Positions 1-64,000 of a stretch of DNA of 64,000 nt are shown here, piece by piece. The position numbers were made by a program, and so were the translations under genes. Each line of letters starts with the position of its first letter. Positions within the stretch are counted from its first letter, which is position 1. The notes under the pieces are model-generated. The model worked only from the letters and a program-made list of their open reading frames with translations. It was not told where the DNA came from and made no database searches. This DNA comes from Chiloscyllium plagiosum (taxonomy: Eukaryota), in assembly GCF_004010195.1 (NCBI RefSeq), contig NC_057737.1, positions 25,547,499-25,611,498 on the forward strand. The letters are read 5' to 3'.

Positions 1-205
1 CCTGACCTATCACCCTCACCTTGACCTCCTTCCACCTATCGCATTTCCAACGCGCCTCCCCCAAGACCCTCCTCCCTACCTTTTATCTTAGCCTGCTGGA
101 CACAATTTCCTCATTCCTGAAGAAGGGCTCATGTCCGAAACGTCGATTCCCCTGCTCCTTGGATGCTGCCTGACCTGCTGCGCTTTTCCAGCAACACATT
201 TTCAG
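1..205 (+). mobile_element. 3' terminal fragment of Penelope-like element family A, carrying a hammerhead motif
   Basis: Matches the end of the larger element at 61778-62800 (C-rich tract, CATTCCTGANGAAGGGC..GAAACGTC, then GATGCTGCCTGACCTGCTG..TTTTCCAGC). Confidence 0.75.
112..150 (+). ncRNA. Minimal type I hammerhead ribozyme motif
   Basis: CTGAAGA (117-123), extra A, stem II GGGC-TCAT-GTCC, GAAA (137-140), CGTC with GUC triplet; short stem I TC/GA. Confidence 0.7.
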
Positions 206-576
206 TTATAGATCAGGTAGCAATGTTTCGCCTTGAACAGGTGCTGATACCTGTAGTTGGTACTGCAGTGTTCTCCGCCGTCCTCATTTTATGATGTTAA
301 CAGCCAAAAAATATTCCTATGAAATGTAATTGTTGTGATTGTACTAAGTATTTTCTGTTTTGCTTTGATTACATTTACAAGTTGCATTGATAGCTTTCTT
401 TCTTGTTTTTCTTTCATGAGTTTAAGGAATTTGAAGTACAACTTTGTATCTGCATGCAATAATACTAATGACCTGTTAATATTCTGCCATCCCTTAGGCT
501 TCCATGGGAAAGTGGTAAGAGGGACATTCTTAGTCTGTCAGCAATTGCTTGCATTGTGGGGTTCCTTGGGTTCTTC

Positions 577-852
577 ATAGAATCATAGAATCTCTACAGT
601 ATGGAAACTGATCATTTGGCTAAGCAAGTCCACACTGACCCTCCAAAAAGTAATCCATCCAGACCCATTCTGCTACCCTATTGCTCGACATTTCCCCTGA
701 CTAATGCACTTAATCTGCGCATCCTTGAACGGTATGACCAATTTAGCATGGCCAGTTCAGCTAACCAGCACATCTTTGGACTGTGGGAGGAAACTGGAGA
801 ACCCAGAGAAAGTCCACACAGACACAGGGAGAATGTGCAAACTCCACACACT
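577..852 (-). mobile_element. HE1-like tRNA-derived SINE, 5'-truncated
   Basis: Reverse complement of the SINE body at 9484-9805; ends in a short tandem-repeat tail (CATAGAAT)2. Confidence 0.85.
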
Positions 853-2139
853 CAGTTGCTTGAGATTCTTCTGTTGCTATGGTGATGAGTAAATTGTTCA
901 AAAGCAAAAGACTAACATAAGGGTGCTTGATTGTTACATTCTGTTATGTGGCATTTGTTTGTGTGAGGATGTGATGACATAAAGCTTGGGCAATGATGTA
1001 ATAGTATTTGATATTCACTGCTGAGTACTAGGACAGAGCTGTTTACATTTTCCAATTATCAGCACCTCCCAAGAAGCATAATCATAGATTCATGGGAGTT
1101 GTCCGATCATCTGTGATCCTCCCCTTCAACATCAAGCATAGAGGAATCTGTGGAGGAACATTTAGGTAGAGCATGATGGTATGTAGGAGTTAGAAACCTG
1201 TGAATGAAATTTCCATCAGATGCCAATGGAAGGAATGTTTAGCCAGGAAAGGATATTGAGTCTAACTTGCAGAGTGTTCAACATTGAATGCAAAAGAATA
1301 GCTAAGCCTATGTTGATTCCCATAATAACATCCATAACTGGCAATACTGATCAAACTATTCAATAAGGTAAGATATATTTCATGTCGGAAACAGAGAGTC
1401 TGGTTTGTCTGGATCATTCAACAGCATCCCGAGCACACTTTTTTTTGGTTTCGTCTACTTTGTATATCTGCCGTACGTTTTTGGCTAACAAGGAGCCCAG
1501 AGATTTTTTTTTTTATTCTGAATTGTGTTAATTATCTGTGTCCATCTCTAGATGTTTGCTTTATTTGTGGAATATCTGAAGGTATTTATCATTACAGTTG
1601 AAGTTAGATTTGCCCAACAATTCTACCACTTTAAAGGATTTTTGTTCTTTTTCTTTTACTTTTGTTGTTTGGTAGCCAAACCGAGATTATTTTCAAAATA
1701 ATCTGTGTCAAAGTTATCTGTGTCAAAAGGATTGAATGCACAAAAAACTTGAAATTGTAAATTCTAATGATGCAACTTTTTTTTATATAAATAAGATGCA
1801 TGGTACTTCTCAGTTAAGTCAGTGCCCAACTAGTAAGAACGTGAAAATTAATTCTGAATCTTATGGTATTTTCTTCGGAAAATTTGATTTTGAAGCATGT
1901 TTTGAGGCAATTTCTCCATCAGGAGTCCTTTCTTGCATGTACCACCCAGTTGGTTTAAAAGAAAACAGGAAGAAAACCTAGAGTATTGTATCCCAATCCC
2001 ATGCTGGTGGATTCATTCTTCAATTTGTTTCTGTCCTGGTCTCTTGAAGATGATATGCATTACTTTTTGGTACCTTAATCTGTGGTCAAACCTTCTATGT
2101 AAGTCGAAGAATACATAGAAGAACGTAAACTATAGAACA

Positions 2140-4100
2140 GATATTGGAAGTCTGGAAAAAAAACAGGAAATGGAGGCAAATAAAAATAAGGGAACACAAT
2201 AGGGGCCATGGTTTTATGGTCTAAAATTGTTGAATTCCATGTTCTATGATTCCAGAAGGCTCTGAAGTGACAGGTTGAAAGAAAAGCAGCAGGCTGTAGA
2301 CAGAAATGTCAGTGTGAGAGGTCTGTAATTAAGATGACAGGTTGTTGGAAGCTCTGAGTCAAGCTTATGGACAGAATGGAAGTGTTCCCCAAAGCAGTCA
2401 CCGAATCTTGTTTGGTCCCTCACTGTAAAGTAACCGCATTCTGAGCTGCGAATATGGTAGTCTAGATTGAGAGAAATATACATAATTGCTGTTTAATTTG
2501 GGAGGGACTTGAATTGTGAGGTTATCTTCTGAGATACTTAGATGCTGTGGGAAGAGGACAAGATGACAGGAATGGAAAAGAGAATTGGATCATCTGTTGT
2601 GCTCCATACTTTTTGACTTCAGAAGGCAATGGTCTATTTGGAATGCTGGAGGCGGAGGAGAGGGGGAAGATGTGTTTGGTGGCTTTGCAATGAAGATAAC
2701 ATTATTTATTGAATATGTAAGCTAATAGGATATAAGATCAGAGCAAGGGGACCTGTCATAGTTATGGAATTGAAAGGGTTACAACAGAAGTATAATCAGT
2801 GTGATTGAAACAGATGGGACGATGATGGAGGAAAATCAACACAGAGTCATACAACCCATATCCCTCCAAACCTTTCCTATTTATGTATCTATCCAAATGT
2901 CTTTTTTTAATTTTGGGTTTTTTTCATGTTAATGAAACAAAATGGAAAAAATCTTGTTAGTAAAATTATGGCTGTAATGAGTGTTTGGTCTTTTTTTAAA
3001 TAAACTAATACATCTTTAATTAAGCCTGAAATCCCAGGAGCAGCTGCACGATCCATGCTGCTCTCTTTGGATCTCCAGAAGCATTTTTGTAGAAGGTTGC
3101 TTAATTACATCAGATGTAAAGGAGACTAAGGAACTGGGCAAATGAAATGTAGTCTTTACTTAGTCTAGAGTGTGAGGAAGTCAAGTCAGGGTAGGTATGA
3201 GAACACCTTCGGTTATGGGAGCATTTTATGAATTAGTCGATTAATGAGATGGAAAGTCAAGGAAAAAAAAAGGTGGCAATGAACCATATGAGACTGAGTG
3301 AAAGGTAGAATTATGAAACAATATTGAAATTTTCTCAATTCTGGATGAAATGTGACATGACACCAATATAATCGCCAGTGTTGACAAAGAGTTGAGGGAA
3401 AAGGTCCAATTACAACTGAAATAAGCCATGTTTAACAGGCATTTTTGTAAGCTAAGATTTGTGTGAGTATCTCTAGAACCTCTCTTTATTTGAAGTGAAT
3501 TGTTTTGAAAGACAAATTTTGAAGTGCTCATGGTGCACTGCTGGATGGGGACTGATTGGGTTTCAATTAAAGGAAGAAGCAGCTTTCAGACTGTCCTGTG
3601 GAGGGTGAGGGTATATATATTTTGGGTGTCTAGTGAACATCTGGGCAAGGAAATTTTAAACATTGCTGAAGCCCTCCCCCTTGATTTTAAGAGACATTGA
3701 TTTTAAGTGGGAAGAGATTAGACAAATGGAGAAAAGAGTCTAGGTATAGAGAAATCGGTTTGTTGGGGCTGAAACAGTACATCTACCGAGTCAACCTATG
3801 GATGGACTTTAGGAAGAAGATAGAAGTTAGCTAACAACGCTTTGAATCTGACATGGGAACCTGTGGATGGAAGCCCCTCGAGGTGATAAGGTCTGTGACT
3901 GTTGTGGAATCTTTGGCTTGAGGATCAATAATTGGGTCGCTGTCCAGGGATAGGTAGGAGAAACTGTTAAAATTGACATGCAACTTCAGCAAGGCCGAAG
4001 TCAGTTTTCCAGATGACAACAGCGCTACCCTTGTCCCTACGTTTGAAGACAAGGTTGGGGTTATACCTGAGCAAAGAGTGCAGTAAGTTCAGAAGGCAGG
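2140..4100 (-). mobile_element. Highly decayed retroelement, probably Penelope-like
   Basis: Purine-rich + strand with patchy resemblance to the reverse complement of the PLE at 61778-62800; no intact ORF; boundaries approximate. Confidence 0.35.
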
Positions 4101-4139
4101 TAATAGAGAACTCATGAAAGTCTAGGAATTGCAATTTAA

Positions 4140-5345
4140 AAAGTGACTAACCATGTGCAGAATCCTAAGAGGACTTGACATGTGGATGCTGAAAGATATT
4201 TCTTCTTTTGAGAAAGAATTGACATAACAGATGCACTTTAAACTTAAGAGGTTTCCTATTTAAGACTGAGATGAATTTTTTTGAACTCTCAAAATTTGTG
4301 AATCATTGAAATACTCTTCCCAGCAAGCAGTGGAGGCAGAGTCGTTTTTCAGATAGAAGTAAATGATTCACTAACCAGGGACTCAAAGATTGTTTGGGGT
4401 AGATAAAAATGTACAGGTGAGGCCACAATCAGAGTAGCCACAATTCTGCTGGTTGGTTGAGCAGACTAGATGGGCCAAATAGCCTACTCCCAATTCAAAT
4501 GATAGTATGAATGTAGCTTTTCCCAGTATGTCAAAATTTTATAAGCACTTTAATCTGTGAGGAGGATGGTGTAAAGCTGCAAAAGAACATTAATAAGCTC
4601 ATGGGTTGAGCAGTTATGTGGTAGATGAAGTTCAATGTGAGATGATACATCTTGGTCAAAAGAACATAGAGATGCAGTATTAAATGAATCACACGCAGTA
4701 GCAGAGAGACATAACTTGTATGTATATAAGTAATTAAAAGTGGTAGGGCATGTAAAACACGTATTTAATAAAGCATTCAGTATTTTGGGCTTTATTAATA
4801 GTCACAGACCACATGAGCAGAGAAGTTAAGTTGAATACACTAGTTGGACCTCAGCTGCTGCATTTTGTGTGCCACACTGAAGATGTGAATTCACTTGTGT
4901 ACAGAAGAGGTTTATGGAAGTGGCTCCAAGAATGAGATACTTCCATTATGAATATAGATTGGAGAAGCTGGGACTGCTTTCCTTGGGGAAGAGAAGACTG
5001 AGAAGTTTGACAGAAGTTTTGAAAATTATGAGAGTCCTGTACAGAGTTGTTGAAAATTGTTCCCGCTTTATAAGAAGTTTGAGAACATTGAGGTGCAGAT
5101 ATAAGGTAATTTGCATAATCAGATTTGATGTGAGCAAAATCTTTTTACAGAGTGAGTAGTTAGGCTGTGAAATGCAGTGCCTGCAAGCAGGTCAGCTAAG
5201 GCATTCATGAGAGTGTTCGATAACAATTTAAGTAGAAATAATATTCAGGGTTATTTGGGGAAAAAAAAAGTTGGCACAAGTCATTAACTCATTCAGAAAA
5301 TTGGTGCAGACACGATGGGCCAAACAGCTTCCATCTGTACTGTCA
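4140..5345 (+). mobile_element. Two decayed CR1 LINE 3' fragments in tandem
   Basis: ORF 4914-5159 has YEYRLEKLGLLSLGKRRLRSLTEVLKIM, typical of the CR1 ORF2 C-terminus; tails GATGGGCCAAA at about 4470 and 5315. Confidence 0.75.
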
Positions 5346-5969
5346 GAATTTGTGATTAAAATGGTGATTATTAGAGTGTATAGCAGAACTCCTTTTAATA
5401 TAACGCACACAGAGAGGGGGTGGGGGGAGTGTGATCGAATTGTTCTTAAAAATGATGTGGTTAACCCTTTTGATTACCTAAATTGTAAGAACATAAACAT
5501 GATTGGTTTATGAGCATTGTGAGCAAATTTGTCACTAATTCCTGAGATATTTTGTCATGTTTTTGATCTTGAGCTTTTTTCTCTTGAAATCTCTGGATTT
5601 ATGTTTGTCTAGTAGCATGCATAAATATATTGTTAAACAGGCTAAAACTTTCTATTTCACCGTTAGCTAATACTTCTTGGTTTGCAGTGGAAAGTAAATT
5701 GACGATGTAGCTTGTTTGTCTACTTAAGGTGATAAATTTTCAGCTGCCTAATGTAGAACCAAAAGTATTACAAAAGTTGTTTTTACTTCTGAAGTACTTT
5801 TGTACGGTTGTCTGTTTGAGGTGTAATCTCATGCAGCTTTCTCATTGACATTTTGTTTTCTTTTTCAGATGTGTTTTCCTGTTTTGGTGCCATGGAATTG
5901 ATTTAAAAGCAGATTTGTAAGAGACTATTTTGATATCTGGATCAATAACTATCTTAGTGATATTTCAAA

Positions 5970-6826
5970 ATGGTAGGCAAATTAAAACAGAACTTATTAT
6001 TAGCATGTTTAGTGATCAGCTCACTAACTGTATTTTATCTTGGCCGTTATGCAATAGAATGCCACCATAGAGTAGAAGAGCATACGCAGCAACATTCTAA
6101 CATTCTAGATAGTGGCAGATCATTACGTTACATTTCAAAATCTGGATTCAAAAATAGTTCAAGTAGACTTGTTTACAACAAAGACATGCCATTAATATTT
6201 ATTGGAGGAGTACCAAGAAGTGGCACCACACTCATGAGAGCAATGCTTGATGCCCATCCTGAAATTCGTTGTGGCGAGGAAACCCGGGTTATTCCTAGAA
6301 TCCTTGCAATGAAACAAATGTGGAGCAGATCTGGCCGAGAGAAACAGCGATTGGATGAAGCTGGTGTTACTGATGAGGTGCTGGACTCGGCCATGCAAGC
6401 CTTTTTATTAGAAATCATTGTTAAACATGGGGAACCTGCTACGTACTTATGCAATAAAGATCCATTTGCTCTCAAATCATTGACTTATTTGAGCAAAATT
6501 TTTCCCAATGCCAAATTCATTCTAATGATACGGGATGGACGTGCTTCAGTACATTCCATGATTACTCGGAAAGTTACCATAGCAGGATTTGACCTCAGCA
6601 GTTACAGAGACTGTCTGACCAAATGGAACCGTGCTATTGAGACCATGTATAATCAATGTTTGGAAACTGGGTTTAATAAGTGTTTACCAGTACACTATGA
6701 ACAACTCGTTTTGCATCCTGAAACTTGGATGAAGAATGTTCTGAAGTTCCTAGGTGTTCCTTGGAATACAGCAGTATTGCATCATGAAGAAATGATAGGG
6801 AAAGCAGGAGGTGTTTCTCTTTCTAA
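5970..6826 (+). CDS. TPST1: TPST1 first coding exon (exon starts 5869 after TTTTTCAG; donor AA|GTAAGT)
   Basis: [25 protein letters not shown] type II membrane anchor, as in vertebrate TPST1; PAPS-binding motifs [10 protein letters not shown] and RDGRASVHS; ends AGGVSLSK with a phase-2 intron. Confidence 0.97.
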
Positions 6827-7057
6827 GTAAGTATTAGTTAACATTTTATTTGTAGAATATCTGAAGTCAATTCTGAGAATTGAAAAACCTCATTGTAATT
6901 GTAAAACTCAAAACAAAACACATCGCTTTGTCCTGTAAAATACCTTTGATAGGCCTGTGCTGCTTGTGGTTGCTAGGGTACTGTTATGAAGAACATCAAA
7001 AGAAGATTCAAAAACCGTATTGTAAGCTTTGCCTTAATAGTTCAATTTTCCAGTTTC

Positions 7058-7425
7058 GGGTGGTGGTGGTTTAATGATAATATCACTGGACTTGTAGTCC
7101 AGAGGCCCAGCCTAATGCTTTTGTGTCATTGGCTTAAACACCACATGACAGATGGTGGAATTTAATTAATAATTCTGGAATTGAAAGCTACGTTTAATAA
7201 TGGTGACTATGAAACTATTCTTCTTTGCCATAAGAAAAACTATCTTGTTCAGTGGGAAGGAATTCTGCTGTTCTTATCTGGTTTGATCTGCATTTGACTC
7301 CAGCGTCAGAGCTGTCAGAAATGGCTGAGTGAGCCATTGAATTCAAGGGTAATTAGGGATGTACCACAATTGCAGGCCTTGCTGGTACCTGTATTGATAC
7401 CCGTAATGCATCTAAGAATAATGAA
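7058..7425 (+). mobile_element. Old SINE family B (tRNA-like head, GGAAGGAAATCTGC..GACTCCAG core)
   Basis: Core shared with copies at about 33050-33400, 55370-55690 and 58880-59180; tail resembles the 3' end of LINE family B. Confidence 0.6.
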
Positions 7426-7879
7426 AAAATATATGAAGGTGTTTTTAAGACTCCAACTGCTGTTCCACATGATTCTCTAATTTATACTTCTGCACTTATG
7501 TTCAGATCTTTAATTTGACTAAATAGTTTTGGATGTGAAGCTCTTATTATATTTGATTTTCAGTACCAAACAAAACATGGACTTAAGCTGACAATGAAAT
7601 ATAAAGAGCTGAAGAGTCTTGCCATTCTAACGTTTTTTGAGTAAGATATATAATGCTTAAATACTTTGACCCAATAACCAATGCTCCCCCCTCAGTTGCA
7701 CAGCTGCTCCAATGGTCCATTCATGCCGATTCAGTTGTGACTGGAGCAATTAGAAGGAATGTAAATATTACACTTTAAGCATCCTGCTAACCTTTTTTTT
7801 TAATGACTGTGTATATCAGGTTCCAAATTTTGGGGTACTCCCAAGTACCTACAAATATATATGAATTAGGACAAGTAGG

Positions 7880-8430
7880 CTATTCAGCCCCACCACAGTC
7901 AGTAAGATCCTTATTTTTATGTTCAGTTCCTCTTGCAATAAAGGATAGACAGCCAATGAAATACTTAATCACTTGCTGTACCCACATGCTAACCTTTTGT
8001 GACTCATGCACTAGAGTACCTAGATTACTCTGCATCTTGGACTTCTGCAGTCATTCTGTTTACAGAGTACTCTGCTTTTTTAAATTCTTCCTGCCAAAGT
8101 GAACAATTCTACATTTTTCCGCTTCATACTCCAACTGCCAAATTTTTGTCCACTTAATCAGGTTGTCTCAATCAGTCTACAACCTGCTTATGTCCTCTTC
8201 ACAACATACCTTCCTACCTATCTTTGTATCATCTATAAATTTAACTAGCATGCCTTCTCTCCTTCATTTAAATTATAAAAAGATGAGAGCACAACACTAC
8301 GCTTGGAGGGCCACACTTTTCAATCCTGCCAATCAGAGAGAGGCCTATTAATGCATACGGTTTATGCCATGTAATCTTCTATCTATGCTGATCTGTTATC
8401 TCCCATACCATGTGCTTCTATTTTACACAA
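7880..8430 (-). mobile_element. Decayed CR1 LINE fragment
   Basis: Aligns by eye with the CR1 at 30700-32520 (CCTTTTGTGACTCATGCAC..CCTAGAT). Confidence 0.7.
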
Positions 8431-9483
8431 CCACTGTACCACTCAGAATGAGGCAATGTTACTGTCTCATTCATCTGATCACTTATTTGTAGGATATTTG
8501 AGTAAATACTGCAGCAATTTTATGCCAAATGTTCTTTTTCAAACTATAGGAAGCATTGTGGACATTTAATGTTATGGTGTTATTTAAATGCTTTTTTGTT
8601 CAAGCAATAGCCAATTGGAAGTGATTCGGAAGTCTAGATAAATTCTATCAATGCAGCGTAACAGATATCCTTTTCAGGACACTTTTTTTATCTCAGTTTA
8701 AGATTTGAGGGTGAAGGCAGGATAGTTGAATATTTTTAAAGCTGAAGAGATGTGTTCCTGTAACAATGAGTGAGAGGTTATCAGCTGTAAACCAAAATGT
8801 GGAGTTGTGACCACAATCAGATTCTCTATGACGTCAAGCAGGTTCAAAAGATCAAATGGCCTGCTTCTCCTAATTCATTTGTTTGTATGTATGAGCCATG
8901 ACCAAACAGCAAAAGTGATTTTATAATACCATCTGTGGTTAATGTCAGGCCCAGTAATGAAATGCATAAAACCTAGGAAATTTTGCTGAACTTCGTAATC
9001 TGAAAACCATAAAAGTTGTGAAATGGATCGCCAATTGCATTTTGAAAATTTATTTGAGCACAATTTCAGCACATTCTCTACCATATTACCTCTGTAACTC
9101 ATAGACTACATTTCAAAGCACTGCATCGTTTGAAAGTTGTTTGGGATTTTGATGTATTGAAAGGTACTATTTAAGTTAAAGTCTCCTAACTCTAGATTCT
9201 CTATTGCTTCTAAAAGTAGGTTCCACCTTCATCCTGTGGCAGGTCAACACTCTACAGTAGACTACCCTAGGTAGATGGCAAAGCTAACACACTATAACAT
9301 CTCAAAACTGGAAAGCAGCGCTAAGATTAATAATCTAAGTAGTGCCACTGAGAATCTTAGTAGTGCCACAGGTCAGAATATATTCTGAGTAATTAGCCCT
9401 AAATAACTGACCCATTTTCTCAATTAATGGATATGAGCATTGAAGATTGAGAGACAATGTCACCCTTTAGTTCACGTCCTGAT

Positions 9484-9805
9484 GGGCAGCACAGTGGCTC
9501 AGTGGTTAGCACTACTGCCTCACAGCGCCAGGGCCCTGCGATTCCCGCCTCGGGCAACTGTCTGTGTGGAGTTTGCACACTCTCCCTGTCTCTGCGTGGG
9601 TTTCCTCCGGGTGCTCTGGTTTCCTCCTACAGTCCAAAGATGTGCAGGTTAGGTGAATTGGCTCTGCTAAATTGCCTGTAGTGTTAGGTGCATTAGTCAG
9701 GGGTAAATATAGGGGAATGGGTCTGGGTGGGTTACTCTTCGGAGGGTCGGTGTGGACTTGTTGGGCCGAAGGGCCTGTTTCCACACTGTAGGGAATCTAA
9801 TCTAA
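9484..9805 (+). mobile_element. HE1-like (V-SINE type) tRNA-derived SINE, near full length
   Basis: A-box-like GTGGCTCAGTGGTTAGC head, central GGGTTTCCTCCGGGTGCTCTGGTTTCCTCC..CCAAAGATGTGCAGG, CR1-like tail GGGCCGAAGGGCCTGTTTCC followed by (AATCT)n. Confidence 0.9.
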
Positions 9806-10726
9806 TATCAGGATACCTTGTAGTGTACATGAACCTTGTAGTGTTTTATATTCTTTTGTAAGTGAGTACCAGCATTAATTACAATTCTTTCAAGCTAAAG
9901 TACATCAATAGGTTCTGCAATGCCAAAGCTAATTTGCATACAGTAATGTTTTACTAACAAAGTAATGGCAATTAACCTTTTTTTTATGTATGAAAGAAAG
10001 CATTTGGTTAGAATGTTGAGATTACTAGCATTCACCTGAACAAGTAGACACTTGTGGATTTAGCATCACATGCAATAAAACAATGCTGCTTCACTGCAAT
10101 AAAATTTTGGCTTACAGTCAAGTCTTTGAGACTTTGATCTATTACTTTCCAGTTAAGGTAAGTGAGTCAGCTAACAAAATTGGCTGACTTATTTTAATCT
10201 GGTCTCATCAGAATTACTCTTAATTTGCCTCACTGAACTTCCTACTAATAGCCAACTCTTTTGTGCTAATTGTTGCAAATATTAGTTTTCCTTTGAACAG
10301 CTATCAATGTAGAAACATATTGGCATACAAATACAAATAACTTTCATTAGGCATCAGAAACTGATCATCTCCGATTTTGAAGGTATTCCTTGTTAGTTTT
10401 CAGAGTACAAAGACCCCAGTTTAAATGCCACCAGTATAATTTGATTTATGCTGTTGCTGCAGTTAGTATGCACAATAAGTATGCTGCAAAAATTCTGCCA
10501 TAATATGAATAAAAATATAATTCCTGACCAAGTAGTGATGTTTAATGCCAAAAATAAATTTTAATTATATGCAGGGTCTATCTTAGAATGAACTTGACAT
10601 TTTAAAAACTATATAAAGCTCAGAGCACATTTTAACATGCGGGTGGGGGGGGGGGGGGGGAGGAAAATAGAATTTATATAGACTAACTGTTTTTGTAACT
10701 TAAATGGAATATTTTCAATTTTACAG

Positions 10727-10925
10727 GGTTGAGCGATCTACTGATCAAGTCATCAAACCAGTCAATGTTGAAGCCTTGTCAAAATGGGTGGGAAAAATTC
10801 CGCATGAGGTAGTTCGTGAAATGCCAGTGATTGCACCTATGTTAGCAAAGCTTGGATATGATCCATATGCAAATCCACCCAATTATGGAAAACCAGATCC
10901 AGCAGTTATTGAAAACACTAAAAGG
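10727..10925 (+). CDS. TPST1: TPST1 second coding exon (199 nt)
   Basis: TTACAG acceptor, GACTAAC branch point at 10681; G completes the AA|G Lys codon, then [13 protein letters not shown]...[15 protein letters not shown]...NTKR; donor GTAGGT. Confidence 0.96.
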
Positions 10926-13900
10926 GTAGGTGTAAGAGTTTAAGTGTCTGGAACATCCTTTCCAACCAACTCTGTTTATGATTACCCATATCAGAAAATA
11001 GTTGAGAAAAATATTCAATTATTGCCCAGCCATACAAAGTTGACTAGTTCAGTTATTTGTTAATTTTTGCTTCTCGGTGTTTACAGTAAATTGCTATTTT
11101 TTGAAATTAAAGATGTTGGCTTATGGGAGTAGATGCAATGTTTTACTTTGTGTGTGCATATAAAACCAAAGAATTGCAGGCAAATCATTTTTTTTTCTAA
11201 TAGCCTTGTACAGCAAAACTGAACTTTGTACTGAAGGAAAATTTTTTGTTCCTTTTTATAACAAATTCTGTTAAATTATAATAGAAACTATGTCGAGACT
11301 GAACTAAGTAAGGAAGCTTTGTGGATTCTGAATAAAACATGTAAATATACTTTAAATGTGCAGAAAATTTTCATAATCAAGTCTTACAAATTAGTGTTTC
11401 CCATTGTCCTAATCCATTCTAAATCAGGCACTTTCAAAATATTGTTGTAATTCTGTAGTTTTAAAATATTAAATGTTCACCTGTTCACTGTTCTCCTTCT
11501 AGAATAGGACTTCAATTATTTTAATGTAGTGTTGAATATTGGGGAAACCATGTACAACATTAGGTTGTGGACATAATGCTTGTTCTCGAATGTGGCCGCA
11601 ATCTTTTTTTATTCAGTATTCCTATTTACATGCTGTTTTGTTCTACAGTATTTTAAATATGTTGATGAGGTCTCCACATAATATTTCATAGATTCTGTAT
11701 GATATACTTTTGAAATTCAGGAACAAAGCAGCTCTTCTTTTTAACCTGCATTTACACTTCATTGCAATTATCTTTGAAATCACTGAAAAATGTCGGAAAA
11801 TTATTTTAAATTTGTTTTAAAATGACAAATCTGCAGTTTATACTTCAGAGAAACGTCTCGTGAAGGTTGCACACCTCTTATTCTAAAACAGTTTTTAAAC
11901 TATGTTGAAAATATGAAGTGCTTGTTAGACACAGCTCAGTTTTTTGCATAAGAGTTTAAAGTTTGTTTCTCTAAGAAATTGAAGTTTTTTTTATTCTCCA
12001 GCTGACATTTTCTGCACTTTTATCCTATATCTGGTCTATGAGACTCACTTTGTCTGCTCCTTTAAACCTAATTCTTGAGTATGAAGTTAGAATTCAGTTC
12101 AAAATGTTCTATGTAATATTTTAAGGAACTCTATCATTTCTTCCAGTGGTGATGAAACATTGACAGTAAAGTGAAATCACTTGTATAACTTATGGTTTAC
12201 ACTGCTATCTTGTATCAATGTTAGTTATAGATTTTTGAACAATTTATCAGGTAGGTGAATAGAACTTTCCCTCTGAATAATTTGGTGCATAAACCATGCC
12301 TCGATATGTTTTGATGCTTTCGAAACATAACAACACAATGACTTACAGATTTTAATTTTATTGAAGTTGTAGCCATTTAATTGAGAGATATGGACTTGAT
12401 AGGATATGGAGAAGCACTAGAACTTTTTTTTTAAACAATGGAGTAGCATACTTATTGGAATATGTGCAATCATTTAAAAGACTATTTGCTACTTATATGG
12501 CAACTTAACCACTGGGTTGTTTTATTGCCTGTACTGTCCCAATAAATATTCCATTTAACTAATCATTGTCAAACTTTGCTGAGTTTCAAAGTTGACATAA
12601 ATCCTTTCTGTTGAACAGGGAAACGTGCATTTGCCTGTTTTTATCTTTGTGACTGTCACTTGAAATGTTTCTTAAACTATAACAACAGCAGACTCATCAG
12701 AAAGCAAAAAAAAGGTATACACTACATCATTATGCATTGAGTTTACCTTTCCACCATTAAACATTTTTAAGAAAAAGCTTCCCAAGAACCAATTGAAGAC
12801 CATCCAGTATTTGATAAGCTTTCTGCTAAATCAAAGGCTATTACTGCCTTTGTGCAACAATAAGAAATCAAATCCAGGTTGTTCATTTTTTGATTGTCTG
12901 TTAAATGTTTTAAAGAATTGTATTGGCATTTAAATATGTAAACTATTCTTTGTGTGCTGTGTACATGTGGGAGTCTGGGAAAAGATTGTTAGTTACATTT
13001 TTCAGAAAGTATAACCCATGATAATTATGATTCATTGTATGAAATCATACTGTAATGTTTTTCTTTGTATTGTGCAATTTCTCAAAAAATAAAGTAATAT
13101 AAAATGTTTGACTCCTTCATTTTTTAAAAAGAGCTATTTTCACCTGCCTGAGCAAACTGTTTAAACTGCTTGTTCATAAATATTATTTGAATTTTGGCAA
13201 GAAAAATCTCTTGAAATTGTAAAATAATTCAGTTATAGTGAATATTTTTCCAGGTTAATGCTTTTTTTTAAAGCTAAAAAGAAGCACCTTCTTAAAAATA
13301 AAAGTTGTATTAGTTAAGAATATGTTCTGCCAAAGAAATTGTACACTGAAATGGTACAAGAAACATTTAGGAAATAGCTCAGATCCCTTCATTAGGTATT
13401 TCTGATTAGGAAATTCCTTTTGTTTGAATTTGGTATAGATCTCACTTTAATTACCTTCTTGCTGTTGCAGAGGTAATATGTTTTATTGCCATTAGAGGAC
13501 CTTTTATAATGCAGACCATTGTTTTCATTTCACCAGCAAATGTAACAAAGCCCAAAAAACATGGCCAATGTAGCCCAGTTTTCACACTAACTAGTGAGAT
13601 ATATTTGTGATATATCTTTTGTACCCTTCATGGAAAAACTAAGTTTGTTGTTTTAAAAAAAAATGCTTGCTAGGGAAAAGTGTCCTTTTCAGTTCGGCAC
13701 TTGGGCTGTCAGCACACCCCAAACAAGAGTGTGCACCTTTTAGTCAAGGACAGAGCTCGAGATAAATAATTAATGTAAATGCAGCTATAACAAATACCCT
13801 TTAATATGGTTTGTTCTCTGAATACCCTTTTAATGTTAATTCTCCACACTGTTACTGAGGAGAGCTATACCACAATGAAGTGTTCCAATGGGCAGTCCTT

Positions 13901-16900
13901 TTCAGGTGGAGCATGAGTTGCTAGGCATTGCCTAGAGGATGCTTGGTATGATGAGGCAGTTTAAGAAGTACTCAGTAGAAATCAATAAAGTAACATTTAT
14001 AAAGCTGGTTTTAAAATTTAATTGAAAATGTCCATAAATCTTCCTTCTGGCCACTGTATCTCACAACACTCCCTCTAGACCATAAAAGAATCAAACTACT
14101 AAATGCAGATGTATATTGCTTTTTGCAGTTTACATTTAATGTACAGATTAGAAAGTTCATTTTAGAAAGGGAAATTAGCCATGATCCCTCACTAAAGATG
14201 CACTAAATATGTAAGTACCATATTTATGCCTGACATGAATTTTATTCCTGTATTTATTTCAGAGGAATAACTTCTTCAAGGCTACAGAGCCTATGCAAAG
14301 GTTAATGATCATCTGATTTTGGAGACCTAAAAGTTTGTAGAGAGACTCCTGGAGTTTAGTAATTGAAAGATTATCTGTCTGTGCAGAGAACTGGCATGCT
14401 TCCTTTGCTTGAAATTAACTAAAATGAAAGTTTGTAGAGTTGAAAGTAGCGTTGTGACATAAGTTTGTAATTTGTCACAATATAAAGGATAAAGGGATCT
14501 TTCTATGATTTCAATTGGTGGTGAATGGTGTTTTCTAAATCTATACTGGAGCTTCAACTTTTTACCTACTATAATCTCTTCCTGTAGAATGCAATGTTAA
14601 TCTGAAAATGGAGCTGTAAACTCGTGAGCTACTAATGATTGCTTCGCAAATCATCCTTGAGGAAATCTGCTAAAGGTGGAGTAATTGCCCTTCTAAACTG
14701 TTATCCTTTACACTCCACATTTTCATTTTTCATTCTTTAATTTTACTTTGGCTTGTTGGCCATTTTTTATTTGGAGTGATTTCTGCTTTATACAGTAGAG
14801 AAGTGATGGTGGGTTGCAGAGCCTAGCATTTAAATTGTCCAAAACATGTTGGACTGTAGCCTAAAGTTTAAATCAAGAAGAAAAGCTCACACTAATTTTG
14901 TGGTTTACAATTGTGACTAGTGCAACTTGATTTGTTTACTATTGTATGATATTTCATGGACTGTTAGTCGTCTTGCTCACTTGCAAAGTGATTTTTGCTA
15001 GAATGGAACAAACAGTGCACTTTATTTTGTATTGGTTCACAAACTGATTCAAGTGAGTTGAACAATATTCTATATTTAAATTGCAACATCAATGTAGCTC
15101 TTTATATAACTACTTTTTTCTGTTTTTCCACATAATCTTGTTCCTAGCGGACTTCTAGCCACTATTTCAGAACACTGCCCTCCTTGTTACCTTGCAAACA
15201 AAAGACTTAAAAAGTCATATTTTCTGACAATGTATGTAAAATTTTTAAGTTAGTGGCATTAACAGACTTTTTGAAAGTCAAACTACATTGCAGTGTCAAT
15301 GTTGTTGTTTACGTTAGTTTTCAGTGCTATTTTGTCTTGTGCTTTAGCCGATACTGCTACCTGCAGATTGAGATACTGGTCTGGAGTTTCCCAGGGTTGT
15401 AGGAGTCTTCACAGGAAATATCCATGAGGCTGCTTGCTCTTATCGCTAAGGCTCATCAATGCCTCATTTACTGTAACATTCCTTTATATGCATTTGTGCA
15501 AAGTAGGTTCTCCAATACAGCTCTTTATTATGTAAGACCTTTCTTCACTTGCTCAGTCCAGACTAGTGTTTTCTCTGTCACTAGTCAGTTAGATCATTCT
15601 GATTTATATGAATCTCATACACAACACCCCCTAAGTTTCTCTCTGTTTGACCTGCATTATTCGAGTAGTTCATTTTTGTTTACTTTATCTTTGTAATCAT
15701 TACATCATTATTACTAACATCACTTATCACCATTTTCTTCATCTTTTCTCCTCGTTTCCTCCAAGCCCGAATGCAAAGGTATGTTTGGCTTGAACTTGTA
15801 CTCTCAAACTGTAATGTCCATTTTTAACTACCTCTCCATTGACAATTCAACTGCCGATTATGTATTATAGAGTTGCTGTGTGACAGAGTCGAGCAAATTC
15901 TCAGTGTGGACTCTTGTGGATCAGAAACTTCGCAGTCTTAACTGCTCTGTCTGCCTCTCATTTTTGATTTGAGGATGGAGTGGAGAACTTGCCATTCAGA
16001 TGACGCCTGTCTCCAAAGTAAATCACTGAAATCCTCATCCTTGAATCCTCATCACAAAGATCACTTTTTGTGCTCTTATCAGTGAGTCTAAATGAAGTCT
16101 TGCCATTGCAATTCATCTTGATTGGAGAGCAAAAGTAAAACACTCTATCATATCTAGATGTCCCCACGGATTTTCTGGAGAAATTCTATTAGCATAGACT
16201 AGTATAGCCGTTTTATGGTTGTACAGCAACACGTCTTTCACTGTTATCAAATGTTTGTATTATCTTTTAAGCTTTTGGTCTGTTGTACTATATTTATACC
16301 ACTCAGTTGTAGTTATCTGACCTTCGTGCTCTCCTTGATAATTTTTCTGAGCTGCACAAATTTGTCTGCGTTTACCCTCTATTGCTGTTTGTTTTAGCTG
16401 TAGAATAATACTTTCTACCTCTACAAGAGTTCAATCCACTGCTGCCCTCAAGTGTCTCTGTTGTTACTTGCACCTTGTCTGGATCATTGACTACCATAAT
16501 TGTATCTCACCACCTTAAGTCTGAACCTTTGTATGATAGAGACATTTTTAGATTTCCTTTAATCCCAAAAGCATTCCCAACGTCTTGTGGTCTACATTGA
16601 CCTGGAATTTCAATTCTTTGCACATCCCTATGTAAGTGCAAATCTTGCTTTTCAATGATTGCATACTCATGTTCAGTTTCCATTAAAGTTCTCAGTTTTC
16701 AATTGAATATGGATTGCTCTTAATCCTATGGGTGGTGTATCTCATACTACTATTGTGAATGTGCCTGGATTGTATTCTGCTAGAACATTAGTAGAAAATA
16801 ACTTTTTTAATCTTTTCAAAAACTGTAGTCTGTTTCTGACTCCAATATCATATGGCTTTTTTCAAAAGATCTCTTATGAGTTCAGTAAGACTGGCTAAGT

Positions 16901-17681
16901 TGGATATAAATTTTCTAAATTTGAATTACCACACCTAACAAGCACTCTACATCGTATATGCACTTTGGTCCTTGTCTTCCTTGAATTCATTGTGATGTCT
17001 TGTTTTTCGATATTGTATCCGAGAAATGTACTCATCACTTTGGACAATTTAGTGTTTCTCATTTAATTAAGGACTGTGCTCTGTAGTGTTGTTGGCATAT
17101 CATTAACCTGCTATGTTCCTTCTTCATTTTGCCATGCAACAGGATGTCATCTCGAAGACAAATTATTCACTATTTCCCTTCTAGGTTTGAGACATTTGAT
17201 GTTTGGTAGACTGTTAAAGCAATACTAACCAAAGGGTGGGATAAATGTAGTAAGCAACCTTAATTCTCGGTTTAAGGGTATTAGAGTGCACTATTGGCAT
17301 CCAGTTTTTTGAAAAATGATGCTAATTTTGCCAAATTATCATCAACAGATGAAACCGAATGCATTTCCCTCCTTGTTTAAATGAATGAGATCCGTATAGT
17401 CTTCATCTCAGTTTGCCTTGGGAACAATTATTAGCTCTGAGCACTTTTATGTCAGTTCTGTCCCTTGTAATATAACCCTGCTTTCAATCAGGCTGTCCAC
17501 CTGAGATTTTCCATTTTCCATTAATGGATTATTTAATTTTCTGTCCAAGCAGATGGGATACCATCTTCTTGCAGAGTAATGAAGAACAAGACAAATTGAA
17601 GAACTTTAAATAGCTTTGGAGATTCTTGCTGAAATTCAATCCTGTTTTCATTCTGAAGTAGTGTATCTACATAGATGAGTA

Positions 17682-17823
17682 CAGAACAACCTCGATTATC
17701 CGAACATCAGTTATTCAAATTTTGGATTATCTGAACAAGATCTCATGATCCCATAAAAATGCTATCCATTATCCGAATAAAATGCTCCTCGCCCATCTTG
17801 TTTGGATAATAGAGGTTGTTCTG
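17682..17823. mobile_element. Tigger/pogo-like MITE
   Basis: Terminal inverted repeats CAGAACAACCTCGATTATCCGAAC / GTTTGGATAATAGAGGTTGTTCTG, flanked by TA on both sides. Confidence 0.85.
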
Positions 17824-18506
17824 TATGTATATTTCTGCTCAGCAATGAGATCTTCTGATTCCTTTAATGTATCCAGTGTTTCACTGATATTTCGTCCTCT
17901 GTGGTAAAGCTTTGTAATGATTTGTCTACATACCTGAAGATTTGTATCTCCGGGACCTTGGAGTTTTATTTTTCGTGATCTGACTCAACCGTAGCGAACT
18001 GTCACCCAATACTGAGACTGATGTTTCTGTGTTTTAAATTCTCTTTCATAGTCTTACACTTTCAGCTTGATGGTCCAGAATCACTATTTCTATTTCTGTG
18101 GAAATTTTCCTTTTGCAGGATCTTTTTGTTTTTGAGGTGGTAGCAGTGTTGTTAACTTACAATATTTTCTAAAGTTTCTCAACTGGCCACACTTATAGCA
18201 CACAGTTCCCAGCTGGATATTTGTTTTACTTATGATTCTGTTTGAAGTTATACTTTGTATTAGCTAATATGGTGGATGATAATTCTTTCTCGTTTGGCAA
18301 GCTTTCAAGAGGGTGATAATACTAATGTTGGGCCGACCCATCAGTTGTGTTCAGAATTTCCAATGTAGATCCACTGCAGAACAATTTTGGGCCCTGATAT
18401 CTGCTTGCACAGTGAATTGCATTGCCTATTCCAACATTAAATCTGCCTTGGATTGGAGAATGTCTGTCTGAAATTCTCATCCCTATCATTAGCTACTGTA
18501 TGGCCT

Positions 18507-19414
18507 GTTGTGGTTCTGTTCGCTGAGCTGGGAATTTGTGTTGCAGACGTTTTGTCCCCCTGTCTAGGTGACATCGTCAGTGCTTGGGAGCCGCCTGTGA
18601 AGCGCTTCTGTGATGTTTCCTCCGGCATTTATAGTGATTTGTATCTGCCACTTCTGGTTGTCAGTTCCAGCTGTCCGCTGCAGTGGCTGGTATATTGGGT
18701 CCAGGTCGATGTGCTTATTGATTGCCTCTAGGAATGCCTCAGACAACAACTCACCAGGACAAAGGACCCGATACCCAGCATGAGCAAAACCAATGTAGTG
18801 TACAAAATCCCATGCAAGGACTGAACAAAACACTACATAGGACAAACAGGAAGACAGCTAATGATCCGCATCCATGAATACCAACTAGCCACNNNNNNNN
18901 NNNNNNNNNNNNNNNNNNNNNNNNNNNNNNNNNNNNNNNNNNNNNNNNNNNNNNNNNNNNNGTGGCTACTAAGGATAGCTGGTCGTGTCGTTTCGTGGCT
19001 AGTTGGTATTCATGGATGCGGATCATTAGCTGTCTTCCTGTTTGTCCTATGTAGTGTTTTGTTCAGTCCTTGCATGGGATTTTGTACACTACATTGGTTT
19101 TGCTCATGCTGGGTATCGGGTCCTTTGTCCTGGTGAGTTGTTGCCTCTAGGAATGCCTCAGACAATCAATAAGCACATCGACCTGGACCCAATATACCGG
19201 CCACTGCAGCGGACAGCTGCAACTGACAACCAGAAGTGGCAGATACAAATCACTATAAATGCCGGAGGAAACCTCATAGAAGCGCTTCACAGGAGGCTCC
19301 CAAGGACTGATGTCACCTAGACAGGGGATGAAACGCCTGCAACACAAATTCTCAGCTCGGCGAACAGAACGACAACAACGAGCACCCGAGCTACAAATCT
19401 TCTCTCAAACTTTG
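18507..19414. mobile_element. Penelope-like element family B insertion with inverted segments (spans an assembly gap)
   Basis: GIY-YIG region (VVYKIPCKD..HYIGQTGRQL; INKHIDLDPIY) in both orientations; 13-bp target duplication TACTGTATGGCCT at 18494-18506 and 19415-19427. Confidence 0.88.
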
Positions 19415-20739
19415 TACTGTATGGCCTCTAATTCATCCTTCTTCAATGCATAGTACCCACAGCATCCTGATGAATGATATAAATCTGTTCAAACGGCTTC
19501 TATTAATTTGTCTCATGCTGAGATTGCTGATTTTTGAATCTCTCCTATTCTATCACTAACTTTCTTTTCAAGCTGAAGCTAGTGTCAAATATTTTAATCA
19601 GTGCAGAATGCTGGATGTTACTTTGTTTCATGCTTTGCCTTACAAGAACATCATCAGCCAGTGGACCTATAAAACGTTGACTCGACGGTTCTGCTCCTAT
19701 GTGTTAAGCCTTAAGCTGTTCTACAGCAGTGGAACTGTTACTTCCAGAGATTCCTCGTCTGTCCTTGTTACAGGCCTTCTGCACTATAAAATTGTTGAGA
19801 TAATGGTTAGGTCTCTTACTGACTATCAAACCTGATTGATCTGAGTGACAATCGATTTTTTTTTTTCTCCTCTTTACTGTCAAGGTGTTCTCATAGCTTT
19901 TCTTCAAAGTATTGCTGAGTCTGTGGCTTGGCTTTGAAGCCTTCCAAGGTTGAATTTGCTGCTCTTAAGCCTTTTGTTTTGGCCTGCCTTTGGAACTTTT
20001 CCTTTTTTAACTGTGCCCTTTGGATGCTGTTTAAACTTCAGATCCTAGCTGTAGATGTGTTCTCCTAGCTTTTTCTTACGTTTTAGGCCAGTACTGCTAC
20101 CTCTCGAGATACTTGTCAGGAGTATCTTGGATTGAGTGGGTATCTACACACATGCTGTCATTTGAGGCTGCTTGCTCTTCATCCCTAAGTAAGGCTTTTA
20201 ACCTTATCATGTATGATATTATTCCTTTATTTACTTCTGTGTATGGTGTGTTCAGCTGTCCACTACAATACCCAGGAGCTGTTCATTCTTCTCTCGCTCT
20301 CGTTGTAAATGATCAACCCCAGCCCTGCCTCAGTTCATCTATGGTGCAGCCGTCAACCCATGTCTTTATTATCTCAATGTTTGCCTAGTCCTGTGTGCTC
20401 TTGCCTGGCCTTCCATGATCTGCCCAAAATTCTGCTGTATCTTGCACCAAGTACTGTACCCTTCAACCTTCTTTGTTAACCTACATAAGCTCACGATTAA
20501 GCAACACTTGAGTGGGGAGAAGAGAGGAACAATAAAGAGGAGGCAAGAGTGCTCAGAATGTCAGATATGCTACCATTTCCCCAGATAGGAAGCAGAATGG
20601 TTACGTGACTGGAGTAGCAGTCTGTAGGCCTAGACTTGTGCTTTGGAGACCTGAGTTCAAATCACCTTGCTCCAAATAAGATCAGAAACAGAGTTGTTCA
20701 CGTAATTACAGACCTGTTCAGACCTGTTCTCAATTCCAC

Positions 20740-21480
20740 AAGCTGACAAAGCGGTCTACCTGCATGTAACAAAATCTGGACAACATTCACCTTTTAAGCT
20801 GCTAAGTGGCAAGTGTCATTCATACCACAGAAGTGTCAGGTAATTACTATCTAGAACAAGACAATCTAACCATCTGACTTTCAATGGAATTACCATCATT
20901 GAATCCTACTATCAAATCCAGGAGTGATAATTGACCAAAAATTTAACTGGACCAACCTACATCTTAAATGCTCGTAGCTAAAAGAGCAGATCATTGGCTG
21001 TGAAATTTGCAGTGAGGAACTTCCCTCCTGATTCCTCAAAGCCTGTCCACTTGTCTACAAAGTATAGGGCAGGAGTGCGATAGAATACTTTCCACTTGCC
21101 TAGATTGGTGCAGCATCAATAATGCTTGAGAAATGCAATACTATCCATGATAAAGTATCCTATTTGTTTGACACCCCATTCATCACCTTAAACATTAGTT
21201 CCCTCAATCACGAACACAAAGTGGTAGCAGGGTGCACCACCTGCAAGATGCAATTGTTAAAGATGCATAGGAATGCCACCATTTATACTTTATTCAAGCC
21301 ATATTGTAAATATATTTGTTTCTTCTCTGTTGCTGAGTCAAATCCTGTAACTTCTCCCTACACGCACCATGTTGGCTGCAACAATTCAACAAAGCAGCTC
21401 ACCACCACTTGCAGTGGTAATTTGGCAGAGGGATGAGTGGCAAATGCTGGGCTTCAGTGACACCTATATCCAGTGATGGA
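20740..21480 (+). mobile_element. Decayed LINE family B 3' fragment
   Basis: TACAAA..GGCAGGAGTGCGATAGAATACTTTCCACTTGCCTAGAT matches 33580-33630; shared tail CAGCTCACCACCAC..AAATGCTGG. Confidence 0.65.
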
Positions 21481-21844
21481 ATTTTAAATACCACAAGCAT
21501 TCTAATCTTTCATACATGTATCTGTCTGTCTGTCTATCTCAAACATTTTGTGCATATGTTATAAATATATTATTTTAATATTTCACAGCAATCTTTTGAG
21601 GTTCTACCGATAGAAAGTAGGCTGGGAGGAGGTTCATGTGAAGCACAACTATTTGCAGGTACCAGTTGGCTGAATGGCCTAATTCTACTATGTACATTGC
21701 TTTAGGTACAGTTTACTACCTCAAAAGTGATATTGGTGTTTAGGCCTTGTCACCACCAATTATGGCAGTTTTCCAGTGTATACATGAAATTTGTGTTAGC
21801 CTGTTGGATGAGTGCTTGCCAATTTCTTGAAATTTTTTCAAAAA

Positions 21845-22260
21845 TGTATTCATTTTTGTAGAACAGGACATTGCTGGCTGGCTAGTATTTATTGCATGTC
21901 CCTAGTTGCCCTTGAAGGTGGTGGTGAGCTGCCTTCTTGAACTGCTGCAGTTGACCTACTGTGGTTGACCCACAATTTCATTGGGGAGTGAATTCCAGGA
22001 TTTTGACCCCGCGACAGTGAAGGAATGCTGATCTATTTCCAAGTCAGGATGGTGAGTGACTTGGAGGAGAATTTGAAGATGGTAATGTTCCCATATATCT
22101 GCTGTCCCTGTCCTTCTAGATAGGAGCGGTCATGGGTTTGGAATGTACTTTTGAGGACCTCTAATGAATTTCTGCAGTGCATCATGTAGACAGTACATAT
22201 TGCTGTTACTGAATGTTGGTGATGGAGGGGGTGGATGGAGTACCAATCAAGAAATGTACA
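21845..22260 (-). mobile_element. LINE family B 3' fragment
   Basis: Reverse complement of the tail of 33520-34080 (GGTGGTGGTGAGCTGCC, ATTTCCAAGTCAGG). Confidence 0.7.
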
Positions 22261-23736
22261 TTTTTGGAAGCATTGAATGTTCCTCCCTCCATGGACACAA
22301 TTATAACTTGCTGCTTTATTTTAAAATGTCTGCACTTAAATTTACTGTCAAACTTGAAAAATATACATTTTGATGCATTGATTTTGACAGTTTTCTGCTT
22401 GGTCAGGACTTTGGGGCTACATTCAAAAGAGTAAGTAGAGGTTTATTGTTAGCAGTAACTATCTCCTAGCATTGATTTTCCATGATTTGGTGGTTAAGTT
22501 TCTCTGCCTGCATTCAGGTCTTTAACTGCTGGAAAAGCAGAGGTAGGACATCCACTTTTGGAATGGGTGGGGGGGTTTCAATTGAATAATAAAATATGGA
22601 TTTTTTTTCCCAAGAATGCCAACCCTTCTTGTTTTGCTTTATGTAATATGGCTAGATTATTGTTGAAGCATTTTCTTAATACGTTAATATGGACACCAGC
22701 TTCCACTAATGTCATTAAATTGCATCTACAACTTCCTTTACAAAAAAAAGTCCACTGTTCTATCTTTTATTCTTGAATAAGTTGAAGGCTGCAGAACTGA
22801 CTAGAAATTCTCTAGCTGGATTGAAACTTGGATTGGAGAATGCCTAGTGGCTTAACCAATAAAGATAATGGGTCTCTGAGTTGTACAGAAAGTCTCTGAT
22901 TTGATTCCCTTGTTCCAAATGGGAATCCTGGTGTAAGTGTTGACCATCCACTGCTGGTCTAGGGAGGCTGAACACTTCCTTCGTTCTTGTTGGGTTTGCA
23001 ATACAATAGTATTTGAATTTCAGCTGTGGAATCTATGGCCAACATTAATCTTCCATACCTCAAAACCCAGCACTGTCTGTTTTTAAACTTGTCTGTACGC
23101 AAATGTTCAGGGAGTAGCAACAAGCTAGCAGTAATTGGTATGGAAAACGTTGTTGTCGATCCTGGATTGTGCTAACTTGTGTTTTGTTGTTGACATTAAA
23201 TTTGCTCTTTCTAGCTGTGCTTGAAGTCCGTAATATTAGTGCTAATTACTGCTTGCATTGGTGAGCGACTACGTAATCCAGGTTGGGTTCCTGTGGCTCA
23301 GTGATAGTGTCCCTACATTAAAGCCTGGAAACCTGTGTTCAAGCCCAATCTGTTCAGAGGTTGTATTAACATATCTATGAATGTTGATTAAAATACACTT
23401 ACGTAGCACAGGAAATCGTATTTTATCAGTAGCTGAGATGATTGAAATAGAAGTCTCAATATGATATGGTCTCTGTTATTCATAATCTATTGGAATAGCA
23501 AATTAAACAAGAATTTATTCCTTGGTGTAGATGCTTCCCTATAATAACTGTAAATGAGATCTGTGAGCGGGAGAGGTTAACTTTATCACTGCACAGATTA
23601 GCCAAAACCTAACAGGAAAATGACTCTGAAATAACATGATTAAAATTAATTATTTTGACAAAGCACCTGAAAAGCTGATTTAATTTGTGTGTATGCTTAG
23701 TTTGTCATCAAAATAAGAGATATCAGAGACGTTTCC

Positions 23737-24140
23737 CGCAGTGGCACAATGGTTAGCACTGTTGCCTCACAGCGCCAGAGACCCGGATTCAATTCCCGCC
23801 TCAGGCGACTGACTGTGTGGAGTTTGCACTTTCTCCCCGTGTCTGCGTGGGTTTCCTCCGGGTCATTTAAGAAAGAGTTGGATAGAGCTCTCAAAGATAG
23901 TGGAATCAAGGGTTATGGAGATAAGGCAGAAAGAGGATACTGATGAGGCATGATCAGCCATGATCATATTGAATGGCGGTGCAGGCTTGAAGGGCTGAAT
24001 GGCCTACTCCTGCACCTATTGCCTATTGTCTATTGCTCCGGTTTCCTCCCACAGTCCAAAGATGTGCAGGTCAGGTGAATTGGCCATGCTAAATTGCCCG
24101 TAGTGTTAGGTAAGGGGTAAATGTAGGGGTTGCGCTTCGG
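23737..24140 (+). mobile_element. HE1-like SINE interrupted by a CR1 3' end (about 23864-24033)
   Basis: SINE breaks at GGGTTTCCTCCGGGT and resumes at GCTCCGGTTTCCTCCC; the insert has a CR1 tail GAAGGGCTGAATGGCCTACTCCTGC and (CTATTG)n. Confidence 0.85.
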
Positions 24141-24157
24141 CAACCCACCTATACCCC

Positions 24158-24342
24158 TAGATTAGATTAGATTCCCTACAGTATGGAAACATGCCCTTCA
24201 GCCCAACATGTCCACACCGACCTTCTAAAGAGTAACCAGCCTTCCCCTATATTTACTTCTAACTAATGTACCTAACATAATGGGCAATTTAGCATGGCCA
24301 GTTCACCTGACCTGCACATCTTTGGATTGTGGGAGGAAACAG
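24158..24342 (-). mobile_element. HE1-like SINE 3' half, tail-to-tail with the preceding copy
   Basis: (TAGAT)n tail, then the reverse complement of the SINE body. Confidence 0.85.
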
Positions 24343-25616
24343 AAATTTTCATATTTACCAATTTATACAGGAGGACAATTTAAAAAGAGACTATTTGTTC
24401 AATACGCATATAGATAGATCTAAGGTGTTCCAATATATACTGATCATCCATTGACAGGAGTGATTATTGTGCCACAAACCATGTTGCAAGTAAATTTATT
24501 TTTTTAAATGCTGAGCAAATGTATACTTTTCTTTCGCATTTAAAGCTCAAATTTAACTCTAAATAAAATGTAATGCCAAACCATTTGCATCGTGGATTTA
24601 CAAGATCAAAGAAAGATAGCTATAAAAAAGAAGTGTAGTAAAAACGGGTAATCAGTGCTCAAAACTTGTATATTTGTTCGTTGGTCCTATATCGAGAAAC
24701 ATTTGCAAGTTACATGACGTGGTAAAGTACTTTGTTGATCAGGGAGAGAGAACCTCTTTTAAGAAAAAAAATGTTTGAAATCATTGTCTCAACTATATTA
24801 ATTTTTAGTTTTTGAAAATAATTTGTAATCACATAATTGGGAAATTATATTTGTAAATATGCCAGCCATTTTTTTTTGTGTGCTCCTGCAGTTACATTGG
24901 ACAATATTTAGCACAAGAGCACACTGTGATAGCATTTGTTAAGAGAAGGATGGAATTAACATCTCCTGTTGATGACCTTTCATCAGCGGGTTTAACACAG
25001 ATGTCATTTATTGCATTATGTTCCAAGATTGGAGCCAGAAAGGATTAGATTGAAGTTAGATAAATGCATTTGGGATAGCCTTCAGCAATGAAATTATTGG
25101 ATGGTGGAACAGACTTTCATCCTGTCCTTTTGTTGCTAGGTAATTATTGTGGTTGCTCCTTTTCTGCAAGTCATTGTAGTTCATGGATGAAAGCATTTTA
25201 AAGATTCAACTTTAAATCTTATTGAAACGTTAGCCAATGTATACATTCTTATTATTTTGCACCTCACATTAGACTGCTTTAAAATCTAAGACCGAATTGA
25301 CCGTACTAAAATTTAAGTTTAAATTTTGAATGGCGTTTAAGATAAAAGGGATATACTTTTTCCTGATACCTGTTTAATTTTGACTTTTAAATTGTTTTTT
25401 GACTTAATTCTTTTAGCTTCACTATATTTACTCATCTTTCTGATTTTGTTTTTTTGGCTTTCTGTCATTTGTCTGTCATTCTTATTTTCTTTCACTTTCC
25501 TCCCCCAGGAAGAGAAGTGACAGTATTAATGAGGAAAAGTTGAGCATGTACTATCTGGGATGGTTTTATTTGAGGAAATGTAGAGTACGCTAAAATAAAC
25601 TCATTTCTTTTCCCAG

Positions 25617-25667
25617 GTAATCAAAGGTGACTTTCAACTACCTGCAATTCTTAAAGATCTGCCAGAG
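25617..25667 (+). CDS. TPST1: TPST1 third coding exon (51 nt)
   Basis: TTTCTTTTCCCAG acceptor; VIKGDFQLPAILKDLPE resembles human VYKGEFQLPDFLKEKPQ (from memory); phase 0; donor GTACAG. Confidence 0.92.
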
Positions 25668-26059
25668 GTACAGTATTAGGTTGCATTGTCAACTGGATTT
25701 ACAGTGATGTTTTGGATTGTTCAAATTTGTTACTATTTCTGAGGCTATGTTTAAAAGTTACAATGGCTAAAGATATCCAAACAATGGTAAATGCTAAAGA
25801 ATCTGGGAAAATAATTTATCAGAAGGAGGTGACCAGTTGCATTCTTCAGTTAGCCTCATTTCATTTTGTAAATAGAAATGGTAAAATGCAAAATTCCTGT
25901 ACATTTGCATGCAAAGTTGTCTCAAGAATGTTGAGGAATAAGTAAGCAACCAAAGAAATGACAAACTTTTTGAAAAAGCTGACTGCACTATAATGAAATT
26001 TTATTATAACAAAAATTATGTTGAGAACAAGATACAAAGGATGTGATTGCAATACAGAT

Positions 26060-26790
26060 CGTGCAGATAAGATTCACCAGGATGTTCTCTAGGCTGGAGT
26101 CTTAGAGCGGTCAGTAACCAGGGGCCACAGTTTTAAGATAAAGAGCAGGAGTTTTAAAGAGGAGCTGAGGATCCATTTTTTTCACTCAACTCATCCATGC
26201 CAACCAGATATCCTACAATAATCTAGTCTCATTTGCCAGCATTCGGTCTATATCCCTCACAATCCTTTCTATTCCATTTTAAATGTTGTTATAATTGTTC
26301 CAGCCTTCTCCACTTCCTCTGGCAGTTCATTCCATACACTCCCCACCCTCACTGTGGAAAAAGTTGCCCCTTAGGTCTCTTTTAAATCTTTCCCATCTCA
26401 CTTTAAACCTATGCCCTGCAGTTTTAGGCTTCGCTACCCTGGGGAAAGGAACCTTGTCTTTTTACCCTATCCTTGCTCCCTGCCTCCAGTACTCCAGGGA
26501 AAACAGCCCCAGCCGATTCAGCCTCTCCCTATAGCTCCAACCCTGGCAACATCCTTGTATATCTTTTCTGAACCATTTCAAGTTTCACAACATCTTTGCT
26601 AAAGCAGAGAGACCAGAATTGAATGTAATATTCCAAAAATGGCCTAACCAATGTCTTGTACAGCTGCATGTGAGGTCTCCATTCAGAGAACCAATAAAGG
26701 CAAGTTAATCAGGGCTCATCATAGATAGATAGATGCTTGATTACTGCTGTGCACGCTATGGTTTGAAGGGCTTTTTTGCATGCTGCAAAA
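26060..26790. mobile_element. CR1 fragments: old + copy with a HER1-type minus-strand piece (about 26185-26705) inside
   Basis: The inner part matches 39440-40020 (CAGGGAAAACAGCCCCAGCC, TTTCAAGTTTCACAACATC). Confidence 0.75.
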
Positions 26791-28994
26791 ATGGTATGAC
26801 GTCATTCCTATCTTGTCCAGATTACATAGAAGGAAGAAGTAACAAATAGAACCAATGTCTATAATGGAACACACCTAAAAGATAGGATGAGTAAAAGTCA
26901 ATTAAATTCCAAGTGAGAAAATGGAATGAAAAATTCGACTAAAGGTTGTGCTTCTCCAGATGAATAGTATTAAGTCAAATTTAAGTTTTGAATAAATTCA
27001 GTACTTTAAGGGCCAGGTAACTTTTTAAAATAAAATCGGGATGAATCTAAGGAATATAGAAAATCAACAGCACCGAAAATGAAAACAACACGCAGGGCGT
27101 GTGCAGACGACGTGGCGTAGTGTTTAGCTAAAAATAACGATTTTATTTTGTAGCAAAATGATCATAGCAGCCGGATTGTGACAGATTGGTAGAAAATACT
27201 TTTAAATTTTCAAATTTGTTACGAATGTCAGACAAAATTTGACACGAGAACATAAGTGCAGTTAGGGTAAATGATGAACACCTTCTGACGAAGAGCTAGC
27301 CTTTTAGGAGCATCTTATATGAAGTCGAAGCGCAGAGGATAATGAACAGAATTCCAGATTTTGGGACTCGGCAGCTAAAGGCAAAGTTGCCAGTGGTCAG
27401 GTGGGAATAATCTGGAATCCACAAGTGTATTGGGGCTATGAAGGGAGGGGATGCAGCGAGGCAGGAAAATCATTCTTTGACGTGTTCGACCTCGGAGTTT
27501 GCTAAGCAGCGGCCTGTGTGAGGGTGACGGTCACCTCCCGGCACAAGGCAGGAAATACGGCAAGCTCTTGTACCTGACATTGCTGCCTCAGCAAAGTGTC
27601 AGGTAACAGAGACGCATGACTTGCAGGAGGTCGGAGCAGACGAATGAAATCAATTGCTTTAAAATACAACCGCTGGCAAGCCTGAGGTCCTGCAGTTTTT
27701 TTTAGAGACGGCTGTAAAGAATGCTGCTAGTGATGAGAAAAGGGGATGTGTTGACTTCAGCATTTTCATTTAGCCAGTTTTGCAGCTGGGGTCCCTTGCT
27801 CAAACGCAGCATTCTCACTGCATACTGTACGAATTTTGGGTTCACGTATCAACTTCATAATTTGACTACTATTTCGAATAAGACTGCACCTCCCCCAAAT
27901 TAAGCCAAGTGTGGTGGTAGTGTCCTATTTCGGAGCCAAATGAACTGTTCTGTTCTCACCTCAGAATGTGCTAACCACTAGGTTTGTCATAAACAGGTGT
28001 AAGAATTTAATTTTAAAAAATCTAAGTCCTGGTCATAATGTTTTTAGAGTTCAAAGGTTTATCGGCATTATTTCAGTTCCTTAATGTTTTTGATCTTATC
28101 CTATGTTTGACACTTAGTTGTTTGCATTTATTTATAATATTTTGTTTCCTCATTAATTCCAATTTTAGATGCTCCTTGTCAGCTGTTCTAGTCTAGGTTT
28201 CATTGTGGTTTTGTTTTATAGTATTGGTCCTATCTCCAAGTCTCAATCTAATTTTGTCAATTAAGCCAAAGACACTCACTCTTTTTTCTTAATTTCTTTA
28301 CTTTTTGTGAGCATATATCTAGTAAGTCTTATCTGCTTGAAAGTTTCCTCTGGCTTTTTCCTCTTGTCAGATATTTGCTGCAAATTTATGCAGATTTGTT
28401 CATCTGTTATATATTTGGGAAAAATCAAAGTCAAAACTTTCCTGTCATCACATCCAGCTCTGTTTCTTTCCTTAAATTTAAAATGCAATGGTCTGGAAAG
28501 TAGTCTTGCACATGCTGTAAAAGCTCCTGTTCTTAGCAATAAAATTACTTTTACTCATGTCTGTCTTTGGATAATTAAAACCAGATAGTATTGTGGTCTG
28601 ATGGTTCCTGGTTTGTTTTTATCTTTATAACTCTTCCTTTGACTCACTTCTACTCTTCTGTGATCCAAAACACATTTCTGAATAGTACCATTTCCCTTTT
28701 TTAAATTTATGTTTTGCCCTCTGTTACATATGTTTAATATTACAGTTAATATATTTTAGGGGTACAGATTATAGGTTTTAGAAATCAAATTTTAAATGTA
28801 AAATTCAGATATTTACAACTCAAAAGATATCCTTGTGTTTTCATGATAATGTCACAGTAATAAAGGTGAGAATCCTAAAGTTGCAGGTAGTCATACTTGA
28901 CTAAAGAACTGGAGACTAGATATCACTGCAAAAAAAAGTTATTAACTTGGTTTCCCAGAATTAAGGAAAACTTTGGAATTAGTTAATTTGGAGA

Positions 28995-29220
28995 CAAAGG
29001 GCAACCCCCTGTATCCATGGAATCAATTTCTGCGTTTTCAGTTTCCTGCGACTTACCGTGGCCTGAACATGTTACAGGGAACATTCCAGAAGCATGGACC
29101 AGGAGGCTACCGGGAAGGAATGTTTCCCATTTAAATGAATGAGTTTGCTTCAACTGTGGTTTTGGGCTTCCGCGGTAGGTCTTGGAACGTAACCCCCGAG
29201 GGTATGGGGAGACTATTGTA
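28995..29220. mobile_element. Decayed Tigger-like MITE
   Basis: Imperfect terminal inverted repeats CCCCCTGTATCCATGG / CCGAGGGTATGGGGA..TTGTA. Confidence 0.5.
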
Positions 29221-29754
29221 GTTAATTTGTGTTTTTACCTGGGAGTTGGCTGTGTGTGTCACCTTGAGTAAACCTTAGTGCAATTCTTTGTGTTTGAATT
29301 TATCTCTAGAATTCAGTTAGTGTGTAGCCAGCAGATAAGACTAGTTAATGTTGGAAATGCAGCTAACAAACTATATCAATGTTGGACCTTCAGTAGCTTT
29401 CCGGGTCATTGGAAGGCTAGGGATAAAATCATGCCCACACCTGTTACATTTTGGGTGTTAATGACAGTGGTTACCTGATAGAGGCAATTGACTATTTGTA
29501 GGAATTTCTGACGGTTCATTAAATTTGTTGAGAAGCAGTAGGTTAGATAAGATATGTAAATTAATGCGATTATATAACCCATGACAGTTGAGGATGGTTC
29601 ACTAATACCAAAGGACATAAGCATTTGGCATTGATCTCATTAAAGTTGTGAAGACAGCATTCCACTCTCTGCTTGAAGCTCTAAGGAACTCCTCCCTGCA
29701 CCTTTTTTGGTCTGTCTTGCGCCTGAAGAAAACAGTTCTTTTGAGCACAACCTA

Positions 29755-30075
29755 GGTGGCACTAGTTCAGTGGTTAGCACTGCTACCTTATAGCACCAGG
29801 GACCTGGATTCGGTTTCTAGGCTCGGACGACTGTCTGTGGAATTTTCACATTCTCCCCGTGTTTGCATGTGTTTCCTCTGCGTGCTCTGGTTTCCTCCCA
29901 CAATCCAAAGATGTGCAGGTTAGGTGAATTGGCCATGCTAAATTGCCCACAGTGTTCAGGGGTATGTAGGTGCATTAGTCAGGAGTAAATGAGTAGGGGA
30001 TTGGGTCTGAGTGGGTTAATCTTTGGCGAGTGGACTTGTTGGGCCGAAGGGTCTGTTTCCACACTGTAGGAAGTC
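29755..30075 (+). mobile_element. HE1-like SINE, near full length
   Basis: Colinear with 9484-9805. Confidence 0.88.
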
Positions 30076-30699
30076 TGTTTCTATTCTTCGAACCACCTGG
30101 CCTGCCTGGTGAGTACTGCTGTCTGACCTGAGCACAATGGGTGACTGTATTAATCACCCGTTCGAATTCTTGGACATGGAACTCATGTTGCCAGAATAAA
30201 TGTTTTCGATTTACTCATCTTCATCCAAAAGTTAGTTGTCGTGTTTTTTCTCGGAACAAAACATATTTTCCTACACAAATTGATAATAAGCTAAGTATGG
30301 GGCCTCGTGACCTTAATGATCCTTGTGATTCTTCTGACCCAATTCGCTGTAACAGCAGTTAAACAAGATCTCATGCTGCACAGAGAAAGATTCCATTTGA
30401 AAGAGACACCACTTTCCATCCCACGTAAAGTCAGTGCTGGATTTCTTGTCCAACTTAGTGCCAGAAAGAGGGAGCTGATACTCGAACTCACAGTTGGAAA
30501 TGGGAAACACAATTGGCAGATTTGTTTAGCATTGTGGAAAAGAACATACACAGTCCACAATAAAAGGAAGTTAACGTTGTTGCAGTTGAAGTTCTGGATG
30601 TAGTCATTGTGGTTACAGTTTGAAGTCATAACAGTTATTGGAAAATAAGGGTGTTTTATGATGTTTTAAGCCACCGGCAGGAATCACAGAAAGCTCATA

Positions 30700-32520
30700 A
30701 TAACATGAGCAGGAGTAGGCCATCTGGCCCTTCAAGCCTGCTCTGCCATTCAGTCAGATCATGGCTGGTCTTTTCGTGGTCTCAGCTCCACTTACCCACT
30801 CTCTCACTATAACTCTTAATTCCTTTACTGTCAAAAAAATTATCTATCTTAGCTTTGAAAGCATTTACTGAGGGAAGCCTCAACTGCTTCACTGGGCAGT
30901 GTATTCCAAAGATTCGCAACCCTCTGGGTGAAGAAGTTCCTCCTCAATTCAGTCCTAAATTTGCTCCCCCTAATTTTGAGGTTATGTCCTCTTGTCCTAG
31001 TTTCACCCGCCAGTAGAAATATCCTCTCTACTACTATCCTATCTATTCCTTTCATAATTTTATATGTTTCTATAAGATCACTGTTTTAAAAAATTCTCAA
31101 GGTCAAGGACCAGGCCATAATTTTATATGTTTCTATAAGATCACCCCCTCATTTTTCTAAATTCTAATGAATATAATACCAGTCTACTCAGTCTCTCCTC
31201 ATAAGCCGACCCCTTCAACTCCAGAATCAACCTAGTGAACCTCCTCTGCACTCCCTTTAGTGCCAGTACATCCTTTCTCAAGTAAGGAGACCAAAACTGC
31301 ATATTGTACTCCAGGTGTGGTCTCACCAGCACCCTATGAAGCTGCACCATAATCTCCCTACTTTTCAAGTCAATTCCTTTAGCAATCTAGGACAAAATTC
31401 ATTTGCCGCCTTAATTACCTATTCTATTTGCAGACCAACCTTCTGTGATTCATGCACAAGGGCACCCAGGTCTCTATGCACAGCAGTATGCTGCACATTT
31501 TTACCATTCAAGTAATAGTCCTTTTTACTGTTGTTCCGACCAAAATGGATGACTTGCACATTTATTAATGTTGTATTCAATCTGCCAGACCTTTTCCCAC
31601 TCACTTAAAGTATCTATGTCCCTTTGCAAAGTTTCGCAGTCCTCTACAAAGTTTCACAGTCCTCTGCACACTTTGCTGTACCACTTATCTTCGTGTCATC
31701 CGCAAATGTAGACACACTACATGTGGTCCCCAACTCCAACTCCTGTATCTAAATTGTGAATAATTGCGGTCCCAACACTAGGCACACTACAAGTCACCGC
31801 TAACCAGAAAAACACTAATTTATCCCCACTCTTTCCTTCCTGTTAGTTAACCAATCCTGTATCTATGCTAATATATTGCCCTTAACACCTTCCATCTTTA
31901 TCTAATGCACCAGCCTGGGTCACCTTGTCAAATATATTTGTAAATCTAGATACACCGCATCTACTGGGTCCACCATGCTCATAATGTCTTCATAGAATTC
32001 CAGTAGATTAGTTAAGCATGACTTCCCCTTCATGAACTAATTGCAGCAACTGCCCTATGGGACGTTTTCTATCTAGATGCCTTATTATTTGTTCCTTGAT
32101 AATAGCTTCAAGCATTTTCCCCACTGCAGAAGATAAGTTAACCGGTCTATAATTCCCCATCTTTTGTCTACCTCCTTTTTAAAATAGTGGCATCACATTT
32201 GCTGTTTTCCAATCTGCTGGAGCTCTCCCAGAGTCTAGTGAATTTTGGAAAATTACCATAAGTTCATTTGCTATTTTTCCTGCCACCTCTTTTAGTAACC
32301 TCGGATGTATTCCATTAGGGCCAGGAGATTTATCTACCCTTGGCTCCATTAGTTTGCACAACACTACCTTTTTCATGATAATGATTGTTTCCAGGTCCTC
32401 ACCTACCTTTGTCTGTGTCAATTGCTGGCATGTTATTTGTGTCCTCCACTGTGAAGACAGACACAAAATACCTGGCCTTGGCCATTTTCTCATATCCCAT
32501 TACCAAATTCCCCTTCTCAT
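30700..32520 (-). mobile_element. CR1 LINE, 5'-truncated (RT and C-terminal part of ORF2)
   Basis: Minus-strand ORF pieces DKSPGPNGIHPRLLKE, PADWKTANVMPLF, LVRPHLEY..QFWSPYLRKD, TRGHNLKI..RRNFFTQRV. Confidence 0.92.
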
Positions 32521-33049
32521 GCTGGAGCTATGAAATCCAAAGTCATTAGGCAAATTTTTAAAAATGGAGATTACATAATCAGAAGCTAAAGGAAAGACCC
32601 TCACAAAATCTTACATGTTGGTGAATAGCTGGAACACTGAAGAGATATCCATGAACTCCAGAGAACGATGAGTTGGCCCCAGGAAAAATGAAAGGATCTC
32701 GAAAGATTTCATTGGTTAAAGGACTTTTTTGGGGATAAATAGGAAATAGAATTGAGTTTATGACATTAGACCTTATTAGCTACAGTGGTTAATTTGTTTA
32801 ATTCTTTTTTATATACAATAAAGCTTGTTGTTTGCTTAAACATAAAATCATCTTGCATATTTCTATTGGTTATTTGCTGTTTGTTTGATGTCTTTTAAAA
32901 ATTAACTGTTCCTCACAGGATTGTAGGGCCATGTCTTATATCTTTAAGTTCTTTGCCAGTAATGAATCTCTGATTGTTACTTCCATTCTTCCTTGTTTTC
33001 TCTACTTGATTCACCCTGAATATTTTGTAACCAGGATTTCTTAGGCCTT

Positions 33050-34080
33050 GCAGAGATGTGATAGTGAATTGTTGCCGGACTAGTAATCTGGAGGCACATA
33101 ATGCTCTGGGATCCCAGACTGAAATTCCAACACAGCAGATAGCAGTGTTTGATTTTTCTAAAAATCTGGAATCAAAAATCTAATGATGAATATGAAACCA
33201 TTATTGATTGTCATTAAAAATCCATTTGGTTTACTAATGTACTTTTAGGAAAGGAAATCTGCCCTACATGTGACTTCAGACCCACAATGTGTTTGACAAT
33301 AAAATGCCAGCTGCCCTCTGCCATTCTGATTTCCAGCATTCACAGTTCTTTGGGTTTTTTGCATTCTGAAATGGCCAAGCAAGCCATTCAGATGTATCAA
33401 CCAGTAAAAGCCTGGTTAAATGGACAGAGCACCTGGCATCAACTTAGATGCTGGAAATGAATTGAGCAGAAACTGAACTGGACTAATCATCTAAATACTG
33501 TGGTTATTAGAATAAATCACGTGCAAGGAATCCTGCAGTGACTGAGTCATATTCTGACTCCCCAAAGACTGTCTACCATCTACAAGGTGCAAGTCAGGAG
33601 AATGATGGAATACTCCCACTTGCCTGGATGATTGTAACTCCATCAACACTCTAGAAGCTTTACAGCATCCAGGACAAAGCAGACCACTTGACTAGCATCA
33701 CATCCGCAAACATTCACTCCCTTCACTATTGACTCACAAGAACAGCAGTGTTTGCCATCTACAAGACGCACTGCAACAACATACCAAAACTTCTTAGGCA
33801 GCACTCTCTCGATAAATGACTGCTACTGTCTAGAAAGACAAGGGCATTAGATACACAGGAGAGCCACTGCCACTACCTGTAAGTCACCCCCCCCTCACAA
33901 CTCCGACTTGGAAATATATCACCATTCCTTAAGTGTCATTGGGAATAAATCCTGAAACGTTCTCCCTAAAGCATTGTGGGTGTGCTGATTCCATGAATGC
34001 AGCTTACCACCACCTTCTCATGGTTAACTACGAATGCCAATCAATGCTTGCCCAGCTAGCAAAGGCAACATCATGATTTT
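33050..34080 (+). mobile_element. SINE family B copy followed by a LINE family B 3' fragment
   Basis: GGAAAGGAAATCTGCC core; downstream TACAAGGTGCAAGTCAGGAGAATGATGGAATACTCCCACTTGCCTGGATG (YK.QVR..MEY..LAWM-like). Confidence 0.7.
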
Positions 34081-35044
34081 TTAAAAAAATTACTTCTGCC
34101 CAAAAGCAAGCCCGAACTGCCTTAATCCTAAAGTGTTCCTTCTAATTCATTAATTTTATTCAATATATACTTTTTCTACTTTAATGTTCTTTCTGTTTGA
34201 TAATCTCTCACTTTTTAAAATCATTTTTCTTTTCATTTTTTTCAAAATCCTTCCTGTATCCTTTTTCTCATGTGTTTTAAGTTGTTTCATCAGCATTTTA
34301 ATAAACCATCTTCCACAGCAATAATCACACTAACAATGAAAGTTCCTATTCATACAAATAAAAGCAAAATACTACAGGTGCTGCAAATCTGAAATAAAAA
34401 TAAAAATGCCTGAGAAACTCAGCAGATTTGGCAGCATCTGTGGAAAAACAGCTAATGTTTTGATTCTAGTAGGACCTTTATTCATACAAAGCCAGCTTAT
34501 CCTATATGTGTAACTTATGTCTCAGAGCTTGGCATAGAACATTTTATCAATGTCAGTCAGACCTGATTTTCACTTTCTGCAGTGCTATTTTTTGCTGTAT
34601 TATTTAAATGACATTGTCTTTTTTTTTGCATTAAAAGAATAGGACACTTGACATTGATCAGTCTTAAAAACAATTCATTCTGTACTTTAAATTTAACTTT
34701 CTCTTCCAATAGTTGCACTTATGTGATTATTTCAATTAAAAAATCATATTCTTTTTATGAAAATGACAAATTATAATTTGGAATATGTAAATTAAAGTAA
34801 TATGCAGTCCTGTCGCCACCCCTTTTGGTTGAGGATATCAAATTTTAAAATTTGTTTTCTAATAAATGCTGCTAATTATTATTTTTCTGTTTTGTACTGG
34901 GTATGTACTGTGTTTTGGGGGAACAGAAATGAACAAATATGCCATTAACATATGTTTTTGAATCCTGACTTTAGTGATTGTAATGAGGTCAGCCAGATGG
35001 ACCTTTACAGAAAATGAGTTCCATGATTGGCGCTGTTAATCTTG

Positions 35045-35240
35045 GCAGCATCTGACGAGCAGCAAAATCGACGTTTCGGGCAAAAGCCCTTCATCAGGAA
35101 TAAAGCTTTATTCCTGATGGGCTTTTGTCCGAAACGTCGATTTTGCTGCTCTTCGGATGCTGCCTGAATTGCTGTGCTCTTTCAGCACCACTGATCCAGA
35201 ATCTGGTTTCCAGCATCTGCAGTCATTGTTTTACCCCGCA
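35045..35240. mobile_element. Palindromic PLE family A mini-insertion inside the 5' LTR
   Basis: Arms of about 60 bp inverted around AAAG|CTTT (35105/35106); 10-bp duplication GTTAATCTTG at 35035-35044 and 35241-35250. Confidence 0.88.
35066..35101 (-). ncRNA. Minimal hammerhead ribozyme motif, intact core
   Basis: Minus strand reads ATTC-CTGATGA-A-GGGC TTTT GCCC-GAAA-CGTC-GATT. Confidence 0.75.
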
Positions 35241-35279
35241 GTTAATCTTGTCCAGTCAGGGAGCACTAGCTGACAGATA

Positions 35280-35775
35280 CCTGCTATAGGAAGGATGTTG
35301 GGAAATTTGAAAGGGTTCAGAAAGTTGGAGGGTTTGAGCTTTAGGGAGAGGTTGAATATGCTGGGGCTATTTTCTCTGGAGCATCGGAGGCTGAGGCATG
35401 ACCTTTTAGAGATTTATAAAATTATGAGGGGCATGGATAGAGTAAATAGATAAGGTCTTTTCCCTGGGGTGTGGGTCCAAAGCTAGAAGGCATAGGTTTA
35501 AGTGAGAGGGCAAAGATTTAAAAGGGACCTTAGAGGCAAATTTTCACGCAGAAGGTATTGCATGTATGGAACAAGCTGCCAGAGGAAGTGGTGGAAGCTG
35601 GCACAATTATAGCATTTAAAAGGCATCTGGATGGATACATGAAGAATAAGAAGGGTTTAGAGGGCTTTGGGCCAAATGCTGGCAAATGAAACTAGATTTA
35701 TTTAGAACATCTGTCAGCATGGGCAAGTTGGACCGAAGGGTCTGTTTCCGTGCTGTACATCTCTATGACTCTATA
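35280..35775 (+). mobile_element. HER1/CR1 3' fragment inside the 5' LTR
   Basis: Reverse complement of 39397-39900; tail GGACCGAAGGGTCTGTTTCCGTGCTGTACATCTCTATGACTCTAT. Confidence 0.88.
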
Positions 35776-36174
35776 TAAACAGGTGTGTATGCGGTTTTGT
35801 GAATTCTGAGAGCTGGCTCTGAGGAAGCTGGATGAGTGTAAATAAAGGGATGCCAGCCTCTGGAGCTATTTCAGTGGTGACGAGAGAAAAATGTGCTCCT
35901 GAAGAAATTCGCTCACAACAGTCATCTTTGAGGTGGGGTAAGGATTTCTGGTATCATGCCATTACTTGGGAATCTTGACTCGTTCAATCCTGCTGATAAT
36001 GACTCAGCCCAGTTTGTGAAAATAATGAGTTTGTTTCCTTGTAAATGACATTCGACAGATGAAAAACAATCAGTAATTCTCCTGACAGCTTGTGGACCTG
36101 CAGCTTTTTTGTTTGGTTTTCGGAGGTAAACTTTCCCTGAGGCACCAGATACTAAAATCTTTCAAGAGTTAGAG

Positions 36175-36335
36175 TGGAAGATATACAGCTTGGAAACAGA
36201 CCCTTCAATCCAACTCATCCATGCTGACCAGATATCCTAAATTAATCTAGCCCCATTTGCCAGCACTTGACCCATATCCCTCTAAACTCTTCCTCGTCAT
36301 ATACCCATCCAGCTACCTTTAAAATGCTGTAATTG
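36175..36335 (-). mobile_element. HER1/CR1 3' end inside the Gypsy internal region
   Basis: GGAAACAGACCCTTC..CCAGATATCCTAA matches 39420-39570. Confidence 0.8.
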
Positions 36336-38447
36336 GTAAACCGCTTTTTGCAGCTGGAAAAATAGCCAATCCCTCAAATAGAGGGTTTATACGCAAAGCT
36401 GGCAAGGGGGCTGCCCTTCATAAAGTTGGACGTGAACCATGCATACTTGGAATTGCATTTAGATGAGGATTCCCAGAAGCATGCCGCAATTAATACAAAT
36501 AAATGTTTGTACCAATATATGAGACTGCGATTTGCGGTATCATCAGCCTGTGCCATTCTTCAGACAATGGGGAACATTTTACAAGGTATACCCCAGGTTG
36601 CCATTTATCTAGTTAACGTCCTATTAACAGGGAAGACCAATAAGGAGCACTTGGAGAACTTGGACATAGCCCTTAGACATTTCTCCCAGGTGGGCAAAGA
36701 CTGTAGGAGGGAAACATGTGTTCCAGGTACTTCAAGTGACTTGTACTACATAGTCAACAAAACCAGGATACACCCATTGGAAGATAAAGTGAAAGTAATC
36801 AAAGGTGCCCTGGCTGTCATGTCAGTACCGACCTTAGGTCTTTCCTTTAGCTGGTGAACTATTATGGAAAGATTGTACATAATCTGGTGACCTCTTTCCT
36901 GGCACTTCTGCATCAACACTTCAGGAAAGGTCAGCCTTGGAAATGGTCACGTAGCCAAGCCATAGCTTTCAGGGAAGTGAAGAAACAGCTATCATTGTCT
37001 AAAATGTTGGCACACTATGATCCCAAGTGAGATCTGGTATTGACATGCAATGCCTCCTCATCTGGCGCTGGAGTAGTGTTAGCTCACAAGTGGCCCAATG
37101 GAGAGGAATGCCCAATAGTTTATGTATCCAGCATAAATGCGCCCAGATAGGAAAGGAAGGTTTTTCATGGTCATAGTTGAAGTCAGAAAGTTCCACCAGT
37201 AACTTTACAGAAGCACATTTATAATAATAGCGGACCACAAAGACGTGTTAGTTCTACTTAAAGAGGACAAGGCAGAGCCACCCATAGCTTCAGGCCAAAT
37301 GCTGAATGTAAGGCACCACTAAGTAAGAGAGACAGACAGTTTACTTCAGGGAATGAAGTTTGACATTTGAAATGAACTACTGGAGTGGCCCTGCATGGGT
37401 AAGAGGCATAGTTGACATGAGGTCAGGTCCAGTGACTTATAAAGTTCAGGTATGTGTGGTGGTCCTGAACAAGCACGTGGACCACATGAAAGCTGTAACA
37501 CGGTAGCAAACTGTGCAGGAGCCTTGTTCCTCTACTGCCTTTCCGCACCTATTCTGGAACCTGTGGGCTCTTTCTCTGTCAAGCGTTGAAATAACTTAGA
37601 ATCTGAAATGGACACAGCAGATGTTGCTGCCTTGACACCTCTGCCACCTGGAGAGGAGATTGAATTTCTTCTGAGATGCTCCAGGTACAAGAGGTGAGCT
37701 GCTGTGCTTTACACACCACCCATATCAGAAGCAGAGGTGGAGGAACCTAACCCTGTGCTAAAACTCCCTCGGAGGATCTACAAAAAAAAGAACGGCCTAG
37801 GTCTTCAGACTCCAAGGGAAGGGATGTAGCAATTGTAAGGATGTCAGCCAGGTGGACCTCATCGAATCTGAGTTCCCTGATTGGGGTTGTTAGTCTGGTC
37901 CAATCAGGGACCCCGAGCTGATGGGTATAAACAGGAATGTCAGGTTCTGCTTACTCTGAGAGCTGGCTCTGAAAGCTGGGTCAGTGTCAAGAACTCTTCA
38001 TGTGTAAATAAAGAGTGACTTGGTGACAGGATACCAGCCTCTGAGGAGTTATTTCACTAACCAATTTTAATACTGACTCAGGAGGCACATTAGTATAATT
38101 TATATTATATTTGAATACCAAAGTCTTCACTTGTTTTTGTGCTTTCTTTATGTTTTGACTTGGTTCTATTGTTGGAAATAAATTTCTGACTGCTTGTTTG
38201 GGGAATTATTAATGTTCCTTAATCTCAATACTAAGAATCTTATCTCATGATATCTTATCTCTCTCTCGCTTAGTGGTGCTAGCTCTAGCCATTGTCTATA
38301 ATGCAGTAACTGCCATTAGGTCTCTCCCAATACTCCTGCATTACAGCATCCTGTATTGACGCTTCTTCTATTTCTATTATTTTCACTCATGAGAACTTCT
38401 ATCTAGAACTTGCATGAAATGCTAGCCTAGATAATTTTTTCATAAAT

Positions 38448-38572
38448 TCCTGATGAAGAACTTATGCCCAAAACATTGATTCTCCTCCTCGGATGCTGCC
38501 TGACCTGCTGTGCTTTTCCAGCACCCCACATTCAACTCTGATCTGCAACATCTACAGTCCTCACTTTCTCCT
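38448..38572 (+). mobile_element. PLE family A terminal fragment with a decayed hammerhead
   Basis: TTCCTGATGAAGAACTTATGCCCAAAACATTGATTC..GGATGCTGCCTGACCTGCTG. Confidence 0.75.
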
Positions 38573-41500
38573 AGACACTCTTCATGTATTATTAAATGCA
38601 CCATGAAAGATGTGTACTGTTGTGTACAAAACCAGTGGCTAGCTAGCTTTTTAACATACAGGCATGTGTTTAGAACATTGCCAGTGAATTAACATTTGCA
38701 ACTTGTAAATTGGTTGTTATTGTGAAATATCAAGTAGTTACCTTTTGAAAAGACTTGAGGTATTAGAAATACTGTGAATCTCAAAGCTCTAACAATAATA
38801 GTAGGCTGACAGTGTTAGTCTTGAGGGGTCTTATTATCTGGGCCTTTGAAAAAGTGAAGGGAGTGCAGTATTAAACTTTAGCTGTGAGTTTTGGGTTACA
38901 AAGTTAGTAGCTTCAATAACTCAAGTAAGTCTAAGAAGTGTTTCCACCTTTGATTATAATGATAAATGTGTGTAATAAAATATGAATTTAAACTAGTCAC
39001 TACTAAGATATCGAAGCACCTGAAGAAATATTTGGATAGAAACCAGGCTAAATATTAAAGGAATGCTGAAGATTTGTTTTTGAGGAATGAAATCCAGTAA
39101 GGCAACCTCTACCAGCTAGAAGATACATTAGAACGCCATCACCAACAAAACCAGCTCAAGCACACTTGTAGTTTTATTGCCATTTCTTCACTGTTTCTGG
39201 GCCAAAATCATGGAAAGCCTTTCCTAACTGCATTGAGAGTGTAACTATGCACCAAGGACTGTAGCCATTCAAGGAGGCAGCTCACCACCTTGTAGGAACA
39301 ATTATGGATGGGAAATAAATGCTGGCCAAGCCAGCAATGTCTGCATCCTGTGAACAAATAAAAAATAATCTTTATTACACAGGGTCTTGGTGAGATCACA
39401 TAGAGTCATAGAGATGTACAGCATGGAAACAGACCCTTCAGTCCAACCTGTCCACGCCGACCAGATGTCCCAACCCAATCTAGTCCCATCTGCCAGCACC
39501 CGGCCCGTATCCCTCCCAACCCTTCCTATTCATATACCCATTCAAATGCCTCTTAAATGTTGCAATTGTACCAGCCTCCACCACATCCTCTGGAAGCTCA
39601 TTCCATACATGTACCACCCTGTGCAAGAAAAAGTTGCCCGTTAGGCCTCTTTTATGTCTTTCCCCTCTCACCCTAAACCTATGCCCTCTAGTCCTGGACT
39701 CCTCGATCACAGGGAAACGACTTTATCCTATCCATGCCCCTTATAATTTTGTAAACCACTCTAAGGTCACCCCTCAGCCTCCGACGCTCCAGGGAAAACA
39801 GCCCCAGCCTGCTCAGCCTCTCCCTATGGCTCAAATCCTCCAACCCTGGCAACATCCTTGTTAATCTTTTCTGAACCCTTTCAAGTTTCACAACATATTT
39901 CCGATAGGAAGGAGATCAGAATTGCATGCAATATTCCAACAGTGGCCTAACCAATGTCCTGTACGACCGCAACATGACCTCCCAACTCCTGTACTCAATA
40001 CTCTGACCAACAAAGGAAAACATACCAAACGCCGCCTTCACTATCCTATCTACCTGCATCTCCACGTTCAAGGAGCTATGAACCTGCACTCCAACACTCC
40101 CTAGGATCATACCATTTAGTGTATAAGTCCTGCTAAGATTTGCTTTCCCAAAATGCAGCACCTCTCATTTATCTGAATTAAACTCCATCTGCCACTTCTC
40201 AGCCCATCTGGTCCAGATCCTGTTGTAATTTGAGGTAACCCTCTTTGCTGTCCACTACACCTCCAATTTTGGTGTCATCTGCAAACTTATTAACTGTACC
40301 TCTTATGCTCACATCCAAATCATTTATGTAAATGACAAAAAGTAGAGGACCCAGCACCGATCCTTCTGGCACTCCACTGGTCACAATCCTTCAGTCTGAA
40401 AAGCAACCCTCCACCACCACCCTCTGTCTTCTACCTTTGAGCCAGATTTGTATCCAAACGGCTAGTTCTCCCTGTATTCCATGAGATCTAACCGTGCTAA
40501 TCAGTCTCCCATGGGGAACCTTATTGAATGCCTTACTGAAGTCCATATAGATCACATCCACTGCTCTGCCCTCATCAATCTTTTTTGTTACTTCTTGAAA
40601 AAACTCAACCAAGTTTGTGAGACATGATTTCCCACGCACAAAGCTATGTTGACTATCTCTAATCAGTCTTTGCCGTTCCAAAAACATGTACATTCTGTCC
40701 ATCAGGATTCCTTCCAACAACTGAGGTCAGGCTCACCGGTCTATAGGTCCCTGGCTTGTCTTTACTGCCCTTCTTAAACAGTGGTACCACATTTGCCAAC
40801 CTCCAGTCTTCCGGCACCTCCCCTGTGACTATTGATACAAATATCTCAGCAAGAGGCCCAGCAATCACTTCTCTGGCTTCCCACAGAGTTCTCGGGTGTA
40901 CCTGATCAGGCCCTAGGGATTTATCCACCTTTACCCATTTCACGACATCCAGCACTTCCTCCTCTGTAATCTGGACATTTTGCAAGATGTCACCATCTAT
41001 TTCCCTACAGTCGATATCTTCCATACCCCTTTCCACAGTAAATACTGATGCAAAATATTCATTCAGTATCTCCCCCATTTTCTGTGGCTCCACACAAAGG
41101 CCTCCTTTCTGATCTTTGAGGAGCCCTATTCTCTCCCTAGTTACCCTTTTGTCCTTATTTTATTTGTAAAAGCCCTTTGGATTCTCCTTAATTCTAATTG
41201 CCAAAGCTATCTCATGTCCCCTTTTTGCCCTCCTGATTTCCCTCTTAAGTATACTTCTACTTTCGTTATACTCTTGTAAGGATTCACTCGATCTATCCTG
41301 TCTATACCTGACATATGCTTCCTCCTGGTTTTTTAACCAAACCCTCAATTTCTTTAGTCATCCAGCATTCCCTATACCTACCAGCCATCCCTTTCACCCT
41401 GACAGGAATATACTTTCTCTGGATTCTTGTTATCTTATTTCTGAAGGTTTCCCATTTTCCAGCCGTCCCTTTACCTGTGAATATCTGCCTCCAATCAGCT

Positions 41501-41765
41501 TTCAAAAGTTCTTGCCTTAATACCGTCAAAATTGGCCTTTCTCCAATTAAGAACTTCAATTTTTAGACCTGGTCTATCCTTTTCCATCATTATTTTAAAA
41601 CAAATAGAATTATGGTCGCTGGCCCCAAAGTGCTCCCCCACTGACACCTCAGTCACCTGCCCTGCCTTATTTCCCAAGAGTAGGTCAGGTTTTGCACCTT
41701 CTCTAGTTGGAACATCCACATACTGAATCAGAAAATTGCCTTGTACGCACTTAAGAAATTCCTCT

Positions 41766-42510
41766 CTGAGAAACGAAGCTCACTCACTTCAATAATTTCA
41801 ATCCAAGACAAGATCTGAAGCAGTAGTATCGTTTATTATGCTCTTGCAAGAGGGGTGTGGTGTCTACTATTTACAAGGTAGTCACACACACACCAAGTTT
41901 AACGAGTACACAATATTTATGTAATTCGTTTCTCTTCCCTCCTCCCATTGCTTCTCCCCTGTTTACATTTCCCACTACTCTGAGCCTGACGCCCGCTACT
42001 CTTGTTTGTCTCTGAATTCATCCAGCCTTGTCTATGACAAAATGCTTATTTCTGGCCTCACAAGGCCGTTTGACCACATCCCTCTGTGGTCTTAATGTTA
42101 TATATCCTTCTTCACTACCATCTGTTTGCCTTGCTCACCAAAGCAACATTTCCTTTTTATTCTTTGCCCATACTGGGCCTTGTGACCTCTTGATTGTGCT
42201 TTGTTCTTGTTTTTGCAAAAGCAGGAAACAAATGCTTATTACTATTGTTTGTACAAGCATATCTAGCTTAACCCCCTCCCCTCACAGCACCTTATCTATT
42301 TGTCTGTAACATCTACCATTGTTTGCAGGCACATTTCATTCTTGTATGCACATTTTAGCTAATACAAAAACAATTATATATTTCCTTCACATAGTTTTCA
42401 TTCTTGTTAACTCAGCTCTTGGATGAACAATTATATACTGGTGTCAGTTCCTTTACCGTACATAAGCAATTATGATTGCAGAAGTAACACTGCTTTACCT
42501 ATATCCCACA
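41766..42510 (-). mobile_element. Solo LTR inserted in the CR1
   Basis: Interrupts CR1 with a CTCT(C) duplication; minus strand begins TGTGGGAT; second copy at 46169-47042. Confidence 0.8.
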
Positions 42511-42775
42511 CTCTCCATCTAAACCCTTAACACTACGGCAGTCCCAGTCGATGTTTGGAAAGTTAAAATCCCCTACCATAACTGCCCTATTATTCTTACA
42601 AATAGCTAAGATCTCCTTACAAGTTTGTTTCTCAATTTCCCTCTGACTATTAGGAGGTCTATAATACAATCCCAATAAAGTGATCGTCCCTTTCTTATTT
42701 CTCACTTCCAGTTTCTGGTATTGAGACTGGCTCTAATGCAACGAGGGGTATGTCGGCTTCCAAGAGATCACCTAT

Positions 42776-43080
42776 TGCTGTGGTTCTGTTCGCGGAGCTG
42801 GAAGTTTTTGTTGCAAACGTTTCGTCCCCTGTCTAGGTGACATCCTCAGTGCTTGGGAGCCTCCTGTGAAGTGCTTCTGTGGTGTTTCCTCTGGCATTTA
42901 TAGTGGCCTGTCCCTGCCGCTTCCGGTTGTTAGTTTCAGCTGTCCGCTGTAGTGGCTGGTATATTGGATCCAGGTCTATGTGTTTGTTGATGGAGTTTGT
43001 GGATGAGTGCCAAGCTTCTAGGAATTCCCTGGCTGTTCTTTGTTTCGCTTGCCCTATAATGGTAGTGTTGTCCCAGTCCC
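42776..43080 (-). mobile_element. PLE family B 3' fragment
   Basis: WDNTTIIGQAKQRTAREFLEAWHS..INKHIDLDPIY; duplication AGATCACCTAT on both sides. Confidence 0.9.
42811..42854 (-). ncRNA. Minimal hammerhead ribozyme motif (family B), intact core
   Basis: Minus strand reads GCA-CTGAGGA-T-GTCACCT AGAC AGGGGAC-GAAA-CGTT-TGC. Confidence 0.7.
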
Positions 43081-44011
43081 AGATCACCTATGTTAGGGGA
43101 TTCTGTAGTCTGAGGTACAGACAGATGTTTCTGTGGCCAGCAGAGAAAAAGCAGAATGTTGTGTTGCTTCCCTGGTGCCAGGATCAAGGATGTCTCAGAG
43201 AGGGTGCAGAATGTTCTCACAGGGGAAAGGGGCCAGCAAGAGGTCATTGTCCACATTGGAACCAACGATATAGGAAGGGAAAAGGTTGAGGTTCTGAAGG
43301 GAGATTAGAGAGAGTTAGGCAGAAATTTAAAAAGGAGGTCCTCAAGGGTAGTAATATCTGGATTACTCCCAGTGCTATGAGCTAGTGAGGGCAGGAATAG
43401 GAGGATAGAGCAGATGAATGCATTTATTCCTGCATTTGAGGAACCTTTTACAAGCATCTTAACTGATTTTGTTTTAGGTAGGGGTCCTAACACAAAGTGG
43501 TAAATTAAACTGCATTTATTTCAATGCAAGGGGCCTAACAGGGAAGGCAGATGAACTCAGGGCATGGTTAGGAACATGGAACTGGGATATCATAGCAATT
43601 ACAGAAACATGGCTCAGGGATGGGCAGGATTGGCAGCTTAATGTTCCAGGATACAAGTGCTACAGGAAGGATAGAAAGGGAGGCAAGAGAGGAGGGGGAG
43701 TAGCATTTTTGATAAGGGATAGCATTACAGCTGTGCTGAGGGAGGATATTCCCGGAAATACATCCAGGGAAGTTATTTGGGTGGAATCTTGAATACTGTA
43801 TAAAGCTTTAGCCTGCTATTTTAAAAAGGTCATAATTGCATTAGAACCATTTCAGAAGAAGTTCACTTGATTGATTCCTGGGATCAAGGTTTATGTTATG
43901 AGGAATGTTTGGACATTTGAACCTGTATCTAGCAAAAATATAAGATCTTTAGGAGCCTTGACAATGTGGCAGCTGAAAGAATACTTCCTCTTTTGTGAGA
44001 GACTAGAACCA

Positions 44012-44626
44012 GCGAGTTTTGAGAAGATTTAGAGCTCAGGTTGAGGTTCTGGATGTAGGATGGCTCGGTGAACTAGAAGGTTCAGTTACAGACGTTTTGT
44101 CACCAAACTAGGTAACATTATCAGTGAGCCTTTGGATGAAGCACTGTGGTATGGCCGACTTTTTATTTGTGTTTAGGTTTCCTTGGGTTGGTGATGTCAT
44201 TTCCAGTTCTTTTTCTCAGTGGGTTATAAATGGGATCCAAGTCAATGTGTTTGTTGACGTGACCCACTCTCACTAGTATCTTTACATACTGATGAGGAAG
44301 GACACCAGTTCGACTGGGACAACACATCCACCCTAGGACAAGCCAACAGAGACATGCACGAGAATTCCTAGAAGCATGGCATTCCAACCAGAACTTTATC
44401 AACAAACACATTGACTTGGATTCCGTTTACCACCCCCTGAGAAAAACAACTGGAAATGTCATCACCACAGGAAATGATGTCACCAACCCAAGCAAACCTA
44501 AACGCATAAATAAAATGTGGGATATACCACCAGTGCTTCATCCAGCGGCTCAGTGATGATGTTACCTAGTATGGTGACAAAACATCTGAAACCAAACCTT
44601 CCACCTCAGCGAGCAAACCTACATCC
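44012..44626. mobile_element. PLE family B variant with inverted terminal segments, inserted in an old CR1 fragment
   Basis: About 44012-44256 on minus and 44257-44626 on plus (HAREFLEAWHS, INKHIDLD); 12-bp duplication AGACTAGAACCA at 44000-44011 and 44627-44638. Confidence 0.88.
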
Positions 44627-46168
44627 AGACTAGAACCAATTTAAAAATAATGAGTTTCTCATTAAAGATGGTGAGGAGGAGAATTTGCTTCCCTCAGACC
44701 GTCAGGAGTCCGTGGAATTCTTCCCTAGGGAGCAGTGCAGGCAGGGTCATTGAGTGTTTTGACAGCAGAAATAGATAAGTTCATTGACTAGCAAGGGAAT
44801 AAAAAGTTATCAAGGTATGTAAAAAGTGGAATTATTCTGCACTTGGATTAGCCATCATTAGAGCAGATTTGAGAGGTAGAATGACCTATATGTAATTCAA
44901 ATATTGTGTGTGGCATTTGATATTGTAACTCTGAAGGATCACAATTCAAAGCTGAAGAGTGCAGTGTCTAAAGAACAGATGATTAGGATAAAATAAGGAG
45001 TTTATCAATAGACCAGAACATTTGCCTATAGGATGAGCTTTTGCTGACCTTCCTGTATTCTGTTGATAACCAAAATCATTTTCCGGTTTTGGAGCAGAAA
45101 CTCTGGTTAAGTCTTTAAAGACAAAAGTGAATGTGAAATAGGTTATTCGCTTATCGTTAAATTGAAAATTCAGCATTATTGCCGCCACTAGTTTGCATTA
45201 AAATGACTTTATGAAAATTAAATAAATGTTGGCATATCCTTGATATGACACCTAATACTTAAAATGCGTTTGTGCCACATTGTTAATGCATGTTTTGGTC
45301 ATAAAGCTGCTCTTACTGATATAGAAGGTACTTTACTTCAGAACAGGTTTAGCACAGCAGTAAACAAAAAAAAAATGGCAGTTGGAGAAAGTAATAAATT
45401 AACAAAGCTGCTCAAGGTAAAGCATAATTTGTCTAATAGGTGGAATTGCTGATCTAAAACTAATAGGCTGCATTATGTTACCATTGTAGCTTGTCTTCTA
45501 TACTTAATCAGTTAAGAAAAACATAATAGCAACATTGTATAAGAAGTCGAAGGAGAAAATTGGCACTGAGCTAAACTTTGTGAGTATCTTAAAATATCCC
45601 AACACTCCAGCCCAAAACCAGAGAGGTGACATTAGGGCTGGAGTGAACTAAATAAAGATTTTAATATTCCCCCAAAGTTTAGTTTTGGAAAATTGTTTTT
45701 TACACTAGATGCAGCAGTCATAGTGCAACTCCAAAGAGTAGAAAGTGGAAGATACTGGCTGAAAAGGACTGAAAGGCAGTAGTCACGCACATAAAATATA
45801 GAGATTTAATATATATTGGATTCAAAATGATCAGTGTGGTAATGGCAAGTTTATGCAATATTAATGATATATTTGACTTCTAGCAAATTAGTTCATTTTT
45901 TCCATCACAATTAAGTAGTCCTTAACTGCCTTCTAGAAAATGGCAGTGAGCTTCTTTGATGAATGCAGTTGTGTGGCATGCTGAGTTATTTCAGAGAGCG
46001 GCACAGTTTCAGGAAGTTTGGAGTCACATATAAGCTAGACGGTTTTAAAGATTGCAAATATCCTCCCTTAAAGGATGAGTGAACCTAATGAATTTTCACA
46101 GCAATGCATTAGTTTCATGGTCACCAAAAGAGATTCTATCTTTTTTTTCCCAGATTTCCAGGTATCAG

Positions 46169-47042
46169 TGTGAGAAACAAAGCTCACACACTTCAATAAT
46201 TGCAGTCCGAGACAAAATCTGAATCAGTAGTGTCCTTTATTTTACTCTTGCAAGAGGGTGTGATGTCCGGTGTCTACAAGGCAAGGGACACACACACCAA
46301 ATTCAATGAATACACAATATTTATATAATTTGTTTTTTTTTCATTGCTCCTCCCCTGTTTATATCTTCCACTTCCCTAAGATCGGCACCCATTACTCCTG
46401 TTTATCTCTTGCCTTATCCGGCCTTATCTGTGACAAAATGCTTATTTCTGGCCTCACAAGGCCGTTTGACCTCATCCCGCTGTAGGTCATTGTTAGGCAT
46501 ATTCTTTCTTCACCATTATCTACTCTCTCCACCTGTACCTTCTCCTGATCCTTATGACCCTTTTAATTGGGGTTTGTTCCTGTGTNNNNNNNNNNNNNNN
46601 NNNNNNNNNNNNNNNNNNNNNNNNNNNNNNNNNNNNNNNNNNNNNNNNNNNNNNNNNNNNNNNNNNNNNNNNNNNNNNNNNNNNNNNNNNNNNNNNNNNN
46701 NNNNNNNNNNNNNNNNNNNNNNNNNNNNNNNNNNNNNNNNNNNNNNNNNNNNNNNNNNNNNNNNNNNNNNNNNNNNNNNNNNNNNNNNNNNNNNNNNNNN
46801 NNNNNNNNNNNNNNNNNNNNNNNNNNNNNNNNNNNNNNAATATCTACCATTGTTTTGCAGTCACGTTTCATTCTTGCATACAATTTTAGCTAATACAAAA
46901 ACAATTATGTATTTCCTCCACATAGTTTCCATTCTTGTTGACTCAGCTCTTGGCTAAAACAATTACACACTGGTGTGAGTTCATTTACTTTGTATAAGTA
47001 ATTAGAATTGCAGAAGTAACACTATTTTTCCTACATCCCACA
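46169..47042 (-). mobile_element. Solo LTR, same family as 41766-42510 (contains an N gap)
   Basis: TGTGAGAAAC...CCCACA termini with a TCAG duplication; colinear with the first copy. Confidence 0.8.
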
Positions 47043-47056
47043 TCAGGAATAAAAGA

Positions 47057-48535
47057 ATGACTCTCTGGGAAGCCAGGGAGGAAATTGCAGAGCCTTTGTC
47101 TTTGATCATTATGTCATCCTTGTCGACAGGAGTAGTGCCAGAAGACTGGAGTATAGCAAACGTTGTTCCCTTATTTAAGAACAGGAGTCGGGCAAACCCT
47201 GGTAATTATAGGCTAGTGAGCTTTACTTCAGTTGTGGGTAAGGTGTTGGAAAAGTTTATAAGAGAGAGGATTTATAATCATCTGGAAAGGAACAATTTGA
47301 TTAGGGATAGTCATCACAGTTTTGTGAAGGGTAGGTCGTGCCTCACTAACCTTATTAAATTCTTTGAGAAGGTGACAAAGCAGGTAGATGATGGTAAAGT
47401 GGTTGATGTGGTGTATATGGACTTCAATAAGGCATTTGATAAAGTTCCATACGGTAGCTACTGCACAAAGTATGGAGTTTCAGGATTGATGGTGATTTAG
47501 TGGTTTGGATCAGAAATTGGCTAACTGAAAGAAGACAGGGTGGTGATTGATGGAAAATGTTCATCTTAGAGCTCAGTTGCCAGCGGTGTGCCACAAGGAT
47601 CTGTTTTGGGGCCACTGCTGTTTGTCATTTTTATAAATGATCTGGATGTGGGCATAGAAGGATGGGTTAATAAATTTGTGGATGACACTTAAGTAGGCAA
47701 AGTTGTGGATAGTGTTGAAGGATGTTGTGGGTTATAGAGGGACATAGATGAGATGCAGAGCTGGGCTGAGAAGTGGCAAATGGAGTTTATTGCAGAAATG
47801 TGTAAGGTAGTTCACTTTAGAAGAAATAACAGGAATGCAGAATACTGGGCTAATGGTAAAGTTCTTGGCACTGTAGATGAACAGAGAGATCGTGGTGCAT
47901 AAATCCTTGAAATTTGCCACCCAGGTTGATAAGGTTGTCAAGAAGGCATATGGCGTGTTGGCTTTTATTGGTAGTGAGATTGAGTTTCAGAGCCACGAGG
48001 TCATGCTTCAGCTGTACAAGACATTGGTTAGACTGCACCTGGAGTATTCTGTACAGTTCTGGTCACCGCATTATAGAAAGGATTGAAAGCTTTGGAAAGT
48101 ATTCAGAGGAGATTTACAAGGATGTTATCTGGTATGGAAGGAAGGTCTAACGAAGAAAGACTGAGGGAACTGAGGCTGTTTTCGTTTGAGAAAAGGTTGA
48201 GAGGTGACCTAAGTGAGATGTATAAAATAATCAGAGAGTTAGATAGGGTGGACAGTGAGAGCCTTTTTCCTCAGATGGTGAAGGCTAACACGAGGGGACA
48301 TAGATTTAGGACAGATATTAAGGGTAGTTTCTTCACTCAGTAGTAGGGGCTTGGAAGGGCCTGCCTGCAACAGTAATAAACTCGCCGACATTGAGGGCAT
48401 TTAAATGGGCATTGGACATACGTATGGATAATAATGGAATGGTGTAGGTTAAATGGGCATCAGATTACTTTCACAGATTGGCACAACATCGAGGGCCGAA
48501 GGGCCTTACTGCCCTGTAATGTTCTATGTTCTATT
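47057..48535 (+). mobile_element. CR1 LINE, 5'-truncated
   Basis: PEDWSIANVVPLFK, GRSCLTNLIKFFE, VYMDFNKAFDKVP, LVRLHLEYSVQFWSP; tail (TGTTCTA)n. Confidence 0.93.
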
Positions 48536-49759
48536 TATTGAATTAACTGAATTTAAGCTCCCTCGCTATTGTGATAACATTTGAACTTCTATCCCCTGAT
48601 CATCTATCTAGATTTCTGGATTACTCACCTAGTAACATAACTTCTCTGCTACTGTCCCCCTTAGAGCCATACAACAACACCAGCATCCATATCCCTTTTC
48701 CTCTGTACAGTATAAAGTCCTCAGAAATATTGCTTCCCAAAACTCTGCTCACGTCTCTCTAGTCCAGTTCCGTATTTTCTCCGCATTAAAACAACCTGAT
48801 TCAGAATTTTTAAGTGTAGTAGATTTGCTTTCTCCATTGTCTTGTATACTAAAGCATTCCACATAGTTGACCACTCTTGCAATGTTTCTGTATATTATTT
48901 TCCTATGTTACAACAATGACTTACAAAACACTTCAGACCTCCCATTGTGTGAAAGGCACCATGCAAACCCAAGTCTTTATTTCTACTTTCCTCATCCCTA
49001 CTTTATGCAGATTCCAATCCTGCTTTGCAGCAGATATGCCTGAAGGAAAGGAAGGATAAGAATTTTGTTAACTTTGTGATCTCCAAAGTATTTAACTAGT
49101 GCCCTTTTATTAAAATTCTGCTTCTTAACAGTATAATCTTAAGGCTTTGGGTCAACTTTCATGTCTATATTGATAATACCCAGTGACATCCCTCTACCAT
49201 TTCAATCAACCCTTTGGCTCTGAGCTGTAAAAAAGAAAAAAATCTCAAATGCACCTCACTTCTTGATGAGTGAGCAGTTAGTCACCAACCAGAGGAACAA
49301 AACCATGGTCCTTAGCTCGTACCATAAATTATACTTGTTTGCCGTCATCCCACTTCATGGCTGTACATGCAAATGAACCTAACAATTCATCATCTCAGCA
49401 CCCTGATCGATCCTCATCTGGATTTTTAAAATCCCTGCATTCTACTAGTCATCAAGCCACCTTGCTTTTACACATGCAACAGGTACCCACTTTTGCCCAA
49501 ATCACAGACCCCCAAAGTTCATTTTGTTAACTAGTCCAGTGCTTTCCTTGCTAGCCTGTCACTTTCTATCATTCATAATTTGTTCAAAATGTGACAGCAT
49601 GCATTTGTCTCGTCAACATCTCCATCATGACTAACTTACATTGGATTTACAACTCCCAGATACATTACCCTGACTCTAAGATTCTTTAGATCCCCTTTAC
49701 CTACCATTACATTGGATAGCCTTCAATTTCTTTCTTGAGTCCCACCTAAACTTTGCTAC

Positions 49760-52100
49760 ATTCAAAGAAGCATCACTAACGCAACCAACCATGAATGGAC
49801 AACTACACTAGAATGAGCTTTCAGATTAAACAACAGCAGACCAGGACAAGGAAGGGAGACTGGCCCTATAAGAAAAACTAACCAAACTCTCACATAGCAA
49901 TGACATGAACAAATCAGAGCCTGGATAAAGAACCTATCTGACCAACTACACTCATACTGAAAAAGCTGTCCTAGTATGAGGGATAAACTACAACCACAGG
50001 GATGTGGACAAAAAGGACTTTCTGGCAGCACTGGAATCTATCCTAAAAGACAGCAGACTTACAGAAGAAACCCAACAGGCCATCAGATAGATGGTAGTAC
50101 TAACACTAAGCAGAAAGAAAGAAGTGAACATCCTCAAGATGCTTGTAGGGAAAGCCCTAGAAAGACACAAAAGACAGAAACATTGTAATCCTACCTGCGG
50201 ACAAAGGGTGCATGACCGTCATCCTGAACAGAACACCGTGTTGAGGAACCTCAATTATCTGGAATTCGACTATCCAGCAAAATCACAAGGTTCCGATGCG
50301 TGGCTAAACTATGTTATCTGGCATTTGATTTTTCGGAATTTGATTAACCGAACGAAATACTTGCCCGCCTGTGTCCTTCGGATAATTGAGGTTCTTCTGT
50401 ACATTGAAAAAGTGAACTTGCTACTAACCAACACCGATACCTACCAACAGTTAGCGATGGACCCAACTCCACAGCTAGAGAATCACCTGAGGAAACTACA
50501 CAAGACCGGTGAACTTAACAAGACAGACCTCCAAAGAATGAAACCAGAAGGATCTAACACTCTGTTTCTACAGATTACCAAGGGAACACAAACAAGGACC
50601 CCCGCCCCGGATCCATAATCTCAATTCCTGGCATACTGACATACAGGCTAGCAAAGGAACTGCAATGAAAACCAAAACACCTGGTAGAAGACTCAACCCA
50701 TTCCATCCACTCCACCCAGGAATTCCTTAACATCATCAAAGACGTCAAGATAGTGGACAATAAGGTCATGGTTTCCTTCGACATAACGGCCCCATCAACA
50801 AACATCATCCTAGCTAAAGAAACACTGGTCTCACTGTGAGATAAACCAAGGATACAAACCCTTAACAGCAGCAACTCCATCAGCAAGGAAAGCATCCTCA
50901 AACAACTGGACCTGTGCCTCACACCCACTTCACTTTCAATAACAACATGTACAAACAAATCAACGGGACACTTATGGGGTCACCAATATAAGAACTTATA
51001 ACGGAAGCAGTTTTGCAAAGGTTAGAATGAACAGCCATTCCCACGATCTAGCCTAAGCTTTGAGTCTGCTACATAGATGATAACTTTATCATCATGAAAT
51101 GTGACAAGCTGGAAGAAACCCGCAAACCTACAAACAGCATTCTCACCGATATGAAGTTCATAAAGAGAAAGAGCAATAACCGACACCCCTTCTTGGACGT
51201 CATAGTAGAATGATAAGCCAATGAAGAACTGCAGACCAGTGTTTACAGGAAAACCACACATACTGATCACATACTCAACTACAGAAGCAACCATCCCAAC
51301 ACCCACAAATGAAGTTGCATCAGGACACTATTCATATGAGCCACAACACACAGCAGCAACCTGGAACTATAAGAAGCCGAGGAGAAACACTTATCTGCTA
51401 ACCATTGTTCCTGAAGAAGTTGTATATGTGCAGTCCACCGATTCCTGCACAACGGACCTAAGCAGGAAGACTCAACATGCCCAGAGACTGTAGTCACCCT
51501 ACCATACATCAAAGACATCAGAGAAGACCATCAGACTACCCTGGCCCCTGGGCATCAAGGTAGCCCATAAATCTACTACCACACTAAAAACTCCTGATTA
51601 ATTTAAAGGACCCCATACCCACAGCTAGCAGAATGAACATGATATACAAATTACCCTGCAAGGACTGCAACAAATATTACATTGGACAAACTGGCAGGAA
51701 ACTAGCCACCAAAAGACATGACCAACTATCGCTGGTATCCATACACACAGACAAAGAAGGACACCAGTTCGACTGGAACAATGCAACCTGGGATAGGCAA
51801 ACCAAGACATGCACGGGAATTCCTAGAGGCCTGGCATTCAAATCAGAATTCCATTAACAAACATCAATTTGAACCCCATTTACCAACCTCTCAGAACCAG
51901 AAACAAAAATGATATCACCCACCACAACAAACCAAGAAAAATAGATAGAAACTGGGACAGAACATCAACACTTCATCAGAGGCTCACCAATGATGTTACC
52001 AGGCATAATGATGAAATGTCTGAAAGCAAACCCACCAACTCAGCGAGCAAACCAATAACCTGATCCACAACCTGAGCTACAAATCTTCGTCAAGATCTCA
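49760..52100 (+). mobile_element. Long decayed Penelope-like element (RT plus GIY-YIG endonuclease), family B variant
   Basis: Frameshifted RT motifs (MVSFDIT, YKQINGTLMGSP, YIDD, HTDHILNY.SNHP) and IYKLPCKDCNKYYIGQTGRKL; terminus like 44012-44626. Confidence 0.9.
50234..50399. mobile_element. Tigger-like MITE nested in the PLE
   Basis: GAACCTCAATTATCTG / CGGATAATTGAGGTTCTTCTG+TA, related to the TIRs at 17682-17823. Confidence 0.7.
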
Positions 52101-53354
52101 AATCTAATTAAATGTTTCAGATGTAAATGAAGGTAGGTAGTAGCTTGAACATAGCCATCAATGTGACAGAGGAAGCCTGAGTAGTATTCAGTGAAGACAT
52201 TTCCAACAAAGATTTATGCACAACAGACACCACATGTCCTTTTATTATTGCTGGTTCTATAAAGGGTGTGAGTGGACTAGAGAGATAATGTTTGCAATGA
52301 GAGTGACTTAACCTAAATGAAGGGAGATGATGTAATATGTAGATGATTGAGGTGATCGAGGGCTTCCAATGATAAAATACTGGAATTAAATTTTACAGGA
52401 AATCTGCTCACATGGAAAATTACAGTGATGGCTAAAGAATCTGAATCAAAGATGGAGAATGTTAAAATGCATGGATGTCGGTAATTCGAAATGAGACTTA
52501 AATTGAGATATGTGGAATCTAGTTTAAAGGGATAAAGTGGACAGCAGTAATAGATCTGCTGGCCCATTCCACACGAATAGATTTTCATAAAAGTTAGAAA
52601 CTGTAGATTTAAAACTCTTGTTGAAGGCATTGGAAATTGGGGAAGGGTAATTTTTTTTCAAAATAGTTGAGATAGTCTAGGAAATAATTTAGTGATCAGT
52701 TATGCAAGTTTGGATCTAAGCCTGTTGGGAAATTGACCTGAAATTTTCCTTGTGGATAAAGTTCATTGGCTACTAAGTCTCATACCTCATTCCAACCCCA
52801 GTACCATTCGTCCCTCCTTTTATATTTATTCAGTCACTTAATTGATCAATTAGTGATCAGTAGCTTAATTCTTGCATACTGACAAATAGTGGGATAGGGA
52901 ATAGCCCAGGGAAAATACAAAGAGAAGGAATCATAGACAATAGGATGTTTTTCACAATGCAGCACAGGTCCTATGTCAACAGGTATACTGATGCTGAGAA
53001 CATCATATTCAGAATTGTTTCAAAGTGAGTAAGCACAGCTTAGATGGCTAATATTGGGGGTTTTGAATCTCACAAAAGATCAGACAGTGGCAAAGGACAC
53101 AGAGGAGTCCTGGAGGAAGTACAAGATTAGAAACAAGGAATATATCAAATTACTCAAAAGTACAATCTCATCTGTAGTACGTATGGAGTTTAGAACAAAA
53201 TGTCAGAATTGGGAAGATAAGATCGAAGAGATGGTTAAATATCGATCGGAGTAGGGCTGAGGTTGAAGAGATTTGAATTTACAACCTCTGGGATATTCTA
53301 TTGTCATTTTCCTCTTTGGTAATTTCACCATTGGAAATTGAGGCAATGATTTTT

Positions 53355-55050
53355 TTAATTCATTTGTGGGCTGTGGGCAACACCTTCATCCCTAATTGCT
53401 CTTGACAAAATGGTAATGAGCTACTTTCTGGGATTGCTGTAATCCATGCGGTGTAAGTATACCCAAAGTGTTGTTCAGGGCAAAGTTCTTGGATTTTGAC
53501 ATTGCAACAGTGGAAGAACAGCAATAAAGTTCCAAATTAAGATGCTGTGGGAATTGGAGGGAAATTTGCAAGTGGTGTTGCTCTTTCTATTTGATAGAGT
53601 TTGTTGGTTTGAAAGGTGCTGTCAAAAGAGCCTTCGTGAGTTGTAGCATTGCATCTTATGGATGGTAGACTCTGCTGCCACTGTAGTGGTAAAGGGAGTG
53701 AATGTTAAAAATGTGAGATGAGGTGCCAATCAAGCAGACTGCTTTCTCCTAAATTGGGTAAGACCTCTTGAGTGTTGTTAGATTTGAAACATTCAGGCAA
53801 GTGGAGAGCAACATTCCCACTTAGCTGCATAGCTGCACATGTGCGTGTGCATCCACTTCAACGTTTCACACACTGCGATCAGTGTTCCAGAAGTCACTGC
53901 CATGAATGGACCTCCAAGGTTCATGTAGAAAAAAGTTCTGAGAGGGACTGTTGCTGAAGAGTATTCCACCACCGTGCCTTGTGGCTGGTGGGCTGAATTT
54001 GAGGAGTCAGGAGGTGGGATCCTTACCGCAGGATGCTCAACCTCTAGTCTTGTAGCCATAATATTTACGTATAATCAACTTGAGCTTCTAGTCAATGGTA
54101 ACCCCAAGGTGTTAATCATGGGAAATTCAGTAAGGTAATGTAATTAAATGTCAATTTAAGTCCTCTTTTCTGTTGCATTCTCTCTTGTTGGAGATGGTCA
54201 TTGTCTGGCACTTGTGTGGTGCAAATTTTATTTGCTATTTATCTGCCCAACCTTTAATGATGTCCATGACTTGTTGCAAATTGACACAGACTGCTTCAGT
54301 GTCTGAGCAGTTGAGAATGGTGCTCAACATTGTGTAATCGTCAGCAAACATCCCCTCTTCTAATCTTATGATGGAACAAAGCTTAAAATTGATTGGGCTC
54401 AATCAATTGCCCTGGGACCTCCTGCAATGATGACCTAGGGCTCAGATGATTGACTAACCTCCAACAATCACAACCATCTTCCTTTATGCTAAGTATTATT
54501 CCAAAATGCAGAATGTTTTGAGGTTAATTGCCATTGACTCCAGTTTTGCTAGGGTTCATTGATCCCACACTTGGTTAAGTGCTATCTTGCTGTCGTTAAT
54601 AATCGCCCTCACTTACCCACATGAATTCAAACTTCTGTCAAAGATTAGTGAAATCAGTAGCTGAATGGACCTGACAGAACCCAAACTGAGTATTCGAGAG
54701 AGGTTATTGTTGAGAAAATGCTGCTTGATAGCACTGTCAACAACACTTTCAATCACTTTTTAATTGAGAGGAGACTGATGCAGAAATAATTGTATTTGAT
54801 CTGCTTTTTATGGGTGGAACATAGTTTGGCAATTTTTATCGCTGTTCGGTAGCTGCCAGTCTTGTAGCTCTATCGGAATAGCTTGGCAACGGCACAGCTT
54901 GTTCTGGATTATAAATCTTCAGTACTATTGCTGGAACATTGTAAGGCCTGTAGATTTTGCAGTATTCAGTGGTTTCAACTAATCCTTGACATTGTGTGGA
55001 ATTAATCAAATTGGTTAAAGTCTGGTATCTGTTATGCTGAGTACCTCAGG
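53355..55050 (-). mobile_element. Decayed LINE family B fragment
   Basis: Tail matches 21845-22260; TCGTCAGCAAACAT reads MFADD on minus. Confidence 0.7.
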
Positions 55051-55369
55051 AGGAGGCTCTGTCTATAACACTGTGCTTACACTGTTTGCACACAAGTTGA
55101 CTTGTATTCTAAATTGGCATGTCACTTCTGGGTATGCCCTCCTGCACTCTTCATTAGAGTTGGAGATATGCAAAAATAGAATGGAAGGCATACATTCAAT
55201 ATTCCTGCCATTTCATTATTATGTATTATAAGTTTAACATCTCATAAAAGTGAAGATACAGTTAACATATGTGTGGCCAGTGACCACCTGAACTGGTTTT
55301 GACTACCTGAGGGGATCAGAGTTAAACAAGAGGAAAGGCGGGGCACAGCCTAATGATTTTATCGATAGG

Positions 55370-55690
55370 TACTTAATCCAGAGAGTCAGTTAATCTTGCA
55401 GAAACCCAGGTTCGAATTCTGCCATGGTAGATTGGTGGAATTTGAATTCAAGAAAAAAAAACCAAATTAAGAACCTAACAATAACTATGAAACAGTTGTA
55501 GATTGTCAGAAAGAAAAACTCATCTGGTTCACTTAATGCCCTTTAGGGAAAGAAACTGCTGTCCTTACCTGGTCTGGCCTATGTATGACTCCAGACCCAC
55601 AGTAATGTGGTTGACTCTTGACTACCCTGCATTGAGGGCTGGTTAGTGAATGCTGGCAGAGCCAGCACAGCCCACATCTTGCGAATGAAT
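55370..55690 (+). mobile_element. SINE family B
   Basis: B-box-like GGTTCGAATT; core CATCTGGTTCAC..TTTAGGGAAAGAAACTGCTGTCCTTACCTGGTCTGGCC..GACTCCAGACCCAC. Confidence 0.75.
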
Positions 55691-55814
55691 GTTAAAAAAA
55701 AGGCCTCTCCCCTCTTTATCTGCCCTGTCTTTATTTTACTCTTGGGAGATTACATACCCATAAGAGATTTGAAGCTGTCTAATCATAATGCTTTAATCAT
55801 CAGGACTGTGGCAG

Positions 55815-55903
55815 AAACAAAAACAGAAGTTGCTGGAAAAGCTCAGCAGGTCTGGCAGAGAAATCAAAATTAACGTTTCGGGTTTGGTGACCCTTCCTCC
55901 GGA
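55815..55903 (-). mobile_element. Short PLE-derived terminal fragment with a decayed hammerhead
   Basis: Minus strand reads CCGGAGGA-A-GGGT CACCAA ACCC-GAAA-CGTT; similar, more decayed pieces near 34365-34480 and 58110-58230. Confidence 0.6.
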
Positions 55904-57286
55904 GTGTGGCAGGGTTGTTGGCTCACTTGGACTGTTCCTGTCTGTCATTCTCATATGTTGGCAGACCACAGTGGCTTAATCTTACCTTACTTTAATACTC
56001 TTTTAGACATCCTTTCTTATCATTTATGTAGTTTGTATATGCCTTTTCCCTTATTGAATGTTCCTGTAACTTTTTGTTTTCAGAGATTATGTAGCTATTG
56101 AGGGTTGAGAAAAATCTAGTGATGATGATGCTTTTGTTTGGATTTAATTTTAAATTCATCCGTTTATTAATTCATGGCAATTCATTTTGGTTAATCTGTT
56201 CTTATTTGCATCCTTAGATTAATTCTCATTCAGCATCATTTTTATGACAATTTAGTTTAGATAAAGGTGAAAGTTTTGTGGTCATCATTACTGAGACTTA
56301 TTTTCAATTTTCATTTTTTATTTATTAAACTTAGGCTCAAAGCCCACCACAGCAATTGATGAAATCTGTGTTCCCAGACTGTTCCCTATGTTAACCTGGA
56401 CGACCCTAGATTACTAGTCCAATGATATAACCACATCATCGCCATCTTCCCCTGTTACTTTCGATTTTTGTATTTGTGTATCCGTCATCGCATTTATGTG
56501 CATATTTCACGCATCGTGATTTAATCCTTGTGATCACTACTGTCTAGATGTTTTATTTCTGTTCAATTTTTTAAAAGATATCTCCAGTCTCTTCGCTTTT
56601 AAGGTTTAGATTATATGTCTTCTACATTTTCCTATCCCTTTTCCCAAAAGAAAATCCTTTCTTATTCCATCTCCATTACAAGAAAAACAGTCGCCTTGTA
56701 ATGTCACTCAAGCAAATCTTGAATTTTTTTCCCCATTTGTAGCATTTAGGAAAACTTATTTTTGTTCATTTAAGATAAGTTGTCTGAAGTAGGTAAACAG
56801 CTTAGAAGCATGAGAGCTGTATGTACACAGTTATTTACAAGAATAAAGAAACAAGAACATGGCTCACCACACCTCGAGCGATTGGATAAAAATTGTTCAT
56901 TTAGTCCGCAAAGCCCAGATCCAATGTAAAAATAAACAAAATTTGTAACCATTATTTTGGGTTTTCTCTTATGCTAAAACAAATAACCCATGTGTGTTGC
57001 TAATCCACATGTTAAAAGTTTCCAGTTTTCACATTTTGTTTATTCCACTTCAACTTTAGAGCTTTTCTTGTAGCACAATCTTCCACAACCAAATTGGAAT
57101 TTTTGTTTTAGTTCATAATACTAAATCAAATTTTACCATAACATAATTGAATCTAACACAAAGTGGCTGATGTTTCACAAAAGAGCAGTCAGAACAATTT
57201 TTGTAAATAATTTGTAAATTGTAGTTTATCATTTTTCAAGAGGAACTGCATTAAAAAATATTCTATTGTATTATGTTTTGCTGCAG

Positions 57287-57298
57287 GTGAGATCCTAA
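57287..57298 (+). CDS. TPST1: Probable TPST1 terminal exon coding part (VRS*), followed by a 3' UTR to about 57935
   Basis: TTTTGCTGCAG acceptor; in-frame GTG AGA TCC TAA; repeat-free AU-rich tract ending in ATTAAA/AATAAA. An unseen small exon in between cannot be excluded. Confidence 0.55.
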   Translation: MRS

Positions 57299-57903
57299 CT
57301 CAAAGATGGACAGATATCTTCCTTTCTGATTCTCAGAAAAGCAGATTCTCAGAAGATGTCTCAGGATCAGATTTTCTCATGGATCTTGTTCTTGACCAGT
57401 GATATAAGTTCTTTATTCCACATTAATTTTCATTTTATAGGCACTATTCCAGCTGTAAACTCTTAGAAACTTAAAATGCCAATATGCTATATGTGAGGAG
57501 GTAGTGTAACCATTAATGATGGCAATAATGTTAGAATGTTGCCATACAGACATTACAAAAGTATCAACAAATGAAATGTGAATGTAACCATTTTCCCCTT
57601 GAGTTTTATTCATGGCAAAAATCACCATAGACCTTTTTTGTTTCTTTCTTTTTATGAATGAGGATTTGGAAGTAATCTCTCAGAGAGTTTGAATGAACAT
57701 GAACCCTGTTTCCCTAAATGCTCTTGGGGCGAACTGTGGGCTGTGATTTAAAATTATTATGATTCTATCTATGCATTTCCATGTAAAATATGTAATTATT
57801 GGAGCATGAACAACTGCACAGTGCTGTTCATGTATGTAATTGATTTATTTATACAGTTGCATACAAAATTTTGTTTTTTTTGTATTTTTGAAGTAAAATT
57901 TTC

Positions 57904-57914
57904 ATTAAAATAAA
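57904..57914 (+). terminator. Overlapping polyadenylation signals ATTAAA and AATAAA
   Basis: Preceded by U-rich TTTTGTATTTTT at the end of the putative TPST1 3' UTR. Confidence 0.55.
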
Positions 57915-58879
57915 TTTTAACACGATAAGTTGTCTGCATCTGAAATATAGGAGTAAGTGAGGACAAAGTCTGAAAAGTGACAAGTTAGTGTGTTCACACC
58001 ACTTAGTTGTAAAATATTAGCTCATAATATATGTCAGCAGTAAGGTTGAAGCAAGAAATTGCACCTAACCTTCAGGCAAATGTTCACCCATTTCCAAGTA
58101 TAACTTGAATAAAAGCAAAACGTTGCAAATGCTGGAAATCTGAAATTTACAGAGTGCTGGAAAAACTCACCAGATCTGGCAGCATCCATGGACAGAATAT
58201 AATTAACATTTCAGGTTATCATTTCTTCAGAAACCTGAGGTTAACATGTTGCGAGATCAGCTGAGTTACTCCATTCTCTGTTTGTTTCTAATGCAACTCA
58301 CTCTTGCTATAATGTACTTTTTTGTTTGCATAAATCTTAGACCATGTTCTTGACTTGGCAGGCTTTTCTTATGAGTGGCGTATATATTCCAGTCAAGAGT
58401 CTTTTTGTCATTTGCAATTCCAGGAGAAGATTGCATATTACAGATATTGTTCAGTACATTTATGATTGTTATTTTATAGGAAAAGGACATTCCTGTTCTG
58501 GGCCTGAAAATAACTTTGGTAGTGGGAAAGTGGAGATAACCTCAAAATTATAATAACAATTGTTTTCCTAATTGTGTTGCACCTCCAGCAAGAAGGATGT
58601 ACCATTCCAGGGCATTCTGCAGATGATACTTCCCCCATGACCCTTCGCTCATAGATGTAGAATAAGCACTGAAAACAAATCTGTAATATTCTTGTCTGAA
58701 TTAACCATGGTAGAGAATCAGCCTGAAATAATTTAGCAACCTCATTAATGCCAAGAATATTTCCAGATGAGCTGAGGAGGTTAAAACCGTATTGACATGG
58801 ATGATGTAAATGAGCAACCTCTTGTATTTTTCCTGAAATTGTTACAATATTTTAAGTATGGGGTTTGCTGGGGGAGAGA

Positions 58880-59180
58880 CAGTGGTAGTGATAATGGACT
58901 AATAATCCAGAAGCAAAGGTTCCTGGTTTGGATATATGGTAGAACTTCAATTCAGACAATAAAAATCTGAAATTGTGAGGGTCTCAGTAGTGTCGACCAT
59001 GAAGCTATCATTGATTTTGTTCACAAAAGCCCTGGAGGGAAGGAAATCTGATGTTCTTAATAAAATCTGGCCTGGCTGTGACTCCAGACCCAAAGCAAAT
59101 TTGTTACTACTTAAAATGCCCATTTAAATAATCTTTGAAGCCTCTCCCTTCAAGGCCATTTGTGGATGGGCAAGAAAAAA
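58880..59180 (+). mobile_element. SINE family B, decayed
   Basis: GGAAGGAAATCTG..GTGACTCCAGACCC core. Confidence 0.6.
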
Positions 59181-59734
59181 AAGCTATCTTTATTAAAAGA
59201 AAATTAAAAGGTTGTCCAGGCAGCTGATGTAATATTAACAACGCCTATTTTACGAGTTAGCATTCATATTTGCCGAGCTCATTACGATATGAATTTAAGG
59301 TGATAAAAGACTTCGAAACTTGAAGTAAATTTTAAGACCCAGCAGCCAACAAAGAAGTGGAGGAACTTGCAGTTTGAATTGACATTGGGATATATGGCCT
59401 ACATGTCTAGCATTGCACCAGCACTAAATTTTAAACATGACTGCTCGATTTTCTGCTGGGCTAAATGTCCTTGGATTCAAAGCAGCTTTCTGTTAGTAGA
59501 AAATACCACTCATGTAGCCACTGCACCTGTTCAAAATGTTTGAATGCTTTGCCTCTCCAGGACTTGAATTGGATACTTTGCAAATCTGAAAGTGGTGGCA
59601 TTTAGCCCATTTGTGAATTTGTGATATAAGCTAATAATTTTGATCAGGATACCATTGTCCTGCAAGATAATTTTGATCTGCTCCAATTGGGTACTTGCTA
59701 GAAAGATTAGGTTGTCCTTGTTTTTTTTTCCCAG

Positions 59735-60335
59735 AGAGGTTATTAAAAACAGCGATTCCGAAAAGTCCAGGTTTGAAGGGTTTTAGGGCCAGTTTGATTA
59801 TTGCTAACAGATTTGCCTCAAGCAAAAGTTTTCAAGTTTTTAAAGAAACACTTGTACACTGAAGCGGGTGTGGCCAGTTCTCCCAGCTCAGCTTTACTCT
59901 GGTTTGGTTTGGTTTTAGCAGTCTAACTATTCACTGAAAACAGTCAGTCATTGTGAAGCTGCTGGACCCACAGAAGCAGGTCCATGCTGATCCTCCCTCT
60001 TTCTGACATCTCTCCTGTAAGACCCTGTGTTTGATTTTTTTTTCGTTTTGTGCCAAGGGGTGTTTATGTGGTTTGTTGCAAGTATTTGGAACAGCATCAT
60101 TACGGTGGGATAATCAATTGGGTTTTCAGATAACTTAAGTTATTCTATATTTTGTTCACTTTTATTTATGTTTGATTTGGTAATCTTGTAAATAAATTGT
60201 TTTGTTTAAAACTAGTTTGACCAGCTGCATAACTCCTGGAATGTCCATTCTACGCCTGCTTAAAACAACTAGCAAAATTTGGGTCTGGGCTACTTCCTTG
60301 AAATGTTTTGAGGGGGTCTGGCCTGGTCCATAACA
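59735..60335. mobile_element. Possible solo LTR
   Basis: Distinct TG-rich block with AATAAA ending ..GGTCCATAACA; left boundary uncertain and no second copy in the window. Confidence 0.35.
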
Positions 60336-61487
60336 AGGAACATTTACATTGGTTAAGGAACATAGTCATATGCAAGGATCCTTCTGTATTTCACAAATAA
60401 GCAATGTTTTCAAGTCTTGCACTTTCCAAATTACCTAGGAATTTGGGGAATCTTTAATTCCTATTGCTTTCTCTATGCCACTACCTTGGTCAATCACATA
60501 CAACTTGCTGACTGAAATTTTGGCATTCTTGTATTTATCCTGATACATGCGAGACAAAAAGCTTCAGTGACATAGCTCTCCCTGAATGTATTCTAAACTT
60601 AGGTCTTTCCATCACAGAATAGTTTATTGTTGCACTTCAAAGTTGTGTGTTGGGTTTTAAAAATAAATCAATAGCCTAATAAGAAATATATATGTTATGG
60701 ATTACCTAATTTCTATTATAGCTGTTTTGCAGAAAGTAAAGGTATATACTTTGTGCAGAACAGCGGAACCAGGATCACGTGGAAAGGTTGCATAGCAGCA
60801 TTTCAAAAAAAACTTTTTTTACTTCCAAAATCATCTGCTACAGAAGACACAACTTCAAATCTGCTGAAAAGTGTTAAGAGCAACTTGAGTAAGGAACTGA
60901 TCGTTCTATACTTGCGCAATAAAAGCAGAGACTCGTGCTTCATGAGTTAGCACTTAAATTGCTGATAATTGTAGCTATATAAAATTCTTGTTTGTTCAGC
61001 AAGATAAAGGTTATAGACAGGTTTTTATGAAGGTCAAACACTGTTTTTCTGTTGATTAAAACTAACTGAATAAGTTTCTAATTTCCTTTTTTCTCCTTTG
61101 TTTTAAAACATAAGTTATACAATTCCTAAAATCTCTTGAGTATTGTTGAATCTATCCACAGTAATCAAACTCAATGGCATCTCTACAAGTTAACTTCAGA
61201 TCCCTCTAGATTAGAGAAAGAAAATAATCTAAGGTGTTTTTGCTTGTGACTGTAATCTAACTGCTGCCTTGAAAAAGACCCACTGAGATTTTTCTTGTTT
61301 CAAAGATTAAATTGCTTGCAGTACTCATGATTTAGGGTCACACTTAAAAATGATATGCATAGAAACTGTCAAATTTAGTTTTCATCTATTGTTTATCTTG
61401 TTTCAAGTTATTTAAGAGTCGATTTTGTGCTCCACAGCTGGAGTGGGAAGTGAGATGTTGGGGGTCCATCCATGAGAAGGCTGCACA

Positions 61488-61777
61488 GGGCATAGGTTTA
61501 GGGTGAGAGACATAGAAGAGACCTAAGGGGTAGCTTTTTCACGCAGAGGGTGGTGCATTTAAGGAATGAGCTGCCAGAGGAAGTGGTGGAGGCTGGTACA
61601 ATTACAGCACTTAAAAAGCATCTGGATGGGTTTATAAATAATTTAGGTATATGAAGGGTTTAGTGGGCAATAGGTTAAGTGCTGGCAAATGGGACTAGAT
61701 TAGGTTAGGATATCTGGTTGGCATGGACGAGTTGGACCGAAGGGTCTGTTTCCATGCTGTATATATCAATGACTCTG
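61488..61777 (+). mobile_element. HER1/CR1 3' fragment
   Basis: Matches 35490-35775. Confidence 0.88.
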
Positions 61778-62800
61778 TGACATCCCAGATGGCCTCCTGT
61801 TTCTAGAACTGCAATTTCCCCTCCCATCTGATCAACGATGCCCTCCAGTGCATCTCCTCCACTTCCTGCACCTCCACCCTTGAACCCCACCCCTCCAACC
61901 ACAACAAGTATAGAACCCACTGGTCCTCACCTTCTACCCCAATCTCGAGATACTGCACATTATCCTTCACCATTTCAGCCACTTACACCCAGAGACATAT
62001 TTCCTTCCCCTCTGTTCCACAGAGATCATTCCCTCTGTGACTGCCTCATTAGGTCCATGCCCCACACCAACCCACCCTCCACTCCAGGCACCTTCCCTAG
62101 CTGCCACAAGAGGTGTAAAACCTGCACCCATACCACCTCCCTCACCTCCATCCAAGGCCCCAAAGGATTGATTCACATCTGGTCGAGATTTTCCTGCACG
62201 GTCAACCCACCTCATCTACTGTGTCCATTGCTCTCCTCTACATTGGGGAGACAGAACACCAACTTGCGGAATGTTTCAGGGACATCTCTGGTACACAACA
62301 ACCCCACCGCCCCATTGCCGACCACTTCAACTCTACCTCACACTCCCCCAAGAACATGCAAGACCTGGACTTCTTACGTCACCAAATCCACGCCACCTGA
62401 CAACTCAAGGAAGAATGCCTCATCATCTGCTTTGTCCCCCTTTAACCACACAGCATCAACATTGACTTCAGTAGTTTCCAAGTCTCCCACCGCCCTCCCC
62501 ACCTCATCCCAGATCCTACTCTCCAACTCAGCACCGCCCTGTTGACCTGATCTACCTGTCCATCTTCCTTCTCACCTATCTGCTCTGCCCTCCCCACTGA
62601 CCAATTATAATCACTCCTCCACCTGCATCCACATATTGCTTTCCTGGCTACCTCCCCCCAGCCCCACCCTCACCATCTTATTTATCTCTCATCCCTTTCC
62701 CCCCCACATTCCTGATGAAGGACTTATGCCCGAAACGTCTACTCTCCTGTACCTCAGATGTTCCCTGACCTGCTGTGCTTTTCCAGGGCCACACTTTTTG
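61778..62800 (+). mobile_element. Penelope-like element family A 3' portion (Cys-rich linker plus GIY-YIG remnant, Neptune-like)
   Basis: PGTFPSCHKRCKTC..RFSCT, then YIGET in a shifted frame; hammerhead motif at 62712-62739. Confidence 0.8.
62707..62742 (+). ncRNA. Minimal hammerhead ribozyme motif (core intact, stems slightly decayed)
   Basis: CTGATGA-A-GGAC TTAT GCCC-GAAA-CGTC. Confidence 0.6.
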
Positions 62801-63429
62801 ACTTTGCGATTTAATGTCCAGCACAGCTGCAGTGATAATGTAAGTACGTAGGTGTGGGATTAGATAGACTGCTTAAGGTAGCCTGAATGTATTGGGTTTG
62901 GCAGTGATGGGGTGGGGGAGGGTGTTCAGTATTGGCAGGAATTCAGGCGAGCAGTGGGCAGTGTCAGGACGGCGTGGAGTCATGTTGGTTTTGGGAGAGT
63001 GTGATTGGGGTTGTCAGGGGTATGAGAGAGATCAGGAGAGGTGTAGCTGGGTGTTTGTGGGGGAGCTTCAGCTTAATAATTATCCAGGAGTTCAACTAAA
63101 CTTTTAATCATCTAACTTTTACAGGGTTAATCGCAGTGAAACCATCCAATTTTTCCAACATTTATGGACTCTTCCTGAGAGTTGCAAGCGACTGGTTTCT
63201 TCATCTTCCAGGGCAAATCCCATGGAATATGAGATTTCAGTCTGTGCTGCCTTAACAAATATCTGGCAATGTACAGTATATAACTAGAATTGTGTGTTTA
63301 ATTCCCCCAGACTGATCTGTATCTCTACACCAGCATTACCAAAGAAAAAGAGACAATGGTGAAGAGTTGGAATGGAATAGGTTTGGGGACAGGCAGTTAA
63401 AGGATCAACTGTATATTATTGACAATATT

Positions 63430-63748
63430 GCAGTGCGAGATTCCTGCGACGTGCCCCAGAATGACTCTGAGCTTCTTCCCAGGGTAGTACATGAAACACA
63501 GCCTGATCAGAGGGCGAGGCTACGTCTGCGCGTTGAGGATGTATGATGACAGGGATTCCACAGCAAACAGCTTCATGGTGCAGATAAGAAACCGCGGATA
63601 CAGCCGGCAGCCGCCAACACCATCGATGTGGGCACAGAGGAGGTGGAGCGTCGCAAGATGAGCTGCAGCCTTTAGGAAGTAATTCTCTCCCTCCTTACTT
63701 TTTGCAGCAGCAGTTTTTTGCACATACACACTGCACAAGGCGAGAGTG
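63430..63748 (+). promoter_or_regulatory. CpG-rich promoter/5' UTR of KCTD7
   Basis: Sharp rise in CpG density immediately upstream of the KCTD7 ATG. Confidence 0.65.
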
Positions 63749-63874
63749 ATGGTGGTTATTTCAGAAGAGAAGGGAAGCGAACAGTCGGATGATACAATGT
63801 CAGGCTCCGATTCAGTAGACGGCGTTAGGAAGCCAGCTGCCAACCGACCTACGAATACCCTGACCGTGCAAGAG
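63749..63874 (+). CDS. KCTD7: KCTD7 first coding exon (not in the ORF track)
   Basis: MVVISEEKGSEQSDDTMSGSDSVDGVRKPAANRPTNTLTVQE followed by a GTGAGG donor; resembles human MVVVTGREPDSRRQDGAMSSSD..PQE (from memory); TPST1-KCTD7 synteny. Confidence 0.85.
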
Positions 63875-64000
63875 GTGAGGACGATGCTGCATTGTAGAAG
63901 CTGCGGTTCTGGTGGTTTTTGCGCTGACTGCACTGACCTGCATTCTTTCAGTGCTGAGGTTTTACCAATGAATGGATATCTCTCTAATTATCCACATTCG

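Follow-up and report, generated by a model that had tools for sequence, protein, structure and literature searches.

The hammerhead motifs in this window, by which we mean the whole 64,000-nucleotide stretch of Chiloscyllium plagiosum DNA that was analysed, are terminal repeats of eight Penelope-like element (PLE) insertions, mostly broken, and their positions place them most likely in introns of the shark TPST1 gene for the greater part. We hold with high confidence that they are dead PLE hammerheads, which likely decay neutrally and exert no action on TPST1 RNA. The window carries 13 motif sites in 64 kb, a high density, made up of the 11 sites noted originally and two belonging to a family described here as C. 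The host genes are represented by the following features:

5869..6826, plus strand: first coding exon of TPST1, with acceptor AG at 5867-5868 and ATG at 5970
10727..10925, plus strand: coding exon of TPST1
25617..25667, plus strand: coding exon of TPST1, 51 nt
57287..57298, plus strand: likely terminal coding exon of TPST1, reading VRS-stop behind a pyrimidine-rich acceptor
63749..63874, plus strand: first coding exon of KCTD7, 42/42 amino acids identical to Chiloscyllium KCTD7

The first AATAAA beyond the likely terminal exon lies at 57909. Another candidate terminal exon, at 26961, was rejected: it gave only a weak match, to an intron-extended isoform, and 57287 matches better. If 57287 is indeed the terminal exon, nine of the 11 sites fall within the TPST1 coding span; with that exon discounted, only two of the 11 are certainly inside the gene. 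The hammerhead at 117 is probably located in TPST1 intron 1: the first coding exon is preceded by an acceptor (5867-5868), and no kilobase within 1-5868 is rich in CpG.

All 11 sites of the original prediction were recovered, exactly where they had been placed or a few bases away. Its division into families A and B was borne out, with the amendments that B consists of two subfamilies (B1 and B2) and that family C had been overlooked. The strict pattern CUGANGA-N10-24-GAAACGU matched four times in the window (117+, 35097-, 62712+ and 42849-) versus never in 100 dinucleotide shuffles, and a structure-aware scan allowing up to two core mismatches gave six matches against a shuffle mean of 0.13 and a maximum of 2 (60 shuffles). 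One of those six, 19657-, has no palindrome and was treated as chance. The full core is kept at four of the 11 sites, and the CUGANGA and GAAA boxes with U16.1-H17 are complete in 4/11, the remainder being decayed yet recognisable; core and both stems are intact at three (117+, 35097- and 42849-). Helix I of the intact sites has 3/4 pairs adjoining the core, in sequences that differ among A, B1 and B2. Nucleotide 9.1 is present at nine of the 11 sites, being A in the first family and U in the second, and deleted at two, G10.1 is found in all 11 and C11.1 in nine, and the ACGU palindrome persists in seven, three of its four losses being CpG transitions. An Rfam scan of the window with E up to 10 returned six weak matches, none of them a hammerhead, a miss to be expected and presumably due to the motifs having no helix III. 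That miss and the imperfection of eight of the 11 sites would be the grounds for calling the motifs chance matches, a reading with next to no probability that is refuted by both scans and by site anatomy, as a single strict match occurred in 0/100 shuffles and stems I and II pair in three distinct sequence contexts.

The motifs and the insertions that carry them are, for family A:

117..144, plus strand: minimal hammerhead, core and stems intact, N7=A
35035..35250, no strand assigned: back-to-back insertion with a 10-nt target-site duplication
35070..35097, minus strand: minimal hammerhead, intact, antisense to TPST1
35114..35138, plus strand: minimal hammerhead with a 3-nt core deletion, wholly paired within a predicted hairpin
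38450..38477, plus strand: minimal hammerhead with G12>A and G16.2>A, stem II broken
61790..62798, plus strand: 5'-truncated Neptune-like element, 5' end approximate
62712..62739, plus strand: minimal hammerhead with an intact core, mismatched at the first pair of stem I and at one pair of stem II

For family B:

18494..19427, no strand assigned: B1 back-to-back insertion with a 13-nt target-site duplication (18494, 19415)
18546..18580, minus strand: B1 minimal hammerhead, G12>A, broken
19307..19337, plus strand: B1 minimal hammerhead, broken, with U16.1>C and 3 nt deleted from the core
42765..43091, minus strand: B1 5'-truncated insertion with an 11-nt target-site duplication
42816..42849, minus strand: B1 minimal hammerhead, antisense to TPST1, with H17=U and an undamaged core and stems
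44000..44638, no strand assigned: B2 back-to-back insertion with a 12-nt target-site duplication
44091..44124, minus strand: B2 minimal hammerhead, G8>A and G12>A, broken
44553..44586, plus strand: B2 minimal hammerhead, C3>G, G12>A and G16.2>A, broken
49827..52114, plus strand: B2 element, decayed and 5'-truncated, with RT and GIY-YIG remnants of Penelope/Poseidon type
51987..52020, plus strand: B2 minimal hammerhead, U4>C, G5>A and C15.2>U, broken

For family C, absent from the original prediction:

55807..55912, minus strand: 90-nt insertion with an 8-nt target-site duplication
58205..58230, minus strand: minimal hammerhead, decayed

The family C hammerhead at 55872-55901 (minus strand) carries U4>G and starts 3 nt past the 5' end of its insertion. 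The 11 sites of families A and B represent eight insertion events, three of them back-to-back pairs. In a test of eight insertions, family C's 55807..55912 among them, target-site duplications measured 10-13 nt in four, 8 nt in two and 7 nt in one, and one insertion had none. The 3' ends are short or tail-extended in A, B1 and B2, a pattern of optional tails that matches the Fig. 2 legend of Craig et al. 2021 (PMC8557442), and the 18k and 44k pairs have the tail on one arm only. Adjacent copies stand back-to-back or kilobases apart and none head-to-tail; the 64-kb window contains no full-length or tandem parent element. The copies were likely inserted dead-on-arrival, as 5'-truncated pieces.

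Family B, in which five of six sites are broken, appears to be a Penelope/Poseidon-like EN+ PLE, a label taken from broken remnants and not from a tree. It matches shark proteins with RT and GIY-YIG (P0164, E 8e-112; P0165, E 1e-91), Pfam returned RVT_1 and a weak GIY-YIG, and RT is followed by a C-terminal GIY-YIG with two Cys between its motifs and no CX2-5CxxC linker seen. The boundaries of 49827..52114 were set by a weak 8-nt duplication, and 18494..19427 retains GIY-YIG remnants and an N gap at 18893-18961. The insertion at 42765..43091 retains the C terminus of the endonuclease ORF (89% to P0165); the ORF stop TAG falls in the stem II/loop II region of its hammerhead, where A9-U9.1-G10.1 also spells AUG. 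It is quite conceivable, if on balance improbable, that conservation in family B is partly a matter of coding constraint, with the ORF crossing the core and A9-U9.1-G10.1 starting the next ORF copy. P0165, which ends in ...LPSTEDVT, matches 43081-42836 at 89%, one frame reads T-E-D-V-T-stop in B1 and S-D-D-V-T-stop in B2, and another reads M-S-P/M-L-P in the two subfamilies. The AUG is putative, however, the same core recurs in families A and C, with A at 9.1, and coding constraint would complement the ribozyme reading instead of replacing it.

Family A may be a Neptune-like EN+ PLE, its clade label likewise coming from motifs in a broken remnant and not from a tree, and even its identity as a PLE would depend on that frameshifted remnant. 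The remnant, in 61790..62798, comprises a frameshifted CX3CxxC linker and a GIY-YIG-like portion, read by eye across frameshifts as CHKRCKTC and then IY..C..YIG with two cysteines. Among the four Atlas matches listed, one, at 0.93, was a cluster with GIY-YIG as the family of 21% of its members. For the family A endonuclease, Pfam found nothing, two homology searches came back blank or with unrelated repeats and gave no usable relative, and a profile built from family B endonucleases failed to reach the remnant. The 20-nt family A tail motif had no match in viral contigs; its 23 metagenome matches were set aside as chance, 0/23 extending beyond ~26 nt or carrying a hammerhead. The hammerhead at 117 belongs to the 3' end of a PLE copy that continues, on its 5' side, beyond the window, and the site at 62712 sits between the TPST1 stop and KCTD7. 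The uniform family A architecture of the original prediction, CUGANGA-A-[4-bp stem II]-GAAA-CGUC, did not hold, with 35114 deleted in its core and defects at 38450 and 62712.

The starts of the short copies suggest another, rather unlikely reading, in which the motif serves mainly as a structural or RNP signal that marks the 5' terminus of an uncut short RNA mobilised in trans (a non-autonomous mini-element), with cutting playing a secondary part. Three short A and C insertions (the 35k pair, 38450 and 55901) start ~3-8 nt upstream of C3 instead of past the cut site, so the RNAs that templated them would have been uncut there, and the Anolis element inserts in vitro without cleavage (Frangieh et al. 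2024, PMC11167929). Against this, the numbers are small, the short, tailed copy at 38450 has a boundary with no clear duplication, and family B 5' ends lie in the endonuclease region. Copies were detected through the motif, which biases towards such starts, RT stalling at the structure is an equally good explanation, and catalytic positions are preserved in A, B1, B2 and C.

Decay of the cores fits the reading of the copies as dead. CpG transitions account for seven of 12 core substitutions at three of 13 positions (p=0.009). Pairwise divergence of core versus flank, counted over pairs that are not independent, was 4/35 versus 57/508 in B1, and 14/39 versus 122/457 in B2, but 6/78 versus 80/309 in family A, where the tails differ and the copies look like different subfamilies. 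The original prediction had proposed a lack of excess core conservation across the family alignment as a refuting outcome, a test which was mis-set: conservation is seen between families and subfamilies, not among copies, and this is where it is expected because dead copies decay neutrally. Sense copies in the TPST1 coding span have an intact core in none of five cases versus two of four antisense copies, an orientation bias that falls short of significance (p=0.17, or 0.44 once the site of family C is counted). That all in-gene sense copies are broken leans towards selection, though at p=0.17.

In an active parent, terminal repeats lying in tandem would join through their ACGU palindromes to form stem III, and the resulting double hammerhead would cut weakly after GUC/GUU, the element's own protein probably assisting; we infer such dimer cleavage from Cervera & de la Pena 2014 (PMC4209133) and PMC11167929. 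The double hammerhead can be drawn, but it is not the lowest-energy dimer in any of the three cases tested (-3.9 vs -16.5, -9.3 vs -24.6 and -15.9 vs -19.8 kcal/mol). An effect on TPST1 RNA, as implied by the original prediction, is unsupported because the core is lost in all five sense copies of the coding span. A host-domesticated intronic hammerhead would be intact on the sense strand, able to fold alone and conserved at the orthologous site; none of the five is intact or has a helix III. The host gene is probably unaffected.

A broader scenario, very improbable in our judgement, has dead PLE hammerheads complementing each other as pre-mRNA heterodimers, 117 cutting TPST1 or read-through RNA, and selection purging intact intronic sense motifs genome-wide. 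The partner of 117 in it could act in cis or trans, with PLE protein perhaps helping. Slightly less credible still is that dispersed copies in this window pair as heterodimers in TPST1 or read-through pre-mRNA, cut it and thereby tune expression or read-through. Speaking for it are the nine of 11 sites that the likely coding span would contain, the intactness of the sense motif at 117, the strand difference given above, the palindrome and cut site retained at 35114, which could in principle serve as substrate, and TPST1-KCTD7 read-through gene models in seven of 47 fetched proteins, from four other cartilaginous fishes. A limited literature collection yielded no published account of such read-through. 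However, none of the four Chiloscyllium/Hemiscyllium TPST1 proteins listed is the read-through form. The motif at 35114, 35 kb from 117, is wholly paired in the single long hairpin into which the sense RNA of 35035..35250 is predicted to fold (-100.8 kcal/mol), and 62712, the other core-intact sense copy, is mismatched in stem I and separated from 117 by 62.6 kb. Eight of nine Xenopus dimers showed no cleavage, minimal hammerhead monomers are inactive and dimers weak according to PMC4209133, and the Anolis PLE hammerhead requires protein, with no RNA-seq ends at its site (PMC11167929). If heterodimer cutting were true, intact sense-strand motifs would be purged from introns genome-wide; this copy-rich genome is suited to testing both the strand bias of intronic motifs and the starts of short copies relative to the cut site.

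Set beside known systems, dead terminal-repeat hammerheads of PLEs remain the reading we prefer. Site anatomy confirmed that these PLE terminal repeats carry minimal type I hammerheads in which A9 is followed by an extra nucleotide and the ACGU palindrome has no loop. The original prediction put this architecture forward as its own deduction; together with the predicted need for dimers, it is already the metazoan PLE consensus published by Cervera & de la Pena 2014 (PMC4209133). As described there, those motifs, like ours, are type I with no helix III, a palindromic 15.2-16.2, a short helix I, an extra nucleotide between 9 and 10.1 and a G10.1-C11.1 pair, and they occur mostly as single dispersed copies, with close opposite-strand pairs and several consensus families per genome. 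The 4-bp stem II of family A differs from the 7-8 bp of Schistosoma families in the same source, whose main-text passages and two supplement files do not include sharks among the hosts; a limited literature collection yielded no published account of shark PLE hammerheads. Family B shares with the Anolis Poseidon element PAc the order of RT, GIY-YIG, hammerhead and optional tail, and a putative AUG opens its stem II as the start codon does in PAc, with 28 nt from the A of AUG through H17 compared to a PAc cut site 26 bp past the start codon (PMC11167929); PAc is active and experimentally tested, whereas family B copies are truncated and decayed. EN+ PLE units (PMC8557442) likewise show an inverted truncated copy beside a terminal repeat, a 30-40 bp tail at one end and variable target-site duplications, and of the traits separating the Neptune and Penelope/Poseidon clades there, the CX2-5CxxC linker was seen in A and not in B. 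That linker is also found in Nematis, not in Neptune alone. Both PMC8557442 and PMC11167929 treat the function of PLE hammerheads as unsettled. Non-LTR retrozymes (Li et al. 2026 preprint, 10.64898/2026.07.22.740005), which are reported from one chondrichthyan and frequently from introns, carry type I hammerheads akin to those of PLE terminal repeats, but they form head-to-tail tandem arrays, and an assignment of our copies to them was rejected as the required tandem units are absent. This kind of motif was already described in 2014, and the bamboo-shark PLE families are an extension of that known RNA class.

All 11 minimal hammerhead sites listed beforehand were present in the window sequence, but the description of the family A sites as one shared motif held only in part. 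Each site was divided into its left and right boxes, the extra nucleotide, and stems I and II. On this division, the whole core (CUGANGA and GAAA) was kept at four of the 11 (117+, 35097-, 62712+, and 42849-, with + denoting sense to TPST1), and the remaining seven carried 3-nt deletions (two sites) or substitutions (five). A strict pattern gave four matches in the window versus none in 100 shuffles; an Rfam search of the window returned no hammerhead match. Core and both stems were kept together at three sites, the exception among core-intact copies being 62712+, in which the first stem I pair is broken and stem II has one mismatch. Family B comprised two subfamilies, B1 (18580, 19307, 42849) and B2 (44124, 44553, 51987), and a third family, C, was represented by 55901-, from a relaxed scan, and 58230-, added on inspection. 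Another family C-like tail at 34357-34490 (-) was heavily decayed and lacked a recognisable core.

Eight insertions account for the 11 sites, three of them as back-to-back pairs. Target-site duplications, sought in seven of the eight and in one family C insertion (117 is cut by the window edge and was omitted), measured 10-13 nt in four, 8 nt in two and 7 nt in one, and were absent from one of these eight. Short and tail-extended 3' ends were both found in A, B1 and B2; such pairs and ends are described for Penelope-like elements (PLEs) in the accessible text of Craig et al. 2021 (PMC8557442), and the tail also in that of Frangieh et al. 2024 (PMC11167929). Family B remnants strongly matched shark reverse transcriptase and GIY-YIG endonuclease proteins with no cysteine linker seen in them, which fits Penelope/Poseidon. 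Read across frameshifts, the 1-kb family A copy has a CX3CxxC linker together with a GIY-YIG-like stretch; an Atlas search gave a lead, Pfam and homology searches gave no confirmation, and family A is therefore likely, but not proven, to be Neptune-like. Within the B1 pair, the endonuclease segment at 18735-19160 is additionally inverted around an assembly gap, so part of the structure could be misassembled. A family B PLE endonuclease segment also forms the end of the Chiloscyllium MAP3K7 isoform model P0166, which points to exonisation or to an artefact of the gene model. ORF fragments at 40391-41159 (-), 47006-47500 (+), and 36366-36857 (+) presumably resemble LINE reverse transcriptase and LTR-type pol.

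Seven of 12 core substitutions were CpG transitions, confined to three positions (p=0.009). In pairwise comparisons, whose counts are small and non-independent, the core was no better kept than the flanks in B1 (4/35 versus 57/508) or B2 (14/39 versus 122/457), whereas among four family A copies, whose tails differ, it was better kept (6/78 versus 80/309). Core, palindrome and pairing pattern, and nothing else, are common to all families. Excess core conservation thus appeared across family A copies and between families but not within B1 or B2, which is consistent with parent elements being under selection while their inserted copies decay neutrally.

TPST1 and KCTD7 adjoin on one strand (25617-63874), with the following exons:

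5970-6826 (+), TPST1 coding exon
10727-10925 (+), TPST1 coding exon
25617-25667 (+), TPST1 coding exon
63749-63874 (+), KCTD7 first exon, 42/42 amino acids identical to Chiloscyllium KCTD7

The KCTD7 identity points to a bamboo shark, or something closely related to one, as the source of the window. A Chiloscyllium punctatum TPST1 isoform ends in LKDLPE-VRS-stop, and AG-VRS-stop occurs once in the window, at 57287, preceded by a pyrimidine-rich acceptor. If 57287 is the terminal exon, nine of the 11 sites are intronic, in line with the original prediction that most lie inside TPST1; otherwise just two are certain. The predicted intronic position of 117 is likely, because an acceptor lies 101 nt upstream of the TPST1 ATG and no CpG-rich kilobase precedes it in the window; 62712 lies between the TPST1 stop and KCTD7. 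An alternative TPST1 exon at 21577-21660 (+) matches the ends of the X1 isoforms from Chiloscyllium and Hemiscyllium, and 27001-28000, within the likely last intron, is an isolated CpG-enriched kilobase (observed/expected 0.7). TPST1-KCTD7 read-through models made up seven of 47 proteins compared (P0003, P0131, P0135, P0146, P0149, P0154, P0159), with fused models annotated in four other species (Heterodontus, Mustelus, Rhincodon, Hypanus) and the read-through form in none of four bamboo or epaulette shark TPST1 proteins among the matches listed. We found no published account of this read-through in the literature searched; the fused models may reflect read-through splicing that is conserved, or an annotation artefact.

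Within the coding span, the core was kept in none of five sense versus two of four antisense copies (p=0.17). Because 35114, the one sense copy there whose cut-site half is intact, is predicted to be fully paired with its inverted twin, and 117 and 62712, both sense and core-intact, are 62.6 kb apart, cutting of TPST1 host RNA seems unlikely. The fold-back insertion at 35045-35170, within a likely TPST1 intron, is predicted to form a near-perfect long hairpin and is a possible substrate for double-stranded RNA editing.

In a tandem parent, ACGU palindromes from two repeats would pair as a shared 4-bp stem III, and each copy's core would cut the other copy after H17. The extra nucleotide, palindrome and need for dimers had been offered as inference; the architecture is correct but was already published. 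In the available text, Cervera and de la Pena 2014 (PMC4209133) define the motif with both its palindrome and the nucleotide between 9 and 10.1, and they report an inactive monomer and dimers of low activity, with which the accessible part of a 2019 review agrees. By nearest-neighbour energy, the double-hammerhead fold was less stable than alternative dimers in three of three cases, which would fit a need for a chaperone. For the hammerhead of the Anolis element PAc, the text available (PMC11167929) states that cutting required protein, that the motif was dispensable for insertion and that no RNA-seq ends were seen at its site; one of nine Xenopus dimers cleaved according to the accessible part of a 2026 preprint (10.64898/2026.07.22.740005). 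The start points of three short A/C insertions lie 3-8 nt upstream of the core (35101-35110, 38446, 55904), away from the cut site; the templates of these insertions had therefore not been cleaved at that site.

The PLE minimal hammerhead class is already known. No published account of shark copies was found in the literature searched, shark names are absent from two searchable supplement files of the 2014 paper (PMC4209133), and the 2026 preprint, in its accessible part, covers one chondrichthyan; the bamboo shark motifs are an addition to that class. In family B (42816-42849 (-), 44553-44586 (+)), an ORF passes through the core and terminates within the stem II/loop II region, while A9-U9.1-G10.1 forms an AUG in another open frame. 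The extra nucleotide may also supply the U of this putative start codon. The Anolis element likewise has an AUG at the start of stem II.
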